The notes under the pieces are model-generated. The model was given only the letters and a program-made list of their open reading frames with translations. It was not told the DNA's origin and made no database searches. 64,000 nt of DNA from a virus (Duplodnaviria; Heunggongvirae; Uroviricota; Caudoviricetes), in the IMG/VR virus record IMGVR_UViG_3300028591_000093, positions 80,765 to 144,764 of that record, one strand, 5' to 3'. Below are positions 1 to 64,000 of this stretch, piece after piece. The number at the start of each line of letters is the position of its first letter. Positions within the stretch are counted from its first letter, which is position 1. Both the position numbers and the translations under genes were made by a program.

Positions 1-37
1 ATGCTATTAGCATTATCTTCTTGAAACAAATATAGAA

Positions 38-730
38 ATGTTATATACAATAGCAAATCGCAACCTTTCCAGTACAACTGGTAGTTTACAAAATGCAATA
101 GTTAGTGGAGAAGCTGTTAAGGATATTAACAGAGACCTCACTAATATGTCATTCATCAATTGTAACTTTGATGGTAAAGTTAAGGTAGGCCATGTTTTGG
201 CAGGTAGATTCATTAAATGTAATTTTAATGGAGTTAACATTGAAGACATGTCTTGTACCTTTAGAGCAACTAAAGAAACAGGTGACTTTGATTTCAAAGA
301 GCATGTTATTATTACCTCTAAAGATACACCTGTATACAAGATTGTAAAAGGTCAAGGTGGTCTTTATTATTTTGTATATGGTCATGTACCTGCAAGATAT
401 ACTATCATCAATCCTATTGATGGTAATCAAGGTAAAATCAGAACTGACTGCTTTGTAGTTGATAAGATTTATAAGTTAAGCTGCACCAGTAGAAGTATTT
501 CTATTGATGAAACTGTAACTACTGTTAAATCTCAATGTATGGGTGGCGGTGAAAGTATTGATTACAGAAAAGGTTATTCAATTAAACCTGTAAAACCATT
601 GAACTGTAATTTTACTGTCACTTGTGCTTCTGGTATCCACTGTTTCTTTACTAAGGAAGAGGCAGCTGATTTGTTATATGAGCTTTGTAGTTCATATAAG
701 CAAGACAAATTACTGGCAGTATTGCCTTAA
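38..730 (+). CDS. Hypothetical protein with pentapeptide-repeat-like N-terminus and C-terminal 'CASGIHCFFTKEEA' motif (DUF5758-like)
   Basis: 230-aa ORF. FxNCNF/FIKCNF repeats in the N-terminus; the C-terminal C-x-x-G-I-H-x-F motif resembles a known phage family (from memory, not searched). Confidence 0.45.
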   Translation: MLYTIANRNLSSTTGSLQNAIVSGEAVKDINRDLTNMSFINCNFDGKVKVGHVLAGRFIKCNFNGVNIEDMSCTFRATKETGDFDFKEHVIITSKDTPVYKIVKGQGGLYYFVYGHVPARYTIINPIDGNQGKIRTDCFVVDKIYKLSCTSRSISIDETVTTVKSQCMGGGESIDYRKGYSIKPVKPLNCNFTVTCASGIHCFFTKEEAADLLYELCSSYKQDKLLAVLP

Positions 731-913
731 AATATAGATAATGACTAGCCCAGTAGGCCAAATCTTTCCCAGTAACCTTTATGAGGTGAAGTGATTGAGA
801 ATAACTGAAGACCTAGTGTTATCTGTAGACCTTTAACTATATTAAAGGAAGTCCTAACTTATTTAGGGGGTCTTTTGGAAGTATTTCTCCCACTTAATGA
901 AACTTCCTCGTTT

Positions 914-985
914 GGTACTTTAGCTCAGGTGGTAGAGCAGTGGACTGAAAATCCATGCGCCCTGGTTCAACTCCAGGAAGTACCA
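914..985 (+). tRNA. trnF: tRNA-Phe (GAA), CCA not encoded
   Basis: Full cloverleaf: acceptor GGTACTT/AAGTACC, D stem GCTC/GAGC, anticodon stem GTGGA/TCCAT with loop CT-GAA-AA, T arm CCTGG-TTCAACT-CCAGG, discriminator A985. Confidence 0.95.
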
Positions 986-990
986 CAGCT

Positions 991-1668
991 ATGGCAAAAA
1001 TTACAGCAGTTAGTGATTTACATGGAGATTTGCCTAAGATTCAAGAATGTGATATTCTGTTGATTTGTGGAGATACAGTTCCTTTGAATGTCCAAAGGTC
1101 TGGTCAAAATACAAGGCAATGGTTGAAACAAGAATTCTTGCCTTGGGCAGATAAATTGAAATGTAAACATGTAGTGATTATTCCTGGAAATCATGATTGG
1201 GAAATGTTCTGGAGTCCTGATAAAGTAAAGAAAATCTTTGAAGGAACAAAGGTTGAATTTCTTTGTGATTCTAGAGTAGTGTTAATGGGTATTGAGTTCT
1301 ATGGTACTCCTTGGGGGTCTGGATTACCAAACTGGGCTTTTTATATGCCACATGATAAAATACTTGCTCAATTTGATAATATTCCAGAGAATTTGGATAT
1401 TCTTATTTCTCACTGTCCTCCTGCTAATTATGGAGATACTGATTGTGTTTTGCAACCAAGTTATAATTTTGCAAATCACTATGGTTGTCCTGAATTAGGA
1501 GAAGTAATAAGTAAGAAGAAACCAAAGTATGTCTTTTGTGGACATATACATAGTGGGGACCATACCCCATATGAGAAAGATGGAGTTACAGTAGTTAACT
1601 GTAGTCTTAAAGATGAAAACTATGATGTAACTTACAAACCTTTTACTTTTGAATATGGAAGTAACTAA
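991..1668 (+). CDS. Calcineurin-like metallophosphoesterase
   Basis: Motifs DLHG, GD, GNHD, H and GHIH. Start moved to ATG 991 because the listed start (955) lies inside the tRNA. Confidence 0.9.
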   Translation: MAKITAVSDLHGDLPKIQECDILLICGDTVPLNVQRSGQNTRQWLKQEFLPWADKLKCKHVVIIPGNHDWEMFWSPDKVKKIFEGTKVEFLCDSRVVLMGIEFYGTPWGSGLPNWAFYMPHDKILAQFDNIPENLDILISHCPPANYGDTDCVLQPSYNFANHYGCPELGEVISKKKPKYVFCGHIHSGDHTPYEKDGVTVVNCSLKDENYDVTYKPFTFEYGSN

Positions 1669-2188
1669 TGCAACATTAGTAATTACTGACCCTTGCTATT
1701 TAATGCCAGATTGTCCTGTTATCAGTGATTATAATTTTGATTTTCAAAAAGATATATCAGAATTTACTCTTGATGAACAAAAGGAATATGAAAGGTATAG
1801 TGCTGATTTAGAAACTTATCATAAAAGAATTCAAGAAAGAGATGATTGGGAATTATGCAAGTATGGAATGGAAATGGAAATACTTGGTTTTCAAAATTAT
1901 CTTACTTGTCCAACTGAACTTAGATGGTGTTGGTTGGTAAAGGATAATAATGGAAAAGTCTTAGGTCAATTTTCTGCTGATTCTGATATAGTTGGTGTAT
2001 TTTTGATAGATGAGATTATCAAGTATGATAAATCACTTCTTGAAAGATTTTCTAAAATTCCACAATGTGTCTGTATCATAAAGGATTTTACAGGTAATGT
2101 TATTATTAAAAGGCACAGAGATAAGAATAAATCAATAACTATAATTGGTAAAGGTAATATTAACTTTAAAAGTGAAGTAGTAGAATGA
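1649..2188 (+). CDS. Hypothetical protein
   Basis: 179-aa ORF overlapping both neighbours, typical codon bias. Confidence 0.75.
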   Translation: MNMEVTNATLVITDPCYLMPDCPVISDYNFDFQKDISEFTLDEQKEYERYSADLETYHKRIQERDDWELCKYGMEMEILGFQNYLTCPTELRWCWLVKDNNGKVLGQFSADSDIVGVFLIDEIIKYDKSLLERFSKIPQCVCIIKDFTGNVIIKRHRDKNKSITIIGKGNINFKSEVVE

Positions 2189-2748
2189 TTACTAATGATA
2201 AATTGTATTGTTTTTGCAAAGGACCTTTAGGTAATTGGCATCATTCTGATATTCATTATTGTGGAAATTACTTCTTTTCTTCTGAACAACTCTTTATGTA
2301 TTTGAAAGCTGTATTCTTTAAGGATAGTGAGGCAATGACTCATATCTTACAAGCTAAAGATAATAAAGAAGCTAAGAGAATTGGAAGAGGTGTTAAACAC
2401 TTTGATGAAAATAGATGGGCTCAATACAAAGAAAGTCTAATGCTCACTGCTTTGTTCTACAAAGCTATTTATGACAAGGAATTCTTTGACATTCTTCTTT
2501 CTGAAGAGACAAAGGATAAATTGTTTGTTGAATGTAATCCTGATGATAATATTTGGGCAGTTGGTCTTAATGAAAATGATGAGAGAGTTTTGAATCCTGA
2601 TGAATGGCATGGAACTAATCTTTTAGGAAATTGTCTTACTCATCTTGCTAATCATCTTAGAGAGGGTAACTGTGACTTATTATTTATTATTAAGGATTAT
2701 AATGCTAAGAAACAACTAATTGTAGCTAAAGCAAATGATAATCAGTAA
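2185..2748 (+). CDS. NADAR (YbiA-like) family protein
   Basis: SSEQLFMYLKA, K-x-x-GR-x-V-x-x-FD-x-x-x-W, ECNPDDNIWAVG and GTNLLG motifs. Confidence 0.88.
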   Translation: MITNDKLYCFCKGPLGNWHHSDIHYCGNYFFSSEQLFMYLKAVFFKDSEAMTHILQAKDNKEAKRIGRGVKHFDENRWAQYKESLMLTALFYKAIYDKEFFDILLSEETKDKLFVECNPDDNIWAVGLNENDERVLNPDEWHGTNLLGNCLTHLANHLREGNCDLLFIIKDYNAKKQLIVAKANDNQ

Positions 2749-3577
2749 GATTATAAAACATGTGAAAGATGTTAGTAGTGGTCAAGATACTACTACTGAC
2801 ATCCGACTTACTAACTTCTCTGGTGTTAATAGAGAAGTTTTTGAGAATTTGAGAAGAATTTTAGGTGTTGACTTACAGGATGCTATCTATGGTACAAATA
2901 ATGGTAGATATAGAAGTTTCTACTGTGAGAATTATGATGCACATCACCATATAGGATATGAGTTCCAATATAATGGTGTAGATTTAGGTATCATACAGAC
3001 TAATAGATGGAACTGTCAGTGTATCCATTCTGGAACTAAAGATGCTCTAAAAAAGAACTTCTTAAAAGGTATTACACCTAATACAACATTGGTAATTCCA
3101 TCTTGTGATAAAATTAGTATAAGAAGATTGAGACATGCAAAATATAGTAGAGAAAACTATATGTGCTGTTTTGATAGCAATCTAGAATCTTATACAATGA
3201 ATGCTATTGCAAGTCATGAAAAGGAAATTATTGATTTAGCTAACAAGCTTGTTGCAACTGTTCCTGGTTTAGACAAGATTGATAAGATAAATTATGATGA
3301 CTACAACTTTTCTATGAATGTTGTTGTAGGTGATGCAGTAGATAGAATTGGTAGAGGAACTCCTAAAACAAGATTTGCATATTATACAGCATTGGTAATT
3401 GCAGCATTTTGTTATATGAGTTGTAGTCCTGAAGAAAGAGAAGATGTAAGTCTTTTAGATTTTCCAATTCTTTTGTTGTATTCAGAAAATAACAGCAATG
3501 ACTTGGATATACTCAAGTGTTTTCAAAAAATAATGCCTTTATCTCAAGTAATATATGTTGTTCAAGAACAGCCTTGA
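2735..3577 (+). CDS. Hypothetical protein (frame stays open for 41 codons past its TGA)
   Basis: 280-aa ORF; the same frame remains open to TAA at 3701-3703. Confidence 0.7.
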   Translation: MIISKIIKHVKDVSSGQDTTTDIRLTNFSGVNREVFENLRRILGVDLQDAIYGTNNGRYRSFYCENYDAHHHIGYEFQYNGVDLGIIQTNRWNCQCIHSGTKDALKKNFLKGITPNTTLVIPSCDKISIRRLRHAKYSRENYMCCFDSNLESYTMNAIASHEKEIIDLANKLVATVPGLDKIDKINYDDYNFSMNVVVGDAVDRIGRGTPKTRFAYYTALVIAAFCYMSCSPEEREDVSLLDFPILLLYSENNSNDLDILKCFQKIMPLSQVIYVVQEQP

Positions 3578-3744
3578 AGGATTCAAGTGGATATTCAAGA
3601 ATTTTATAAATCTATACCCACTACTTATCTTGCCACCTGTCAAGGAAAGGAGAGAAATATATGGTCACATTTACCATATGAAAAATCATTGTTCTTTTCA
3701 TAAGTCAATTTGCTTGAATAGTAAACAGTTAAATCCTAACAAAC

Positions 3745-4185
3745 ATGATAAGAGTTAGAAACGGTGTTTGGGAAACTAACAGTTCTTCTTGTCATTCAAT
3801 AACTATTCATAAGGGGGATTATGTTCTTAATACTAAGGATTTTGATTCTTATATTACAAATGGTAAGCTTTCTATTGAATTAGGAGAGTTTGGGTGGGGT
3901 TATGATGAGAGTAATGATGGATATGTAAAAGCAAGTTATTTACTTACTATGTGTAAGATGCTTGATAGTACTTGTGATGAGCAAAACATCATAGATTTAT
4001 TAGGTGCTATACTACATATTCATGATATAACTCTTACTAATGAAGACGACTGTTATATTGACCATGAAAGTATAATGAGTTTACATTGTCTATTGGAAGA
4101 AGTTCCTGGAGAATTTCTGTTAGACAAGGTAGAAAGATTCATATTTGACCCTAATATCACTTTAATTATTGATGGAGATGGGTAA
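3745..4185 (+). CDS. ETNSSS-motif protein, paralog 1
   Basis: N-terminus MIRVRNGVWETNSSSCHS; internal GEFGWG, KASYL and YIDHES; overlaps the radical SAM gene. Confidence 0.85.
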   Translation: MIRVRNGVWETNSSSCHSITIHKGDYVLNTKDFDSYITNGKLSIELGEFGWGYDESNDGYVKASYLLTMCKMLDSTCDEQNIIDLLGAILHIHDITLTNEDDCYIDHESIMSLHCLLEEVPGEFLLDKVERFIFDPNITLIIDGDG

Positions 4186-5116
4186 AATTAAAATTATAAG
4201 AAAAGATGAAAAAGTAAATAATATTTTAGGTAGATACAAGAATGGTAATTACAATGTTACTATTTTTGAGGATGGTACAAAAATTAGGGAAACTATAGAC
4301 CCTAATACAACAGAATTTATACCAGAATTTGCAGAAAATGTTGACATTCAATTAACTGATAAATGTAGTCAAGGATGTAGTTTCTGTTATGCAAACTGTA
4401 CAAGGAATGGAGAGCATGGAAAGATTGATTATGAATTCCTAAAACATCTCCATCCTTTTACAGAAGTTGCACTTAATGGTAATGATTGTGACCATCCAGA
4501 TTTGTCTGAACTTTTAGATTTACTTCACAAACAACAGATATTTGCTAACATTACTGTCAATCAGAATCAGTTTATGAGTAATATCAGTAAACTTAAAGAT
4601 TGGACAAACAAGCACCTTATTAGAGGTATTGGCGTTAGCTTAATTAAACCAGATGAAGAGTTCTTTAGTGCTATTAAAGAATTTGATAATTTGGTAGTAC
4701 ATACTGTGCTAGGTGTTACTAGTTTCACAGATTATCGTGCACTATCTGAAAGAAATGCTAAAGTGTTAGTTCTTGGATTCAAGAATAAAGGAAGAGGTGT
4801 AAACTATAAGGTTATACACAATTTAAATGAGAATTCTCTTGAAATGTATGGAGATTTTCTCATGAGTCTTCCTTTTAAAGTGTTGTCTTTTGACAATCTT
4901 GCTCTTGAACAAGCTCATATAAAGGAATCTGTTTCAGAAGAAGTCTGGAACTTACATTATATGGGAGATGATGGACAGTTTACATTCTTTATCAATTTAG
5001 TTAATGGTACTTTTGCAAAGAATTCCTGTGTTAACACTTCATATCCAATTGAAAATAAATCAATTGATGATATGTTTAAATACATAAAGAATGTTAATAC
5101 AATGGTTCAAGGATAA
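4169..5116 (+). CDS. Radical SAM enzyme
   Basis: CxxxCxxC motif CSQGCSFC near the N-terminus; EVALNG matches the GGE-motif position; 315 aa. Confidence 0.9.
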   Translation: MMEMGKIKIIRKDEKVNNILGRYKNGNYNVTIFEDGTKIRETIDPNTTEFIPEFAENVDIQLTDKCSQGCSFCYANCTRNGEHGKIDYEFLKHLHPFTEVALNGNDCDHPDLSELLDLLHKQQIFANITVNQNQFMSNISKLKDWTNKHLIRGIGVSLIKPDEEFFSAIKEFDNLVVHTVLGVTSFTDYRALSERNAKVLVLGFKNKGRGVNYKVIHNLNENSLEMYGDFLMSLPFKVLSFDNLALEQAHIKESVSEEVWNLHYMGDDGQFTFFINLVNGTFAKNSCVNTSYPIENKSIDDMFKYIKNVNTMVQG

Positions 5117-5681
5117 AGTACAAGTACTTAAAGATAAGTATAAGTATTTTAGATGGGAATATCTACCAGATTATCATCCTATTCTTGATTGTGCCTTACA
5201 TGGTGAGTTAAGATGGGGATTGTGGTATTACTGGTGGTCTCAATATTTTGAAGACATCTATGCTAAACTTGCTAAAAAACAATGGGAAATAGTAAGTGGT
5301 GGCTATGATGGTCCATTTGAAGAATGGAAAGATAGGTTTGGTAAAGAAAGGATTTACTATAAGGATTTCTATGATTTAGCAATTAAAAGAAGTCAAGATA
5401 GTAAAGAAAATAGAGATGCTGTTGCAACTAAAAGAGCTCAGACTTGGTTAAGAATGGGTAGATACTTAAATACTCAGCAACTTTGGGAAATGAAAAAATA
5501 CTTCTATAAGATATGTACTCTTAATGAAAAGAACAATTATGGCATTAGAGAAAGGTTTACTTTCTATATGGCAGATATGGGTCTTGATTATGATGAACAT
5601 ATGGCAGAAGTATTACATTTACTACCAGAACCAAATATGAAATTCTATAAATGGATAACTGGGCAAAATGTAGAAGAATGA
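5091..5681 (+). CDS. Hypothetical protein (Trp/Tyr-rich)
   Basis: 196-aa ORF overlapping its neighbours. Confidence 0.7.
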   Translation: MLIQWFKDKVQVLKDKYKYFRWEYLPDYHPILDCALHGELRWGLWYYWWSQYFEDIYAKLAKKQWEIVSGGYDGPFEEWKDRFGKERIYYKDFYDLAIKRSQDSKENRDAVATKRAQTWLRMGRYLNTQQLWEMKKYFYKICTLNEKNNYGIRERFTFYMADMGLDYDEHMAEVLHLLPEPNMKFYKWITGQNVEE

Positions 5682-6412
5682 TGAAAAAGGTTATTTTTCT
5701 AGATTGTGATGGTGTAATCAATAATGCTCATACTTATCATGAACAATATGATGGAGACCATACTCCTCTTTATCTAATCAATGATACATTACTTGATAGA
5801 GTTAAAAAGATTCAGCAAGAAACAGGTGCAGATATTGTATTATCTAGTAGCTGGAGACTTGATGAAGATGGTATTGAAGCTCTTAAAAAGAAAGGTCTTG
5901 AAATCATTGATAAGACACCTTATGTTTGGGATAAAAGAGGATATGAAGTAGATAAATGGTTACAAAGACATTCTGACTATTATGACTATGTTATCTTGGA
6001 TGATATTGTGTATTGGTTTTTACCTTGTCAACAATTTCATATCATACATACTGACCAAGAGACAGGCATAACTGATGAGGATGTTACAAGAGCTATTGAT
6101 ATTCTCAATAACTCTGGAGAAAGAAAATTACTTACCATATGGAGAGAAAGAGGTATTAAATGTCAGTTTGCTACTATCTATGTAGAAACAGCAGGCTGGT
6201 TACATGGTATTATCTGTGAGGACAAGAAAATCTTTTTTGCTCCAGGTTCTGCTTTTAATACTTATTATCTTGATGAAGTAGGTAAAGATACATTTATCCA
6301 CAACACTCCTTATGATAAGCCTTTTGCTAAAACATTTATAGCAGATAGTTATTTCATATTTCATGAAGGAGAGCAAAAAATAGACAAAATAATTGTTTAT
6401 GAGACAGATTAG
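5678..6412 (+). CDS. HAD-superfamily phosphatase (Swiss-army-knife RNA-repair-type HAD) with C-terminal extension
   Basis: FLDCDGV (DxD), VLSSSWR and YVILDD motifs; ends in TAG. Confidence 0.85.
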   Translation: MMKKVIFLDCDGVINNAHTYHEQYDGDHTPLYLINDTLLDRVKKIQQETGADIVLSSSWRLDEDGIEALKKKGLEIIDKTPYVWDKRGYEVDKWLQRHSDYYDYVILDDIVYWFLPCQQFHIIHTDQETGITDEDVTRAIDILNNSGERKLLTIWRERGIKCQFATIYVETAGWLHGIICEDKKIFFAPGSAFNTYYLDEVGKDTFIHNTPYDKPFAKTFIADSYFIFHEGEQKIDKIIVYETD

Positions 6413-6860
6413 ACAAGGTGTATGGGAGACTAACAGCTCTTCCACACATACTTTATCTTTATTTCACACCCATCCTGTTGATATACCCAAGTGGTCTCAC
6501 ATAAAAATCAATAGTGATTATGTAAGTGAACATAGCCTGTATACTTACGATAACATCAATACTGGTTCTTTAAAGAAGTTAATTTTCCTTATTGAGGTTG
6601 TTAACAATATGAATGGTGGAGAACAAGAGTATCTTGATGCTTTGAAAGAAGTAGTATTTGATGAGTTTGGAACTCAAATTGAAATTGATTATGATGAAAT
6701 GTTGGAAGATGACAATGATTCTGCAACTGACATTCTGTATCAATTCATTTATAGTACTACAAATAAGAGAGGCTTGAATCTTGCTAACTTTAAAGAGATG
6801 GCAAGAATTGTTCTTACTGATGAAACTATTGTTCTTGAAAGTTCTAATGTTGAGAACTGA
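6399..6860 (+). CDS. ETNSSS-motif protein, paralog 2
   Basis: N-terminus MRQIRQGVWETNSSSTHT. Confidence 0.85.
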   Translation: MRQIRQGVWETNSSSTHTLSLFHTHPVDIPKWSHIKINSDYVSEHSLYTYDNINTGSLKKLIFLIEVVNNMNGGEQEYLDALKEVVFDEFGTQIEIDYDEMLEDDNDSATDILYQFIYSTTNKRGLNLANFKEMARIVLTDETIVLESSNVEN

Positions 6861-7480
6861 TGAAACAAATTAGGATAGGTGTCTGGGAAACTAATTCCAG
6901 TAGTTCTCATTCTCTTTCTGTTGGTAAAGCTCATGATATAATTCTTCAGACTATTCTAGATGAATATGAATCTTCTGAGAGTTCAAGTGAGTGGGCAGAA
7001 GAACAGGAAGAGTTTGAGAAAACCCATATATTGAAATTGGGGGATACTGTAGATTTCCCTGATGATGGAGAAAGTGAAAGAGATTATTTAGTTACTGTTG
7101 CAAGAAGTCTTGTAAGTAAACTCAATGTATTATGGGGATTGTTTATATCTGATATAAATACATATGATAAGCCACTTGCTGAGATGATGAAGGAACATAG
7201 GGTAAAGTTATTTATTACTCTTTGTGAGAAATATCTGAAAGATATGCCTGACCTTCAAATCAATATAAAGCCAACAGTAGGTAATCCTTTTTTCTGGAAA
7301 GATGCATGGACAACAAAGTACTATTATTCAAATATTTCTGATGGTGTTTTAGATAATAAAACAGATGAGGAATGTGAAGAATACTTTAGAAATGCTCTTG
7401 ACCAGGAATCAATTGTCTTAATGGACTGCCCATATGGTGGTCTGAATCAATGGACACACATAATTATAAAGATAATTTAA
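6860..7480 (+). CDS. ETNSSS-motif protein, paralog 3
   Basis: N-terminus MKQIRIGVWETNSSSSHS; TGATG overlap with paralog 2. Confidence 0.85.
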   Translation: MKQIRIGVWETNSSSSHSLSVGKAHDIILQTILDEYESSESSSEWAEEQEEFEKTHILKLGDTVDFPDDGESERDYLVTVARSLVSKLNVLWGLFISDINTYDKPLAEMMKEHRVKLFITLCEKYLKDMPDLQINIKPTVGNPFFWKDAWTTKYYYSNISDGVLDNKTDEECEEYFRNALDQESIVLMDCPYGGLNQWTHIIIKII

Positions 7481-7481
7481 T

Positions 7482-7916
7482 ATGATGACAACTAAATGGA
7501 CTGATGCTCAAAAAGAGCATCTTCAGAAACTGATTGCAGAGAATCCTAACATGAGTGTTAGAGAAATTGCTCTCAAATTTATTGAAGAAGACCCAACTAG
7601 AACAGTTGAGGCAGTAAAGAGTAAATTTAGAGAGTTACAGAAACAAGAGAAAGAACAAGTTAAGGAAGAGCCTGTTGTAGAGCCTACAACTGTACAAGAG
7701 CCAGAACCAGAACCTGTTCCAACTCCTGAGACTCCTGCTATAGAACATCTCGCTGAAGCTGTTCCTGAGCAAGTAGCAGACCCCACTCCTGTTAGTGAGG
7801 AAGTTGCAAAGAAAGAAGAAGAGATTTACAAAGAGGTATTTGAAGAGAAACCTGCTCAAACAGAAGCTCCTAAAGAAGGCCTCTTAAAGAAAATTATTAA
7901 CTGGTTGTTTAACTAA
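7482..7916 (+). CDS. Myb/SANT-like HTH protein with acidic Pro-rich linker and amphipathic C-terminus
   Basis: KWTDAQKEHL...IA...RTVEAVKSK pattern; E/P-rich middle; C-terminus GLLKKIINWLFN. Confidence 0.6.
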   Translation: MMTTKWTDAQKEHLQKLIAENPNMSVREIALKFIEEDPTRTVEAVKSKFRELQKQEKEQVKEEPVVEPTTVQEPEPEPVPTPETPAIEHLAEAVPEQVADPTPVSEEVAKKEEEIYKEVFEEKPAQTEAPKEGLLKKIINWLFN

Positions 7917-7931
7917 TAAATTTTTAGTACT

Positions 7932-8297
7932 ATGGCTAAAATAACTCATTCAGAACCAAGGTACATTAAAAGCCGAGATGGTAGATGCATTACCTGTCTT
8001 ATTGATGCAGGTGTAGTAGTTCGTGACAAAATTGTAGCAACCTTTACTGCTAAAGGTGTAGCAGTTCAGAATGCAAATGATTGCTATGATGAGACTACTG
8101 GTAAGAGATTGGCAGAAAGCAGAGCAAAGAGATATATGTTCATGCAGGCCAAGAACTTCTTCAAGACTCAAGTTGCACAACTGAAGGATTATCTGCTCTT
8201 GCATGATGAACTCCAGAAGGCTGTTGAGAAATATAAGAAGTCTCAAAGACATGAGAAGAATCATATTCAGTACATCCTGGATAACATCTCTTGTTAA
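7932..8297 (+). CDS. Hypothetical phage protein
   Basis: 121-aa ORF with highly-expressed-type codon usage. Confidence 0.75.
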   Translation: MAKITHSEPRYIKSRDGRCITCLIDAGVVVRDKIVATFTAKGVAVQNANDCYDETTGKRLAESRAKRYMFMQAKNFFKTQVAQLKDYLLLHDELQKAVEKYKKSQRHEKNHIQYILDNISC

Positions 8298-8335
8298 TAT
8301 AGGATTGGTGGAGCTGATAACTCCACCCTTCCACT

Positions 8336-8863
8336 ATGATTAAAGAATTACTAAAAGAAAAAGGATTAGTTGTTATTCCAGAGGAAATTGATGAGGAAAA
8401 AGCAATAGAAGCAATCCTTAAATTGATTAGTCTTCATAGAGAACTACCTGATAATGAGAGTATTACATTGTTTATTTGCAGTGGCGGTGGAACTTGTGAT
8501 GTTTCTCTTGCTATTATTGATACAATAGAACAAATCAAAAAAGAAGGTAGAGTTGTGAAGGCTTATTGTACAGGTAGAGTTGAAAGCATGGCTTGTTATA
8601 TAGCTCTAAGCTGTACTAAAGGAGAAAGGTATACTACTCCTAAAACTACTTTTATGGTTCATGATATTCATTGGAATCCAGAAGGTAGTTCAATAGATAT
8701 AAAAAATAAGTATAAAAGTTTAGAAATAACTAATACTCATATCAAAAACTTAATATCAAATTACTCTTCAGAAAAACTATTGGAACTTATTGAAACTAAC
8801 ACTGACAGATTTCTCTATGCAGAGGAAGCTTTGGAGTTAGGAATCATAGACAGTATTTTATAA
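8336..8863 (+). CDS. clpP: ClpP-like serine protease
   Basis: ICSGGG, ESMA (catalytic Ser), FMVHD (His), DR-FL-AEEALELGIID. Confidence 0.85.
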   Translation: MIKELLKEKGLVVIPEEIDEEKAIEAILKLISLHRELPDNESITLFICSGGGTCDVSLAIIDTIEQIKKEGRVVKAYCTGRVESMACYIALSCTKGERYTTPKTTFMVHDIHWNPEGSSIDIKNKYKSLEITNTHIKNLISNYSSEKLLELIETNTDRFLYAEEALELGIIDSIL

Positions 8864-8889
8864 ATTACTTAGCATAAACATAAACAATT

Positions 8890-9078
8890 ATGCCTATAAG
8901 TAATGATTACTTTGAATGTGAAGTCTATAATGAGAAGGGTGTACTAATTGATACTACAAACTTCAACAGAAAAACAAAAGCTGAATATCTCAAAGAACAT
9001 CCAACTCATAGGATTCTAGTGGTAGAGAAATTTAAGCATGAACAGAGAGACAGCTTTAGTGATTTGTTTGGAATGTAA
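8890..9078 (+). CDS. Hypothetical protein
   Basis: 62-aa ORF preceded by an A-rich leader. Confidence 0.6.
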   Translation: MPISNDYFECEVYNEKGVLIDTTNFNRKTKAEYLKEHPTHRILVVEKFKHEQRDSFSDLFGM

Positions 9079-9331
9079 TTGTGGCATTTATTCTAAGTAT
9101 GTTTTTCAAAATACAAACACTGGTGAATTGTTGATGGTTACTAAAAATCCGCATTGGGATGATACAGTAATTAAGAGAGGAACTAAAGGCTATCTCACTT
9201 TTGAGGAAGTTCTTGCTGGTCAACCTTTCTACAATTCAAGACTAAACAAAGAAGAAAAATACAAACATGACAATATTTTCTATATAGATTTTGTAATTGT
9301 TAAAGAAAAGTTAGATGAAATTAGATTATGA
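9038..9331 (+). CDS. Hypothetical protein with CxxCxC-like N-terminal cysteines
   Basis: 97-aa ORF containing CLECNC; ATGA overlap with the next gene. Confidence 0.65.
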   Translation: MNRETALVICLECNCGIYSKYVFQNTNTGELLMVTKNPHWDDTVIKRGTKGYLTFEEVLAGQPFYNSRLNKEEKYKHDNIFYIDFVIVKEKLDEIRL

Positions 9332-10167
9332 TAAATGATTTTAGCTCTTATATATGGAGGCTAGAAAGACCAACTGGAAACAGAACTGAAAAGCAGAAGA
9401 CTGTCAGAATGATTGATATGAATGAAGAGGAACTCCTTAAAGCATATCAGCATTGTAAAGACATGCTTTTTAACTCTTCAAGAAAGAATCCAGGTAGAGT
9501 TTTAGTCTTGGAGCAACTCAAAAACCAGCTTGCTAAATGTAATGCTGAGGGATTAAGAAGATGGTATCTTGACTTAGAAGATGAGAATGGTGAGAAGAAA
9601 TTCACTAGTTCTACTCTTTTGGCAGATATTAGAATGTATCCTTATCTTAAAGAAGTGCAACTCAAAGAAGGTGAGGAATTACTTGTATCCCATTTTGTTA
9701 GTGTTCCAGCAGAATTCAAGAATGTTACAATAGAAGACCTTAAGTTAGCTTGTTTATATCATCTTGGTAACTTTGACCATTCTCATTTAACCTTTACATT
9801 CTTATTTAATATGGGTGTATGGTATACATTTGATGATGAGCAAAGATTAGAAGAACAAGTTGGTAAGAATGACAAAGCAAAACTTGAAAGAGTAAAGGAA
9901 TGGATAGGTCTTGACCCAAACACTCCACTCAAGTTTTCTTCTTCTGGTTTAAGCGTAACTCAATTAACAGAAATGTTTGAGTTAAAGAAGAAGAGATACC
10001 CTTCCTATTACATGATGAATACTATTCAATTGACTGTATTGAGAACAAAGGTGCTTGATTTGTTGATTGATACTGTAGAGAAACATGCTAAGATTTGGAA
10101 GCTTCTAATGAAACAAATTGAAGAAGTTGCTCAGTATAAGGGTTATGATTTACAAGCTGGACTATGA
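9328..10167 (+). CDS. Hypothetical protein upstream of PolB
   Basis: 279-aa ORF with ATGA overlaps on both sides. Confidence 0.8.
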   Translation: MINDFSSYIWRLERPTGNRTEKQKTVRMIDMNEEELLKAYQHCKDMLFNSSRKNPGRVLVLEQLKNQLAKCNAEGLRRWYLDLEDENGEKKFTSSTLLADIRMYPYLKEVQLKEGEELLVSHFVSVPAEFKNVTIEDLKLACLYHLGNFDHSHLTFTFLFNMGVWYTFDDEQRLEEQVGKNDKAKLERVKEWIGLDPNTPLKFSSSGLSVTQLTEMFELKKKRYPSYYMMNTIQLTVLRTKVLDLLIDTVEKHAKIWKLLMKQIEEVAQYKGYDLQAGL

Positions 10168-12248
10168 TAATAAAAGGAAAGCCAGTAGCAGTATATGATA
10201 TTGAGGTCTTTTCTAATTGTTTTCATTGTGTAGTAAAGGATACAGAAACAGGAGAAATATTTAAATTTGAAATATCTGAAAGAAAAAATCAGATAAAAGA
10301 ATTGATTCAGTTCTTCTGGAGAACTAAGTATCTGATGTGTGGATATAACTGTATCCATTATGATAACCCTATTATAAACTATATCCTCGATTATAGAATC
10401 ACACTTTCCAACTTAGGATATAGTAGGATTTGTCAAAGTTTATTTAATCTAAGTAACACCATTATTGGTACAGATGACTTTGATTCTTGGAAAAAGTGGA
10501 AATATGCTAAAAACTTTAGTACTCTTGACCTTTTAACTATGCTCTTTTCTCAAAAATTAAGAGTAGGTTTGAAGGAAATGCAGGTCACAATGCAGTATAA
10601 AAATGTACAAGAGTATGATGGTGACTTTAGAAAACCAATTCCTGTAACAGATATAGATAATATGATTCAGTATAATATCAATGATGTATTGAGTACTGAA
10701 GAACTTCTCTATAGATGTAAAAAACAGATTGAACTTAGACTTGGTATTGAAGAAGAATATGGAGTTGATGTTCTAAGTAAGGATGGTATGTCTATTGGCA
10801 TGGAAATTTTAAAGGTTAAGTATCTTGAAAAGACTGGCAAGTCTTGGAATGATATTAAAGACCTTAGAAGTCCATGTGATGCCATTGATTTAAGTAAAGT
10901 TATATTTCCAGTTATTAACTTTAACACTCCTGTGTTGCAACAATTACTAGAAGAAATGAAATCCTTAATTGTCAGTCCTGGCAGAAAGGGTTATGAAAAA
11001 CATTTCTTACTACAAAATGTAGAAGTTGTAGTTGGTGTTGGTGGTATTCATACAAAGAATAAACCAGAAGTTATTATTCCAAATGAAAATCAAGATTTAC
11101 TAGATAGTGATGTTAATTCCCTATATCCTTCTCTTGTTATTAGTTATGGTCTAGTTCCGCCTCATCTTGGGAAGCAGTTCCTAGAGATATATGGTGATGT
11201 AAGAACAGAAAGACTTGAAGCTAAAGCTACTGGTAAGAAGATTAAAAATGAGACTTTAAAGTTGAGTTTAAATGGACTTACTGGTAATCTTCAGAATGAG
11301 TATAGTTGGGTTTACTCTCCTGAAACTGTAATGAAAATAAGAATCAATGGACAATTGTTCTTGTTAATGCTTGCAGAAAGATTGATTGCAATTGGAGCTA
11401 CTATCATTCAGTTAAATACTGATGGTGTACTCTATTTAATTGATAAAGATAAGAGACCTCTTTTGGATAAAGTGTTAAAAGGTTGGGAAGAAATAACCAA
11501 GCTTACACTTGAAACAGAAGAATTTGAAGCTTTCTATCAATATGCCATCAATGACTATTTGGGTATTAGTAAAGGTTATGCTCAAAAGAAGAAAGAATTT
11601 GAAGAAGGAAAAGCCTTTAATAAGAAAGGTGAACAGTATACATCACTATCTCAAATAAAAGATGACTTCTTGAAAAAGAAGGGTCTTTTTATTGATACTG
11701 TCACTCTAGGTAAAGGTATGCAACCAATGATTATACCTAAAGCCATCAATGATTATTTATCTGATGGAATACCTATTAGAGATACAATAAGGGCATGTAG
11801 GAATATAAATGATTTTATTACTTATCAGAAAGTTGATAAGAAATTTTCTGTAGAATATAATGGTAAGTTAATCAACAGAATTAACAGATATTATGTATCT
11901 ACAAAAGGCTATTATTTGTATAAGTGTGTAGTAAACAATGTTTATGTTGATGAGGAATATGCAGAAATAGAGGTTAAAGCAACTGGTCAAAGGATGGAAC
12001 TTCCTGTTAGAGTTCTAATGGAAGAAAATCCAGGAGATAAGGTACATGTTATTAAATATTTTTACAAAGGTACACCAAGAGAAAGAAGAGATGACTATTC
12101 TAGTATGTTATCTGCTTCTGGTGTAAAAATTGTAAATAACCTTGAAGAAGTGCAAGAATTCCCAGACGATATAAACTACTCTTATTATATAAATGAAGCT
12201 AATAAAATTATTGCTCCATTTGCTCTTAGACAGTTATCATTGTTTTGA
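10164..12248 (+). CDS. polB: DNA polymerase family B
   Basis: Exonuclease YDIE and YN-x-x-x-YD; polymerase DVNSLYPS, KLSLNGLTG and NTDG. Confidence 0.95.
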   Translation: MIIKGKPVAVYDIEVFSNCFHCVVKDTETGEIFKFEISERKNQIKELIQFFWRTKYLMCGYNCIHYDNPIINYILDYRITLSNLGYSRICQSLFNLSNTIIGTDDFDSWKKWKYAKNFSTLDLLTMLFSQKLRVGLKEMQVTMQYKNVQEYDGDFRKPIPVTDIDNMIQYNINDVLSTEELLYRCKKQIELRLGIEEEYGVDVLSKDGMSIGMEILKVKYLEKTGKSWNDIKDLRSPCDAIDLSKVIFPVINFNTPVLQQLLEEMKSLIVSPGRKGYEKHFLLQNVEVVVGVGGIHTKNKPEVIIPNENQDLLDSDVNSLYPSLVISYGLVPPHLGKQFLEIYGDVRTERLEAKATGKKIKNETLKLSLNGLTGNLQNEYSWVYSPETVMKIRINGQLFLLMLAERLIAIGATIIQLNTDGVLYLIDKDKRPLLDKVLKGWEEITKLTLETEEFEAFYQYAINDYLGISKGYAQKKKEFEEGKAFNKKGEQYTSLSQIKDDFLKKKGLFIDTVTLGKGMQPMIIPKAINDYLSDGIPIRDTIRACRNINDFITYQKVDKKFSVEYNGKLINRINRYYVSTKGYYLYKCVVNNVYVDEEYAEIEVKATGQRMELPVRVLMEENPGDKVHVIKYFYKGTPRERRDDYSSMLSASGVKIVNNLEEVQEFPDDINYSYYINEANKIIAPFALRQLSLF

Positions 12249-12257
12249 TATACTGTA

Positions 12258-12695
12258 ATGGAAGTTAAATATACTGAAATAACATTTAATAGTGTTGAAG
12301 ACTTACTGGCATATCAGAGAAGTCAAAAAACACAAAAAGGACAGGATATGTTTACTGTAACATCTTCTAGTCCTGAGGTAAGACCTCAAATACCTGCTAC
12401 TAGAGTAATAGAAGCTGGTAGAAGAACTCCTGAAGTTACTGGTAGAAATATTGGTTGGACTTTAGGTGCTCTTAGAGCTGCCCTTGTTGGCAAGAAAATC
12501 ACTTGGAATCATTGGAACAATGGTGTATATCAGGACAAATCTGGTATTGTTGAAACTGTTGGTCCTTGTGTAGATGGAACCAGTGGTTGGTTTGGGGATA
12601 CTTCTGTTTCTGTAAAGTTCAGAGGTGCTGGCAAACCTATTCCTCTGTATAGGCATGAACTTAAAAAAGCCGTTATAGAGGATGCAGTGGATTGA
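12258..12695 (+). CDS. Hypothetical protein
   Basis: 145-aa ORF. Confidence 0.75.
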   Translation: MEVKYTEITFNSVEDLLAYQRSQKTQKGQDMFTVTSSSPEVRPQIPATRVIEAGRRTPEVTGRNIGWTLGALRAALVGKKITWNHWNNGVYQDKSGIVETVGPCVDGTSGWFGDTSVSVKFRGAGKPIPLYRHELKKAVIEDAVD

Positions 12696-13563
12696 TTCTT
12701 CCTATCAGTTAATCAAGCCTGAATGGGGAGAAGATGCAATGTTTGAGAATATTGAAAGGGCTGGAAGAATTTGTTATGCAAGTGAGCCTAAAGAAGGTGT
12801 AACTGCTAGACAATTTACTGAAAGACTTATCAAATCTAACCATCTCAGTCCACTTGAATTTGGAGTCTGTTATTTACATTATAGGTGTAGTAAACCTAAA
12901 GATAGTGAACCAACAGATTCTATATGGGATACTTACAATATTCTTACTGCAAGATACAAAAATAATAAGTACTCTACTTTTCATGCTTATGAAGGTAAGA
13001 CTTTCTTACAAATTGATATAACTACTAATTACAGAGTACTTGTGGAAAATGGTTGGACAGAAGATTTACAATTCATGTCTGAACCAACAAAGAACCATAG
13101 TATTTACTATACTGTAATTTTTACATGTAGTGAAGGTGTGGCAAGAGAATTTTGTAGACATAGATTAGCAGCACATGCTCAACAATCTACAAGATATTGT
13201 AATTTCTCAAAGGACAAATTTGGTAATGAAATAACTTTCATCAATCCAGAGTGGTTTAAGAAACCAGGTATGGCTGCTCCTAGAAATGCTCTAAAAGGTA
13301 AATGTGCTGAATTAGAGTATGAATATATGAACATGATTGGTAGAAATATGCTTCCACAAGAAGCAAGAGAAATTTTACCATTGTGTACTAAGACAGTTAC
13401 AGCCATGTGTACTTCTTTTAATGATTGGAATCACTTCTTTGAGTTAAGAGCACTTGGTTCAACTGGAGCACCACATCCTGATGCTAAAGCATTAGCAGAA
13501 CCTTTAATGGAAGAAATGACTGCTATGCACTCCCAAATTTGGGAACAGATAACAATGATTTGA
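12682..13563 (+). CDS. thyX: FAD-dependent thymidylate synthase
   Basis: RHR-x7-S-T-R-Y signature (RHRLAAHAQQSTRY), HLSPLE and AREILP. Confidence 0.92.
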   Translation: MQWIDSSYQLIKPEWGEDAMFENIERAGRICYASEPKEGVTARQFTERLIKSNHLSPLEFGVCYLHYRCSKPKDSEPTDSIWDTYNILTARYKNNKYSTFHAYEGKTFLQIDITTNYRVLVENGWTEDLQFMSEPTKNHSIYYTVIFTCSEGVAREFCRHRLAAHAQQSTRYCNFSKDKFGNEITFINPEWFKKPGMAAPRNALKGKCAELEYEYMNMIGRNMLPQEAREILPLCTKTVTAMCTSFNDWNHFFELRALGSTGAPHPDAKALAEPLMEEMTAMHSQIWEQITMI

Positions 13564-13565
13564 AA

Positions 13566-14792
13566 ATGACTAGAACTGAAAGGCAAATGCTTGGATTGCA
13601 AAAATGGGCAGATGCTAATTTCAGAGGAACTCTATGTTATGGTGTAGGAGTTGGTAAAACAAGGACTGCATTAACAGCTGTACAAAAATTCCTAGAAAAG
13701 AATCCTACTGGAAAAGTTGTTGTGGTAGTACCAACTAAGGTACTTAAAGAACAATGGAAAGAAGCAGCAGAAAAAATGGGTTTATCTTTAAATATAAAGA
13801 TTGCCAATACTGCGGCTAAGAAGAAATTTGATTGTGATTTTCTAGTTTTAGATGAGTTACATCATTATTCTTCACCATCTTTTAGGAAGGTTTTCTTAAC
13901 AAGTAAACCAAGGTTAATTCTAGGATTAACAGCTACTTATGAAAGATTAGATGGCTTAGAGAAAGAAGTAGTTGATAAATATTGTCCTGTTTGTGACATC
14001 ATTACCTATCAAGAAGCAGAAAAGAATGGCTGGGTATCTCCTTGTAGAGTATACAAAGTTATTCTTGATGTAGATTTGAAAGATTATGAAGCTGCAAACA
14101 GACAATTTATGAGCTGCTTTGCTATGTTCGGATATGATTTCAATTTAGCAATGAGTTTAGTCTCTGATTGGAGAAACCAAATCACATATGCACATGATAA
14201 TAACTTTGAATTAAAAGAAGTTAGACAGTGTACATATGGATTCAATCATGCCCTCCAGTTCAGAAAGTCTTTTATAGCAAATCATCCACATAAGATTGAG
14301 GTTGCAAAACAGATACTTGCTGCTAGACCTCAAGCTAAAGCAATTACTTTCAATGGAAGTATTGCACAATGCCAAGCTTATGGCAATGGAATTGTAGTTC
14401 ATTCTAACAATTCCAAAAAACAAAATGATGAACTGATAAAACAGTTCTCTGAAGCAGAAGGTGGTGCTATTATACATAGTGCCAAAATGCTTGATGAAGG
14501 GTTCAATGTAGAAGCTGCTGATTTAGCTATTATTACTGGTTTTAATTCCTCTAAACATACTGCTACACAAAGAAAAGGCAGGGTATCAAGAGCTTATGAA
14601 GGTAAAATAGCTGAAGTATACTGGTTAGTATTAAAAAATACTGTAGAGGATAAATGGTGGCAAAATGCTAATGAAGGAGCAGAATACTATGAACTCAATG
14701 AGGAAGAATTACAGCAAGTACTGAATGACCCTCAGTCTATACAAAAAACTCTAAAAGTGCAAAGTAAAGTTAGGCATAATTTCAGTGCATAA
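13566..14792 (+). CDS. Superfamily 2 (DExH) helicase
   Basis: GVGVGKT, DELH, GLTAT, LDEG and QRKGR motifs; start set at ATG 13566. Confidence 0.9.
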   Translation: MTRTERQMLGLQKWADANFRGTLCYGVGVGKTRTALTAVQKFLEKNPTGKVVVVVPTKVLKEQWKEAAEKMGLSLNIKIANTAAKKKFDCDFLVLDELHHYSSPSFRKVFLTSKPRLILGLTATYERLDGLEKEVVDKYCPVCDIITYQEAEKNGWVSPCRVYKVILDVDLKDYEAANRQFMSCFAMFGYDFNLAMSLVSDWRNQITYAHDNNFELKEVRQCTYGFNHALQFRKSFIANHPHKIEVAKQILAARPQAKAITFNGSIAQCQAYGNGIVVHSNNSKKQNDELIKQFSEAEGGAIIHSAKMLDEGFNVEAADLAIITGFNSSKHTATQRKGRVSRAYEGKIAEVYWLVLKNTVEDKWWQNANEGAEYYELNEEELQQVLNDPQSIQKTLKVQSKVRHNFSA

Positions 14793-14803
14793 CTCTATTA
14801 AGT

Positions 14804-15427
14804 ATGGCATATTTTGATTTAAGTGTAGATAGAGAAATTGATTTCATGCTTGCATATGGGCTTACAGCAGATGAATTATTTGTTATTAAGCTCATATATT
14901 ATGCACAAAATGGTCATGATGAGTATATCACAAAATACTTTAATGAATGCCATTTGACACTTGACTTAGTAGATATACTACAAAGTCTACAGGATAAAGG
15001 AGTAATCCTGAAGTCCTATAAAATTCCTACAAAAAATGCTGTATTTAATCCAGTAGATGTTGAATTTGGACAACTGTTCAAAAGAAACTATAACATGCAC
15101 TCCTGGGATATGGGAATGGATATATTTAATCTATATCCCACATTCCTAGGTTCTGATGCAACTAGATATTCTGCAAAGAATATAGCTAAGCACTTTAAGA
15201 GTATGGATGAGTTTTGCTTTGCCTATGGTAAAAGTATTAAATTCAACCCAGAAGTACATCAAAAAGTACTGGATATTTTACAGTGGGCAATAGAGAATAA
15301 TGAAATTTCTTATGGTATCTGTGAATTTGTAATCTCTATGAAATGGAGAGAACTTGAGCAGATAAGAGAAACAAAAGAGGTTGGTGAAGACTCTTTGGAA
15401 GACTATAATCCCTTTAAAGTTATATGA
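14804..15427 (+). CDS. Hypothetical protein (possible replication organiser or helicase loader)
   Basis: 207-aa ORF translationally coupled to DnaB; function inferred from position only. Confidence 0.55.
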   Translation: MAYFDLSVDREIDFMLAYGLTADELFVIKLIYYAQNGHDEYITKYFNECHLTLDLVDILQSLQDKGVILKSYKIPTKNAVFNPVDVEFGQLFKRNYNMHSWDMGMDIFNLYPTFLGSDATRYSAKNIAKHFKSMDEFCFAYGKSIKFNPEVHQKVLDILQWAIENNEISYGICEFVISMKWRELEQIRETKEVGEDSLEDYNPFKVI

Positions 15428-16467
15428 TAGAAGAACTATTCAATAGCATTAGAAGGGGTAAAGAAGGTATGAACATAGGTTTACCTTCAGGTTTACCAAA
15501 GCTTGATAAGTATACTTATGGTATACAAAGAGGATGGCTAACTCTTTATGGAGGTGATTCAGGTAGTGGTAAAACTACTTTGATGTTATATACAAGCGTG
15601 TATACCCCATTTATGCATTATCTTAGAAATAAGAAGAATGATGCTAGCTTAGATGTTAACTTCTTACTTTTTTCTTTTGAGATGAGTAAAGAAGTACTCT
15701 TAGCCAAACTCTTATCCCTTTATATTCATGAGACATATCATAAGGTAATTCCTTATTCTACAATTCTATCTCTTAATGAAACTATTTCTGATGAAGATTT
15801 ACAATATGTAGAAGCTTCTAAAGAATGGTTACTAGAACTAGAGAAAAAGTGTACAATTATTGAGAAACAATTAACTGCACAACAAGTTGGAACTGCATTC
15901 AAAGCTTGGAGTGAGAGATTTGGTAAGTATGAGACTGATGGGGTTAATACAGTGTATATACCTAATAACCCTAAACAGTTCATGGTGGTAGTAGTTGACC
16001 ATGTTAAATTACTTGCTAAAGCTTCTGGACACACTGACAAACAAGAGATAGATGAACTATCTCAAGTTGCAATGGAGGCTAAGAACTTAACTAAGTCTTC
16101 TTGGGCATTAGTTCAGCAGTTAAATAGAAATTTCAAGAGTATTGAGAGAAGAAAAAGTCAATGGAACTTAGTTTCAATGGAAGACTTCTCAGACACTTCT
16201 AGTACAGCTCAAGCAGCAGAGATTGTGATAGCTATTTATCACCCTGCAAGGGAAAGAAATCTCAGATGCTGCGGATATGACTTCATGCAACTTGGAGATA
16301 ATGCTGACAGAGCTAGAATGTTACTACTGCTAAAACAAAGATTTGGTATTGCTGATGTTGCAATGGGTACTGCTTTTTATGGTGAGACTGGATTATGGAA
16401 ACAACTTCCATCTCCATCTGAACTGCAAGAACATCCAGAGCTATATGAACAATATAAAAATTTATAA
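15424..16467 (+). CDS. dnaB: Replicative DnaB-like (SF4) helicase
   Basis: GDSGSGKT, SFEM, VVDH, QQLNR and KQRFG. Confidence 0.9.
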   Translation: MIEELFNSIRRGKEGMNIGLPSGLPKLDKYTYGIQRGWLTLYGGDSGSGKTTLMLYTSVYTPFMHYLRNKKNDASLDVNFLLFSFEMSKEVLLAKLLSLYIHETYHKVIPYSTILSLNETISDEDLQYVEASKEWLLELEKKCTIIEKQLTAQQVGTAFKAWSERFGKYETDGVNTVYIPNNPKQFMVVVVDHVKLLAKASGHTDKQEIDELSQVAMEAKNLTKSSWALVQQLNRNFKSIERRKSQWNLVSMEDFSDTSSTAQAAEIVIAIYHPARERNLRCCGYDFMQLGDNADRARMLLLLKQRFGIADVAMGTAFYGETGLWKQLPSPSELQEHPELYEQYKNL

Positions 16468-16470
16468 TAC

Positions 16471-17169
16471 ATGGCAGAGTTAATTGCAATTGTAGGAAAC
16501 TCTGGGTCAGGTAAGTCTAGTTCAATTAGAACACTTGACCCTACTAGCACATTTATTATCAATGTAGCTGGTAAGCCACTTCCTTTTAAGGGGTGGAAAA
16601 CTAAATATCCATTCTTGAAAAAGAATGAAAATGGACAGCTTGTAGGTAACATTCATAACACATCTAATGTGGATGAAATTGATACCTTGTTACAATATGT
16701 AGACAAGCAAAGAAAAGATATTAAAGTTGTTGTATTGGAAGACACTCAATATCTTATGGCATTTGAAGCTATGGATAGAAGTCAAGAGAAATCTTATGAC
16801 AAATTTGTTCAGATTGCTTCTCATTTCTATAAGGTAATTGATAGGGCAAGAAAGATGAGAGATGACCTCAAAATCTTCATTTTAACTCATGCTGAAAACA
16901 TTGGTACTCCAGAAGCTCCATCTTACAAGATGAAGACCGTTGGAAAAATGCTTGATAACATGGTTACTCTTGAAGGCTTGTTCACCTATGTATTTTACAC
17001 AACAATTGGCAAAGATGAATCAACTGGTATGCCCAGTTATAAGCTTATCACCCAGTCTGATGGTACTACTACTGCCAAGACCCCTCTTGGATGTTTTGAT
17101 GATATGCTGATAGATAATGATATGGATTATATTGTTAAGAGTATTGACAAATATAATCTGGGTGACTAA
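16471..17169 (+). CDS. AAA_24/Sak4-like P-loop ATPase (putative annealase)
   Basis: GNSGSGKSS Walker A and VVLED Walker B; located between DnaB and the SSB-like gene. Confidence 0.75.
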   Translation: MAELIAIVGNSGSGKSSSIRTLDPTSTFIINVAGKPLPFKGWKTKYPFLKKNENGQLVGNIHNTSNVDEIDTLLQYVDKQRKDIKVVVLEDTQYLMAFEAMDRSQEKSYDKFVQIASHFYKVIDRARKMRDDLKIFILTHAENIGTPEAPSYKMKTVGKMLDNMVTLEGLFTYVFYTTIGKDESTGMPSYKLITQSDGTTTAKTPLGCFDDMLIDNDMDYIVKSIDKYNLGD

Positions 17170-17188
17170 TTAAAAGCTTTTGATTTAT

Positions 17189-17893
17189 ATGGTATTTAGT
17201 TTTAATTCTGTAGCTGGTATTAAACCAACCAATGCCCCTGCTCCATTAGAGGGTAATAAAATTCATACTGTGATATTTGAAGGTGTTGAATCTACTGATG
17301 TCACTAGTACAAATAATGGAAATACTTACAAACTGTTGAGAATTAAATTCTCTAATAGTGAAGGTCAGTTTGTTAAAACTTACTTTGAGCCAGATGCTAA
17401 TGCAGACCAACCTGTAATTAGCAAGACTTCTGTAGGTGATATTGTTAATCCTTCACCAAACCTTCAGATGCTTTATACTCTTAAACAACTTCTTGCTGTT
17501 GCAAATCCTGCATTCAATGAGAAGATTGATAGAGGTGAAGTAAATGATTTAAGCTCTTGGGATTCTCTTAGAGCTGCAATGGTAGCTGCTACCAAGGATT
17601 TCATTGGTCAAACTTGTCAAATCAAGTTGATTAAGAATTCTAAGGGTGAAGCTATTCTTCCTGGTACAGTTGTAAACTTCAATAAGGAGAATCAACTGTA
17701 TCCTGCTTCTACTGTGATTGGTAAGAACATCACATGGACTAAGAAGGAGAAAGAAAGAATTGAAAGAGAAGCTAGTGCACAACCTACTCCAGTAGGTATG
17801 CCAGCTGACAGTCCTTTGGCAGGTGTTGCTACTGAACCAGCAGAACCTGAGGTACCAGAGACTAATTTCAATATGAGTTTTCTTCAACAATAA
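17189..17893 (+). CDS. Putative single-stranded DNA-binding protein
   Basis: Beta-rich fold followed by an acidic/Pro tail ending in aromatic residues (NFNMSFLQQ); position in the replication cluster. Confidence 0.55.
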   Translation: MVFSFNSVAGIKPTNAPAPLEGNKIHTVIFEGVESTDVTSTNNGNTYKLLRIKFSNSEGQFVKTYFEPDANADQPVISKTSVGDIVNPSPNLQMLYTLKQLLAVANPAFNEKIDRGEVNDLSSWDSLRAAMVAATKDFIGQTCQIKLIKNSKGEAILPGTVVNFNKENQLYPASTVIGKNITWTKKEKERIEREASAQPTPVGMPADSPLAGVATEPAEPEVPETNFNMSFLQQ

Positions 17894-17900
17894 TTGAAGT

Positions 17901-18926
17901 ATGACATTTACTATTCCAAGAACAGTAAGAAAAGTTACTAGGGAGTTCCTTCTGGAACACAACACAGAAGAAACTTACATGCAAACTTATCTTGGAGTTC
18001 CTGTTAAAAAAGGTTTATTTATAAGCCCAATTAGACATGATAAAAGACCTACTGCTTCTTTCTTTAGAAGTAGAGATGGAGCTTTACTGTTTCATGATTT
18101 TGGAATAGGTTTTAAAGCTGACTTTGTAGGGGTGGTTAGACAATTGTTTAACCTCTCCTATAGTCAAGCTTTGAATAAAATAGCTTCTGACTTTGGTCTT
18201 AATCCTGGACAGGAGCAATGTCTTCCTAAGATTAAAGTTAGTGTCTGTGAAGAAACAATTACTGCACATGAAGCAGCACAAATCCAGATAGAAATGCAAC
18301 CTTTTACAGAAAAAGAATTAGCATGGTGGGCTTCTTATGGAATAACGCCAGAAACTCTGAGAAAGTACAGAGTATATTCTTGTAAAAATGTATTTCTAAA
18401 TGGTAACTACTTTACTAGTAGTACACCAACTAGCCCAGCATTTGGCTATTTTGGTGGACTAAAAGAAGGTAGTGAAATATGGAAAATTTATTTTCCTAAA
18501 AGAAAAATGTATAGGTTTATAAGTAACTGGAATGGCACAATGCTACAAGGAAGTCAGCACCTTCCAAAAAGTGGCAATTTCTTAGTTATTACTAAATCTA
18601 TGAAAGATGTTATGGCACTCCATGAATTTGGAATTCCTGCTATAGCACCTGGCAGTGAAACATCTTTTGTAACTAATCAACAACTAGACAGACTTAAAAG
18701 TAGATTTAGGAATATAGTTGTCTTCTATGATAATGATTTACCAGGCATTATGGGAATGAGAAAAATCAAGAAGATGCATCCTGAATTAACTTATGTTTGG
18801 ATTCCTAGAAAGTATGGTGCAAAAGATTTCTCTGACTTATACAAAAAATTTGGAAAGGATGTCGTGAAGGATATGCTAATCCAATTTACTAATAGATATA
18901 GCAATGGATGCAAAAACATTAAATGA
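17901..18926 (+). CDS. DNA primase (TOPRIM)
   Basis: ITKSMKD, YDND and KDFSD; N-terminal SPIRHDKRPTASF domain. Confidence 0.85.
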   Translation: MTFTIPRTVRKVTREFLLEHNTEETYMQTYLGVPVKKGLFISPIRHDKRPTASFFRSRDGALLFHDFGIGFKADFVGVVRQLFNLSYSQALNKIASDFGLNPGQEQCLPKIKVSVCEETITAHEAAQIQIEMQPFTEKELAWWASYGITPETLRKYRVYSCKNVFLNGNYFTSSTPTSPAFGYFGGLKEGSEIWKIYFPKRKMYRFISNWNGTMLQGSQHLPKSGNFLVITKSMKDVMALHEFGIPAIAPGSETSFVTNQQLDRLKSRFRNIVVFYDNDLPGIMGMRKIKKMHPELTYVWIPRKYGAKDFSDLYKKFGKDVVKDMLIQFTNRYSNGCKNIK

Positions 18927-19245
18927 CAACTTTTTTTCAACAGGGAGACTCCTTTCTGGTAAACTGGAAGATAAACTTGAGATATTAAAAGCTGTGTGTT
19001 TTCTTACTTTTATGATTAACAAATCATTTAAGAAAGACTTTACAGCAGTTGATGTCTTAGAGAAAGTAGTGTATAAGAAGAAATTTGTGGAAACAAATGG
19101 CTTTGATGCTTTTCTTATTACTATTGGAATCATAAGTCAAGACCTGCTTTATGGCTGTGACGATGTTCCTAATCCAGGTTATAAAGACACAGAGGAGTGT
19201 TGTAAAAAGATACAACAACTGTGTTTACAGTGGGCTCCCTTCTAA
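18904..19245 (+). CDS. Hypothetical protein
   Basis: 113-aa ORF. Confidence 0.7.
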   Translation: MDAKTLNDNFFSTGRLLSGKLEDKLEILKAVCFLTFMINKSFKKDFTAVDVLEKVVYKKKFVETNGFDAFLITIGIISQDLLYGCDDVPNPGYKDTEECCKKIQQLCLQWAPF

Positions 19246-19251
19246 GTTGGT

Positions 19252-19845
19252 ATGAAACAGCTTAAAGTATCTCAAAGAAGAGGGTACTCTGCTGAACATG
19301 CATTTGAAGGACTTACATTTAGAGTCTTAGACCCTCTTATTAAAGGTGCTAACTCTACTAGGTCTTGGGTCAGAGCTGGAAAGCCTGTCCCTGGGAGTGA
19401 TGATTTTTTGGATTGGGCAGAGGCTCAGTTAGCATTCAAAACCAGAAGTCAAGTAGGATATGGTTGTTATATTGTGGTAGATAAATATACTAAAGATGTA
19501 AGGCTTAGACCTTATGCTGTATATGAAGTCCGCAACAATGACCATAGAAGATGGAAAACTGTCCATCAAGTAAGGACTGATGATTTTGATGTAGTTACAT
19601 CCAATGATGGAAATACATTGGAAGCTGTCACTATAAATAGTGTTGGCAAAGTGATTGGTGAATATGATACAAAGTCTGAAGCAATGACTGCTGCAAAGAA
19701 GTATATTGCTGAGACTAAAAAGAATTGTTCTATTGTTAGAGTTAAGATAACTGATGAAAACCCAATAGAAGCTTATTGTGTCTATAAACCATCATCAAAT
19801 GCTAAGATAGGAACCTTTGTTGCTTTTGGATATGTCGATGAATGA
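19252..19845 (+). CDS. Hypothetical protein
   Basis: 197-aa ORF. Confidence 0.75.
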   Translation: MKQLKVSQRRGYSAEHAFEGLTFRVLDPLIKGANSTRSWVRAGKPVPGSDDFLDWAEAQLAFKTRSQVGYGCYIVVDKYTKDVRLRPYAVYEVRNNDHRRWKTVHQVRTDDFDVVTSNDGNTLEAVTINSVGKVIGEYDTKSEAMTAAKKYIAETKKNCSIVRVKITDENPIEAYCVYKPSSNAKIGTFVAFGYVDE

Positions 19846-20116
19846 AACTAAAGATATGGTTGTGAAGCCTGAACATTACAATCAAAATGGCTTACAGGCT
19901 ATTGATGTAATGCTGGCATTTAATGGCACAGAAAGTGTAAAAGAGCACTGTGCTAATACTGCATTAAAATATCTTCTAAGAAGAACCCATAAATTTAATT
20001 CATCAGAGGATATTCATAAGTGCATATGGTATCTATTGAAGTACCTACAAATTGAATGTGGTAATGATGATGTTACTACATTTATACAAGGCTTTATACA
20101 AAGCCAAATTCATTAA
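19817..20116 (+). CDS. DUF3310 (SaV-like) protein
   Basis: VKPEHYNQ, AIDVM, ALKYLLR, EDIHKCIWYL; the true start may be slightly downstream. Confidence 0.8.
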   Translation: MLLLDMSMNETKDMVVKPEHYNQNGLQAIDVMLAFNGTESVKEHCANTALKYLLRRTHKFNSSEDIHKCIWYLLKYLQIECGNDDVTTFIQGFIQSQIH

Positions 20117-20139
20117 AAACTTTTTAAACATTTAGAATT

Positions 20140-20739
20140 ATGGAAGTAAGAAATGTGATTATCGTAAGTAATGCAGCTAACAGAAGATATACTCTTGAGA
20201 CCGCAGCTGAGACTCTTGGCCAACTTAAGGCTGATATGAGAGAGGCTCATATTGATTATGAAGGTATGACCTTCATGGAGGGTCTTACTAAGACTGAGCT
20301 CCTCAATGATAGTAGCTTGCTACCAAGAGATGTTGTTAGAGGTGAAGGCACCACTAATGAACTGGTATTCTTGCTGACTGTAGCAAATAAGAAGATTAAG
20401 TCTGGTACTGACTATGTAACTCTTAGAGCAACTGTTGGTGCAAGCCAGGCAATGAAGGATTATATCCAAAAGACCTATGGTAGAAACTACACCAATGTAG
20501 GTGCTAGTGTTCTTGAGGCAGTTGTAAAGCACTTCAGTGCTAAGACCGCAGCTCCTGCACAAAATGCTTGCAGTAGTGCTGTAGCATTGAAGAAGTTAGC
20601 TGATGCTCTGAAGCATAACGGCTATCTGACTACTTCTCAGTACAATGATGTTGTTGGTTCTATTGGCCAAGCATCTGTTGATGAGAAGATTGGTTCTTAT
20701 ACCAAGTCTGAAATTGATGCTATTGTAGCTAGCATCTAA
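20140..20739 (+). CDS. Ubiquitin-like (beta-grasp) precursor with internal KIKSG and a ~110-aa C-terminal extension
   Basis: Residues 1-89 show a beta-beta-alpha-beta-beta pattern ending LVFLLTVANKKIKSG; first gene of the E2-JAB-E1 cluster. Confidence 0.6.
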   Translation: MEVRNVIIVSNAANRRYTLETAAETLGQLKADMREAHIDYEGMTFMEGLTKTELLNDSSLLPRDVVRGEGTTNELVFLLTVANKKIKSGTDYVTLRATVGASQAMKDYIQKTYGRNYTNVGASVLEAVVKHFSAKTAAPAQNACSSAVALKKLADALKHNGYLTTSQYNDVVGSIGQASVDEKIGSYTKSEIDAIVASI

Positions 20740-20749
20740 TGTTGTTTTT

Positions 20750-20790
20750 AAGGTTAGGGAGGTAAAACTCCCTAACCTTCTTTTTATTTT
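20750..20790 (+). terminator. Rho-independent terminator after the Ubl gene
   Basis: 12-bp perfect stem AAGGTTAGGGAG / CTCCCTAACCTT followed by a T tract. Confidence 0.88.
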
Positions 20791-20804
20791 CTAATCTTAA
20801 GAAT

Positions 20805-22178
20805 ATGACAGGTTTAGAGCGATTAGAAAAGGAAATTTTAACTCCTTATATTGATACCTTGAATACTGAAAATATTGGTAAAATATATAAAGTATTTCAA
20901 GATTATTATGGAGAGCAAAGGGTTGATTTGCAATTTAGTCATAAATATAATGATGCTGAAGAGCTTGAACTTGTAAAAGAAAATACAAAGGAAGCTCATG
21001 CAAAACTACTTGCAAAATATGTTTGGAGAAATTGTTCTCCTAGACATATTAGTTATATTCCTAATCTTAGTAGAGGTTATTATGACTATTATACTTTTAA
21101 TAATTGGGATAGTTCTAAGTTAGTAAATGAGTATTTTGAAAAGCTTGTTACATTAGACAAAACTGATATTACAAGGAAACTTAATGTATTTTTCAACAAT
21201 AATCCTATGTTTGTGATTATTGTTCACTTCCCACATGTTGTTATTGAGAATGAAGATGGAAGAAAGCATGAAGCTAATAATTTCTATATCAAAATTCCAC
21301 TTACCAAAGATGCAAAGTTCTGTGGTAACTTCCTTGTAAAAAGAACTACTTTTACTAAGAATGAGTTACAAATAGGTTATATGCACTCTCATTGTCCATC
21401 TAGTACTTGTGACCCTGATAGAGATTGGACTACAAGTTGCCTTGGTTCAGGTCCTATTATTAGAACTGAAAGCAGATTAAGTAGTGTATGTGATTTAGAT
21501 GTATGGATGTTATTCTGTAATGAGCTTGAAAGATATATTTCTGTTGAGTCTCTTAGTGGAGGTCCATACATAAGAATGTCACAAATTCCTGGTAATACTA
21601 ATGAAGGTAGTCTGTTAGGATATAACAATGTAAAACAAATGAATATTCCTCTTAACAAGGAGAATTTTAGAGGTATGAACAGCACTGTTTATAATACTTA
21701 TTTTCATCCTTTTATTAGAGAATATGCAAGTAGTTTCAACTTACCATTTAGAAGATTAGATGGTCAAATCAAACCTGGATTCACATATGATGAATTTCTA
21801 ATTAACATCAGTCAAGCATTTATTACTTATATTAACAATTTAAGTAGAATCTCTAATGATAGTCTTTCTATGATTAAAGAAACTGTTCTTGTTGAAGCCG
21901 CTATGGTCAATGAGTCAATTCATTTAATAAATAGAAGACAAGGAAGTAGAGATGCTTGGAGAAGTTATGTACCAAAAATTGGTCATGTAATTGGAATATT
22001 TCATGGTGAACCATTAACTTTCCAAATTGAAGATAACATTCCATTAGTTGAAGAGAATCATGCATTTAGAATCATGCATCCTAGATGGGCTGGCCCTATC
22101 CTTCAACTGATTATAGATTTACTTAATATAGAATATGGCAGAGAAGTTAATTCTAGTCAAGCAAGACTCTACATATAA
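20805..22178 (+). CDS. Prokaryotic E2/UBC-like conjugating protein
   Basis: YMHSH...SCLGSGP resembles the E2 HPN...CL active-site segment; lies between the Ubl and JAB genes. Confidence 0.6.
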   Translation: MTGLERLEKEILTPYIDTLNTENIGKIYKVFQDYYGEQRVDLQFSHKYNDAEELELVKENTKEAHAKLLAKYVWRNCSPRHISYIPNLSRGYYDYYTFNNWDSSKLVNEYFEKLVTLDKTDITRKLNVFFNNNPMFVIIVHFPHVVIENEDGRKHEANNFYIKIPLTKDAKFCGNFLVKRTTFTKNELQIGYMHSHCPSSTCDPDRDWTTSCLGSGPIIRTESRLSSVCDLDVWMLFCNELERYISVESLSGGPYIRMSQIPGNTNEGSLLGYNNVKQMNIPLNKENFRGMNSTVYNTYFHPFIREYASSFNLPFRRLDGQIKPGFTYDEFLINISQAFITYINNLSRISNDSLSMIKETVLVEAAMVNESIHLINRRQGSRDAWRSYVPKIGHVIGIFHGEPLTFQIEDNIPLVEENHAFRIMHPRWAGPILQLIIDLLNIEYGREVNSSQARLYI

Positions 22179-23637
22179 GATAGTAGTTCCTGAAAATGTA
22201 GAGGAGAAAATTAGATTCCTTTGTGCGCAAGTACATGAAGTAGAATGGTCAGGAATCTTGTTCTACAAGAAAGCAGGAACAATGGAAAACAGTGATTTAG
22301 TTATCACTTGTGTTGATATATTCCCGATGGATATTGGCACATCAACTTACACTGAGTTTGATAACTCTCCTGATGCTGTAAGTTATATGTGTGACCATCC
22401 TGAATTACTTAGCCCTGATGTTTATAATGGGCTCATTCATAGCCATAACAATATGGCAACTTTCTTTAGTGGAACAGATACTTCCACACTCTTAGATGAG
22501 GGTAAAGATAGAAACCATTTTGTTTCTCTTATTGTAAATAATGCTGGTACATATACAGCAGCAATTACAAGAAAGGCTGTTAAGGATTTGACAATTAGTG
22601 GTACACTCAAATATAAAACTTTTGATGATAAGGAAGTTGAACTGGGAGATATTGAACCAGTTAAAACTCAATCCACAGTTGTAGAATATTTCATGCTAGA
22701 AGTAGAGAAGCATGAAGCTCAAGTCAGTCTGAAGAAAGAACTTGAGGAAGCATTTTCTTCCACAATGGAAGTACTCAAATCTAAAGTACCTGCTGACAAT
22801 GCAGTACAAATTAGAGATAACTTTGTTGAGGATATGGTAAATAGTCTCATCAGAGGTGTATCTGATGTTAAATTTGAGGAAACTAAGAAGAGACTTGATG
22901 ATATTAGAGAAGCAAAGAAGAAGAAAACAACTCCTGTTTATGGTAGTGGTTATCCTTATGCAGGTAGTTATCCAACTGCACAAAGACCTTCTTTTGGTAC
23001 TGGTGTAGGTGGTGGTTATGCAGGTGCTTCTGCTTCAACAAACTTTGCAAGAACTAAAGGTCAAGTTTACATTCCTGGTAAAGGCTGGGTAGATAAAGAT
23101 ACTGATGAAGTAATTACACCAGCTAGTTCACTTCTTGGTAATAAAAATAAACCTAAAGTAACTTCAGAACCTCTTGGGCCCTCTGAACCTGATGAACTCA
23201 ATTTTGATTGGGAAGATGCTGGTTCTGCTTGGGCCCATTGCAGGCAAGAAATGAAAGAGGAGAATGCCAAGAACCATGAAGAAAAAGACAAGAAAATCGA
23301 AGAAGAAATACAGGCATTGATTGACAAAGCCATGTATTATTTGTTAACTGGAGATATTGATGGTCCAAACTTGAATAGTGATTATGAAGCTTGGGCTATG
23401 CAATCAGGATATGTATATTCTAGACAATTTTCTACTTTAGAAGATTTTAAGAGATTTGCAGATATGCAAGTTGATTATATTTATGAAGTAGCAAGTGATA
23501 AGTTAGATGGTTTGGAAGGTGAAATTGAAAACTTCTCTGATGAGTTTATGGATAGACTTGCAGAGGAGATGAACAAACTGTCTAATAAGAATGTATATAT
23601 CAAACACTATATCTCCCAAATTGAAAGATTAGCTTAA
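22135..23637 (+). CDS. JAB/MPN+ metalloprotease (deubiquitinase-like) with C-terminal low-complexity and helical regions
   Basis: EWSG ... HSHNNMATFFSGTD matches the E...HxH-x7-S-x2-D JAMM motif. Confidence 0.88.
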   Translation: MAEKLILVKQDSTYKIVVPENVEEKIRFLCAQVHEVEWSGILFYKKAGTMENSDLVITCVDIFPMDIGTSTYTEFDNSPDAVSYMCDHPELLSPDVYNGLIHSHNNMATFFSGTDTSTLLDEGKDRNHFVSLIVNNAGTYTAAITRKAVKDLTISGTLKYKTFDDKEVELGDIEPVKTQSTVVEYFMLEVEKHEAQVSLKKELEEAFSSTMEVLKSKVPADNAVQIRDNFVEDMVNSLIRGVSDVKFEETKKRLDDIREAKKKKTTPVYGSGYPYAGSYPTAQRPSFGTGVGGGYAGASASTNFARTKGQVYIPGKGWVDKDTDEVITPASSLLGNKNKPKVTSEPLGPSEPDELNFDWEDAGSAWAHCRQEMKEENAKNHEEKDKKIEEEIQALIDKAMYYLLTGDIDGPNLNSDYEAWAMQSGYVYSRQFSTLEDFKRFADMQVDYIYEVASDKLDGLEGEIENFSDEFMDRLAEEMNKLSNKNVYIKHYISQIERLA

Positions 23638-23638
23638 T

Positions 23639-25072
23639 ATGGAAGAAATAGATGCTACTTTACTTAGTGTAGATGAAATTATAAATCTATATCCAGAAGC
23701 TGAATTACCTGCTGTAGCTGAGGCTGCTCGTGCTGCTTATGCAACAAGAGTAGCTGAAGCTGCTAATATTCAACAATTAGCACAAGGCCCTGCTGTAGAT
23801 TCAGGTTCTGCTCCTGAGAGTATATCAGAAGCTATTAACAGACTTGTTAATGAGCAAAATACTGTACAAGAAACTCCTTCAGAAGTAGCAGAAGCTGTTT
23901 CAGCTGAAACACTTATAACAGATGTTGCTGGTTCTGGTCCTGCTATTGCAGTAGATACTACAATTGCTACAGAAGCAGTTGCGACTGCTCCTACTAGAAG
24001 AAGAAGGTTTACTAGTAGAACTACTCCTATTGTTGAGATGATTCCAGAAAGTGCTCCAGCAGAAGAACAAACTGTAAATGCAAGTGCTCCTGCTTCTGCT
24101 GACCCTCAAATTCCGCAAGGAATTATGGAAGCAGCTGCTGCATCAGAACCTGTAGCTGAAGCTCTTGGAGAATTGTCTCAAGCAATTGAAGAAACTGTTG
24201 CAACTGATGCTGGTACTAGTGTTGCTGCTAGTTCAACAGATGATGCTGCACTAGCTGAAGCTGCTCCCGAAAGTGCTCCTGAAGCAGCACAGCCTGCACA
24301 AGGTCCACAGGTAACTGTTGAAGTACAAAATAATAGAATACCTAATATACCAGTAGATGCAGTGTCTACTGATATTGGTAGTAGATTCAGTGGAGCAACT
24401 TGGTTTGATGCAATGCAAAGAACTAAAATTATAGTTGCTGGATGTGGAGGTATTGGTAGTTGGTTTACTTTGTTAGCAGCAAGAGCTAACCCTGAAAGTA
24501 TCCAACTATTTGATGCAGATGTTGTAGAATCTGCAAATCTTAGTGGTCAGTTATTCTCCATAGACCATGTTGGTATGTCCAAAGTAGCTGCACTTGCAAG
24601 TGTAGTACAAACTTTCTGTAACTATAATAGAATAGAGACTTTCCAAAGTTTCTATACTGGTAGAACCAGACAAGTTGGACCTATTATGGTTTGTGGTTTT
24701 GATAATATGGTTGCTAGAAAAGTATTCTTCTATAAATGGAAAGAATATGCAGAGAGTCATCCTAATGAGAGATGTCTCTTTATTGATGGTAGATTGAATG
24801 CAGAACAATATCAAGTATTCTGTATTACTGGAGACAGACATGACCTTATGAGTAGATATGAGTCTGAGTGGTTATTTGAAGATGATGAAGCTGATGGAGT
24901 ATTGTGCTCTTATAAGCAAACTTCTTATTGTGCTGCTATGATTGGTGCAATGATGAATAACTTACTTGTTAACTTTATCTTTAATGGGGAAAGTAATATC
25001 TTGTATCCAAGAGATTTACCATTTTTAACAGTATATGAAGCAGACCAACTATTCTTAAGAACAAGGGTATGA
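23639..25072 (+). CDS. ThiF/E1-like activating enzyme with a ~240-aa Ala/Glu/Pro-rich N-terminal extension
   Basis: GCGGIGS, D-x-D-x-VE-x-x-NL-x-x-Q, K, CGFDN, DGR; candidate catalytic Cys in VLCSYKQT. Confidence 0.9.
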   Translation: MEEIDATLLSVDEIINLYPEAELPAVAEAARAAYATRVAEAANIQQLAQGPAVDSGSAPESISEAINRLVNEQNTVQETPSEVAEAVSAETLITDVAGSGPAIAVDTTIATEAVATAPTRRRRFTSRTTPIVEMIPESAPAEEQTVNASAPASADPQIPQGIMEAAAASEPVAEALGELSQAIEETVATDAGTSVAASSTDDAALAEAAPESAPEAAQPAQGPQVTVEVQNNRIPNIPVDAVSTDIGSRFSGATWFDAMQRTKIIVAGCGGIGSWFTLLAARANPESIQLFDADVVESANLSGQLFSIDHVGMSKVAALASVVQTFCNYNRIETFQSFYTGRTRQVGPIMVCGFDNMVARKVFFYKWKEYAESHPNERCLFIDGRLNAEQYQVFCITGDRHDLMSRYESEWLFEDDEADGVLCSYKQTSYCAAMIGAMMNNLLVNFIFNGESNILYPRDLPFLTVYEADQLFLRTRV

Positions 25073-25773
25073 CACAGTTTGAGAGAAATCTGGCAGAATG
25101 TTACAAATATGCTGGACAGTTAGACAATCAAACTAATTGTGATAATATCTTTAGAATAGCTCATCAAAGTTCTATGTACTTCAAAGTAATGAAACTTACA
25201 AATGGTGATGTTGAAATTCCACTCTTTCTTTATCGTACTTGGCTTGGTTCCAAGAGAGATAATGATAGAATGGAATATGTTATCAATGTGCCATTCTCAG
25301 ATGAGGTACCTATAAAAGTTGCTGCTAAAACTTCTTTACTTACTTATATGAATAATAAGTATCAACCTTATAGAAGATTAGTAGCAGTTACTTTGAATGA
25401 TAAAAGGTATTATGTTGCACCAGGAATTATTCTTGATGCAAACCTTAATATACTGTTAATGTATACTATCAAGCATCAGAGTAAAGATATAACTGTTTAT
25501 GTAAACAGTGAACTTTATCATAACCCTGATGATTTTGATAAGATGCTTACAGGAAAAGTTTTTGCCTTTCTAGCATCAAATGACATTGTTACTGAAAATG
25601 AGGATGATGTTCAACCAAACTTAATTGTTAGTAAGAACATAACTGACTTTTTAGTATTGCCAACTAAAGTATTAAAAAGAGATTCTATGTTTGATTTGAA
25701 TGTTAATTGCAACAGGATTATCAGAGATAGACTCTTAGCAGCTTTTGATTTGAAATATAACAATGCCCACTAG
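25069..25773 (+). CDS. Hypothetical protein coupled to E1
   Basis: 234-aa ORF with ATGA overlap to E1; ends in TAG. Confidence 0.75.
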   Translation: MTQFERNLAECYKYAGQLDNQTNCDNIFRIAHQSSMYFKVMKLTNGDVEIPLFLYRTWLGSKRDNDRMEYVINVPFSDEVPIKVAAKTSLLTYMNNKYQPYRRLVAVTLNDKRYYVAPGIILDANLNILLMYTIKHQSKDITVYVNSELYHNPDDFDKMLTGKVFAFLASNDIVTENEDDVQPNLIVSKNITDFLVLPTKVLKRDSMFDLNVNCNRIIRDRLLAAFDLKYNNAH

Positions 25774-26209
25774 ACATAAGGTTAATAAGAAAGTCAAAAA
25801 TGCTGTTGCTAAAATGTATTCAGGAATTCAATTTAAATCCCTCCTTGAGGTAAGAGTGTTTAAAGCTCTCCAAGAGGGGGGATTTAATCCTGAGTATGAA
25901 CAAACTAAATTCATCATTTGGAATGGATTTAAACCTTCTGTTAAATTCTTTGATAGAGATAAGAAATTAGGAGTACTTAAATTACAAGATAAGAAAGTCT
26001 TACCTATAACTTATACTCCTGATATAACTTTCTTTTACAAAGGAAAGCTTATTATTATTGAAGTCAAAGGATTTGAAACAGATGTGTTTCTGATTAAAAG
26101 AAAGCTTTTTAGAGGATATTTGGAAGCTAATAAGATAGATTGCTTGTATTTTCAGATATATGACAGTTCAACATTACAACAGGCAATAACTATTATAAAA
26201 AGTTTATGA
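25763..26209 (+). CDS. PD-(D/E)xK endonuclease (DUF1064-like)
   Basis: FKSLLE, ITYTPD and IIEVKG. Confidence 0.82.
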   Translation: MPTRHKVNKKVKNAVAKMYSGIQFKSLLEVRVFKALQEGGFNPEYEQTKFIIWNGFKPSVKFFDRDKKLGVLKLQDKKVLPITYTPDITFFYKGKLIIIEVKGFETDVFLIKRKLFRGYLEANKIDCLYFQIYDSSTLQQAITIIKSL

Positions 26210-27252
26210 GTAAATCTCTTTATGACATTTCATGGCAAGTATCAGAAACAGAGTATAGAAATGACCCAGCTTTAAGTTATTCTACTATTGCTAAATTTGA
26301 TAGGACTGGTTTTGACCAACTATCACATCTGTTTGAACAGCAAGAGTCTGCATCACTTACATTTGGTAGTGCTGTAGATTCTATTATAACAGGTGGTATG
26401 CAAGAGTTCAATGATAGATTTGCAGTATGCAATTTTAGTGCAATCTCACCTGCTATTCAAAGCATTGTTGATTTTCTATTTGGTAAATATCATGAAATGT
26501 ATAATACTCTACAAGAAATCCCTAGTGAGGAAATTTTAACAGTAATCAAGAATTTTGATTATCAAAGAAATTGGAGGGATGAAAATAGAGTAAATTCTAT
26601 TCTTCAAAAAGGTTCTGAATACTATGCTGCACTGAGAAGTGCTTATGGTAAAGAAGCGATTAACCAAGAAACCTTTGATGAAGTATTATCTACAGTAAGA
26701 GCTTTAAAAGAAAGTCCACAGACCAAATGGTACTTTAGAGCAAATAGCATTACTGAAGATGTTGATAGGCTTTATCAACTCAAATTTAAAGCAAACATAA
26801 ATGGTGTAGATTATAGATGCATGGCTGACCTCATAGTGGTAGACTATGCTAACAAAGTAATTTACCCAATAGATTTAAAGACTAGCAGTAAACCAGAATA
26901 TGAATTCTACAAGAGTTTTATTCAATGGAGCTATAGTCAACAAGCTAGACTTTACTGGCTTATTATTAGGAAGAATCTAGATGAAGACCCGTTCTTTAAG
27001 GATTTTGTTTTGGATGATTATAGGTTTATTGTAGCTAATAAGAGAACTCTTACACCATTAGTGTGGAAGTATGATGATACTCAAAAAAGAGGAACTCTTA
27101 TATATGGTATGAACCATAATATAGTGCTGAGGGACCCTCTTGAAGTAGGACAAGAGCTTAATGATTATCTTAGAACTAATCCAGATGTACCGCAAGGTAT
27201 AAACAAAGAAGGGGATAACAATATAATTGAATGGCTAAATAAGATACCATGA
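26206..27252 (+). CDS. PD-(D/E)xK exonuclease (RecE/Cas4-like superfamily)
   Basis: LSYS, FGSAVD, ADL, IDLKT and QARLY. Confidence 0.82.
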   Translation: MSKSLYDISWQVSETEYRNDPALSYSTIAKFDRTGFDQLSHLFEQQESASLTFGSAVDSIITGGMQEFNDRFAVCNFSAISPAIQSIVDFLFGKYHEMYNTLQEIPSEEILTVIKNFDYQRNWRDENRVNSILQKGSEYYAALRSAYGKEAINQETFDEVLSTVRALKESPQTKWYFRANSITEDVDRLYQLKFKANINGVDYRCMADLIVVDYANKVIYPIDLKTSSKPEYEFYKSFIQWSYSQQARLYWLIIRKNLDEDPFFKDFVLDDYRFIVANKRTLTPLVWKYDDTQKRGTLIYGMNHNIVLRDPLEVGQELNDYLRTNPDVPQGINKEGDNNIIEWLNKIP

Positions 27253-29453
27253 GTAAATTGCAAGTAATCAAAAGGGATGGAACCCTTGTAGATTTTGATG
27301 CTACCAGGGTAAAAAATGCCATTCAGTCTGCTGTGTATGCTACAGGACAATTTATGCCTGTTCCACTTATTGAAAGTTTTGCAAATAACTTAGCAAGTGA
27401 GCTTTGTAAAGATTGTGAACAAATATCTGTGGATTCTATTCAAAATCATGTTGAGAATTGGTTAATGACACAAAATAGTGAAGTTGCTAAAGCTTATATA
27501 TTATATAGGTCTAAACATGATTCTATTAGAGAGTATACACAACACAAAATGGCTTTTATACAAAGATATAAAAAGTCAAATAATACTGCCAATGCTACTA
27601 TTGATGACAATTCAAATGTTGCTAATAAGAACATTGGAGTATTAAACTCTGAAATTCACAAGGAAGATAACTTGCAGATTTCAAGAGCAATGGTAATGCA
27701 AAAACTTATAGAACTTTATCCAGACTTTGATGCTAAGCAGTATCAAAGAGATTTACAATCTCATATCATTTACAAGCATGATGAGAATTCTTTTGCTGGT
27801 GCAATAGCTCCATATTGTTGCAGTATTACCATGTATCCATTCTTAACAAATGGTATAAAAGGGATTGGAGGACTTAGTGCTGCTCCAAAGAATATTGATT
27901 CCTTCTGCGGAATGTATGTTAATCTTATCTTTGCAACTAGTGCTATGTTTGCTGGTGCAGTTGCTACTTCTGAGTTCTTGCTTTATTTCACTTACTTTGC
28001 TAAGAAGGAGTGGGGTGAAGACTTTTGGAGAAATCCAGATAAAGTAATTACTAAGAATAGTAATAAAGAAAAGACTATCAAGAAACAAATACATCAGTAT
28101 TGGCAGCAAGTTATTTATAGCATAAATCAACCAGCTGCTGCAAGAGGAAGTCAATCAGCTTTTGTTAACTTTTCTTATTTTGATAAATATTTCTTTGAAG
28201 GAATGTTTGGAGAATTTATGTTCCCTGATGGTACTAAACCAGATTGGGATTCTCTTAATTGGATTCAAAGAGAATTTATGCAATGGTTTAATCAGGAAAG
28301 ATTAAGATGTATTCTTACTTTCCCTGTAGAATCATTTGCTTTAGTTTATCAAAATGGAGAATTTTTAGACAAGAGTTCAGCAGAGTTTGTTGCTCAGGAG
28401 TATGCTAGAGGACATAGTTTCTTTACATATATTAGTGATACAGTTGATTCTTTATCAAGTTGTTGCAGGTTGAAGAACATGATTACAACTAAGGAGTTTA
28501 ACTTCACTAATGGTAATATGGGTGTACAAACAGGTTCTAAGTCTGTGATTACCAGTAATTTATCTAGAATTATACAGGATTTCTTTAGACAGTTTACTAC
28601 TGATAGAGATACTGTAAAAGCTATGTATTTTGCTGATAAACCAGGAATTCAATCCCAGTTAACTGAATATATAAATAGTATCTTAGAAAGAGTATTTAAA
28701 TATCACATTGCTTATAATGAGTTATTGTGGGATATGTATACTGCTAAGTTACTTCCAGTATATTCTTCTGGTTTTATTAACTTAAACAACCAATACCTTA
28801 CTTTAGGTATAAATGGTTTAAATCAAGCAGCTGAATTTATAGGAATTGAGTGTAATAAGAATAATGAGTACAAAGAATTTTGTAATCTCATTTTCTCTAT
28901 ATTCAAGAACTTTAATACAGCTCACAATGGCAAATATTTTGGCCATAAAGTAACTCTTAATACTGAATGTGTACCTGCTGAAGGTCTTGCTATTAAGAAC
29001 TATAATTGGGACAAAGCTGAAGGTTATTGGGTACCTGAAGATACTAACTTATATGCAAGTTATATCTTTAAACCAAATGATACCAACATTTCTGTACTTG
29101 ATAAGATGATTATGCACGGTACAGAATTCTCAGCAGGAAGTCTTGATGGTGGTCAAGCAGCTCATATAAATCTGGATAAACATCTTTCTGTAGAGCAATA
29201 TAGAAAGTTGCTGGATTTTGCAGGTAAAGTTGGATGTAGCTATTTTACATTTAACATTCCTAATTGTGAATGTGAAGATTGTGGATTTATAGCTAAACAA
29301 CCATTTACAGAATGTCCTAGATGTGGTAGTACTAATACTGCTTTATGGGATAGAGTTATTGGCTATTTAACTAAAGTGAGAAATTGGTCTGAAGGTAGGC
29401 AGATTGAGCAAAAGACTAGATTCTATGCTGATGAATCTGCTTTACAATCATAA
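27249..29453 (+). CDS. nrdD: Anaerobic (class III) ribonucleoside-triphosphate reductase with ATP cone
   Basis: VIKRDG ATP cone, SCCRL, CEDCG/CPRCG Zn site, RVIGYL glycyl-radical motif. Confidence 0.95.
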   Translation: MSKLQVIKRDGTLVDFDATRVKNAIQSAVYATGQFMPVPLIESFANNLASELCKDCEQISVDSIQNHVENWLMTQNSEVAKAYILYRSKHDSIREYTQHKMAFIQRYKKSNNTANATIDDNSNVANKNIGVLNSEIHKEDNLQISRAMVMQKLIELYPDFDAKQYQRDLQSHIIYKHDENSFAGAIAPYCCSITMYPFLTNGIKGIGGLSAAPKNIDSFCGMYVNLIFATSAMFAGAVATSEFLLYFTYFAKKEWGEDFWRNPDKVITKNSNKEKTIKKQIHQYWQQVIYSINQPAAARGSQSAFVNFSYFDKYFFEGMFGEFMFPDGTKPDWDSLNWIQREFMQWFNQERLRCILTFPVESFALVYQNGEFLDKSSAEFVAQEYARGHSFFTYISDTVDSLSSCCRLKNMITTKEFNFTNGNMGVQTGSKSVITSNLSRIIQDFFRQFTTDRDTVKAMYFADKPGIQSQLTEYINSILERVFKYHIAYNELLWDMYTAKLLPVYSSGFINLNNQYLTLGINGLNQAAEFIGIECNKNNEYKEFCNLIFSIFKNFNTAHNGKYFGHKVTLNTECVPAEGLAIKNYNWDKAEGYWVPEDTNLYASYIFKPNDTNISVLDKMIMHGTEFSAGSLDGGQAAHINLDKHLSVEQYRKLLDFAGKVGCSYFTFNIPNCECEDCGFIAKQPFTECPRCGSTNTALWDRVIGYLTKVRNWSEGRQIEQKTRFYADESALQS

Positions 29454-29455
29454 CT

Positions 29456-30094
29456 ATGACACAAGGCATAAATTTCTCAAATCTTAAAACTACTACTAGG
29501 AATATTTTCTTTACATCTGATTTACATCTCAATCATGAACCTATTATAGGTTGGTGTGGTAGACCATTTAAAGATGTTGAAGAAATGAACCAAGCAATAA
29601 TTGACAATTGGAATAGGGTTGTTGGCAAAGATGACCTTGTTTTTGATTTGGGAGATTTTTGCTTTGGAGGTAGTGCTGAGTGGAAGAAGTTTACAGAAGC
29701 TCTTAATGGAATTCATATATTAGTACCAGGCAATCATGATTGGAAAAATAAGTGCTTTAAACATAAAGACTTTTTTTATGAAGTAAGAAGTCAACTGTTT
29801 GTAAGTATTGATGGTCAAAAGATTTGGTTATCTCATTTTCCATTTCTTACATGGTCTGGTAAAGAAAGAAAAGTATGGAATTTACATGGGCATGTGCATC
29901 TCTCCACTTATGAAAATACAGGTATAGATTTTGATATAATGAAAACAGTTCCTCCTTATCAATATGATGTTGGAACTGATTGGCATCAGTTTACACCTGT
30001 GAGCTTCCAACAAGTTAAGGAAGCAATAGAGAAACAAATTGAAGATAATACAAATCAAGCTTTAATCTATGCTAGCTCTAAAAGTGTGGAATAG
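29456..30094 (+). CDS. Calcineurin-like metallophosphoesterase
   Basis: SDLH, LGD, GNHD, H and HGHVH; ends in TAG. Confidence 0.9.
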   Translation: MTQGINFSNLKTTTRNIFFTSDLHLNHEPIIGWCGRPFKDVEEMNQAIIDNWNRVVGKDDLVFDLGDFCFGGSAEWKKFTEALNGIHILVPGNHDWKNKCFKHKDFFYEVRSQLFVSIDGQKIWLSHFPFLTWSGKERKVWNLHGHVHLSTYENTGIDFDIMKTVPPYQYDVGTDWHQFTPVSFQQVKEAIEKQIEDNTNQALIYASSKSVE

Positions 30095-30293
30095 ACTTCC
30101 AGAACATAGAAGAGTACAGATAGTAACTCATATATTTCCTCATGCCTTACCTGAAGATATAAAATCAATGGCAAGGATATTCCATCATAACTTTGATTAT
30201 ACTGGTCCTGATGGTAATGGTGAGGTTATAAGAGATATACTGTCGCATTGCTACAATTCTATTGAAGGAATAAAAGTAGTATTATATGTCTAA
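30069..30293 (+). CDS. Hypothetical protein
   Basis: 74-aa ORF. Confidence 0.55.
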   Translation: MLALKVWNRLPEHRRVQIVTHIFPHALPEDIKSMARIFHHNFDYTGPDGNGEVIRDILSHCYNSIEGIKVVLYV

Positions 30294-30528
30294 AAGAAAA
30301 TTTGATGGAACAGTAGTAGTCCTCGATTTTAGAACAGAAAGTGTAGATTTGATACATTTTTCAAAAGAGGATGTTCATGATGGTGACTTTGATTCATTAC
30401 TTATGGATTATGGCTATGATTTAGATAACATCAGGTATATGGTAACAAATGAAGCAAGAATCAGTAAATACTGGTTTGCTGATGGAGGTTATCTAGGTTG
30501 TTATAAAAATTATAGGAGTTACTATTGA
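30286..30528 (+). CDS. Hypothetical protein
   Basis: 80-aa ORF. Confidence 0.6.
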   Translation: MSKRKFDGTVVVLDFRTESVDLIHFSKEDVHDGDFDSLLMDYGYDLDNIRYMVTNEARISKYWFADGGYLGCYKNYRSYY

Positions 30529-31058
30529 TGAATCAAGTTAAATATACAGAAACTGTTGTAAGTTTTTCAGAAGTTCCTGATGAGATTTCTCTTTGTATAA
30601 ATATTTCCAATTGCCCTTTTAAATGTCCTGGATGTCATTCACCATATTTACAAGAAGATGTTGGTGCATTGCTAACAGAAGCAAAACTTAGTGAATTGGT
30701 AAAAAATAATCCTGGAATTACTTGTGTATGTTTTATGGGAGGTGATAAATCTCCAAAAAGAATAAATCATTTACTTGAGTATGTAAAGGAAGAATTTGAT
30801 TTGAAAACAGCTTGGTATAGTGGAGCAAATATTTTAAATCGTCATGTTCATATCTACAATCTTAACTATTTGAAGTTAGGTCCTTATAGAGAAGATTTGG
30901 GGGGTTTAGATAAGTATCCACTTACTAATCAAAGAATGTATCAAATTGAAGAATTACATCAGGATACACCTTTTGGAAGAGTAGTATTTATACAAAAAGA
31001 CATAACAAAAAAGTTTGTACATAACAATGAAGATATTAGTAAAGACACAAAATCCTAA
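30525..31058 (+). CDS. nrdG: Anaerobic RNR activating enzyme (radical SAM)
   Basis: CPFKCPGC and FMGGD; near nrdD. Confidence 0.9.
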   Translation: MMNQVKYTETVVSFSEVPDEISLCINISNCPFKCPGCHSPYLQEDVGALLTEAKLSELVKNNPGITCVCFMGGDKSPKRINHLLEYVKEEFDLKTAWYSGANILNRHVHIYNLNYLKLGPYREDLGGLDKYPLTNQRMYQIEELHQDTPFGRVVFIQKDITKKFVHNNEDISKDTKS

Positions 31059-31518
31059 ATTATTACCTAGAGTTATTGACAAAGGTGATTGGGTAGACCT
31101 CTGTAGTGCAGAGGAAGTAAAGATTGATGCACCTTCTGTTAAAGATAACAAGGTAGTATTTGGTAAGAAACTAATTTCCCTTGGTGTGGCAATGCAGTTG
31201 CCACCTGGATTTGAAGCAGTTGTTGTCCCAAGAAGTAGCACCTTTAGTAAGTTTAAAGTTCTACTTGCTAATAGCTTTGGTGTGATAGACAACACTTATT
31301 GTGGTAACAATGACATTTGGGGATTCAATGCCATTGCTTTTGATAAGACTGTTATCCATAAAGGTGACAGAATCTGTCAATTCAAAGTTCAATTAAGTCA
31401 GAAAGCTACTTGGTGGCAAAAACTGAAGTGGCTGTTTGATAGCAAAATTGAGTTTGTTCCTGTTGATGACCTGCAAAATCCAGATAGACATGGGTTTGGT
31501 AGTACAGGAACTAAATGA
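31027..31518 (+). CDS. dut: Trimeric dUTPase
   Basis: DWVDL, PRSS, GVIDNTYCG, GDRICQ and RHGFGSTG. Confidence 0.93.
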   Translation: MKILVKTQNPKLLPRVIDKGDWVDLCSAEEVKIDAPSVKDNKVVFGKKLISLGVAMQLPPGFEAVVVPRSSTFSKFKVLLANSFGVIDNTYCGNNDIWGFNAIAFDKTVIHKGDRICQFKVQLSQKATWWQKLKWLFDSKIEFVPVDDLQNPDRHGFGSTGTK

Positions 31519-31799
31519 AAAAGAAACCTATCAGAAAAGATGAAGTAATCCAATTACCCTCTAGATATAGAGATGTGGATACTCATCTTATTCCTGTAAG
31601 TAAAAATAAGTATAAGTTCTATACATCAGGTCAGTACTATAGATTTGGTCCTAGTGAAGGAAATCCTTTTATTTTGGAATTCATTGACCCAGAAGGTGGT
31701 CCATTTATTGCTAAAGGATATAGAATTAGTGACAAGGAAGAAATCAAAGAAATAGTACAAGATATGACAGGAACTTATATTCTAACTGAAGATGTTTAA
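31515..31799 (+). CDS. Hypothetical protein
   Basis: 94-aa ORF with ATGA overlap. Confidence 0.7.
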   Translation: MKKKPIRKDEVIQLPSRYRDVDTHLIPVSKNKYKFYTSGQYYRFGPSEGNPFILEFIDPEGGPFIAKGYRISDKEEIKEIVQDMTGTYILTEDV

Positions 31800-31875
31800 T
31801 ATTGCTGAGTGATTTATAAGTTTTTGAAGAGTAATTTGGTAGATTATCAGTAGTACTAACATTTTTATTTGGAAT

Positions 31876-33033
31876 ATGGTAATTAGAACTACTTATCTTG
31901 CAAGAATAAATAATAAAGGAAAATTACAACTTGCTATGGTTCAGCTGGATAGAAATGAAAGTACATACAGTGTATATAGAACTACATGGCAAGTACATGG
32001 TAAAGAAAGGGAATATAACCCTTTGTTTATCAATAAAGGTAGAAACAGTAATTACATAGTCAGGGAAGCATTTCACTTATATGAAGTTTGTATAAGACAA
32101 TATGTGCACCTTGGCTATGTAAGGCTGGAAGACCTTACAGATAAGACAATTGAAGAGTTACAGGAAGATGAGTTAAATGATTTACTCAATAACTATGAGG
32201 AACCAACACTCAAAATTCCTAGACTTGTAAGACCTGTTAGCTGGGAAGAAGTAGCTACTAGTACTATGGATAGAGAATGGTACTGGACTTATAAAATTCC
32301 TGGCATTAGGTGTCTTATTTTCATGAAGGATGGACAAATAGCAGTCAAGACAGATTATCATGTATATCTTAAAAAGTCTATTCAACATTTGTTGACAGAT
32401 GATGTTAAATCAATGTTTGTAAAAGAACCTGATTTAGCATTAGATTGTATGATATATAGTCATGACCCTAAGAGTAGTAGAGACCATCTCATAAAGCTTA
32501 TTAAAGCACAAGAATGGTCTGAACAATGTAAGGATTTACATTTATATATTTGTGATTACATTTCTGATAATTCTTTAGAAGAAAGAATAGAACATATAGA
32601 AGAGCTGATGAAAGAGATTACCAACCCATTGATTCATTCAATAGAATGGAAAACTCTTGACGGTTATTATGTTGTATCTGCTGAAACAAGAAAAGCTATT
32701 AGAAAAGGTTATCCTGGATTATGGTTAAAAGCAAACAGAGAATATGGAGGAGGTAGAAAATCTGCTTTTCTTTATGTTGAAACTGAGGCTTTTAGAACAA
32801 GAACATATGTTATTAAGTATTATTCTGGAGGTGATTATGTGCAGATAGATAATACTCATAATAACTATTTTCATGCAATGATTGTAGGTCCTAGTAATTT
32901 TGATACAAAATATTATGCTCAACATCCTAGTGAATTAGTAGGTAGACAAGTAGTGTTAGCTTTTCAAGAGTTAAACAACGGTATACCAACAAATCCAATA
33001 GTTTGGCATCTAAATGACAAAAGAGAGACTTGA
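31876..33033 (+). CDS. ATP-dependent DNA ligase-like protein with degenerate motifs
   Basis: KIPGIRC (motif I KxDGxR), LDCMIY, ICDY, PGLWLK, YGGGRKS and an OB-like C-terminus. Confidence 0.65.
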   Translation: MVIRTTYLARINNKGKLQLAMVQLDRNESTYSVYRTTWQVHGKEREYNPLFINKGRNSNYIVREAFHLYEVCIRQYVHLGYVRLEDLTDKTIEELQEDELNDLLNNYEEPTLKIPRLVRPVSWEEVATSTMDREWYWTYKIPGIRCLIFMKDGQIAVKTDYHVYLKKSIQHLLTDDVKSMFVKEPDLALDCMIYSHDPKSSRDHLIKLIKAQEWSEQCKDLHLYICDYISDNSLEERIEHIEELMKEITNPLIHSIEWKTLDGYYVVSAETRKAIRKGYPGLWLKANREYGGGRKSAFLYVETEAFRTRTYVIKYYSGGDYVQIDNTHNNYFHAMIVGPSNFDTKYYAQHPSELVGRQVVLAFQELNNGIPTNPIVWHLNDKRET

Positions 33034-33268
33034 AAAAATTATTTGGATGAATCCTATTACTGCTGATGTAGCAGCTGAACTTATTGTTGAGTTTTTTAAC
33101 AAGAAAGGAAAGAGAATTCCAAATGCTCAAGAATTACAAGTATTACTACAGTTAGGCCAGTATATCAACTGGCACTGGGTAATGTGTCAGGTAGCTGAAA
33201 TGAATGGCTATCAACTTATTACTATAACTAAGGATAATTTGGTAGTTGCCAGATACCTACAAGAATAA
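33014..33268 (+). CDS. Hypothetical protein, last gene of the + module
   Basis: 84-aa ORF ending at the terminator. Confidence 0.7.
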   Translation: MTKERLEKIIWMNPITADVAAELIVEFFNKKGKRIPNAQELQVLLQLGQYINWHWVMCQVAEMNGYQLITITKDNLVVARYLQE

Positions 33269-33326
33269 AAAGACCCCCTGCATAAGAGACCTTATTTGGT
33301 TTCCTATGTCAGGGGGTTATTTTTTT
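33267..33326. terminator. Bidirectional intrinsic terminator between the convergent modules
   Basis: A tract, then an extended hairpin ACCCCCTG-CATA...TATG-T-CAGGGGGT, then a T tract; flanked by stops at 33268 (+) and 33352 (-). Confidence 0.88.
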
Positions 33327-33351
33327 CCTAGATTAGGAATGGAGGTTGGGG

Positions 33352-36300
33352 TTAATCTCCCCAGCTCCAGTCTTTTGCAGCACCTATTCTTTTATCCATC
33401 CAATCTTGTAAATCAATTTCTTTGTCATCATCAAATGCTGCAAATAAATCATTTTGTAGATTAACAAGAGTTGTATAGAACCCAGGCTCCCAGCTCAATC
33501 CTGTCAAACCATGAGGACCAACATCATCAAGTGCTCTGACAAGAGTTCTTTCAAATGGGTTCATGTCTGACATCTTATTAGTTCCTCCAGAGAAGATAAG
33601 TCTAAGAATATAATATAATAACAAACCAATAAGAATATCATGTAAACCTAATTTAAGGTTAGCAAGTCTTTGTTTATTATTCATTATCTCAGAAAAGTTC
33701 AAGTGATAGAGGTCTCTTATAGTTGACATGATAGAAGCAAAAATACCTTCTATATAGTCTCCTTGCCATACATATTGTGGCTCAAGAGTACCACCTTCAT
33801 TATCTTCTACTAAAGTAACTTGCAGTTCACCGTTAGCAAGTTCTGTAATCTTTCTGTATTGAGTCTTTCCATCAATTACTAATGGAACAAACTGACCTTG
33901 TGAGGTTGATTGACCAGCTACTCTTGGTTTACCTTTAAACCACAAACTAAACTTTGCAGTCCAGAAGGCCATAAACTGTTTCCAGATAAGACCAATAGCC
34001 ATGTGGTCAATCAGAGATTTTGTTTCATGGTCATAATAACCATAAACAGAATCAGAAAATTCCTTGAGAGATGCTGCTTGTCTATTAGTATAAGCTCTTG
34101 GCAGAGGTAATAACTTACCATCAGAAGAAGTCATTTGATAACCATTCTGTGTAAACTCATCAGCCATTGCTCTATAAAGAGCTTTCTCTTCAAGATATTT
34201 AGCATCAGTACTTGTAGAATTAAGACCAATTCTATTTAGTGTAGCAAATCTTTTATCTTTTGTAAAATCATACTTGAGAACTCCATTTTCATCAAATGAG
34301 TGAGCATCAAGTACTCCATCATGTATCATCTTTGCTATAAACAAAATCATTCTATTATAGTAGTCAGGAGCAATAGAGTTAATAAACATGTAGTTACTAA
34401 ATTGATTAGTAAGTCCTGTTTTATTAAGTGTTTGCTTTTGTACTATAGAAGAAATATCTTGGTTAGCAATACCATACATAATGTTGATTTGCTCACAAAG
34501 AGAAAAGTCTGCAATATCACCATTTCCTCCAGCAGCATTTAAGTACTTCTTACCAGATTGACCATATACAAATCCAGCAGCTTTTGCTAAATCAGCAGCA
34601 TCAAATTCCTGAGAAGTACCTTTCATTGCCCAAAGTCTAGCACAGTTACTAAATGTACCAAATGTGATTTCCTTTAAGAATGAAAGTGGTCTAAGTGACA
34701 ATACCAAGTAACTGTTAAGTTTCTTAGCAACACTCATTACCTTTGCTGCACCTTGAACTTCTTTTGGTAAGATAGTCTGGTCTTTAATTGAGATGTTTAT
34801 CTGCTTGTCAATAGCATCAAGTTCTTCAGAGAATGTTGCACCACCAGAAGCTCTGTAATAATGCATTACTGTTGCTACTGCTTCTACATGTAACAAGACT
34901 TCATCAAAGTATCTTTTTCTAATTGCTTGATATGCCATATCAGCAGCAAGAAAATTAAGATTGATTTCAAAGTCATGTTTACCTTCTTTCTCAATCCAAC
35001 TTTGTCTTGCTCTACCTGTAATGTCATAAGCATTATACATTTGAATAGAGTCTTCTCCAAGTTGTCTATCTATTTCAGCAGATACATCTGCATGTACACC
35101 TCTTAAATCAAAGTCATCTCTAAGATTCTACCAAGCTTTGTTAAAGAAATTCATCCAGCCAATATGACCAATGTTTCTCATTCTGTTAAAATCAGAACCT
35201 CTTCTTAAAGGTAATTCAAAATAAGTGTCCTTTGATTGAGCATCTCTAACTTGTTCAAGATTATCAATCTCAGTTTCATTACCTTTGTAAGCCATTGTTT
35301 GATATTTGAGGTCAAGACCTTTAATTCTCCATTTGTTAATTTCCCAAAGAATCTCTTTAAGGAACTACTTATCCCTTGGGTCCATATTGGTTTCAGAGTA
35401 AGGGTTCTTTAAAAGCAAGCTGTCTGCTAAATCTCCCTCTCCATCTTTTACCATTAAAGATTGCCAAATTGGATATGTATCATTCCAAGCAAGTCTATCC
35501 ATTTGAGATTTATTCCATCTATCTCTCAGATAATCAAGACAAATTCTGTTAACACTATTTGCTTGTTTAAAGAATTCTTCTCTTAACTTATCATAAGCAG
35601 CTCTATAGAAAAGAGCAATGTTCTCCATGTTTTGTGATGGAGAAGCAGAAGGAGTAGTTGAAATAAGTCCCTGTAATGGACCAGCAAATGAATTTTGATT
35701 AGCAACTATTGCACCACCAATCAATCTGAATATATCAGTTACATTGATTCCCCAAGTACTTACTTTACCATTAAATTGTACATCAGCATTTCTGTAATGT
35801 AACAATGCATTAGCAAGTAAGAAATAAACTTGAGATACAGGTGTGGTAAATGTTCTAGCAGTTGTTATATTCTCATGTTTTAACTCTTGAGGATAAGCTT
35901 TTCTAAGTTTCTTCATGAGGTCTTCAATCTTTGCTATCTTTTGATTCTTCTCTAAGTTAGAAGTTGGTATAGAAGTCATAATCTTATGAACTTCTTCATC
36001 TTCTTTTACATTAGCAAGAATAGTATCAAGTTCAGATAACAATAACTGCCAATCATCAGCTACAACAATATCTTGTGCAAAGTGATTAGTAATGTTCTCA
36101 CCTTTATTGTTAGCAGCTTTAATCAAGTAATCAAAGTTACTCTTTAGTTGTGCTAATACAGGAACATCAGATTGTCCTTCATAATTGTTGATTACTTTAA
36201 TAAGACCAATCTTTTTATTTTTAAAGATATTAGGATTCTTATCAGCAATAACATTTAATGTAACTAACAGTTTGATGTATTCCATGTTCTCAGTTGTAGA

Positions 36301-38058
36301 AGGCATTGCTTCAACACCAACTAATCTTCTTACTTGGTCATTACTATAGAATTTTCCAAGTATTGTTTGAGAACCATTGTTATCTTGTTCTACACCAAGT
36401 TTCTGGTCAGTAAGGCAAATAAAATCAATTACACCACTTCTTGTATCTTCATAAGCAATAATACCTAAATCAAGAAGAGTTGGAATATCAAGTAATTTGT
36501 ACTTCTTATTTACATACTTTCCAAAAGTTTGTTGTAATACATTGTATGTATTGGTATTAGGATTACTCTTTGTTCCTAAGAAGTCAAATGTAGATGGGTG
36601 AGCAGAAGTACTCTGATAATCAGTAATCTGTCTTACAATATCATGAACTTGTTTATTGAAGTGAGTTCTAGTATTGTTGATGATTTGTTCAATAATACCA
36701 TTATGTTTTGTAAAATCTTCTCTATTAGTTCTCTTTTCAACTTTACCTGTTAAAGGATTTACAAGAACATATTGTGTTCTACCATTCCACACTTGTACAG
36801 TAATTCTTCTATCAAGTTCTTCAAAAGTGTAATTTCTTTCCTTTCTTTCAAAAGGAATGATTAACTTTCTAAGAGCTTCATCGACTTCATTATTTAACTC
36901 TGATGTATTTATAGTTTGTACTGCTACAGGAGAATATATAAGTTGTCTAATGTTTTGAGAGTAGTCACCATAAGAGTAATCAAGCTTTGATGGAGTAGAA
37001 CCACTGGAAATACCTAAGTTTCTTCTATTTTCTACTCTCATACTTCTAATAGCTCCCATAGGCATACTAATTGGTAAAGTATATAAACCAATTCTATACC
37101 CATCAAAACCATTAGCAGCGAGTATTTCTCTATACATACCTAACTGATATTGAGTATGTATTTTCTTTGCAGAATACCAGTCATCATAACTTCTAGTAGA
37201 TACTTTGAAGTCAATAATGTCAATATCACCATTAGGTTTAACAATGATTAAGTCACAAATACCTTTAATACCAGAGAAATCTTCATTAACTTTTACATTG
37301 TTAGTAGAAATATGATGTTCACTCAAGATAGTTGCTCCAGAGTAATCAGGATTGTTAAGAATAGAATCAACGACAGCTATTACATTCTTTTTGATAATTC
37401 TAATTATCTCTTCAATGTTTGGTTTAGAACCTCTTTCTCTTGAAGTAAGTATAGTATCTAAACTTGCTACTGTCTGGCCATCAACCTCATGTTCTGTACT
37501 AGTTTCAATAGTTCTTTTAGCTTCAGCAAGAGCTGTTGCAAATGCTAATGAATCATAGCCTTTCTGATTAGCAGTTGTATTCTTAAATGCAATACTTACA
37601 AGATTATGAAATAAACTACCAAATTCACTAACAGCAGACTCTTCTTCAATTTGTAAAAGAAGATTATCTAAAGCTGCTTGCATGTCTCCATTGGCTTTCT
37701 GAGTATCTTCAGGTTGTAACAAGTTTTTAAGAGTATTCTCTATTCTGTTCTCTTTATTGTAAATAGGAACAAGAGGCTTCATAATTACTCTGCCTGCTGC
37801 ATCAACCTGTCCAAGGTCATGTTCTTGTTCAAGGTATTCAGATACACCAATAAACCTGTCTTTCTTTACAACAGTCTATGAGTTCTTTCTTTCTGACAAA
37901 GAACCTAATCTTCTAAGTCTTGTAGTAAGGTCTGATTGCACACTCAAGATTGTAGACTTAATGTCTTCCATTCCTTCCTGTTCTAGCTTACTAAGTATGT
38001 TTTGTACAAGTTCCTCTTGAGTAAGAGTTACTTTATTAAATGTATAGCATTTACTCAT
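33352..38058 (-). CDS. Giant virion/ejection polyvalent protein (1568 aa with TAG as sense) with a PD-(D/E)xK nuclease domain and C-terminal hydrophobic helix
   Basis: Joins track ORFs 37876-38064, 35365-37782 and 33352-35040 in one frame through TAGs at 37876, 35365 and 35128, with no TAA/TGA in the gaps. Motifs FGSLFH, GICDL, IIDFK and QLGMY. ATG 38058 overlaps the upstream TGA. Confidence 0.85.
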
Positions 38059-38921
38059 AGACATTCTCCTTCTGTAATTATACCTTCTTTAATTAAAGAT
38101 TCAATATAGTTCATAACTTTTGCAGATTGAACTACTTTATACTGATAATCAGAATAACCTGTTTTTGCAATCTTTTTAGGTTTCAAAAGACTACTATCAT
38201 TACCAATCTGAGATAAAGGACCTTGTAAGTATGAAATAAAATCAACAATTCCTTCAAGTCCAAATGTTTTCTCAAGATGTTTTACCATGATAGCATTCAA
38301 TTCATCATATTCTGGAATTACTTCATAACTAACCTTATTATCAATAATTGCTTCAATAAGTCTAGTAAAAGCTTCTTCTTTCCTATCTAAATCCATAAAG
38401 TGTAGATATTCAGTAGGAAGACTTCTTAACATTTCTTGGAACTGTGGAACTTTAGAAACAATTTCCATAGCTCTCATAAAGTCAGAATAACTGTCAGCTT
38501 TCATTACACCAAATACAAGATGTGTAAATTCATGTAATGGAGCTGTTGTTGTAGCAGCATTTGTGTTAATATAGATTTTACCTTCTGCTACACCAGCTTC
38601 TGTGCTTTCTGGAAATCCTAAAGATTTCATCTGATAGTCTTCTACTAACTGCACATCTACTCCTAGAGTTCTCATGTTATCTGCAATGATATTAAGTGCA
38701 GAATATAAATCAACCTCTTTTAAAGGTGTTTTTCTTTGATTTAAGACACTTTCATCTATCAACTGGACAAGTTTATTAGCTTTAGCTGGATATGCTCTCA
38801 GAGCCTCTAAAAATTGCCCTGCTACTTCTCTAGGATTTTCAGATATAGCAGTTGGGGAGGGAAGAGTAATCTCCTCCACTCCCTTTCCTGTATTTAATGT
38901 TACTTTAAATTCACATGCCAT
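38055..38921 (-). CDS. Zincin-like metallopeptidase (MPTase-type), 288 aa
   Basis: HEFTH (HExxH) plus downstream EEAFT; start MACEF placed 1 nt after the upstream TAA. Confidence 0.82.
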   Translation of the reverse strand: MACEFKVTLNTGKGVEEITLPSPTAISENPREVAGQFLEALRAYPAKANKLVQLIDESVLNQRKTPLKEVDLYSALNIIADNMRTLGVDVQLVEDYQMKSLGFPESTEAGVAEGKIYINTNAATTTAPLHEFTHLVFGVMKADSYSDFMRAMEIVSKVPQFQEMLRSLPTEYLHFMDLDRKEEAFTRLIEAIIDNKVSYEVIPEYDELNAIMVKHLEKTFGLEGIVDFISYLQGPLSQIGNDSSLLKPKKIAKTGYSDYQYKVVQSAKVMNYIESLIKEGIITEGECL

Positions 38922-38922
38922 A

Positions 38923-41900
38923 TTAACACTCATAATTAACTGACAAACTTCCATTCTCTAAAGCACTAGTTACTTTAGCAGCATTTTGTAGAGCTTTGTT
39001 ATCTACTTCAGCTTCTTCAAAAGTTCTAAGTCCAAGTAACCCTTTAAAACCATCCATAATTGAATGACCAGATTCAAATCTAATTAAGGATTTTGGTCTT
39101 ATTCTTCCTCTAAGTAAGAAATAAATGAACTTCTCTTTATTTTCAAGAGTAGGCTCTATTGTTCTTTCTCCTCTATCATACAAGAGATAATGATTGATTA
39201 ACCTCTGTGATAAAGATTCAGGAGTTGCATCAGTAATGTACTTATCAAATATCTTTGTAAGAGACCTTTGCCCTATAGAATCTTGATTAAGGATTTGATT
39301 GTAAATAAACATTAAATCTCCAAAAGTCATATCCAAACCTTTGTTCATTACAGTAGATGTCCTTTGGAGAATTGTTCCTAACTTAATATTCATCAATCTA
39401 TTAAATCCACCAACAAAGTTCTGATACTTCAAAGTATCATAATCTGAGTTGATTTGGTCTATATTGAAGTTAGCTACATATTTAGTTACACCAGTATTAG
39501 CATCTTCAAAGAGTCTTATTCCATCTAAAAATTCATTGTTTGTAACAGCTTGAATAGCATAGTTCAAATCAATTTCATCTTGTGTAGTAGGATTCTCTTT
39601 AATTGCTTTTCTACTAAGTTGTTTAAGAGCTGGAACTACAATATAGTTCATCAATTCAATAAAGTCTTCTATAGAAGCGTTGCTCTTGAAGTCTATCTTG
39701 TATAATTTCTTTAAAGTTTTATTTCTAAATGGTAAAGTAATCTGTAAGTTTTGGTCTTTAAGAAAATCAGCAACAACATAGTCATCAAAGAATTTAATTG
39801 CTCTTTGTGCAGTTCTACTGTTGTATGTAATCCTCTTAACTCCATTACTCTTAAAGTTAATTAAACTACCATCAAAGAAACCATTGATACCAGAATCTAA
39901 AATAAATCTAGCTTTTGCAGAAAGAGCTTTCATCTCTTCCATAGATTGAGAATATGCTTCAAGCATAGCATAGAAGTTACTAGACTCATTGATAATGTCA
40001 TATACATTGTAAGTAGATTTAACCGCATCATAAATGTCAGTTACTGCTTTTCTGTATTCAGGGTCAGCAAAATATCTTGTCATACTGATAGGTTTAGTAA
40101 TATCAATCTGATATTTTTTAATAATATCATTTGCCTTACTAATCTTATCTGAGTAATATTCTACTACTTTACCTCTTCTGTTATCATGTATCAATGTAAG
40201 AGCTTGTACTGCTGTATTAACATTTAACAATGGTAATTCATCATCTGTTACAACCTACAAGTTCTTTTTCAAATTGAACCATCCACTCTTGGATAGTCCT
40301 GGCATTTGACTTGCTCTAATTGCCAAGAGAGTTTCATGTAAATCTTTTATTCTGTTAGATAATACACTTTGGAAACCTGTTAAAAGACCATTAGCTTTAA
40401 ATAAATCAACTTTAACACCCTAGTTAACTCCAAGTATTCTTGCTAATTCAGTAATTTCATCAGCAAACTTATAAAGTCTCATTATTTGTACACAGTCATC
40501 ATAGTATCCATTGTTGTTACCCCAGGATAAGAATTCTTCAAATAATTGTTCATCAATTCTTTTTTCTTCACCATCAACAAATCTATTAGATTGAATCATC
40601 TCATTAAATTTGTTAAATGGTTTAGAAGTTGTAAATTGAACAATTGTCTCTGGGTCAACTCCAAGTAAAGTCAAATATACATGTATTGAAGCAAGCTTAA
40701 TACCTGCATTCATTTTTGCAAGTGCTAATTCTTTAGCATTATCTGTTGCAAGTGAAATCAAGGAACTTTGCTATAAGGAAGCAGTATTATTGTTATAATA
40801 CAACTGTCTTTCAGGATTACCTAATAAGTCTGCCCATGCTTTGGAAAGTTCTTTAATTCTTTCTTCAATGATTCTAACATCTGCTACAAAACTTGTTGGA
40901 AGAGTAATTCTTTTTTCTTTACCTTCCTCATCATTTACAAGTAATGTAAGTTTATTGTTAAACCACTTATAGCTGTCAAGAATATCTTGTGCACTTGGAT
41001 TATTTCTATAGAATTGGTTATAGTATTGTGTTAAAGCAAAGAATACTTTAATACCATTTGCCATTACACCTACTGTTTGTTTACCAACTGAGTTAATCTC
41101 TTGTAAAGCATGAATAGAAATTCCATCAAACAAATTCATTTGTTGTTGTTCTATAAATACCTTGTCAAGAGCATCTTTAAACAATTTCATTGCTCCATCA
41201 ATAGAGGAGTAAGAAAGAGAGAAGTTTTTAGCATTAGTAGAAACAGAGTTAATGTTTCTTGCTACTAAGTTCTTAGATTCTTCAGCTGTGATGATATGTC
41301 TGTTATGCTTGTTAAGTTTAATTATCAAGTTTCTAACAAGTCTATTATCAAGTAAGTCTTTTGTAATGTTAAAAGATTTATTAGTATTTACATAGTTTAG
41401 TATGTCTAACAGTAACTGTAAACCAATTACATTGTCATCTGTTGATATGTATTGTTGAATTAGTTGTACAAGTTGTGCATCAGGATTGTCAGTAGTTACT
41501 TGTACTTTATTAGTACCTTCATCACTGTCATCTCCCCAAACCAATTCAATGTTAGTTGGCAATGGTAATCTATCAGAAATCTCCATAGCTGCTTGACTAG
41601 TGTAATCTGCTAATGGAGACCAATGCTGATAAATACCTTGCTTGTTAAGTGAAACACCTAACATGTAACTTTTATCCATTTTGTTAACTTTACTTTTCAG
41701 TAAAGATTAGACTATCTCTTCACTCATATTTTGAGTGGTGTGCGCTTCCATTATCCTTTTATCTTCAGGTAATGTACTTAATGCTATAATTTCATCTAGC
41801 ACCTGTGTACCATAATAAATCTTTAAATCAGACATTTCTGGAAGTACTTTATACATCATACTTGGACAAACATAAGGTGATATTATTTTGAATAATTTTT

Positions 41901-44900
41901 TTCCTTCTGTTGCACCAAAATTGATTGTACATCCTGCTTTTTCATGAATAATTGTTGGAAATAAATTCCACTTTTCATTAAAGTATTGTATCCAAATGTT
42001 TGCTTGTTCTTCTGAACAATATGTACTAATTCTAAAATAGAATCCACAGTATTTTCCGTTGCGTTTTCTTCTAAGTATAGACCCATCATCCATACAAATT
42101 ATTGCAAGACCTAATGCATCTACTCTATTTAATAGTTTTAAAGAAAGAGTTTTTTTATTATCTTTATACATAACTCTTCTTAAAACTTTATTAAAATTGT
42201 AAACAGCAACATTGAAACTATATTGAATAGTATGTTTGCAATAACCATTTTGGCCTTCAAATCTAATAATTTGACCAACTTTTATACCATGCTTTTTTAG
42301 TACATTCCTTTTGTACTTTACATAGTCATATTGTTTCCAACTATGATTTACTCTAATTTGTCCATTTTTTTGAACACATCCGTCTCCAATACTTAATGCT
42401 ATTAGGAGATTTCTATTTTCTTTATTAACTCTATCTGTTAAAGATTTCATAATTACATTACTATTAAAGAATGTTTATAATATAATACACAATTAGTCGT
42501 TGAACCTTCCTCTATTTGAGGCTTGGCTGCTGATTACCATATCATTTAGACTTAGGCTTCCCAGCAATTCACACACTTTAAGGACACCAATAAAAGTTTA
42601 ATGTCCATATCTGACCCTTGCAACCATAATTGCCACCTAGTAACAAACACATCATTTACTTCACTCTCAGTAAATCCAGCAACTTTCATTGCCATGAATG
42701 ATTGTAAGTCCTGAGTAGGTATTCTGGTTGAGATGATATTTAAGGATTTTAAGAAAGAATTGTATAACACTTGAGACAAGTCTCTAGAGTATTGTTGCTC
42801 ACTATCATTATAGATATTAGCAAGTGCTTTCTTAACATCACCAATCATCTGCTGTGAACTTGCATAGGTAACATCAATTGCCTCAGTATCATATGTCTTT
42901 ATTTGATTATGATAAACACTATTCTTTACAAGAGTTCTTAATTCTTTTAAAGAATGGAAGTGTGTACCTAAAGGTTGTACTGAAACTATGTTATCTAAAC
43001 TTGATAAAATCTAGTTGATTTCCTTTACAGCAATTGTATCTGAATGTGTGTTAAGAACTATACATTCTTCACCATAATTGTCACCAATGTAAAGAGTGGC
43101 ATCCTCAGGCCACCTGTACATTCTATTACCTTGTTTGTCTATCCTGTATCCTTCTCTTACAAGAACATTAACGGGAGTAGCATTTTGAGGTTTAATTTTT
43201 GATATGCTAAACTTACCACTATCTGTTCTAACTATTACTTCTACATCATTAAACTCACTTCTATAATAATTGTTAACTCTTTCAAAGTAAGCTGGTGTAA
43301 TATCTGCTAAAGATGTATTTCCTAATTTCAGTTGAGTTCTGTAAATCTTAGGAATTACTGCTTCAGCAGCATGTTTCTGATAGTTAGAGATAATAGTAAA
43401 GTCACTAGCTACAGGTTCAAAAGAATGTCTAATATCTAAGTTTTTAAAGAACTGTCTAAAGTTATAATGACCTTTAGCTTTACCTTCAGTAATAAGAGGA
43501 ACTTCACCTAAAGTATATCCAAGTTCAAGAAGTTCTGCTTCTCTTGCTTGCCACGCTTTCATCCATTCTTTTACTTCTCTGAAAGCTTTTTCTCTATCTT
43601 GCTTAGTATTATTTCTATTCATTAACCTGTTAAACAAGTCCATATTACCTGTTACATAAAGTAAGAAGTCTTTTAACTTCTGTTCTTTAGAATCAGTTAA
43701 TACTTGCCAAGCAGTAAATCCTGGAGAAACTACTGCTTCATGTATTTCAGTTTCTTGAGTAGTTACACTTTGTTGATGCTCTAAAATCAGTTTTTGTAAG
43801 ATATGAGCATGATTTGGAGCCTCATTATAATCATAAGTACTTCTACCATAACTATTATCAGGAATCTTATCAGTATAGTAAACTAAAGGTTTACCATCTA
43901 ATTCTCCAGAGTTAATCTTATCTAATATCCATTGTCTTCTCTCTGGTTCAACATCCTCCCAGGCAGTACCTCTAAGCCACATCTCAAAGTCTTGTACAGC
44001 TTCTCTTACTGTAGGTACTTTAACTTGTGCTGTAGTAGTACCTGTTGCTAAATGAGAGAATGGATTACCAAAGTGCATTCCTTGAGCATCAGGATGTCTT
44101 AATGTATCAATACCATCAATTTCCTTAGCTCTTGCTTCTGTAGTTTTAGCACTACCAGTAATTACTAAAGGTAGTACTTCAGTTTGTGACGCAGATGTTT
44201 GTAAATGTTGTAATGTTTTAGCATATACATCTTCAATGGCTTTCTTTCCTTGTTCATTAAGTTCTCTAGTACCTATACCAGCAAAGTTTGGTGTAAGTGT
44301 TGGAACTTCTGTAACTGCCCAAGTACCACTAGTATTTCTAAACCACTGATTTCTAACTTGGTCAAACAAGTATACTGGTTTGCCAGCATCAATAGCCATT
44401 TGAACAGCCCATCCTGTACCACCATCAACAATTCCTTTACTAATATGTCCAATAGCAAATACAGCATCAGCATTTTTTACTTGCATCCAGTTTCTTGCAA
44501 GTAAATCCATGTATTTTTCTGGTTTTCTATTTAAAGTTTCATTAGCTTGTAAAACATGAGCTTTACCTTCTTGGAATTGTTCTTCTGTAATAGCTACATT
44601 ACCATTAGGTGTTTTGTTTCCATGATAATAATGATTAGAAGTAACACCAAATCTAGCACCAACTTCTCCCCAATAAGTATCACTACCAACAGCTCCACCC
44701 GAATGATTTACATATCCTTGTAATGCTTGACTTGTTACATTATCTACTTTAGGTAACTGTTCATCAAACAAACTTAACTATCTTGCATCATTGTATCTAT
44801 ATTGTAATCTCAACCCAACAGCTACTCTTCCTTTTTCTATACCATCATCTACATAATAATTCTCTACAAAATCATTTGTAAATTTTAAAAGGTCTTTAGA

Positions 44901-46670
44901 TTTACTAACTTTATCCCAAAGTTGTTTTAACAGTTTTGCAGCTTGAGCATCAATGTAAAAATCATCCCCATCTTTTTCTCCACCTTCCAAAAATATCTCA
45001 GAAGCATAATCAGCCAATCCTAACTGATTAAGAACTGGGACTAATTTGTTCCAATAATCTTCATCAGTTACTTTTATAGCAGTTTCTTTATTAAACTTGA
45101 TTTTATATATCTCATCTATTAAAGAAGTAACTTCATAAGCATCCTGTGCAGATATATTTAACTTTGAATCAAGAACAGGTCTTGTTTCTTCAGTAACATA
45201 TTTAGCTTCTGATGGTCCAATTGTTGCTCTATCATATCCCCAGTTTGCTCTAACACCACCTACAGGCCACACATCAATATAAGTATCTTCTGTATTAAGT
45301 ATTTCTGCTAATTGTTGTAAATTCTCAACTGCCAAATTATCAGTAGTTAAGAAGAACTTCTTTAAGTCAGGGTTGAAGTAAACATTATCAGTAAAGATTT
45401 TTCTAACCCATGCAAAGAATTCCTTAATGTAATCTAAGAATTTCTTTCTTGGTTCTGTCTCAAACTCATGTCTAAATGTTCTAGCAAGAGCTTGAGTTAC
45501 TAATTCTTCATCCTGATTTGTTTTGTAAGTCCAGTTAACTTCTTGTTCAAGAGTATTAAACTGTAACTGTGCTTCTCTATAAAGTTTAGCAAACAAGTCA
45601 GGATTATTATATTTTAAAGTATATACAAGAGGATGTAAGAACTCTTCTGCTGCTACATCTGTAGTTACTCTTAACTTACTAAAGTAAATTGTATCTCCCT
45701 TAATAAAGGAATTTGGAGTAAGAAAAGCATTTGGAGCTATTTGATTAAATTCATGTATATACTCAGCTTCTTCAAGGAACTAATACTTAATATTTGGAAA
45801 CTTCTCATGCAAGAAAGCAACCAATGCATTTATTCTTTGAAAATCATGGTCTTCTCTAAACTCAATATCATCTTTCATTGAGTCTTGTAAAACTGCAAAA
45901 TAGTTACTTTTAATAACTCTAAATCCTTCAGGAGCATCATATAAACCAAAGTTTGTATGCCACTGGTTATTAAAGTTCTTTACTATTCTTCTAGCTTCAA
46001 AGAGATTATTGTTTGACCATGCAACAATGTTTCCTTGTAAGATATTGTATAAGTTCTGATATTTCAGAGCAGGAGAGATGTTATATGCAATATGTCTATC
46101 AAACATACTATCTTGCTCTGTAGCTTTCATTACTTGGTTTGCACTGAATACAGTTCTTGTACCAAGTACTTCACTATATGTAGAATCTCCTAAATCAGGA
46201 TTGATTACTTCATAATCTGTATTAAGTGGTGCTCTTGCATTTAAATATACTGGAATAGCATACTGATTATGAGCAAGTGCATCTTCAACACTGGTGTAGT
46301 AAATAGCACCAGGTCTCCATAAACTATTTGTAGAAACATTATCAGTACCATAGTAATAGAGTTTAGGTTCTCCTTTCTCATCTACTGCTACTGATTTATC
46401 AAGTACTTCTGGGTCAGTCCAATCACCAAACCACTCTCTAAATAAATTAGAGTAAATAAGTGCTTTAGCTTGAAGTGCTTGTTCTACAGAATTAGTTATT
46501 TTGTGAAGGTCTTGGTACAGTATAGACTCCTCCCCTCTCGGAGAGAAGTCCATACTATGACCATTATTTGTTACAATGCAAGCAGTAGCTACATTAACTG
46601 GTAAAATACCTTCTAGTGCTTTGATAGCTGCCTGTGTAGCTCTTCTTGTTTTGATATTACAAATATTCAT
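38923..46670 (-). CDS. Virion RNA polymerase catalytic (beta'-like) polyprotein; join(46670..42600, 41676..38923), 2274 aa with TAG as sense
   Basis: In-frame TAGs at 45780, 44778, 43011, 40771, 40420 and 40255 link the fragments. Splicing restores GSDMDIDK, the double-psi-barrel RNAP DxDxD motif. Accessory ART-PolyVal-like, zincin-like, SLOG-like and DUF4326-like segments lie in the N-terminal half. Confidence 0.85.
41677..42599 (-). mobile_element. Group I self-splicing intron (923 nt) in the RNAP catalytic motif
   Basis: P1 exon GGACAUU pairs with GGUGUCC, giving a U-G wobble at the splice site; P10 CUUUUAU pairs with exon 2 AUAAAAG; P AAUUGCUGGGAA; Q AAUCAGCAGC; R GUUCAACGACUA; S GAAGAGAUAGUC; P9 CUUUACU-GAAA-AGUAAAG; terminal G at 41677. 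Confidence 0.93.
41707..42450 (-). CDS. Intron-encoded LAGLIDADG homing endonuclease
   Basis: LLIALSIGDGCV and LAIICMDDGSI motifs; the ORF lies between the R and S elements and its stop overlaps S. Confidence 0.9.
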   Translation of the reverse strand: MKSLTDRVNKENRNLLIALSIGDGCVQKNGQIRVNHSWKQYDYVKYKRNVLKKHGIKVGQIIRFEGQNGYCKHTIQYSFNVAVYNFNKVLRRVMYKDNKKTLSLKLLNRVDALGLAIICMDDGSILRRKRNGKYCGFYFRISTYCSEEQANIWIQYFNEKWNLFPTIIHEKAGCTINFGATEGKKLFKIISPYVCPSMMYKVLPEMSDLKIYYGTQVLDEIIALSTLPEDKRIMEAHTTQNMSEEIV

Positions 46671-46671
46671 A

Positions 46672-49600
46672 TTAACACTCTTTTCTTGTTATTTCATTTC
46701 CTAAATCACTTAGGTCACTAAGTACAGATGAAGGATGTGAACTATCACTGTTCATAATATCTTCTAACAGGAATTGAAGTTCTACACTTTCAGATTCCCA
46801 AATAGAATGATGTACTCCATCTACTTCCCAAGTAATGTCTTGTGGTTTTAAATCTGAAGGAGTACCAAGTGATTGATATACTTCTACAACATCTGTTCTT
46901 TTTTTGAAGTCTCTTAATGTTAAAGGACTATCAATAAATATTCTGTGATAAGCTGGGTCTCCAGCAACTCTATATTCATAAAGTTCTAGAGGTTGTACTC
47001 TATCTAGACCAATTTTAGGACCTTTTAACAGATTACCATCATCAAGACTTCTTAAAGCTCTTTGCAAACCAAATGGGTTTATCTTCATAGAACTTTCATC
47101 ATCAGCATTCCAATCATACATATCTTGAGCAAGTCCTTCTAATGAATGATTGACAATTAAGTATGCCTGTACAAGTCTTTCTGTTAAATCTACATTAGGA
47201 GTTTCTCTATTATTCCAGTCTTCTAGCCAATCTAATTCATCTCCCAGATTTTCTGCCCACTGAGTTGCTCTATTGATTAAATCAGTGTATAAATAAGATT
47301 CATCACCTAATCTATAAAGTTGCATTACATTAGAAGAAGGATTAACAATACCTCCAACACCAGAATATTTTCTCTTTAATGCTAATCTATTCAAATCAGA
47401 AAGAATGTTAGCTGCTAAAAGTTTAAAGAAGTTGTTATTAGAGAATGGTAAAATAATATCAGTTCCTTGTGCAACTTCTTTCATCTTATTGATAATACTT
47501 TCAGCAATACTAATACTCTTTGAAGTTCTCAAGTCTTTCTCAATTTGTCTAGAAATTTGTTCTGCAAACTTTGTATTCTTTAACTCTTTAAAGTCTTCAA
47601 AAACATCAGTTATTCTTTCAAGATTACTTCTAATAATAGCAGCAATCTGGTCATATGTAATCTGAGCTTGTGAAATTGCATTACCATTAGATGCAAGTGC
47701 TGACATTGTTTGTGTTGTCTCAGACATTTCAGACATATCAGATTCATGATTAGCATCTAATTGAATACCAAAGTTTGAAGTATCAACTTCAGACCAATCA
47801 AGGTCTACATCATTTGTAAACCACTTATCAGTATTGTTTACATTTGTAGCACCTCTCTTTACACCAGACTTGTTTGCAAGTATAGCAATAAAGTAATTTC
47901 TTAAAGGTTGATGAACATTATCTTGAGTAATAAGAGTATCATCTTCACTGAGGTCATTAGAACCTGTGTTGATTACATATTCTGTTAAAATATCAAGACT
48001 TTGTTCAGAGTTCTGTAAAATACCGTTAACAAGTTCTTTAGAGTTATAACCTCCAAGCACTTTCCACAGTCTATACAGATTATCTATTCTAACTTCTTTA
48101 GTTCTTACATCGGGAGTACCATTTTCATCTACAAGTCTGTTACCATTTCTATCAACTCTACTAGTTGTTATTTCATAGAGGAATTCTCCTACTTTCTTAA
48201 TATCAAGTAATCTATAGAAATGTGGACCTTCTTGATAAAAGACTGCTTTACCTTTTGACATTGCTTCAACAGTATTAACAATTCTTTTATTTTCAGTGCT
48301 AAAGATGTTTCTGGTAATATCAATATCATCTCCCCAAGTTAAACCTAAGAATTTCTTCATTAGTAAATCAAATGAAATTTTTGTTGGGCTACCTGATGTA
48401 ACTGCTACTGTATTTCTAATCTTTTCATTAGTAAGTGGAAACTCAGCCCACTTGTAAAGAGTAGCATAATTATCTCCTGTGTGCATACCAAGTGTTTTCT
48501 TAGTACCTTGTATACCTCTGCCAGGAATTGAGTTATTTTCTAATCTTGATTGAATAGGACAAATGAAGCAGCTACCATCAAATACATCTTGACCAGACAT
48601 TGCCCCATTAGGATTATATACTGGTTCAGATAAGTCATCTATTACAGCTAACTTTATTGATGGAGATACTCCATTGATTAACTTTTGTTGGAAGTTCTCA
48701 ACAGTACCAGGGAATATAACCATTCTCTTTGTAGTTGCTCTAAACTTCTCATCAGCTTCTGCTACATCATCCTTATATTTACTCTTTACAACATCTATGA
48801 AAGGCTCTTTAGAAGTTAAGTCTAAGTAAGCTTGCTGAATGATGTTAGTTATTAAAAGATATTTAGCAATAAGACCAGAATCAATACTACTTGGGAAAGT
48901 AGAGAATTTATTCTTGTTATCTTTTATATATTTTTTAGCATCTTCTGCAAAAGCTTCAAGTTTCTTGAGTCTTTCTCCCATTTGTGCTCTGAATATATCA
49001 AAGCTTGAGATAGAAGCTAATTCAGCAGCAATTAACTTATTTGCTTCAACACCTCTCTTTTTAGCATAACTATAATGCAACTCTTGTGTAAGTGTTACAC
49101 CATTTTTAGGCATTGCTTGTAAAGAAGCAATAGATGGGAACTTTAATTTTAACAGTTTATCAAGAGCATTCCAAGCATGTTGTAATTCTCTTGCATGTTC
49201 TTCTGTTAAATGTTGTTCTTGTAGCATCTCAACTACATTGTCAGGATTAAGCATTGTTACTTCTCCTGGGAAATAATCATTCCAGTCTTGAAGTACATTA
49301 TCTACAAGATTAACATACATGTTCTTTCTGTAGAAATATGCTAATTCTAGGAGTTGAGGTGGGGTTAAATCCTGTAAAGGAATAAACACTTGGCTACCTG
49401 TTTGAAGTTCCCAAGGATTGACAAGTACATCAGATTGTAAGTTAATAACCTTATCAATTACTGAAGACTTATCTGAAAACTCAGTTGGCTGTATTGCCAT
49501 AACTCCTGTATTAGGATTATCATTATTACCATAGAATAAAGATAAGAAATCACCAATAAAGGAAGACATAAAGCTTTCCTGAGTTGACATATGAGAAGCT

Positions 49601-51666
49601 GTCTTACTATCTTCTCTTGACCCTACATCAAGTTTAACAGCAGTAGAGCCTCTATAATTGTAATTAACAGAGTTCTTATGCTGACTTTTTGTATCAAATG
49701 GATTTGCTAACCTTTGTGAGAAGAGATTGGGGTTAGCAGCTAGGAAATTAGTTAATCTTGCTTTCCAAGCACTGTGTAATTTCCTATATTTTTGTAAATA
49801 GAACAAATCATTAAATGCAGCAGAACTAATTCTGAAAACAGGAATAGAAGAACCTTCATAATTGTTAAAAGTAGTATAAGGTACATTATCTTCTTGTGCA
49901 GATAAAATTGAAGCCATCTTTTGGAAAGCGTCAATCTTTGCAATACCTGTCTTTCTATCTTCAACTACATCAAAGACTGCTTTATTTATTTGTTGTATCT
50001 GGCTGACTAAACCTTCTGCTTTAACATCTAAATTATTATATGCTTGAGAAATAGTGTTAAACAGAAAGGCCATGTCTTTTATAAATTTCTCTGGTTGACC
50101 ATACAATGCCACAATAACAGGGGTTAGTTCTTGTTGGAATACAGCTCTAAACATTTCTTTAAAGTCTTCATTTTCAAGAGCTGCTAACAGTAAAGTCTTA
50201 GTTGTTCCTTGTGGATAAGCTAAATCATAATACTTTACTTTAATAGAGCTGTTTTCTCCTGTTTTAAGGATAATACCATCTTTACTAAAGATTGAAGTAT
50301 CACCACTTTCAGGAGCTGCTATTTTAGCTTGTGACATTGCACCTGCAAGTTGCTCAGATACCTTACCAGAAGATTTAGAACTTTGAGAATAGTTAACCTG
50401 TGTTGCCATTGCATTCTCATCATACTGTAAATATGTAGGAGCAGTGGTATTCTTTAAAGCATGTGTAAGTAAAGCCTCAATATCAATAATCTGTGATTTA
50501 TTAACATTTAATGGCTTTCTTAATTCTGCTAAATATAAAGAAGCAACAGGATAATTCTCTGCATCTCCTTGATATAAGAATTTAATGAGTGGCATAAAGT
50601 CTCTCATATTCTCCTTAATTATATTAGGAGTATCTTGAGCAGTAAGCAGAGTTCTAATTGCTTTGTTAGGATTTTGGTGCATCCCTTCAAAGTCTGGATG
50701 AGTAAGTGCATACTCATACTCTGCTTGTCTAAGTAATCCTGACAATCTAAACAAATCTGCTGTACTCATAAACTTACCTGGAGTATCAGCATATTCATTA
50801 GTCCCAGTTTTGTGTACTTTAGGTATTACACTAATTATAAACTTAGCAAGTTTAGCTAAGTAATTTTCAGCATTAGTTTCCTCTAAATCATCACCTTGCC
50901 AATACAAAGTAGATTCAGAAGCTTCTATTCTAGAATAATCAGCATTTGTTACACTACCTTCAGCAGCACTGTCTATTTCTACAATTCCTTCAAACTCTTT
51001 ACCAACTAAAGCATCAAAGTTATTCAGAATAAATAAAGCAGAAAAAGTATCAAAGTCTTTAATGTTTGTCAGGATATTTGCTGATGGCTTAAATACTGAT
51101 ATAAAGTTTTGAACTTGAGGGCTGTTCATAAACTCCTGGTAAGCTTCAAAGTTAACAGTACCAGTTGTATTGAACATATTAGTTGTTGGCAGTCCTAAGT
51201 TTTGTGCAATGGTATTCATCAAGAAGTTTTTCAAGTTAGCTATACCATTGTTAAATTGAATACCATTTTTGATATAAACAGCCTTGGCACCTTTACTTCT
51301 ATCCAGCAATGTATATTTAAACATCAGCTGTTGTAGTTTTTTCAGAGTATAGTTATAAGCATCAGAAGCATTTTGGAATAATTCCAGCATATTTCTAATA
51401 TCATACTGCTGAATAACCAATTGAGGAGTGAGGTTTGGATTGATATTTCTATAATTAAAATTATAAGTTTCTAATCCCAACTCAGCAATCACTTCTCTAA
51501 AAACTTTATCTCTATTTCTATCTGCAATAGAATTATAAAGATTTTGTAATTCTTTTTCTACCTATTGAAAGGATTTTGTGTGTTCATTTAATCCAATAAT
51601 AGTAGACCTAACCTCTTCAGTTAGGTCTACTATTGTCGAATCAACTTTTCTACATTGATGTTTCAT
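46672..51666 (-). CDS. Giant virion protein, probable second (beta-like) RNA polymerase subunit, 1664 aa with TAG as sense
   Basis: ATG 51666 (MKHQC) lies 3 nt after the upstream TAA; one TAG at 51562 joins it to track ORF 46672-51492. Segments DVFDGSCFICP, KKTLG and GIQLDANHE; adjacent to the catalytic subunit. The RNAP role is inferred. Confidence 0.7.
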
Positions 51667-51669
51667 ATA

Positions 51670-54600
51670 TTAACTACAATATATTTCCAAGTTATTGTCT
51701 GCATCAAAAATAGCTCTAAGATTTGGGTCTTGCTCACCTTCAAAGGTAAGAGCTAAGAAACCTTCATCTGTAATAGTAATGAATCTATTGATGTCAGCTA
51801 CATCTGGAGCTATATCTTGCAAATGTTCAACTAGTTTATCTAAGTTCTCAATCTTATTCATCAAGTAACCTTGATTAACCATATCTGTAAGACTAGTATC
51901 CAAGTTAAGTATTTCTTGAGCCATACTTTCAATAGCTTCTCTATGACCAGATACTTCAGGTTGTTCAACAACCACTGGAGCAATTACTACCTGTTCTGTA
52001 GTACTTAAACCTTGAATTGGTTTACCAGCAGGGTCAAGTATTACAGCAGGAAGAGGATTACCTTCAGTTTCTTCCAAACCTTCTAACTCATCACCTTCTG
52101 TATCAGATACGATTACTTGTGGTTCTGGAGCAGGAGGTGTAGGTAATTCTTTAGCAGGCTCTTCAATTGTTGGTTGTTCTGAGTATTCATTTGTTACTAT
52201 CTCAGATGGGAATTCCATTACTTGCTGTCTTGCTTCAAGTGCAGAAAGGTCTAAACTAAAGTTAGGTGTTTCTACATAATAACCTCTTAATCCAAGATAG
52301 TTAAAGAACTCTGGATTAGATAAGTTAATAGGATAAGTACCTTTAACCTCATCTAGAGCTGCACCTTCAGGATAAATGTTAACTCTTACAGTATCATTGT
52401 CCAAGTCAATTGGAGCAGGGAATACAGCAGAAGTGTTCTTAAATTCTCTAATATCAACATATTTAATATTTGCAGAATCATAGAAAGTAAGTGTATCACC
52501 TTGTGTCTTAACAAAACTTCTTATGAACCACAAACCAATATTAGATGTTCCTTTTAAGAATTGCTCAACTGCATCTCTATTCATGTTAGCTCCCTTAGAA
52601 GCAACAAAACCTTCAAGTCTAGCAAGAGTAGTAGCAACTTTATCTGGATTACTTTGAGCATAACTTCTTAGATGTGCAAGCAGCTAATCAAAGTAGTTGT
52701 AAGCTTCATTATTGTCAAAAGCATTGACAGCATCTAACAGTCTTAAAACTGTTTGTGTTTGGTCATACTCTGACATGAAGACACCTTTTCTCATCTTAAT
52801 ACTCTTATCAAGTATTTTTCTGATAGCATCTTCTAATCTAAACTTACCTCTATCTAAGATAATACAAGTTTGGTTAGCTGGATTATTATCATTGGTAAAA
52901 CCAATAACTGCATAATAATAACCTTTTACAATGAGATTACCATCATCATCAAGAAGATTACTATTTTCTCCAGCATGATACTGTTTGTAAAATTCTGCAA
53001 ACTTGTACTTGTTATCTGCATTCTTTGCATCTGTTATAAGACCAATCTCTTTAATTACTATACCAGAATCAATCATTCTTTGTAAAGAAGAGAACTCTTG
53101 AGCATCAGAAGCTTTCACTACTCTAAGAGGAGTACCTTGTTCAAATTGTTCAGTTGTCCAGATGATAGGTGTATCACTATCATTAACAGCTGCTTCCATT
53201 TCTTCAAGGATTGATGTGTCAATAGCATTTTCAGGATTTCTCTCATTGAAAGCTTCAATTGTAGAAATCTTTGGATAAGTACCAATAGTAATAAATCTGT
53301 TCAATTTACCATCTACTGAATATACTCTTCTACCAAAGCTAAGCAATGGGTCTCCATCTGCTACCATTTTACTTTCATCAAATCCAAACTTGTATGCTGG
53401 AGCATCAATTTGAATGTTACTCTTATAACCCCAAGAATATTGTTGGTCTTCAACCTTAATGTTCTCCAGTATCCAGTTAACTGGGTCTGCAACAGTATTC
53501 AATTGTGGGAACACTACTCTGAAGAAATCGAGGATTTTACCACTATCTAATCTGATGGCATTTTTATAGTCTTCAGAGTTAGAATTTGGGTACAAAGTTA
53601 ATACTCTTTTGAAGGCAATAAAACCCTGAACTATATTTTCTGGAATAACAGCTTTATTGTTAAATAGGCCATCTAAATCAACAGGGAAATACTGTCTTTC
53701 AGCTTGCTCTGACTCAGTAGCAGGAGTAAACTCTCTACTTACTGAATTATAGTTTAAACCTAAATGATTATAGAAACTGTATCCATAATAGAATTGGTTT
53801 CCTTCAGCAGGATAAGAAGTTTCTTCTGCAATGTTAGTTACAGAACTTCTATCCTCACCTTTATCTTCTGTAAATACTTCATCAATCTCTTCTTCTGATG
53901 TATTAGGAGTAGTTGTAGAAGTACTTGGAGAAGCAATAGAAGGTACATAATCACCAAGCAACTCATTAAGTTCATTCATCTTATCTTCTTTCAAAGTAGT
54001 AACACTAGAAGCAGCAGGGTCTCTATAATAGCTTGTATTAGCAGTTCTGTTAGAAACAATATGTAAGCTATCTCTAGTATCCTTACTCATCTTAATAATA
54101 CCACCTGTCAAAGACCTAGTAATGAAAGTATAGAACTTAACAAGATTATCTCCAGTAGAAGATGAGAGATTCAAATCATCAATAATGAAGTATTCTTCCT
54201 CAGCTCCTTGTACTGCATTTACTCCTAATTTCTCAGGACTGTAAAGTACATAATCAGCTGGAGATATACCAGCTTGGTTAACAAGTGCTTGAAGTTCTGC
54301 TGGCATGTTACCAGAAGAATCAAGTGTTGTTAATATACCTAATTTCTTATCTCTATTTCTTGCTGCTTGAGCAAGTTTTCTAATATCAGCAGGAGTAATA
54401 CTCTCAACAATCTTATCTCCATGTAAGTCTGTCTCATCTTCCCAATACTTAACAGTAAGAGGATTATTAGCAAGAGCTTTTTCAAGAGCAGCTGTAGCAG
54501 CATTTATACCTACAAGATTACCAGTAGTTTCATAAATATCAGCAAGGATACTTCTTAAAGTATCAATATTATCCTTCTTATTTATGTTAGTTGGTCTAAT

Positions 54601-57600
54601 TGACTGAAGAAGTCTTGGGCTAGACCATCTAAATACTTGGTCAATATTATGAGGTGCAATACCAATATGAGCACCATCTTGTAAAGTATCACCAAAAGTA
54701 AAAATCTTTATACCATACTTTTCAGCAATATAACTCAGCACTTGTAATTCAGCAGAAGTAAAGTGAGTTACCTCATCAATAAGAATTGTCTTAGGGATAC
54801 TTAATATCTCATTTGTACTTCTATAGAAATCATCATTATTTGCATCAAAGTTCCAAATATGAGAACCATCTCTAGTTTCAATTTGAGTAAGTAAAGAATC
54901 TGCACTTGTTGGGTCTTGCAAAGATTGCATTAACTTACTGTATGCTTCATCAGTTAAGAACTTTCTTAACAATTCTTCTTTATTAGCAACATTAAGCAGT
55001 CTTACTTTGTGCTCACTAATGTTAGTTGTAACACTAGAGTGAAGTCTTTGTGCTTGATTAGTGTTAGGAGCTACAACAGAAGTTCTTTCTGTGTTAATCA
55101 TTGCTAAAATGTTTCTAGCTACAACAGAAGTCTTTCCTGCACCACTAACACCATTTAAGAAGAATATGTTCTTAGTCTTTAAGATAGAATAGTCACTATC
55201 ATACAGCCAATCAATAACTGCATTGTGTAATCCTATCTTATCTGCATACATGGAATAAGCAACTTTAGTAGCATGTTCTTGAGAGAAGTAAGGAACTTTA
55301 TCAAAATCACTACCAATGATTTCTCTATATTTAAATAAGAAATCTCTTGGGTCAATTGCAAGGATAGTAGTCAAGTATACAAGATAGTCATACTCTGAAA
55401 GAGCTTGCATATCTTTATGTAATCCTGCACTAAATAATCCTTTTTCAAGAATCTCTTCTCTACTAATTTCTAAGTTATCAAATAACTTTGCAATGTTACT
55501 TGCTACAAAGTCAGGTGTGAGAGATATTTCTCTAAACTTGTTAGACATATACTGCTCAATGAAAGCAAGTTGTCTGTCAGGTGTTGTATATTGGTCTATT
55601 TGGTCCTGTGGAGGATAAATAGAAATATCACCAATTTTCAACTTACTTGCATCAGCTTGCAGTTTAGCTAACACAATTTTAGTATATTGTTTTTTGATAT
55701 TCTTGTCTTCCTCTAACTTATTAACTGTATTAGTTTCATTAAGTGTTCTAAGGAATTCAAGTTTATCTACAATAGCATCAATATCTTGCATAAGTATAGC
55801 AGCATTTTCAGAAGAAATAGTTTCATACTTTTCTGCATTTGGTTTACCATACTTTTCAAGATATGCTCTAATTTGAGCATTGTAACCAAACAAATGACCT
55901 GTATAAGAGATTGGTGTACCATCCATACCTGCTACAAGAGCTTTCATAGTATTCAGAACTCTTTGAGCATTGTCAAGTTGTTCTGCAATATCAGGAGCTC
56001 TAAGATAGTCTTCAATAGAAGAAATACCAGATAAGTATGTAGACTCATTCTCTAACAGATTAAAGATACTTACTGCATTTCCATCATTAAGTTGGAAATC
56101 TAAGTCTCTTAATCTATCATATAAAGGATTTGTCTTAATCTCTTTAGTAATTGTAAGGTTATACTTTTCTGTTAATGGAGAAGTAATGATGGCACTAACT
56201 TTGTTTACAAAATCTTCTTTAAAATTAGGAATATTATGTATTACAGCTTTTGCTTGTTCATCTTCACCATTTTCTATATCAGAAATTACTTTATCAGCAA
56301 ATTCTTGAATGATTGTAGCAAGAGGTTGTTTACTGTCAAGACCTCTTACTAAGATACTATCAAAGTTATCTAAGTCTTGACTAGTTAAAGACCAATATGC
56401 CATTTCTCCATCAGGAGTAGGAGCATAATAACTTAATCTACTTTGAAGAATAGAATATTTATTCTTTATACTATTATAAACAAGTGTTTTAAGAATCTTG
56501 AAGAGTTCATTATCAATTACTTGATTTGTTTCAAAGTACTGATTAAATATAGTATCTTCAAGATTATAATCTCTTGCTTTTATAGAATTCAAGATGTTAC
56601 CAAATAAAGTTTCTTTTGCAGTATTAACATTTGTCTCATCTACAGTCATTTCTGTACCTATTACTTGTGACAGGTATTGAGAGAGGCCTTCGGTGAGAGT
56701 GGGGTTATTAACTGTATACTGGTCAACTAAAGCATCTGTATAAGGTTTAAGAGAATTAGCAATAAAAGCTGCTACCACATCTCCTGTTACATTGTTAGCA
56801 GGCACAGATGATAGCCATTCAGCAACTCTCTGATTTAAGTTTTGTCTTAATACAGATTCCTCTACACCAGACACTCTTGATACTTCAGCAATTAGTGAGT
56901 TATCTCCTAAAGCAGTATTTACAAATTCCTCACTTACTTTTACAGGGTCTGCTCTAAAGATGTCACCAAGAGTAACTCCAGGTAAACCACTCTGTGAAAG
57001 CACACTGGAAAGTTTAGTTAGGATTGTCCTATATGCTCCATCTCTTAATAAATTTGCATAATTGCCTCTACTTCCAGAAAGTATTGTGGTTAATACAGAT
57101 TTTCTTAAATCAGCATAATTCTCAACATAATCTTTAATTGCAGTTGAGAATGTTTGCTCAAGATTGTCATAAGCATTCTGTAAAATCCACATGAACTTAG
57201 TATCTACATTTTCATTGTCTCTCCATTGCTCATATTCTGTTTTAACAGTATTTTGAGTAACAGTAGCACCTTCAGTAGGAAGACTCTTATAGTCTACACC
57301 ATATTTAGCTTTAGTGTAGCTATATAAGTCCATAGTTACTAAGTTGTTTCTAATTTCTGGAATAAGATAACCAAGTGTGTACTTTAAGTATTTCTCATAG
57401 TTTTCACCGCCAAGAAATGCTCTAATAGAAGCAAGCTCTTCATTATACTTTTGCTGTACATTACCAGCTTCTGCTTCTGGAGTAGCACTTAATTGACTTC
57501 TCAAGTTAACCAGATTTGCAACATGCTTGTTGTAATCAGAAATAACTAACTTATGTATGTTACTATTTTCAATAAGAGGAATAATCTAAGCATCCCTAAC

Positions 57601-59799
57601 TACTTTTTTGAGAAGTTCTTGGTCATTGTTCTTAATATCCTCTGTATTGATAACAGAATCAATGTATCTAAGATATTCTATCAAACCTTGTACTACATAG
57701 TCGCCTCTTGTCTTAGAACCATTCTCAGCAACAGGTGCAGCTTGTCCATCTACAACAGTAGGTAATGATACAATATCACTGTCATACTTAGCCATGCTCT
57801 TTGCTACTTCAATTAACTCGTTAAGTCTACCATTAGCAATCTCATGGATAAGTGAATATTGAGTAGGAGGAGTTACTTGTTTGTTTGTTAACCAAGGCTC
57901 CACCCTAGTATTTTGAAACTCAAAGAGAGCACCACCTAAGAAGCCACCAAGAGCTGACATTAAATATCTTTGTGCTCCTTGCTCAGAGAAGACATTAGAC
58001 CAACCACCAAAGGAACCTTTGTTGTCGCCTAATCCCATCCAGCTCAAGAAGTCAAACATACCTTTAGTAACATCCATTGTAGCTTCTTCAGTTACTTCTT
58101 CAATAGATTCTGCAACAGCATTTCTCCAGAACGGTTCTGTACCATCAAATGTTCTTTCAAAAGTCTTATGAATACTATTTCTAGTCTTCTTAGCAAGTTC
58201 TGCAAACTTACTTAATTTTCCAGTAGCATCTGGTCTAGTAGCCATTTGGTCAATACCTGCTGCAATTTCATTGTAGTAAGGTCCGAGTGCTTTCTTTAAA
58301 GAGGCTTTGTTAATACTTCTCCAGTAGCCTTCATCTTGACCTAAGAACCAAGAAGACACTCTATCATCAATAGCAGTCATGGCTAAGTACTGTCCAAGTG
58401 TTGCTAACAATGCAGCAGCACCAGCAGTTCTTCTATCATAACCACCTTGTAAAGCATCTTGGTAAACATCGTTAGAAGAGATGAGAGCCATATAACCAAG
58501 GGATAAACCTCTGGCTAACTTACTTTGACTTTCCATCAAAGCTCTGATTTCAGGAGAAGCATTAACCATTCCTTGCCATACTTTAGCAGGTTCAATAGCA
58601 ATACCTTGAGCTTCCATTCCTCTAAGAGTATTCATATACTGATTAGAGAATTTCTGAAGTGCTTGTTTTTCTGCTTTAGTATAAGACATGCTTGAGAGTT
58701 TGCTTAAAGAAGCAGCAGCTTTCATTTGGTATAACTGACCAAATACATCAGATACCATATCTGCTACTTTCTCATAAGATAAGAAAGACTCATTAGCAGC
58801 ATCAGAATAAGAAGGATTAAACTTTGCAGCATAACCTTCCCATTTTGTCATTGTCTTACCAAAAGCAGAATCATTACTATTGGTTAACAAGCCGTCTAAC
58901 ATTTTACCAAAAGTAGGTAATACTTGTGCTAAAGATAAAGCAGCTGTAACACCACCATAGTAAATGTTAAAGTATGGAATCATGTAAGGAGCTATCTCAA
59001 AGACAGCTTTCATTGTTGTTCCTGCAACACTCTTATCAAGACCATCAGAATCAAAGAAGTCAACTTTGTTCAACCAAGAATCTTCCTTAGTCAGAATATC
59101 AGAGTAAGCTACTGGTTGTTTACCATAGATTTCTCTATTACCAATAGTCTCACAATAATACTGACCTTTATCATTCAGTTTTGGTTGTCCTTTCTTATGT
59201 TGAACTTCTCTACCAATCTTATCATCAAAATGAGTGCCATCTTCATCCCAAGTAGCATACACAAGAGTAGGTCTACCTAAGTATTTCAAACCTAAGAAAC
59301 CTTGTTCTTCTGCTGTGTAGTCTAACTCTTTTCCTGTCTCAAAATCAACTACTTTTGATTGTTGAGCAAGTTCTCTCCAGCTCTTAGTTTGGTCTCCCTC
59401 ACCAAAGAGATGTTTAACACCTCTACTAGTTCTGAGAGGATTTTCTATCTGCTGAATAGAATAAGTAGGTTTAACTTTTTGAGCATCTATTGGAGCATAA
59501 ATATCTCTAGGATTATACTTAGCATATTTACCAAGTTCCTTTGCAGACTTTACTGCTGCCATTTGGTCATACATTTCAGATGCATACCTATAAGTATCCT
59601 CAAAAAGTTTTTCATTAAACCCACCATCTCCCATCTTAAAGGCTTCCTGAACAAATTGTGAGTTCTTATATACATCTGGTGCTAAGAGCCCTGTATTCTC
59701 GGTATTTAAGCCATTAAATATCAGAGTGCTGACATTTGCAGTAGGATTGATTATTGCAGATACAAATATGTCATTAGGTTTTCTAATATCCTGTGTCAT
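51670..59799 (-). CDS. Giant virion/ejection protein (2709 aa with TAG as sense) with hydrophobic helices and an SF1 (RecD/UvrD-like) helicase domain
   Basis: TAGs at 57586 and 52684 join three track ORFs in frame. Motifs GVSGAGKT, LIDE, FGD-x-x-Q, VQGAE and YTFITR; ATG 59799 overlaps the upstream TGA. Confidence 0.85.
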
Positions 59800-61664
59800 T
59801 GTAAAATTAAATTAGTACTTGGCATTACAAGATTACCATTTTGTGCTTGGTCCCAAGCAACAGCTTGTCCATAAGTAGGAGTGCTGATTAAAGGTCCTTG
59901 ATTAACAAGAGTGTTAACATCAACAGGAGCTGTACTAGTAAGTTTCATAAAGATAGGAACTCTATAAAGGTTAGAGAACCAACCTTCCTTGAAGTTCAAG
60001 TGAGCATCTTTATCTTTTAACTTACTATTATACTGAGCATAAACTCTAGCAATAGCAGCTTCCTCTTCTTTCTTTTCTGGGCCTTTAAGCTCGTTTAAAT
60101 ATATGTTGGAATCATCATCTACAATCTTACTGGAGGTAATACCAGTAAACACAATGTACTGACTCATGTTGTCTCCAGCACCAGCTTGATAATTACCATT
60201 ATTATCAATATAACCACCAAAGCCATTGTTGTGTAAAAGTGTTTGCTGTTCTTCACTAGTAAGTGGTACTGGAGATTTCTTTATCCTATCAACAATAGCT
60301 TCAAATTGGGCAAGTCTATCAAAATCAATTTCTCCATTTGGAGTAGTTGGAACCCAAACATTGACTACCTCATTCCCATCATATACTATGCTGTCAAGTG
60401 TGTTCTCAGTGATTTTTTGATTACCAGCATAAATTCTAGTTTTATCAATCACACCACCTAGACCACCATTTAAAGCAACTGTTGCAGGAGTTTTTGTTAT
60501 TCTATTGTTATTTGCATCAGCAAGATAACCCATTCCAGTACCATGTAATTGAAGATTATACTCAGGCATTTTATCACTTGTAATATTAAGTGTAGTCTGT
60601 CCAAGAGAACCTTGTGTAAGCTGTTGTAAGCTTGTCATGTTTCTCTTTTGCTTGAGTTCCTCTTCTTCTTTAGCTCCTGCTGCTTTTGTAAGAGATGCAT
60701 CAAAATCTGCTGAATGTTCATATTCATTATCTCTTGCAGCATTCATAGCACTAAAGAATATATCATACATATTTTGATTAGCAGAACTATAAGAGCCACC
60801 ATTACCAACATGATGTGCAATCAATGCATTCTTCATGTTTTTTGGTAACATACTAAAGATGTATTTCATTGCATGATTCATTTGTGCAATCTGGTCTTTA
60901 GACATGTTTTTCTCTTTAAATACTGCTGTAGCACCAATTGTAGAAGTGATTTCAGCAAGCTGTTGTATAGCAGTTAAATCTTCAACAGTTGGTTTTTTAG
61001 GAAGTTGTTGTCCAAGAATAGTAGTAAGAGCTTGGAAAGCTTCAGAAGTAGTTTTGCTACTACCAATCTTATCTACTATTTTCCAAATCCAGTCATTAGC
61101 TTTCTCAACACCTGTACCACTACCAACAGTAGTAATAATGTCTTGATTATAAATGCTATGAGGGTCAAACTTCCTATATTCTATAAGTTGACTATATGTC
61201 AGAGGTTGTTGCTTATTATGATTTACTTTAGAAGCATGGACTTTAGAAACATCACCAGATGCATTTCTGACATACATAAAGCCATTTTCATCAATAGCAT
61301 AGTCTTCCAATGCATTGTTACTTTTAATTCTATTTTCTGCTTCTTCCATCCACTTGAAATTGTTAAATAACTCAGCAGCCTTAGCTTGTAATCTATAATA
61401 AGCTTTCTTGTCAAAGCCTGAAGGAGAAAAACTAGAAGTTGACTCAAAGGCCTCAACATCTCTGTAAAAATCATAGACCTCATTAGTAAGACCATTCTAC
61501 ATTAACTTAGTTTTAATATTCTCAGATAATACTTTTGGTCTTTCTTCTGTAGGAGCTTCCTATGAAGGAGCTTGACCAGTAGGAGGTACAAGGGAGGACT
61601 TGTAATAGTTCCTCCCTATGAATAAACCTCCACCAGCATATTTTTCAATGTTAAATTGTCTCAT
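59796..61664 (-). CDS. Putative virion cargo protein, 622 aa with TAG as sense
   Basis: ATG 61664 (MRQFNIEKYAGGG) overlaps the upstream TGA; TAGs at 61560 and 61497; continues in frame into track ORF 59796-61349. Confidence 0.8.
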
Positions 61665-63163
61665 TTGAATACACTTCTTAGTAAAATCTACTCTTCTGCA
61701 CTAAGTCTCTTTAAAGCCTCATTGAGGTTTCTAGACTGTATTTGTTGTGCTTTAAGTGTTTGTTCCTTTTCAGCTTGTTGCTTCTTTTGATGAAGCATTG
61801 CAAGTCTTACCCATCTATCAAGTTCCCTATCTCTTGGAGTCTTACCACCTTGCTTAAAGTGCATTGGTAGATATGCAGGAGTTGTTTGGAAATTCTGCAT
61901 AGGTAAACTATTGATGATAGTTGGATAATACTTTGTTTGTTGTTGTAAAGTAAGTATATTACTTTGCTGACCTAATCCTTTCTGTCTAGCAGCTTGTAAA
62001 TCAGTAAAAGTTTTATACAGTTCTTTACCTTTATCAGTACCAAGAACAGATTCAATGGTAAGTTGAGAATTTGGATGTAAACTGTTGTATCTTTGGATGT
62101 CTCCAGTTAATTGCTTTTGAACATCAGCCCAACTAAGATTACCAGCAAAGGAAGATTTAATTCCATTACCAAAATCATATTGAGCTCCTTCTCCAAAGTC
62201 ATTCTGGAAATTATCCAAAGATAAACTATCATTATATTGCTGTTGTAAAGCAAGCATTTGATTGTAGTACTGAGTAGCATCTTGGTTCTTTTGTTGTGCT
62301 AAAGCCTCAGCATTATAATCATGTAATCTTGATGTAATAGTATCAGCAGTAGCATCAATTGTCTGGATTAAATTACCAAACTTAGATTGATTATATGCTC
62401 TTTCTGCATTGATAACATTGTTAAATGCAGCAGCATGTTGTTGACTATTCTGATTAGCAACATTAGCATCAATTTGTGCTTGCTTGTTAGCAATCTCAGC
62501 AGCAGCTTGAGTATTAGTGTTTACTTCTTTTTCTTGTACTTGACCAATCTGTTCTTCATATTGTCTTGCCTGGTCTTCTCCCATTGCTCTAATTGCAGCA
62601 TTTTGTGTAGCATCAGAAGTTGTTTGCTGTGCAGCATTACTTCTTACTCTAGCAGCATTAGATGCTAACCTAGCTTTAGAAGCTCCATAATTAACTTGTG
62701 GAGCAACTAATCTAGGCCCTACAACAGTAGGTGTAATCATCTACTTTTGTAAATCAGCATCATTTTTAGCTGCAACTGTTGCTAATAACCCATTTATTAA
62801 ATTAGGAGTTGCAGAGAAAAGTCCTTGTAAAATACCTTTACCATAAGAATATTTATTCTGTGGCTGAGGCTAGAACTGAGGAACCATTTCTCCTTGCAAG
62901 TTGTTAGGGTCTGGAGAAGCAACAACTCCTGAAGGCATAGAACCAGCAGGAGCTGGAGCAGGAGCTACCTAACTTACATACTCACCAAGTCTTTCATTTA
63001 AAGGCTTTATTGCAGGTTTGTATGTGTAATCCTCAGGATTAAGTTTAGGTAGTGTTAGAGGTTTCCAAGTATTTTGTTGCAAAAATGGAAGGTTAAACTC
63101 TCCAAATCTTGGAACTGAACTTTGACCAGGATTAAATGTATCAAGTTTTAAATTCTCAAACAT
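61661..63163 (-). CDS. Putative virion cargo protein, Gln/Ala/Asn-rich, 500 aa with TAG as sense
   Basis: TAGs at 62969, 62870, 62741 and 61688 join track ORFs 62969-63163 and 61688-62740; ends at TGA 61661. Confidence 0.8.
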
Positions 63164-63164
63164 G

Positions 63165-64000
63165 TTATTCTTTATTTAATGGAGTGTAAAACTTACCACC
63201 TTGTTTGTAAACTATAAATGCAGGAGTTTGTTCAATACCCATTAAAATAGGAGTTCTACTCATAGAAGTAGGAGCAAACTCAGCACCAATTGGAGTGCCA
63301 GCATTAAACGCATTAACACCAGTAGTATTTAAGTGTTGTTGGTATCTTTGCATAAATGCATTGTGCTCTTTAGGGCTCATAGCATCCCAGAAATCATTTG
63401 GATTCTCTTTACCAAAATACCAGCCTTTCTTTGTAGCAGGGGTACTTGTAGGAGTTGGTGTACTAACTGGAGCTTTTACTTGTTTAGGAGCAAAGAACAA
63501 AGCTCTATTTCTTCCTGTAGCAATATCTACATCAGAAGCAAGTGGCCCAAGTCTTCTTTCCAGTCTTTCATTACCAGGAACTCCATAATCAAATGCAACT
63601 CTTTCAGGTTTGAAATTCTGTTCTGCAAGAGGATTATTAAACTGAGTTACTCTACCTCTCCAGAATTTCCATTGCATTTTCTTATCTGGAACTAATTCAA
63701 GGTCTTGATTTCCACCAATGTTTCTTAACAGCTTGTTAGCTTCTTGTAAATCAGGAGCTGTTTGTAACTTCTTGAGCTCTTCAGCTGTTAAAGGAACTTC
63801 AACATCAGTTAACTTTCCTGTAGTTGTGTTAGCTTGCTTAGCTTTAATCTTAAAGAACTTCTTATCACTCTGTGCAAGTAATGCGTTGTTTTGTGCTTTC
63901 TTAGTCTTATAACCACTTGCTGCTTGTCTGTTAAGACCTGCAATCATACTAAGACCTTGAATAAGAGTTCTCCAATCATTAGCAGTCATATCCTTACCTT
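63165..64000 (-). CDS. Putative virion cargo protein, probably 5'-truncated by the window edge
   Basis: Frame is open to the window end (G-K-D-M-T-A-N...); true TAA at 63165; C-terminal YKQGGK motif. Confidence 0.7.
   Translation of the reverse strand, partial: GKDMTANDWRTLIQGLSMIAGLNRQAASGYKTKKAQNNALLAQSDKKFFKIKAKQANTTTGKLTDVEVPLTAEELKKLQTAPDLQEANKLLRNIGGNQDLELVPDKKMQWKFWRGRVTQFNNPLAEQNFKPERVAFDYGVPGNERLERRLGPLASDVDIATGRNRALFFAPKQVKAPVSTPTPTSTPATKKGWYFGKENPNDFWDAMSPKEHNAFMQRYQQHLNTTGVNAFNAGTPIGAEFAPTSMSRTPILMGIEQTPAFIVYKQGGKFYTPLNKE

Follow-up and report, generated by a model that had tools for sequence, protein, structure and literature searches.

RiPP radical SAM maturases (SuiB/SuiA for streptide, SkfB, CteB, EpeE and ChlB/ChlA) are encoded beside one or several substrate genes that carry a conserved recognition peptide, and they bind that peptide within the barrel and by strand addition to an N-terminal domain. 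Nearly all known peptide-modifying radical SAM enzymes have the cysteines of SPASM/twitch auxiliary clusters. The enzymes anSME and AtsB mature many whole sulfatases through a short Ser-containing motif near the N-terminus, and the single-cluster activases PflA and NrdG (about 250–300 aa) are encoded adjacent to a folded partner protein, a loop of which enters the barrel. In bacteria, the KpAvs2 system has an accessory pair consisting of the radical SAM protein Avap1, which is unlike viperin, and the DUF6375 protein Avap2 (Bechon et al., 2024, PMC11564622), and radical SAM-SPASM peptide systems of the FxSxx type, distinct from the module described here, have also been reported (Kaur et al., 2020, PMC7159879). 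We analysed a 64,000-nucleotide stretch (the window) of a Caudoviricetes virus, IMG/VR record IMGVR_UViG_3300028591_000093, in which a radical SAM gene shares an operon with genes for three proteins that begin with a common tag. This module of an enzyme and tagged proteins occurs in thousands of uncultivated phages, and it has the look of a protein-modification system that has yet to be described.

Six plus-strand genes between positions 3745 and 7480 overlap or abut, forming one operon. The first (3745..4185) encodes tagged protein 1 and overlaps the radical SAM gene (4169..5116) by 17 nt, in agreement with the first-pass annotation of this DNA; that annotation also described the enzyme as flanked by three paralogs, which is true of the adjoining upstream gene, but paralogs 2 (6399..6860) and 3 (6860..7480) sit downstream of two intervening genes. 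The first of these, a Trp/Tyr-rich ORF of 196 aa (5091..5681, plus strand), had no Pfam, PHROG, NCBIfam or PADLOC match and no homolog in the other module loci compared, and is a lineage-specific passenger rather than a conserved part of the module. The second (5651..6412, plus strand) encodes a HAD_SAK_2 phosphatase of 253 aa with a C-terminal extension (PF18143 at 2.7e-26), is found in just one other locus, and is likewise a passenger. Neighbour clustering over 75 dereplicated loci returned no third conserved module gene. The top neighbour clusters were antisense ORFs within the radical SAM gene. Lak phages, to which the window is related, recode TAG; we rejected recoding for the operon region because the genes form a coherent operon under table 11, and translation through TAG would lengthen the HAD gene by just 7 codons.

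The three tagged ORFs share the start R-x-G-V-W-E-T-N-S-S-S-x-H, just as the first-pass annotation wrote, and have little similarity otherwise. Protein 1 (146 aa) begins MIRVRNGVWETNSSSCHS at 3745, protein 2 (153 aa) begins MRQIRQGVWETNSSSTHT at ATG 6399, with a TTG at 6393 as a second open start, and protein 3 (206 aa) begins MKQIRIGVWETNSSSSHS at 6860. A three-way alignment has 12 invariant columns in the first 18 versus 8 in the remainder, and a degenerate DNA pattern for G-V-W-E-T-N matches exactly the three paralog starts (0.01 matches expected from shuffles). Because the three coding copies of the tag differ at synonymous positions, this points to selection on the protein and not to recent gene conversion. 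Protein 1 belongs to the canonical subfamily, with a tag (residues 1–21, 3745..3807, plus strand) followed by the body motifs GEFGWG, K..SY, YIDHES and IIDGDG; proteins 2 and 3 have intact tags and have both lost these body motifs, the body of protein 3 being acidic and divergent. All three match the family profile (6.5e-40, 1.9e-16 and 3.7e-21 for paralogs 1, 2 and 3) and, together with the operon's enzyme, combine the tag with a type-1 radical SAM gene in the manner of the otherwise unnamed ETNSSS-tag family (PHROG 28997).

A profile search found 5,966 clusters of this family at 50% identity, with tandem arrays of 2–6 tagged genes per enzyme as the rule. All members have just one feature in common, an N-terminal tag some 20 residues long (h-R-x-x-V-[FW]-E-T-N-S-S-S-x-H-[SA]) in which, across 449 copies, R, E, N, S and S are 100% conserved and a further S and the H are 99% conserved. 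All body motifs are kept in 30 of 469 copies and none in 241; the conserved part of the family is the tag, not the body. Pfam, NCBIfam, PADLOC and PDB sequence profiles returned nothing meaningful for the tagged proteins, nor did fold comparisons by Foldseek against the PDB (best E 1.3) or by VIA-align against 48,161 chains (best Z 3.2), neither of which placed a tagged body in a sulfatase/alkaline-phosphatase-type fold; look-alikes in the ESM Atlas were unnamed viral clusters only. A Toprim- or Rossmann-like arrangement, with the tag as strand 1 and the loop after it, was supported by neither the model nor the searches. The first-pass annotation had conceded that the motif might simply be a buried strand of a known fold, and what we observe is different: in the AF2 monomer model of paralog 1 the body has a pLDDT above 90 and the tag below 50, the body has no solved-fold match, and most members keep only the tag.

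The canonical body nevertheless has invariant, enzyme-like polar residues (K62, Y65, D106, H107, Q108, S109, D143 and D145), and the tag could belong to the body's own active site. The small proteins would then be metal-dependent enzymes of novel fold, with the tag as an active-site strand or loop and the radical SAM protein as a pathway partner acting on a shared small-molecule or nucleic-acid substrate. This would suit the E, H, D, H, D, D-type residues that are invariant over four motifs in the canonical subfamily, as well as the position of the operon among nucleotide- and RNA-repair-type genes (metallophosphoesterase, NADAR and the HAD_SAK_2 phosphatase). We consider it improbable, given that the full motif set is so rarely kept while the tag is invariant, that paralogs 2 and 3 have dispensed with it, and that the tag is both the sole low-confidence part of the monomer model and the sole part predicted to contact the radical SAM enzyme; moreover, we found no fold or sequence relative of the small proteins and no further pathway gene conserved with the pair.

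The ORF at 4169–5116, annotated in the first pass as a radical SAM gene, is a true but divergent radical SAM enzyme. It encodes 315 aa when counted from TTG 4169, with ATG 4172 or 4178 the more likely start, and has a partial TIM barrel and a single [4Fe-4S] motif, C66-S-Q-G-C70-S-F-C73 (4364..4387, plus strand), in which an aromatic residue precedes the last Cys. The window's enzyme had no Pfam match at E 0.01, Radical_SAM (PF04055) included. It matches PHROG 16999 (5e-32) and our radical SAM family profile A3 (1.4e-111), its profile matches solved radical SAM enzymes, with the family's A-I-G-G-G-N-P aligned with G-G-E-P of SuiB (E 4.7e-5), and its AF2 model (pLDDT 91.7) has radical SAM enzymes as top Foldseek matches. 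The solved structures nearest to the model are mostly peptide- or protein-modifying enzymes (SkfB, SuiB, CteB, EpeE and anSME), the RiPP maturases being the best matches (Foldseek E 1e-6 to 1e-3, TM about 0.5). In a 37-sequence alignment of the family C66, C70 and C73 are the sole invariant cysteines and no SPASM/twitch auxiliary-cluster cysteines are conserved; some relatives carry insertion variants of the cluster motif (Cx5-14CxxC). A small activase-like ORF, distinct from the operon's enzyme, lies elsewhere in the window (30525–31058); its Fer4_12 domain is in keeping with a putative NrdG, the gene that the first-pass annotation placed there.

The first-pass annotation had staked its reading on a genomic association between tag and radical SAM genes, and we found one in both directions. 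Of 80 tag-centred IMG/VR loci, 71 carry a radical SAM homolog; three of the other nine stop just beyond the tag gene and are uninformative. Conversely, 78 of 79 radical SAM-centred viral loci carry a tag gene, as do 72 of 73 informative radical SAM clusters after dereplication at 60% identity. In each of the 222 tag–enzyme pairs both genes are on the same strand, and the median gap between them is 17 bp; the two families are near-obligate neighbours. The enzyme, searched for separately, has about 3,700 relatives, and the phages that carry the two families are for the most part large ones from gut, rumen and aquatic settings, the Lak megaphages among them. In 50,697 cultured-phage records the families co-occur in Lak phages, the Microcystis Ma-LMM01 group and Salmonella phage Arash. 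Gp130 of Ma-LMM01 opens V-F-E-T-N-S-S-S-T-H-S and is encoded two genes upstream of gp128 ('Fe-S oxidoreductase'); the pair falls in PHROG 28997 and 16999 and both are true members of their families. In Arash gp146c ('methyltransferase') the tag reads F-A-T-N-S-S-S-S-H-S. These members are annotated merely as hypothetical, Fe-S oxidoreductase or methyltransferase, and are uncharacterised. Tag and enzyme are also fused, in the order tag-body-radical SAM in Arash gp146c, P0126 and P0291 and in the order radical SAM-tag-body in L092 and L094, and a targeted search for longer fused relatives, in which long candidates crowd the results, found at least three.

This linkage bears on whether the tag might act independently of the enzyme, either as an autoprocessing site (Ser-Ser pyruvoyl formation or Asn-Ser cleavage) or as a capsid-targeting or packaging signal. 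The Ser run does resemble serinolysis sites, and the internal proteins of phage T4 offer a precedent for conserved N-terminal peptides on hypervariable phage proteins. We regard such a role as highly unlikely here, since the enzyme-independent Ser-Ser autoprocessing that the first-pass annotation had entertained, like a targeting signal, would leave unexplained why the tag genes are so constantly adjacent to, on the same strand as, and at times fused with a single radical SAM family, and strict linkage of this kind is not a feature of pyruvoyl-dependent enzymes. It also counts against both ideas that the tag of L092 is internal to the fusion protein, and that the Arash fusion Gp146 is not among the 116 proteins of the permissive particle proteome of that phage (PMC10585845).

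A complex prediction of the kind the first-pass annotation had suggested combined the radical SAM enzyme, its 4Fe-4S cluster, SAM and paralog 1 in three runs with three controls. The runs gave ipSAE values of 0.93, 0.92 and 0.91 versus 0.00 for the best of the controls. In the tool's calibration, 58 of 80 solved complexes attain this mark, as do 2 of 110 mismatched pairs; our custom alignments and the ligands depart from that calibration. The three runs had at least 70% of contacts in common and a partner pLDDT of at least 78. Only residues 1–21 of paralog 1 form the predicted interface (211–234 contacts, all on the tag), with no body residue touching the enzyme, and on the enzyme side the tag meets the N-terminal three-strand sheet (residues 19–42) and barrel strands at 59, 99–103, 125–129, 152–155, 174–178 and 198–200. 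The tag is thus predicted to dock inside the radical SAM barrel, with a score that may be inflated by memory of solved RiPP maturase–peptide complexes.

A sister module in the same genome offers what we take as independent support for the predicted interface. It has tags of the form I-Q-S-x-S-D-[VI]-I-T-N-S-S-S-E-[LIV]-F, linked in 79 of 80 loci to a radical SAM enzyme of their own, which passes PF04055 (38.1 bits versus a cut-off of 29.5) and matches the A3 profile at 2e-15. The sister tags and the window tags have only T-N-S-S-S in common. Of the enzyme positions conserved within but differing between the module types, 12 of 19 fall in the predicted tag interface, compared to a background of 62 of 315 (Fisher p = 2e-5), and the type-specific changes show charge parallels, with D35 to N and K198 to Y in the enzyme and R to S and E to I in the tag. 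From this enrichment it follows that pocket and module type vary together, which is not in itself proof that the tag gets transformed.

On balance we lean towards a mechanism in which the radical SAM enzyme docks the tag and chemically modifies it within T-N-S-S-S, with one enzyme serving all tagged paralogs. The tag would be a handle for the dedicated enzyme encoded in the same operon, its first strand (residues 3–8) joining the enzyme's conserved N-terminal beta-sheet (residues 35–40), and this strand addition would thread [FW]-E-T-N-S-S-S-x-H into the barrel beside SAM and the [4Fe-4S] cluster. Once SAM is reductively cleaved, the resulting 5'-deoxyadenosyl radical would take a hydrogen from a residue of the invariant core, leading to a covalent change, for which Ser/Thr oxidation to a carbonyl, dehydration, epimerisation, a cross-link and backbone cleavage are candidates. 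A single enzyme would act on every tagged paralog, of which there are three here, and the divergent bodies would carry the functions in infection. The first-pass proposal of a recognition and modification tag read by the neighbouring enzyme thus gains support from linkage, fusions and predicted docking as far as recognition goes, while from the same evidence, which is wholly genomic or model-based, we infer that the tag is modified and at which residues. The accompanying analogy to Ser-to-formylglycine maturation of sulfatases fails: the auxiliary-cluster cysteines and the C/S-x-P-x-R motif are both absent.

The module has both likenesses to and differences from the described systems. Like the RiPP maturases, the enzyme is encoded beside genes with a conserved recognition peptide and is predicted to bind it in the barrel and by strand addition, but the partners are folded proteins of 100–250 aa rather than short precursors with a variable core, it is the conserved segment that is predicted to occupy the active site, a small sheet of three strands stands in place of the winged-helix RRE, and the host is a phage. 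With anSME, one of its structural matches, it would have in common the maturation of many whole proteins through a short Ser-containing N-terminal motif, although both of the anSME auxiliary clusters are missing. PflA and NrdG are similar in their single cluster, gene adjacency and entry of a partner segment into the barrel (here predicted); in contrast to the partners of those activases, the tagged proteins are small and diverse, their motif is N-terminal and not C-terminal, and the tag has no invariant Gly of the R-V-x-G loop type, position -5 being G in just 60% of copies. The missing auxiliary-cluster cysteines count against modification, as they remove the usual route for oxidative chemistry.

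Single-cluster enzymes are, however, normal among radical SAM enzymes acting on small molecules and nucleic acids, and this favours an alternative to which we give a lesser but real chance, namely a stable holoenzyme. The tag would stay docked permanently, completing or capping the radical SAM site, and the bodies would be adaptor or specificity subunits for nucleic-acid, nucleotide or host-protein targets. The fusions in both orders and the large predicted interface are in keeping with this, several bodies per enzyme would suit alternative specificity subunits, and for Arash, whose sole tagged domain is the one fused to the enzyme, an enzyme–substrate pair is no better an account than a permanent two-domain enzyme. 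Yet a barrel-filling peptide leaves scant room for another substrate, no body–enzyme contact is predicted, and bodies that in 241 of 469 copies are without a common motif give no sign of a shared second substrate. The T-N-S-S-S core is also invariant across two radical SAM branches with re-tuned pockets, which chemistry on the core explains more easily than docking alone.

If the tag is modified, as we prefer to think, radical SAM enzymes would gain a new protein modification, one made without an auxiliary cluster, with an invariant T-N-S-S-S acceptor and whole proteins as substrates. It would open a first way into thousands of phage 'hypothetical proteins', and supply a defined, testable enzyme–substrate pair with a compact recognition tag that is perhaps portable. 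More speculatively, and at somewhat less than even chances, T-N-S-S-S tags and single-cluster radical SAM enzymes may constitute a phage-wide protein-tagging system in several branches (two of them here), placing a new modification or cofactor on proteins of many folds, with the tagged proteins as effectors in phage–host conflict that are possibly mirrored by the radical SAM accessory pairs of bacterial Avs2 operons. The likeness to Avap1/Avap2, compared by description and Pfam family, is that of an uncharacterised radical SAM protein and a small protein in phage–host conflict. PF19902 (DUF6375) had no match in the 169-kb genome at E values up to 10, in the tagged-family alignment A2, or in four module-bearing genomes, and none in 401 Bacillota genomes, though control genomes gave no match either; no STAND NTPase lies in or near the operon. 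A literature search found no paper that prints ETNSSS, its TNSSS matches being unrelated, and a search on phage radical SAM proteins found nothing on the tag–enzyme module. The presence of the module in two cultured phages, Ma-LMM01 and Arash, makes genetics feasible now.

The span 3745-7480 of the window was called as a single plus-strand operon of six ORFs, each overlapping or abutting the next: tagged protein 1 (paralog 1, 3745-4185), an enzyme of the radical SAM (rSAM) superfamily (4169-5116), an ORF of unknown function rich in Trp and Tyr (5091-5681), a HAD_SAK_2 phosphatase (5651-6412; PF18143, 2.7e-26), and tagged proteins 2 (6399-6860) and 3 (6860-7480). The viral record holding the window is 169 kb with an estimated completeness of 89%, and code 11 is adequate for the operon region, though the phage is a distant relative of the TAG-recoding Lak megaphages. 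Within a 3.7-kb region searched by blastn, Prevotella Lak megaphage DNA matches the rSAM gene only (window 4232-5025, 68-73% identity); the tagged genes have no blastn-level match to Lak megaphages there, having diverged past the reach of the method.

The first-pass annotation described three proteins that begin almost identically and share little else, and both points hold: the near-identical starts lie at 3745, 6399 and 6860, and their alignment is invariant at 12 of its first 18 columns and at 8 of all the others. A degenerate DNA pattern for G-V-W-E-T-N finds exactly the three tag sites (3 matches versus 0.01 expected by chance), and because synonymous positions differ among the three copies, the constraint acts on the peptide. 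Searching 1.84 billion representative proteins with a profile of the tagged family returned 5,966 clusters (50% identity) at E ≤ 1e-3 and 2,772 at E ≤ 1e-10, nearly all 140-190 aa long with the motif at residues 1-3. No relatives were found in Pfam, NCBIfam, PADLOC or the PDB, and PHROG 28997, to which the family corresponds, has no function assigned. Relative to N-S-S-S, conservation of the tag over 449 copies is 100% for R(-7), E(-2), N and the first two serines, 99% for the third serine and H(+5), 95% for T(-1) and 92% for F(-3). The motifs GEFGWG, K..SY, YIDHQS and IIDNDNH are conserved in the bodies of the subfamily nearest paralog 1; among 469 copies from 231 loci, 30 keep all of them and 241 keep none, and the window's paralogs 2 and 3 have kept the tag but not these motifs. 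When paralog 1 is modelled as a monomer, pLDDT is >90 for most of residues 30-140 but <50 for the tag, and the body has no solved-fold match (best Foldseek E 1.3, best VIA-align Z 3.2), so the motif is not a buried strand of a known fold. Had it been one, this would have counted against the proposal of the first-pass annotation. That each tagged protein is a self-contained metalloenzyme, with the motif as its own active site, we regard as highly improbable.

On its own the window rSAM protein has no Pfam match, and none of its ~3,700 relatives at E ≤ 1e-3 carries a precomputed Pfam domain. ORF 4169-5116 is a real but divergent radical SAM enzyme, as judged from a match to PHROG 16999 ("Fe-S oxidoreductase", 5e-32); from the cluster motif C66-x3-C70-x-F-C73, kept in relatives, some with an insertion between cysteines 1 and 2; from a 37-sequence profile that matches solved rSAM structures (SuiB at 4.7e-5, then GDGT-MAS, viperin and SkfB) across the cluster motif and GGE-type strand; and from an AF2 model (pLDDT 91.7) with a partial TIM barrel, whose best Foldseek matches are GDGT-MAS, SkfB, SuiB, CteB, BlsE, EpeE and anSME (E 1e-6 to 1e-3, TM ~0.5). 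The three cluster cysteines are the only ones conserved in the 37-sequence alignment, so the family has no SPASM or twitch auxiliary cluster. Ahead of the barrel, residues 19-42 form a three-strand sheet that is highly conserved (Y23, N25, G26, N27, D35, G36, T37).

The association with radical SAM genes that the first-pass annotation suggested looking for was found in both directions. IMG/VR loci fetched by the tag contain a homolog of the window rSAM in 71 of 80 cases, nearly always as the next gene on the same strand, and 3 of the 9 without it stop just past the tag gene. Loci fetched by the rSAM include one or more tag genes in 78 of 79 cases, usually 2-6 in tandem, and the sole exception has just 733 bp upstream of the enzyme gene. 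After dereplication at 60% identity (75 clusters), a tag gene occurs in 72 of 73 informative rSAM clusters; all 222 rSAM-tag pairs in this set are on the same strand, with a median gap of 17 bp and 174 within 50 bp. The pair has no other conserved companion gene, so the Trp/Tyr-rich ORF and HAD gene of the window are passengers. Among 50,697 cultured-phage records, both families co-occur in the same few phages, namely Lak, the Ma-LMM01 group of Microcystis phages and the Salmonella phage Arash. The enzyme is rare among prokaryotes (122 matches at one genome per species, most of them in MAG contigs from the gut); of the 80 prokaryote-genome loci kept, 71 have a tag gene together with the enzyme. 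These data settle that the three tagged ORFs and the rSAM function together as one module, part of a very large system that has no name and is carried mostly by phages.

We then co-folded the rSAM with a 4Fe-4S cluster, SAM and paralog 1, using family alignments for both proteins and three controls. The complex reached ipSAE 0.93, 0.92 and 0.91 in three runs versus 0.00 for the best control. In the calibration of the tool, 58 of 80 solved complexes attained this mark, as did 2 of 110 mismatched pairs. The values are to be read with care, since custom alignments and ligands depart from that calibration and likeness to solved complexes may inflate the score. At least 70% of contacts were common to the three runs, with partner pLDDT of at least 78. 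The paralog 1 side of the predicted interface comprises residues 1-21 only, consistent with the disordered tag of the monomer model and with the freely varying bodies. In the model, tag residues 3-5 pair with enzyme residues 37-40 as a strand added to the N-terminal sheet, and tag W9 contacts enzyme residues 36, 99, 127, 152 and 153; the remaining enzyme interface is formed by barrel strands (59, 99-103, 125-129, 152-155, 174-178 and 198-200) and segments 238-243, 262-274 and 284-286. This predicted interface holds many of the enzyme family's invariant residues, and the tag likely binds in the enzyme's substrate cavity.

The same genome carries a sister module outside the window (G000:C1:53729-55658 of the whole viral record; L246:351-2280), which we call type 2. 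Two small ORFs begin ...I-Q-S-I-S-D-[VI]-I-T-N-S-S-S-E-L-F and are directly followed by a second rSAM (299 aa) that passes Pfam Radical_SAM (PF04055, 38.1 bits) and hits the profile of the type-1 enzymes at 2e-15. Of 80 viral loci retrieved with the type-2 tag, 79 carry this rSAM alongside 2-5 tagged genes, the exception being a 2-kb fragment. T-N-S-S-S is all that the two tags have in common, and type-2 tagged proteins escape the type-1 family profile. In an alignment of 125 type-1 and 14 type-2 enzymes, 19 positions are conserved within each type and different between types, and 12 of the 19 fall in the predicted tag interface, compared with 62 of 315 for the background (odds ratio 8.4; p = 2e-5 by Fisher's test). 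Among the 19 are D35 to N and K198 to Y in the enzyme, which go along with R(-7) to S and E(-2) to I in the tag; E99, S240 and S286 also count among the class-specific pocket residues. The interface residues D59, A101, N127, T129 and G153 are conserved in both types and may be the ones that contact the T-N-S-S-S core common to the two tags. The enrichment shows an enzyme pocket tuned to module type, which is not proof that the tag is transformed. Separately, the type-2 rSAM gene is split at the GGE-motif strand by a ~1.3-kb insert in several related phages, at locus L257 (6835-9129) and also in L260, L264, L269, L308, L316, L317 and L321; since the L257 insert encodes a GIY-YIG homing-endonuclease-like ORF (L257:7188-7598), this conserved phage gene likely carries a group I intron.

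Natural fusions strongly imply that tag proteins and rSAM physically associate. Arash gp146c (L082:4491-5921, OQ632216.1) has the order tag-body-rSAM, its start reading F-A-T-N-S-S-S-S-H-S and a later stretch C-D-L-A-C-K-F-C; its "methyltransferase" annotation looks wrong, the protein being instead an ETNSSS-family domain fused to a type-1 radical SAM domain. Proteins P0126 and P0291 share this order, loci L092 and L094 have the reverse (rSAM-tag-body, with the tag internal), and P0067 consists of two tagged domains in tandem. The internal tags indicate that a free N-terminus is not essential. A role of the motif as an autoprocessing site or a packaging signal is the least probable of the alternatives, and as to packaging, the Arash fusion protein Gp146 is absent from the phage's permissive particle proteome (PMC10585845).

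We favour, with modest confidence, the reading in which the tag is the substrate of the rSAM, because 1-6 tagged proteins share one enzyme, their bodies are free of constraint, and a five-residue core is invariant across enzyme branches with otherwise re-tuned pockets. Lacking an auxiliary cluster, such an enzyme might carry out viperin- or DesII-like elimination or oxidation, epimerisation, cross-linking or radical backbone cleavage. The main rival is a stable holoenzyme, whose tag would serve for docking or as part of the active site while other substrates would be chosen by the bodies. It fits well with the fusions, the enzyme without an auxiliary cluster, and Arash, whose only tagged domain is the fused gp146c copy; we nevertheless think it rather unlikely. 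As far as computation can go, the analysis supports the proposal of the first-pass annotation that the motif is a recognition or modification tag for the adjacent radical SAM enzyme.

In how it would work, the module resembles RiPP maturases and their leader-bearing precursors, or anSME and its sulfatases. However, it lacks the SPASM cysteines and short precursor of the former and the C/S-x-P-x-R motif of the latter, so the likeness to sulfatase maturation drawn in the first-pass annotation fails on its defining features, and the invariant glycine of glycyl-radical substrates is absent from its tag. The accessory pair of KpAvs2, Avap1 (rSAM) and Avap2 (DUF6375), is likewise uncharacterised (PMC11564622), and DUF6375 has no match in this genome. 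The motif is not printed in any paper of the literature searched. Pairing an rSAM enzyme with proteins that bear a tag is a known kind of arrangement, of which this module is an undescribed form, open to direct test in vitro and in two cultured phages.

Other genes in this genome also drew our attention. Outside the window, a 195-aa ORF (G000:C1:60442-61029) begins with T-D-K-C-x3-C-x2-C, closely resembling the start of the type-1 rSAM, and could be a third small protein of radical SAM type. The genes just upstream of the module are those of a calcineurin-like metallophosphoesterase (955-1668) and a NADAR domain protein (2185-2748), with an unknown ORF between them (1649-2188); together with the HAD_SAK_2 phosphatase (5651-6412) they make up a set typical of ADP-ribose/RNA-repair-type conflict genes, and none of these genes is conserved with the rSAM module in other loci. 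Just downstream is a ClpP-family protease (8336-8863; PF00574, 3.3e-28), placed in the early/replication region and not in a head-morphogenesis block. Further on, a 694-aa ORF (10164-12248) with no Pfam match at 1e-3 has DNA polymerase B-like motifs (e.g. N-T-D-G), making it a candidate for a very divergent replicative polymerase.

Follow-up and report, generated by a model that had tools for sequence, protein, structure and literature searches.

A five-gene cassette of a crAss-like gut phage is predicted to encode a ubiquitin-like activation and conjugation set

The window (i.e. the whole 64,000-nucleotide stretch of DNA that was analysed) contains a contiguous block of five co-oriented ORFs on the + strand at 20140–25773, in the 5′ to 3′ order Ubl (ubiquitin-like protein), E2-like protein, JAB, E1 and ORF5, and these ORFs and all of their named motifs lie at the coordinates given in a preliminary description of this DNA. 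The source of the window is a large crAss-like gut phage, and the five-gene set is a fixed one, common to cultured phages such as crAss001. The same four genes (Ubl, E2-like, JAB and E1) keep their order in 79–83 of 83 related loci, even where identity falls to approximately 25%, with the misses falling at contig ends or at an interrupted E1 frame (L022), and chance does not account for this neighbourhood. The cassette order was seen in about 80 viral contigs, as well as in crAss001 and Flavobacterium phage Fpv1. In crAss001, all five cassette profiles were matched by gp79–gp75, and in Fpv1 profile matches identified gp58 as Ubl, gp57 as the E2-like protein, gp56 plus gp54 as JAB and gp53 as E1, the Fpv1 proteins keeping KSG, GYMHSH...C and the E1 Cys. 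GenBank records label two of the cassette genes ‘thiamine biosynthesis’ and ‘metalloprotease’, no labels other than these ThiF and metalloprotease ones were found (the preliminary description had mentioned ThiF and MPN annotations in crAss-like phages), and our literature search found no paper that describes this cassette. The cassette sits inside the phage replication module.

The first gene, ORF1 (20140–20739, + strand), encodes a putative Ubl precursor of 199 amino acids. Fold searches on the predicted structure gave a ubiquitin-like β-grasp fold, as is characteristic of ubiquitin-like modifiers, for residues 1–84, and we consider this structure-based assignment to be well supported. Residues 85–89 (K-I-K-S-G) form a flexible tail with low pLDDT values over residues 83–89, in which a KKIKSG motif ends at the invariant Gly89 (codon 20404–20406), whereas residues 90–199 form a helical C-terminal domain preceded by a variable linker. 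The invariant motif K-x-[IV]-[KR]-S-G was found in 82/82 Ubl homologues, the tail ending in Ser-Gly and not Gly-Gly. Three phages (loci L016, L072 and L078) have a Ubl gene that is interrupted, two codons past the Gly, by a free-standing HNH homing-endonuclease gene, and all of the I-R-S-G codons there differ synonymously from those of a 98%-identical intact relative. The non-coding sequence on either side of the inserted gene amounts to just 14 and 16 bases or so, which could not accommodate an intron core, and we read this arrangement as a natural gene fission, the position of which is evidence in favour of processing at the invariant Gly. The earlier proposal of a β-grasp Ubl precursor is thus backed by the fold searches, the invariant Gly and the natural fission at this residue. 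In addition, a terminator scan found, downstream of the Ubl gene and upstream of the enzyme genes (20750–20789, + strand), an intrinsic-terminator-like hairpin with a 12-bp stem that is followed by a T run. Of 54 distinct related intergenic regions, 42 have a hairpin and T run at the equivalent place, with differing stem sequences, and the hairpin in the window may attenuate transcription.

ORF2 (20805–22178, + strand, 457 amino acids) encodes the putative E2-like protein, a member of a phage-specific family. It contains GYMHSH at residues 191–196 and C212-L-G, giving a candidate active site of H194-S-H196 and Cys212 (codon 21438–21440), after which there is a second invariant Cys, Cys238. No substitution of H194-S-H196 or C212 was seen among 90 diverse relatives, and Fpv1 also retains these residues, i.e. 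the protein has a conserved candidate active-site Cys after an HPN-like motif, as found in E2s. A medium-confidence structure prediction gave a UBC-like fold, with HSH and C212 falling after the predicted meander and before the helix that follows it, and the HSH/Cys spacing of 16–18 residues is greater than that of classical E2s; the C-terminal domain (approximately residues 290–445) has no known fold. Profile searches gave no link between ORF2 and the E2 families known so far: the Pfam E2 families (UQ_con and Prok-E2_A to E) gave no match at E ≤ 10 in 17 or 90 ORF2 members, nothing was found in a PDB profile search with the ORF2 family, hhalign of the ORF2 profile against the Prok-E2_D/PRTRC-B alignment returned a probability of 0.15%, and language-model leads to Prok-E2_D had scores of just 0.81–0.86. 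What stands of the earlier E2-like assignment is therefore the invariant HSH/Cys and the medium-confidence fold, but not a profile match in Pfam or the PDB or to Prok-E2_D, and we regard the model-based designation of ORF2 as E2-like as moderately supported.

ORF3 (22135–23637, + strand, 500 amino acids), the first 44 nt of which lie within the E2-like gene, encodes a predicted JAB/JAMM (MPN+) metallopeptidase, with the metallopeptidase domain at approximately residues 15–150, then a low-complexity stretch in the middle and, at the C-terminus, a helical domain that is conserved. The catalytic motif of JAMM enzymes is present as E37, H102-S-H104, seven residues, S112, two residues and D115, and E37, H102, S103, H104, S112 and D115 are all invariant in 11 diverse homologues. 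In the top PDB profile matches (E = 0.026), which were to archaeal JAMM1 (5lda), RPN11 and CSN5, the alignment took in the active-site motif. These matches and those to PADLOC JAB (E = 0.003) and Pfam Prok-JAB (18.3 bits, under the cut-off of 25) were weak, none being above a curated threshold, but concordant. The identification of ORF3 as a JAMM protease in the preliminary description agrees with these matches, and we consider the presence of a complete and invariant JAMM/JAB protease motif to be well supported by sequence. JAMM1, RPN11 and CSN5 are Ubl-specific JAMM enzymes.

The following gene, ORF4 (23639–25072, + strand, 477 amino acids), encodes the putative E1-like adenylating enzyme. 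Residues 1–237 are an Ala/Glu/Pro-rich low-complexity extension of variable length, which is probably disordered, and residues 238–477 are one ThiF-type domain with the candidate catalytic Cys423 (codon 24905–24907) in the context VLCSYKQT. The conserved core is approximately 235 residues, the Fpv1 homologue having 228 amino acids in total, and the ThiF match in ORF4 is a single one. Pfam ThiF (PF00899) scored 57.8 bits (cut-off, 28.1) on this Rossmann-type adenylation domain with its Gly-rich loop, and 47 PDB E1-superfamily sequences, including MccB, UBA5, PaaA, TcdA, UBA1/6/7, Cap2, ThiF and MoeB, matched at E ≤ 0.001, both of which uphold the earlier reading of ORF4 as a ThiF/E1 protein with a candidate catalytic Cys. 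The best curated matches were ThiF equivalogs, far under their cut-offs (NF006395, 59 bits compared with 159). R249-F-S, GxGGIGS (GCGGIGS in the window), DxD, N-x-S-G-Q, K315, D355-N and C423-S-Y-K-Q-T are invariant. The full set of E1 ATP-site residues is not present, however, as R249, K315 and D355 are invariant, whereas the Arg of the canonical N-x-x-R-Q is replaced in this family by an invariant Gly (N-[LM]-S-G-Q, or N-T-G-G-Q in Fpv1). MoeB requires this Arg for adenylation, and its replacement means that E1 activity cannot be assumed. Cys423, which is invariant and also kept in Fpv1, lies 68 residues past the D-N motif, a spacing similar to that in MoeB/ThiF, in which the crossover-loop Cys is approximately 57 residues after the same Asp, and none of the alignments to solved E1s extended to the Cys423 region. 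On this evidence, we consider the prediction of a minimal adenylating domain of the ThiF/E1 type, in which the Cys is invariant, to be well supported for ORF4.

ORF5 (‘X’; 25069–25773, + strand, 234 amino acids) starts within the ATGA at 25069–25072 that it shares with the ORF4 stop. An ORF of 253–278 amino acids begins on the E1 stop codon in 73/78 loci, and jackhmmer from the window protein found an ORF5 homologue after the E1 gene in 76/78 loci, in keeping with the earlier suggestion that the fifth gene is a translationally coupled member of the cassette. ORF5 is fast-evolving (16–22% identity between clades) and no relatives were found in Pfam, PHROG, PDB or Atlas; judged by these comparisons, it is an orphan, yet a genuine conserved cassette member. 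Pfam detected no nucleotidyltransferase or effector in the cassette, and no target, E3 or effector could be identified.

To our knowledge, ubiquitin-type tagging kits have so far been studied solely as bacterial anti-phage defences. The bacterial ISG15-like anti-phage systems (Bil, BilABCD; PMC11601596) share with the phage cassette the same four roles in one operon, arranged in both as Ubl, E2, JAB and E1, with the reservation that the E2 role is a predicted one in the phage, and both have no recognizable E3 and a Ubl that is a single β-grasp domain with a C-terminal Gly, the latter being a predicted terminus in the phage. Bil is host-encoded, whereas the phage cassette belongs to a phage replication module, has a 457-amino-acid E2-like protein from a phage-restricted family without a sequence link to known E2s, makes its Ubl with a helical C-terminal domain of at least 110 residues and includes a fifth gene that is also conserved. 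The phage E1, with one ThiF match, a conserved core of approximately 235 residues and a low-complexity extension of variable length, likewise departs from the Bil pattern. Operons of the type I Bub system (formerly 6E.1), i.e. BubAB, BubCD and BubE, encode a Ubl–E2 fusion, a JAB–E1 fusion in which the E1 is without a catalytic Cys, and a DUF6527 protease (PMC11601596). In these, the partner of the precursor is the E2 itself and the system acts via oxyesters; in contrast, the phage cassette has four separate genes, with an invariant Cys in both E1 and the E2-like protein. Pfam detected no DUF6527-type protease in the cassette, and type I Bub membership is ruled out by the separate genes, the lack of DUF6527 and the invariant Cys residues.

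Comparison with type II CBASS showed that the phage E1 matches PADLOC Cap2 ‘E1-E2’ models (best E = 1e-10) and Cap2 PDB chains, and that a JAB partner (Cap3 in CBASS) is also present. However, Cap2 is an E2–E1 fusion and the phage proteins are unfused, a dedicated phage Ubl stands in place of the CD-NTase C-terminus, and the cassette is without the nucleotidyltransferase and effector. PRTRC cassettes, which are found on plasmids and integrative elements, encode proteins A and B and a ThiF-family protein, with B being Prok-E2_D. The phage cassette resembles them as an E1, E2-like and JAB set on a mobile replicon beside replication/partition genes, with NCBIfam matches (PRTRC_ThiF, E = 4e-6; PRTRC_A, E = 0.08) that are weak and far below curated cut-offs, but the E2-like profile is not similar to PRTRC-B, as described above. 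Finally, the lambda/T1 tail-assembly pair comprises TAPI, a Ubl with a C-terminal domain, and TAPK, a JAB with NlpC/P60 (Iyer et al. 2006, PMC1779556). This pair is likewise phage-encoded, with a conserved terminal Gly, a linker and a C-terminal domain in a Ubl predicted to be cut by the neighbouring JAB, but it is located in the tail module and has no E1/E2.

Given these features, we consider it probable that the cassette is a phage-encoded Ubl activation and conjugation set, expressed alongside the replication genes, with the conjugation itself being predicted. The 199-amino-acid precursor (20140) would be made in excess over the enzymes, as suggested by the conserved terminator hairpin after its gene. 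The JAB would then cut after Gly89, as supported by the invariant residues and the natural gene fission there, and would free an 89-residue β-grasp Ubl from the helical C-terminal domain. The E1, a minimal ThiF-type enzyme that probably forms a homodimer as ThiF and MoeB do, would adenylate the Gly89 carboxylate and take the Ubl as a thioester on Cys423, from which it would be handed to Cys212 of the 457-amino-acid E2-like protein, the E2 fold of which is moderately supported. Joining of the Ubl to lysines of target proteins is a speculative last step, in which the large E2-like C-terminal domain and the fast-evolving ORF5 might choose the targets, and the JAB could also take the tag off again. 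Points against this reading are the lack of profile support for the E2 assignment, the Gly that replaces the Arg of N-x-x-R-Q in the E1, the Ser-Gly end of the Ubl in place of Gly-Gly and the lack of an identifiable target, E3 or effector. Our guess is that the tagged proteins are those of the host (for take-over or counter-defence) rather than those of the phage.

We think it unlikely that the cassette, without targets of its own, serves as a counter-defence against host Ubl systems, with the JAB stripping host CBASS Cap2, Bil or PRTRC-type conjugates and the phage Ubl, E1 and E2-like protein acting as decoys or competitors. The rapid evolution of ORF5 fits such an arms race, bacterial E1/E2/JAB systems are anti-phage (PMC11601596), and a control search identified a Prok-E2_D protein in Bacteroides thetaiotaomicron, which is among the hosts of these phages. 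However, a decoy would have no need for conservation of a catalytic Cys in both E1 and the E2-like protein or of the exact processing site, the one host-type E2 family compared (Prok-E2_D) does not resemble the E2-like family at the profile level, and there is no link from the cassette to any particular host system. Also unlikely, in our judgement, is a Ubl sulfur-carrier pathway (cf. ThiS/ThiF, MoaD/MoeB, CysO/Mec+ and QbsE/QbsD) in place of protein tagging, in which the Gly, once exposed by the JAB and adenylated by the E1, would be turned into a thiocarboxylate that gives sulfur to a nucleoside, cofactor or metabolite, with the 457-amino-acid protein and ORF5 as sulfur-using enzymes. Ubl, JAB and E1 triads without an E2 do occur in bacterial sulfur-transfer systems, the best curated E1 matches are the ThiF equivalogs (far under their cut-offs) and the E2 assignment of ORF2 is unsecured by sequence. 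Counting against sulfur transfer, no match to ThiS/MoaD, rhodanese, cysteine desulfurase or PP-loop ATPase families was found across the whole 169-kb phage record, a lack of sulfur-relay genes that agrees with the preliminary description, in which no ThiS/MoaD, thiamine or molybdopterin genes were seen nearby; in addition, Pfam found no rhodanese domain in the E1, the Ubl tail is not Gly-Gly, and the partner ORF2 has a predicted UBC-like fold with an invariant Cys. It is very improbable that the E1-like domain performs MccB/PaaA-type chemistry on the Ubl/peptide C-terminus without transfer to other proteins, giving a stable nucleotidylated or cyclized product as in microcin C7 and pantocin biosynthesis, since MccB and PaaA, although the closest solved relatives by sequence, match only in the shared Rossmann nucleotide-binding part (residues 257–341), which UBA5, UBA1/6, Cap2, ThiF and MoeB match also, the candidate substrate is a folded 89-residue β-grasp and not a short peptide, and those pathways have neither a JAB nor a Cys-bearing UBC-like partner.

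Returning to conjugation, we propose tentatively, and with somewhat less than even confidence, that crAss-like and related Bacteroidota phages possess a complete Ubl conjugation pathway of their own, with a phage-restricted and previously unrecognized E2 family, a minimal E1 whose ATP site has been remodelled, and ORF5 as a fast-evolving specificity factor, which tags host proteins (e.g. defence or replication factors) in infection. If true, this would be the first complete Ubl conjugation pathway in any virus of prokaryotes. As regards the extent of ORF5, readthrough of its TAG stop would result in the gain of two residues only.

The five tightly packed plus-strand ORFs that the preliminary description had read as a complete ubiquitin-like conjugation operon are present exactly at the positions claimed, namely ORF1 (20140-20739, 199 aa), the putative ubiquitin-like (Ubl) precursor, ORF2 (20805-22178, 457 aa), the E2-like protein, ORF3 (22135-23637, 500 aa), the JAB/JAMM candidate, ORF4 (23639-25072, 477 aa), the E1/ThiF-type enzyme, and ORF5 (25069-25773, 234 aa), an orphan. 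The reading frames of ORF2 and ORF3 share 44 nt, a single base separates ORF3 from ORF4, the end of ORF4 and the start of ORF5 have an ATGA in common, and ORF1 is the only member set apart from the others. This cassette follows a primase gene (17901-18926) and precedes recombination and ribonucleotide-reductase genes (25763 onward) in a 169 kb viral record, estimated by CheckV to be 89% complete, from a phage whose relatives are the crAss-like phages. Chance adjacency of the genes was ruled out by synteny, as the order Ubl, E2-like, JAB, E1 is constant in 79-83 of 83 loci, drawn from 80 of the 157 IMG/VR contigs that encode a relative of the E2-like protein and three ENA/Logan loci.

Megablast of the cassette region against GenBank phages gave no match. 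Among GenBank phage records, we found the E2-like protein in 45 and the E1 in 74, including crAss001, DAC15, DAC17, PhiCrAssBcn isolates, Kehishuvirus and the Fpv phages of Flavobacterium psychrophilum. All five cassette profiles are matched by crAss001 gp79-gp75 (E values 1e-74 to 1e-191) and four by Fpv1 proteins (gp58, gp57, gp56 plus gp54, and gp53; 1e-13 to 4e-56). These records carry the E1 as 'thiamine biosynthesis protein' and the JAB as 'metalloprotease domain containing protein', the others being 'hypothetical'. In 185,579 species genomes, a pattern scan, which is blind to very distant cellular relatives, found the E2-like family on four contigs only, all from metagenome bins and labelled Bacilli, Acholeplasmatales, Spirochaetia and Clostridium. 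One of them equals a viral contig of our set in both length (94,451 bp) and range, and we therefore regard the four as probably crAss-like phage mis-binned into bacterial metagenome-assembled genomes.

For ORF1, an alignment of 31 homologues is well conserved over residues 1-89, which close in K-K-I-K-S-G with Lys85, Ile86 and Gly89 invariant, and continues into a length-variable linker and then another conserved region. In the AlphaFold model built from this alignment (pLDDT 74), residues 1-82 run beta-beta-alpha-beta-beta...beta, a floppy stretch covers 83-89 and the remainder is helical. A beta-grasp order ending in a floppy tail with an invariant glycine supports the proposed ubiquitin-like precursor. 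The boundary at Gly89 is also marked in nature: in three related phages the Ubl ORF ends at 91 residues (S-G, two more residues and a stop), an HNH homing-endonuclease gene (5556-6857 of locus L016) stands two codons after the invariant glycine, and 3' of it an ORF with a fresh methionine encodes the usual Ubl C-terminal domain. When the split locus L016 was compared with an intact one (L023) that is 98% identical, homology was lost inside the K-K-I-R-S-G codons and came back exactly at the codons for M-(S/T)-R-A-E-A-Y, and all four I-R-S-G codons were changed, each synonymously. The non-coding sequence on the two sides of the HNH gene is only some 14 and 16 bases long, and a group I intron was considered for this insertion but Rfam found none; it is therefore read as a free-standing homing-endonuclease gene that splits the Ubl gene. 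At the level of the genes, this fission shows that the Ubl and C-terminal halves can function as separate polypeptides and that the boundary between them lies directly after the invariant glycine; the peptide around the site has also been held by selection despite change in the DNA.

Directly 3' of ORF1 lies a GC-rich, 12-bp hairpin followed by a T run (20750-20789). Of 54 distinct sequences between the Ubl and E2-like genes, 42 have a hairpin with a T run, with stems that differ across clades while pairing is kept, and the other cases are mostly artefacts of longest-ORF start calls that shortened the spacer. Such a terminator could plausibly allow the Ubl substrate to be made in excess over the enzymes.

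Matches of ORF3 to known peptidases are individually weak, at 18.3 bits against Pfam Prok-JAB (cut-off 25), E = 0.003 against the PADLOC JAB model and E = 0.026 for JAMM1, followed by RPN11 and CSN5, in profile searches of the PDB. They are all concordant, the top matches in the PDB cleave Ubl modifiers, and the catalytic set Glu37, His102, His104, Ser112 and Asp115 is complete and invariant in homologues that are otherwise 34-41% identical. These data argue that ORF3 is, as previously suggested, a JAB/JAMM peptidase.

Mobile elements were also seen in or near other cassettes. In the Flavobacterium phage Fpv1, the JAB gene (gp56/gp54) is interrupted just 5' of the L-I-H-S-H active-site codons by a probable group I intron (3027-4057 of locus L087, between gp56 and gp54), with a full-length match to Rfam RF00028 at 43.4 bits (gathering score 50). 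An endonuclease gene lies within this intron in the reverse orientation, and the exons are entered in GenBank as individual hypothetical proteins. The 168,493-bp ENA contig of sample ERZ27257202, from a phage closely related to that of the window, has its JAB called in pieces of 102 and 409 aa, between which a LAGLIDADG-type ORF runs on the opposite strand. This JAB gene is broken close to where that of Fpv1 is, and here too an intron or endonuclease has probably been inserted at the H-x-H site. Downstream of the cassette in L016, at 12061-12304, Rfam recognises a clear group I intron (84.8 bits).

The E2-like family comprises 2892 representatives of 50%-identity clusters (E <= 0.001). Across 90 of these, at roughly 25% identity to the window protein, Asn149, Glu150, His194, Ser195, His196, Cys212, Gly214, Gly216, Pro217, Cys238 and Glu240 never change. 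The model of ORF2 is of middling quality (pLDDT 62). It begins with helices, which are followed by three long strands (136-184), by a loop that is poorly modelled and holds H-S-H and Cys212, and by a pair of helices. A search of this model against the PDB and AlphaFold clusters with Foldseek, one of the tools that the preliminary description had named for confirming the folds, returned nothing significant; bacterial UQ_con proteins also appear in an Atlas shape search (TM 0.48 by the hit). Searches with Pfam, PHROGs, PADLOC and NCBIfam gave no informative family for ORF1, ORF2 or ORF5, the PHROGs matched being unannotated orthologues from Fpv phages, and sequence-profile searches of the PDB, run from the alignments of the E2-like protein and of ORF5, gave no match. 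A language-model search offered weak leads from the E2-like protein to Prok-E2_D, the Pfam E2 family that includes PRTRC system protein B; hhalign against an alignment of the family of a genuine protein of that name showed no similarity (probability 0.15%). The E2 assignment draws on the predicted fold, of medium confidence, with H-S-H and Cys212 invariant, and sequence methods lend it no support. In its working, ORF2 is probably, though not certainly, E2-like, and on present evidence it would lie outside every described E2 family. Prediction of a complex of the E2-like protein, the E1 core and ORF5, the last being the scored partner, gave 0.24 against a mark of 0.32, which is neutral on binding.

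A Prok-E2_D protein of the PRTRC-B type does occur in Bacteroides thetaiotaomicron, a host species, and in only that one of 14 control genomes, and is a possible host counterpart. The cassette might serve to interfere with Ubl defences of the host, a reading that concerns its possible biological role and not another mechanism, but we found no link between this protein and the cassette.

The assignment of ORF4 as a minimal ThiF/E1-type enzyme was borne out by concurring matches to Pfam ThiF (57.8 bits), to 47 E1-superfamily PDB sequences at E <= 0.001 and to the CBASS Cap2 models of PADLOC. Its single ThiF-type domain (residues 238-477) is preceded by a low-complexity extension (residues 1-237; 23639-24349; 52 Ala, 29 Glu, 20 Thr and 19 Pro), variable in length and much shorter or missing in relatives, the Fpv1 E1 totalling 228 aa. 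Invariant features are an N-terminal R-F-S, a Gly-rich loop, D-x-D, Lys315, Asp355-Asn and Cys423 within C-S-Y-K-Q-T, and the canonical arginine of N-x-x-R-Q is replaced by an invariant glycine, Fpv1 included. In MoeB and ThiF, the thioester or persulfide cysteine lies about 57 residues past the aspartate that corresponds to Asp355. Cys423 lies 68 residues past it and would be the equivalent cysteine, a placement beyond the reach of any alignment to a solved E1. An enzyme of this type could instead serve sulfur-carrier chemistry, with partners supplied by the host; every usual partner is absent from the phage and the Ubl tail is Ser-Gly, and we consider this unlikely compared with tagging. MccB-like chemistry, for which the basis is a shared Rossmann similarity only, is highly improbable.

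Among known systems, Bil is nearest to the cassette in gene order and roles, but its tandem E1 architecture is lacking here, as are the E2-E1 fusion of Cap2 and the fusions, DUF6527 protease and Cys-less E1 of Bub. The cassette likewise fails the curated scores and the E2 profile of PRTRC. In that its Ubl would be made as a precursor to be released by the JAB, it resembles Type I Bub (PMC11601596) and lambda TAPI/TAPK (PMC1779556). Our literature search found no description of the cassette in phages, a mention in Yutin et al. 2018 being possible. Ubiquitin-type conjugation in prokaryotes has so far been known as a bacterial weapon against phages, in CBASS Cap2/Cap3, Bil and probably Bub; the cassette would give a phage the same chemistry, within a phage group that ranks among the most abundant in the human gut. 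This reading would also set right a mis-annotation that is widespread, 'thiamine biosynthesis protein ThiF', and name three 'hypothetical' gene families. The question can be tested directly, since the cassette occurs in cultured phage-host pairs (crAss001 with Bacteroides intestinalis, DAC15 and DAC17 with B. thetaiotaomicron, and the Fpv phages with F. psychrophilum).

The fifth gene also belongs to the set, as had been proposed from its coupling to the E1: in 73 of 78 loci the E1 stop codon is also where an ORF of 253-278 aa begins, and two rounds of jackhmmer joined ORF5 to the corresponding ORFs of 76 of the 78. Identity across clades is only 16-22%, far below that of the enzymes. An Atlas search gave no usable match (model pLDDT there 0.36), and hhalign against Fpv1 gp52 (probability 3.5%) aligned only a short Y-x-G-x-G-x-I motif, a lead at most. 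The gene 3' of ORF5 varies between phages, being a DUF1064 gene in the window and UDG in crAss001, and ORF5 therefore travels with the E1 and not with its downstream neighbour.

Among stop-to-stop frames of at least 150 codons in the whole window, TAG closes eight of 17 on the minus strand versus three of 34 on the plus strand, a skew that fits TAG recoding of the minus-strand late genes. Extension of ORF5 by such recoding was considered and rejected, the gain being two residues only; its TAG stop excepted, recoding leaves the cassette unaffected.

Follow-up and report, generated by a model that had tools for sequence, protein, structure and literature searches.

The crAss-like phages outnumber all other viruses in the human gut, and their short tail has to let over 0.7 MDa of protein pass. 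Giant proteins that are packed in the virion and exit via a short tail are found in phages N4 (the virion RNA polymerase gp50, together with gp51 and gp52), T7 and P22. To our knowledge, covalent chaining has been described for none of these ejection proteins. Among the crAss-like phages, packing in the virion, injection and early-gene transcription by the RNA polymerase (RNAP) are known only for phi14:2 and crAss001. In phi14:2, g066 is the virion RNA polymerase (Drobysheva et al., preprint). In crAss001, gp47, gp49 and gp50 are packed cargo and the virions hold inter-subunit disulfides (Bayfield 2023, PMC10172136); the cargo proteins were unresolved in the structure, and their Cys residues were not discussed.

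The cargo blocks of the two phages, g067-g066-g065 in phi14:2 and gp47-gp50-gp49 in crAss001, share one order, in which a first protein of giant size is followed by the RNAP, recognisable by its motif GSD(F/Y/M)DIDK, and then by a last protein. The locus described here has the same order and, like both blocks, includes a zincin domain and carries Cys residues at the facing ends of neighbouring proteins. It differs in having five chains instead of three, and in an RNAP that is split and whose second half begins with ~1,090 additional residues. A free 288-aa zincin, a PD-(D/E)XK last protein, an intron and late genes reading TAG as Gln are found here and in neither of the two phages. In other Crassvirales the same modules occur in the same N-to-C order in fused polyproteins (cr1_1, 4551 aa; cr118_1, 4946 aa; crAss002 gp33 and cr3_1 gp24, 4245 aa). 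There they are joined by peptide bonds with no Cys at the joined sites, whereas the links that we propose for the present locus would be thiol links between separate products.

The giant-protein module

The window examined is a stretch of 64,000 nucleotides from the 169-kb genome of a large crAss-like gut phage (IMG/VR record IMGVR_UViG_3300028591_000093). When TAG is translated as Gln, the minus strand between positions 33352 and 59799 carries the genes for five proteins in a row, with lengths of 2709, 1664, 2274, 288 and ~1568 aa. This reading is supported by a 79%-identical relative, in which TAG aligns with CAA at six of nine sites. The late genes of the source phage use TAG as Gln. The features of the module, in the order of translation, are as follows.

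51670..59799, minus strand: protein 1, 2709 aa, first member of the proposed chain, ending in IYCS
46672..51666, minus strand: protein 2, 1664 aa, starting MKHQC and ending in RKEC, N-terminal half of the predicted virion RNA polymerase
42600..46670, minus strand: protein 3, exon 1, 1357 codons, starting MNIC and ending in WLQGSDMDI inside the catalytic DxDxD motif
41677..42599, minus strand: group I intron, 923 nt, matching RF00028 of Rfam with 51.7 and 34.8 bits
41707-42450: LAGLIDADG homing endonuclease ORF within the intron, PF03161, 66.7 bits
38923..41676, minus strand: protein 3, exon 2, 917 aa, ending in NYEC with Cys as the last residue
38055..38921, minus strand: protein 4, 288 aa, starting MAC and ending in GECL, zincin-like HExxH protein
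33352..38058, minus strand: protein 5, ~1568 aa, starting MSKC (MSMSKC from an alternative ATG at 38064) and ending in WSWGD, last member of the proposed chain

Protein 1 is homologous to the first proteins of MT835470 and MT835492. It likely contains a P-loop, judging from residues 1542-1709, although matches to Pfam AAA_30 and AAA_19 fell under the gathering cut-offs (25.2 bits vs 27 and 24 vs 25.1). It is at most a putative helicase (SF1-type/AAA_30). Concerning protein 2, a blastp match was obtained to residues 1220-1912 of a fused 2275-aa protein in MT835470, relatives having proteins 2 and 3 as a single chain. Blastn and tblastn searches of phage records with the gene for protein 2 returned only two distant records. 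A single-protein scan of IMG/VR gave no match, and relatives were obtained with an alignment-based scan.

The initial annotation had assigned the ends MNIC and NYEC to the third protein. These ends stand, but the protein is in fact spliced and extends over 2274 aa across a group I intron. Before splicing, the gene appears as two ORFs (42552-46670 and 38923-41679), and two Cys residues of the unspliced exon-1 ORF fall in intron read-through; the spliced product has five. The intron matches RF00028 and contains an endonuclease ORF of the LAGLIDADG type, and its in-frame removal restores the conserved exon sequence DMDIDKSYMLG, comparable to DYDIDKAYIMG in intron-less relatives. At the same site, both intron-bearing and intron-less alleles are present among relatives.

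The spliced motif, GSDMDIDK, displays the DxDxD signature of Crassvirales virion RNA polymerases. Both exons match their family (alignment A2, nine sequences) by blastp with E values of 3e-13 and 9e-24. The three Asp residues (D1282, D1284 and D1286) show no variation across A2 and align with GSDFDIDK of the phi14:2 gp66 family (A5), and the C-terminal Cys is also an invariant column. Comparison of A2 with A5 by hhalign gave a probability of 94.5% (E 7.8e-8, 320 columns), the homology to gp66 being drawn from this profile-profile comparison alone. When the three RNAP pieces and the A2 profile were compared with PDB sequences, no relative of known structure emerged. We thus regard the RNAP of this uncultured phage as a predicted gp66-type two-barrel virion polymerase.

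Protein 4 harbours the motif HEFTH, and H130, E131, H134, E182, E183 and C287 are invariant in its alignment (A3). The HExxH motif with a downstream acidic ligand suggests a zincin-like protein, and no Pfam family matches it. Residues 139-322 of protein 5 correspond to the PD-(D/E)XK nuclease family PF12705 (31.1 bits vs a gathering cut-off of 22). The family of protein 5 may be related to the gp65/gp49 family, as hhalign gave a probability of 82% (E 1e-5, 215 columns) but blastp no match; no direct pairwise similarity was detected between crAss001 proteins and those of the window. The functional labels proposed earlier hold for the PD-(D/E)XK domain, the HExxH zincin and the DxDxD motif of the RNA polymerase, but the P-loop/helicase match is the one that remains under the Pfam cut-off. 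Together, the five proteins probably represent the virion-packed, injected RNA polymerase cargo module of a crAss-like phage.

Cysteine residues at the gene junctions

The sequences at the four junctions between the five proteins (C-terminus / N-terminus) are as follows.

51652..51678, minus strand: junction 1, IYCS / MKHQC
46659..46677, minus strand: junction 2, RKEC / MNIC, splitting the RNA polymerase that is a single chain in relatives
38913..38928, minus strand: junction 3, NYEC / MAC (NYQC / MAC in the 79%-identical relative)
38047..38063, minus strand: junction 4, GECL / MSKC, with an ATGA stop/start overlap, retained in the 79%-identical relative

In all four cases a Cys lies 0-1 residues from the upstream C-terminus and another at position 3-5 of the following protein, whereas both outer ends of the series are free of Cys. 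The five proteins are otherwise poor in this residue, with 3, 4, 5, 2 and 6 Cys, respectively. In protein 1 the penultimate residue is Cys (codon 51676-51678) and the N-terminus has none. Two of the four in protein 2 are terminal, namely Cys5 and Cys1664, the latter being its last residue; Cys3 and Cys287 are the only two in protein 4; and one of the six in protein 5 is at position 4 (or 6 with the alternative start), its C-terminus having none. The Cys pairs at every junction and their absence from the outer ends, claimed in the initial annotation, were borne out on the TAG=Gln translations, and its counts for the 288-aa protein (exactly two, at position 3 and the penultimate position) and the 1664-aa protein (four, two of them terminal) proved exact.

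The overall Cys frequency is 0.235% in the five cargo proteins, compared with 1.71% in the early genes of the window. Considering five residues at each N-terminus and two at each C-terminus, the chance of finding eight terminal Cys residues is ~1e-17 at the cargo frequency and ~6e-11 at that of the early genes. Terminal Cys residues were found in no other ORF of at least 400 aa in the 169-kb genome.

Conservation in Crassvirales

Conservation of the terminal Cys at orthologous junctions, including those of lineages with different fusions and splits, had been put forward as a test, and the pattern passed it strongly. The 52 IMG/VR loci and the reference genomes yielded 40 distinct junction pairs, and both Cys residues were present in all 40. 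The rule holds in crAss001, phi14:2, DAC15, IAS, crAss002, cr1_1, cr118_1, cr3_1, cr11_1 and the cyanophage Lbo-JY46, and the C-termini of last-protein homologues lacked Cys in all 20 distinct cases. Among 129 representatives of the zincin family (at least 270 aa, at most 50% identical), a Cys lies within 0-3 residues of the C-terminus in 128, with a chance expectation of ~2. The lone exception is a fused form whose C-terminus is the outer end of the chain. In 31 representatives, one of them 3147 aa long, the terminal pair are the only Cys residues of the protein. MT835470 has eight Cys in 8,552 aa, six of which are terminal, and phi14:2 g067, g066 and g065 have one, two and one, every one of them terminal.

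The residues are strictly tied to the starts and ends of chains. An additional split in protein 1 of MT835492 likewise bears a Cys pair. Conversely, fused sites lack Cys: the 4551-aa fusion of cr1_1 contains two Cys overall, the fusions of the RNAP and last protein in crAss002, cr3_1 and cr11_1 have none at the fusion site, and in MT835470, whose RNAP is fused, Cys is missing from the place where junction 2 of the window falls. The exact positions vary, at residues 3-8 on the N-side and 0-3 residues from the end on the C-side (8 in crAss001 gp50).

A nucleotide-level signal, for instance for translational coupling or re-initiation, might incidentally encode Cys, and the 13-mer GAGTGTTAATATG, correctly reported earlier as common to two junctions (46680-46668 and 38931-38919), could be taken in its favour. 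However, the 13-mer is altered in the 79%-identical relative while the Cys stays, and junction DNA varies widely among relatives in codon (TGT or TGC), spacing and overlap. Moreover, crAss001, DAC15 and IAS encode the first protein on the opposite strand, with the partners at least 10 kb apart, and the pairing is kept. The varying DNA and the gene on the other strand place the signal at the protein level, and we give a nucleotide-level origin practically no credence, the convergent-gene cases refuting it. The strand reversal also bears on the previously proposed linkage in gene order: the neighbours are indeed those of the module order, but the genes themselves need not be adjacent or codirectional.

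With Cys at both ends of the middle proteins, each of these could in principle close on itself through a disulfide between its N- and C-terminus. The first and last proteins, however, carry one terminal Cys, which is often the only Cys they have, for example in crAss001 gp47 and gp49, phi14:2 g067 and g065 and Lbo-JY46. Pairing within the same protein is impossible for end members with a single Cys in 1,400-2,960 aa, and we consider self-closure very improbable. Taken together, the distribution supports selection for one Cys on each of two facing termini, the partners being neighbours in module order.

The context of the residues was also examined. In the zincin representatives, Glu is found at position -2 of the C-side Cys in 80 of 128 cases and Glu or Asp at -1 in 64 of 128. 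In the eight residues following the N-side Cys, the fraction of beta-formers is 0.44 (background, 0.29), with Tyr, Ile or Val at +2 in 87%, and an N-G turn often follows this strand-like stretch. The C-side displayed no clear strand signal. A model in which each junction is a beta-hairpin with a cut turn was therefore only half supported, the N-side being strand-like and the C-side not.

Proposed linkage of the cargo proteins

From this pattern we infer that the facing Cys residues form head-to-tail disulfides between proteins, so that five chains become one thread; we put the probability of this reading at roughly 55%. The C-terminus of each protein would be bonded to the N-terminus of the next, and the 2709-, 1664-, 2274-, 288- and 1568-aa proteins would be joined at 1:1 stoichiometry into a quasi-linear thread of ~8,500 residues. 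The disulfides would be the functional equivalent of the peptide bonds in the fused polyproteins of other crAss lineages. Owing to the near-terminal position of the Cys residues, the joints would be unbranched, and the thread, if partly unfolded, could travel through portal and tail in a fixed order. The scarcity of other Cys would prevent mispairing, and reduction in the host cytoplasm would free the parts. Phage N4 resembles the present system in that its giant cargo includes an RNA polymerase and strongly avoids Cys, but it has no terminal Cys at all (0 Cys in the 4,294 aa of its three ejected proteins), which suggests that a Cys-free cargo is the default and that the terminal pairs are an addition.

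Several points speak against a disulfide chain. Oxidation would have to take place despite a reducing host cytoplasm and an anoxic gut, and no Erv1/Alr, thioredoxin or glutaredoxin gene was found in the 169-kb record, so that no phage oxidase can be named. The positions of the terminal Cys are variable, as described above, and recombinant gp66 functions by itself. Reducible species of very large size are not described in the available papers on crAss001 and phi14:2, which did not look for them.

In favour of a disulfide chain, crAss001 particles do contain disulfides between subunits; those at the tail and portal vertex link structural proteins in folded interfaces, unlike those proposed here for the cargo (PMC10172136). 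Mass spectrometry has already been carried out on crAss001 virions without reduction (PMC10172136). Terminal Cys residues or an end-to-end link are not mentioned in the searchable papers.

The absence of a need for an oxidant in an anoxic habitat would be an advantage if the facing Cys residues instead bound a shared metal ion (e.g. Zn, Fe or Cu), possibly with the free amino and carboxyl groups of the chain ends as further ligands, an arrangement in which the logic of the chain would be the same. The Cys residues lie very near free termini, and acidic residues are common just before the C-side Cys. On the other hand, each terminus has a single Cys that is not accompanied by another Cys or a conserved His, and the variable distance to the ends (0-3, once 8, on one side and 3-8 on the other) fits poorly with a chelate using terminal groups. 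We consider metal binding improbable. The neighbours might also be unlinked, each terminal Cys acting alone or with a third partner in homotypic pairs, in attachment to capsid or portal, or as a transient thiol during packaging. Sequence cannot tell which Cys pairs with which, and crAss001 structural proteins do use disulfides. Such roles, to which we assign a small but appreciable likelihood, leave unexplained why the Cys ends come as C-end/N-end pairs at module boundaries, why each new split has one Cys per side and both are lost on fusion, and why Cys never occurs at either outer end. Finally, the residues could support non-covalent docking of neighbouring termini, or a brief bond during assembly, with separate proteins in the mature virion. 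The N-side, rich in beta-formers and often followed by the N-G turn, hints at a structured handshake, but the C-side lacks a comparable signal and a lone invariant Cys whose surroundings vary points to chemistry more readily than to packing, making this a low-probability account.

Disulfides that keep an enzyme attached to its carrier during translocation, and that are reduced in the target cytosol, are known from AB toxins such as diphtheria toxin and the clostridial neurotoxins, and terminal disulfides build linear homopolymers of von Willebrand factor and mucins in oxidising compartments. The disulfide thread proposed here would differ from both. The two toxin chains are nicked from one polypeptide, whereas those of the window are separate gene products, and the thread would be an ordered heteropolymer formed in, or after leaving, the bacterial cytoplasm; there is no homology to the toxins, von Willebrand factor or mucins. 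In a broader and more tentative reading, which we hold at somewhat less than even odds, the whole injected enzyme set of crAss-like phages would be an ordered covalent heteropolymer held by single terminal disulfides, in effect a polyprotein made after translation. Its joints would allow genes to be split or fused and modules to be taken up with the thread intact, and host reductants would cut the thread and switch the RNAP on. An end-to-end tether, if true, would account for equal dosing of the cargo, its ordered exit and the free splitting and fusing of its genes.

The terminal Cys rule also marks the giant proteins of the injected set, and can aid annotation by indicating true start codons, as in crAss002 gp33, and broken gene calls, as in IAS gp055/056.

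Gene layout and an intron in the RNA polymerase gene

Between 33 and 60 kb of the window, the minus strand broke up into many ORFs under the standard code. Long frames appeared when TAG was read as a sense codon, and none were gained by reading TGA as sense. The genome, a single contig of 169,151 bp (C1), carries a tRNA with anticodon CUA outside the window (C1:30636-30723). On comparison with a 79%-identical related genome, TAG was found opposite CAA (Gln) at six of nine sites, all in conserved context, which justifies its translation as Gln. In-frame TAG occurs in late genes only. The genome's only tRNA(CUA) measures 88 nt and has an extended variable arm, a feature uncommon in suppressors of the Gln type. 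The resulting features were as follows.

51670-59799, minus strand: protein 1, 2709 aa
46672-51666, minus strand: protein 2, 1664 aa
42552-46670 and 38923-41679, minus strand: protein 3, one interrupted gene
41677-42599, minus strand: group I intron, RF00028 matches of 51.7 and 34.8 bits
38055-38921, minus strand: protein 4, 288 aa
33352-38058, minus strand: protein 5, about 1568 aa

The intron in the protein 3 gene encodes a LAGLIDADG endonuclease (PF03161, 66.7 bits) and lies exactly inside the codons of the catalytic DxDxD of the RNA polymerase (RNAP). Joining the T at 42600 to the G at 41676 restored ..GSDMDI/DKSYMLG.., in agreement with ..GSDYDIDKAYIMG.. of intron-less relatives. The restored GSDMDIDK stretch holds the DxDxD catalytic motif found in crAss-type RNA polymerases; after splicing, protein 3 has 2274 aa. 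IMG/VR relatives differ at this site, which is empty in some loci (e.g. L008) and filled in others (e.g. L013, L016 and L017), indicating an intron that is mobile within this group of phages.

In a profile-profile comparison, the RNAP family of the window's clade matched that of the phi14:2 virion RNA polymerase gp66 and crAss001 gp50 (94.5%, E 7.8e-8), with an alignment spanning the catalytic motif. The last protein, protein 5, gave a weak match to the gp65/gp49 family (82%, E 1e-5) and contains a PD-(D/E)XK domain. Protein 4 is assigned as a zincin by its motif, and a P-loop region in protein 1 scored under Pfam cut-offs. Junction 2, between proteins 2 and 3, cuts the RNAP in this phage; protein 2 aligned to residues 1220-1912 of the fused 2275-aa relative in MT835470, and protein 3 from residue 1986 onward. 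About 1,090 extra residues at the start of protein 3 (residues 1-1090; 42600-46670, minus strand) are missing from the fused RNAPs of related phages; a stretch of them (303-368) resembles the zincin region found in the 804-aa MT835470 protein. The split at junction 2 thus goes together with the acquisition of a large extra module. Virion location is established in cultured relatives only, crAss001 gp47, gp49 and gp50 being capsid cargo (PMC10172136).

Terminal cysteines and their conservation

The initial annotation had described paired Cys residues at the four junctions and none at the outer ends of the series (MTQDIRKP.. and ..WSWGD). This is what we see in the TAG-recoded frames (all minus strand).

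Junction 1, protein 1 / protein 2: C-end ..IYCS, N-end MKHQC
Junction 2, protein 2 / protein 3: C-end ..RKEC, N-end MNIC
Junction 3, protein 3 / protein 4: C-end ..NYEC, N-end MAC
Junction 4, protein 4 / protein 5: C-end ..GECL, N-end MSKC

Proteins 1 to 5 contain 3, 4, 5, 2 and 6 Cys, respectively (20 in 8,503 residues, 0.235%), our recount reproducing the earlier figures of two in the 288-aa and four in the 1664-aa protein. Eight of the 20 are terminal. Cys makes up 1.71% of residues in 37 early-strand ORFs of the window. Terminal Cys was absent from every other ORF of at least 400 aa in the whole genome, and the three proteins directly upstream (622, 500 and 1006 aa; window 59796-63163, minus strand, and C1:143929-146949) contain no Cys. 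The chance of all eight terminal windows having Cys is ~1e-17 at the proteins' own Cys frequency and ~6e-11 at that of early genes.

Conservation at orthologous junctions, a check proposed at the outset that was to include differently fused or split genes, was clear in reference genomes, IMG/VR loci and the zincin family alike. MT835470 and MT835492 share only 22-31% identity with the window's proteins and have different gene boundaries, with the same Cys arrangement. The former (2967, 2275^983, 804 and 1523 aa) has eight Cys overall, six of them terminal; in the latter the first protein is split (1540 and 1555 aa), and the extra junction is also paired (..EACKVIA / MQSNC). In crAss001, the single Cys of gp47 (2341 aa) is third from the C-end, gp50 carries Cys5 together with another Cys 8 residues short of the C-end, and Cys5 is the sole Cys of gp49 (1349 aa). 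In phi14:2, the single Cys of g067 is its last residue, the two of g066 are Cys3 and the penultimate residue, and the single Cys of g065 is Cys3. DAC15, crAss002, Leptolyngbya phage Lbo-JY46, IAS, cr1_1, cr118_1, cr11_1 and cr3_1 also conform. An IMG/VR profile scan gave 52 loci which, pooled with the reference genomes, provided 40 distinct junction pairs. In all 40, the C-side Cys is 0-2 residues away from the end (8 in a single pair) and the N-side Cys at position 3-8; Cys was absent from 20 of 20 distinct last-protein C-ends.

Searching exhaustively with HMMER, we obtained 147 cluster representatives for the 288-aa protein, 129 of at least 270 aa. Among these 129, Cys lies 0-3 residues from the C-end in 128 (about 2 expected by chance) and among the first 8 residues in 105; 31, one of 3147 aa, have no Cys besides the two terminal ones. 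In the sole exception, P0090 (2006 aa), the zincin domain lies close to the N-end (residues 147-348), the N-side Cys (MIGC) is kept and the C-side one is lacking. This is a natural fusion with the last module, whose C-end is the outer end of the chain, in keeping with the arrangement. The family alignments show an invariant C-terminal Cys both in the zincins, where the HExxH residues are invariant too, and in nine RNAP sequences (mean column identity 29%). Together with the probabilities for the window, these counts exclude a chance origin. The terminal Cys pattern is real and deeply conserved.

Possible disulfide linkage of the cargo

Where modules are fused, no Cys is present at the joint. 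The 4551-aa fused protein of cr1_1 has two Cys overall, and none was found near the joint in the RNAP-last protein fusions of crAss002, cr3_1 and cr11_1, at the position in the fused MT835470 RNAP matching junction 2, or in the unsplit protein 1 where MT835492 is split. The pair therefore comes and goes with new termini. A DNA-level or translational-coupling signal was rejected: in crAss001, DAC15 and IAS the first protein's gene lies on the strand opposite to its partner's, and junction DNA among relatives varies in Cys codon, spacing and overlap, placing the signal at the protein level. An internal bond was rejected for those end members that contain a single Cys in as many as 2,967 residues.

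The most economical, though unproven, reading of the pairs is a chain, in which the C-end of each protein would be disulfide-bonded to the N-end of the next, giving a single thread with the module order of the fused polyproteins. Several points make this plausible. Inter-subunit disulfides occur in crAss001 particles, and partial unfolding of gp47, gp49 and gp50 is expected during exit (PMC10172136). In the gp66 crystal the termini are unresolved (phi14:2 RNAP preprint). The ejected N4 proteins gp50, gp51 and gp52 (4,294 aa; locus L067) contain no Cys; a Cys-free state is therefore the default for such cargo, the terminal pairs being a deliberate addition to it. Cys avoidance, shared by the N4 proteins and the three upstream of the chain, appears to characterise ejected phage proteins in general. 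Against disulfides count the reducing cytoplasm, the anoxic habitat and our failure to find a thiol oxidase in the phage genome. A metal bridge between facing Cys is possible, but each end offers one Cys with no conserved His or second Cys, which favours a disulfide over a classic metal site. The terminal Cys may also have independent partners or a transient docking role.

Directly behind the N-side Cys the sequence has strand character (Y, I or V at +2 in 87%), and an N-G turn often comes next; zincin-family C-ends show a conserved hydrophobic-x-E-x-C pattern. The joints may have a defined local structure.

Neither these Cys nor any linkage of the cargo came up in the crAss001 atlas, in the preprint on the phi14:2 RNAP, in the Epsilon crAss paper or in full-text searches on crAss with cysteine or disulfide, over a collection with few subscription papers. 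The module itself is known, and the pairing adds a new feature to it. In crAss002 (L006, 9270-9374), an in-frame MSC lies 32 codons after the annotated gp33 start, and the upstream gp32 ends ..FVCS; the annotated start is probably 32 codons too early, MSC fitting the arrangement. In IAS virus (L060, 11019-20001), gp055 (MSLYC..) and gp056 (..LCxK) overlap at ambiguous bases and probably represent a single RNAP gene interrupted by a gap in the assembly; taken as one, they obey the same rule.
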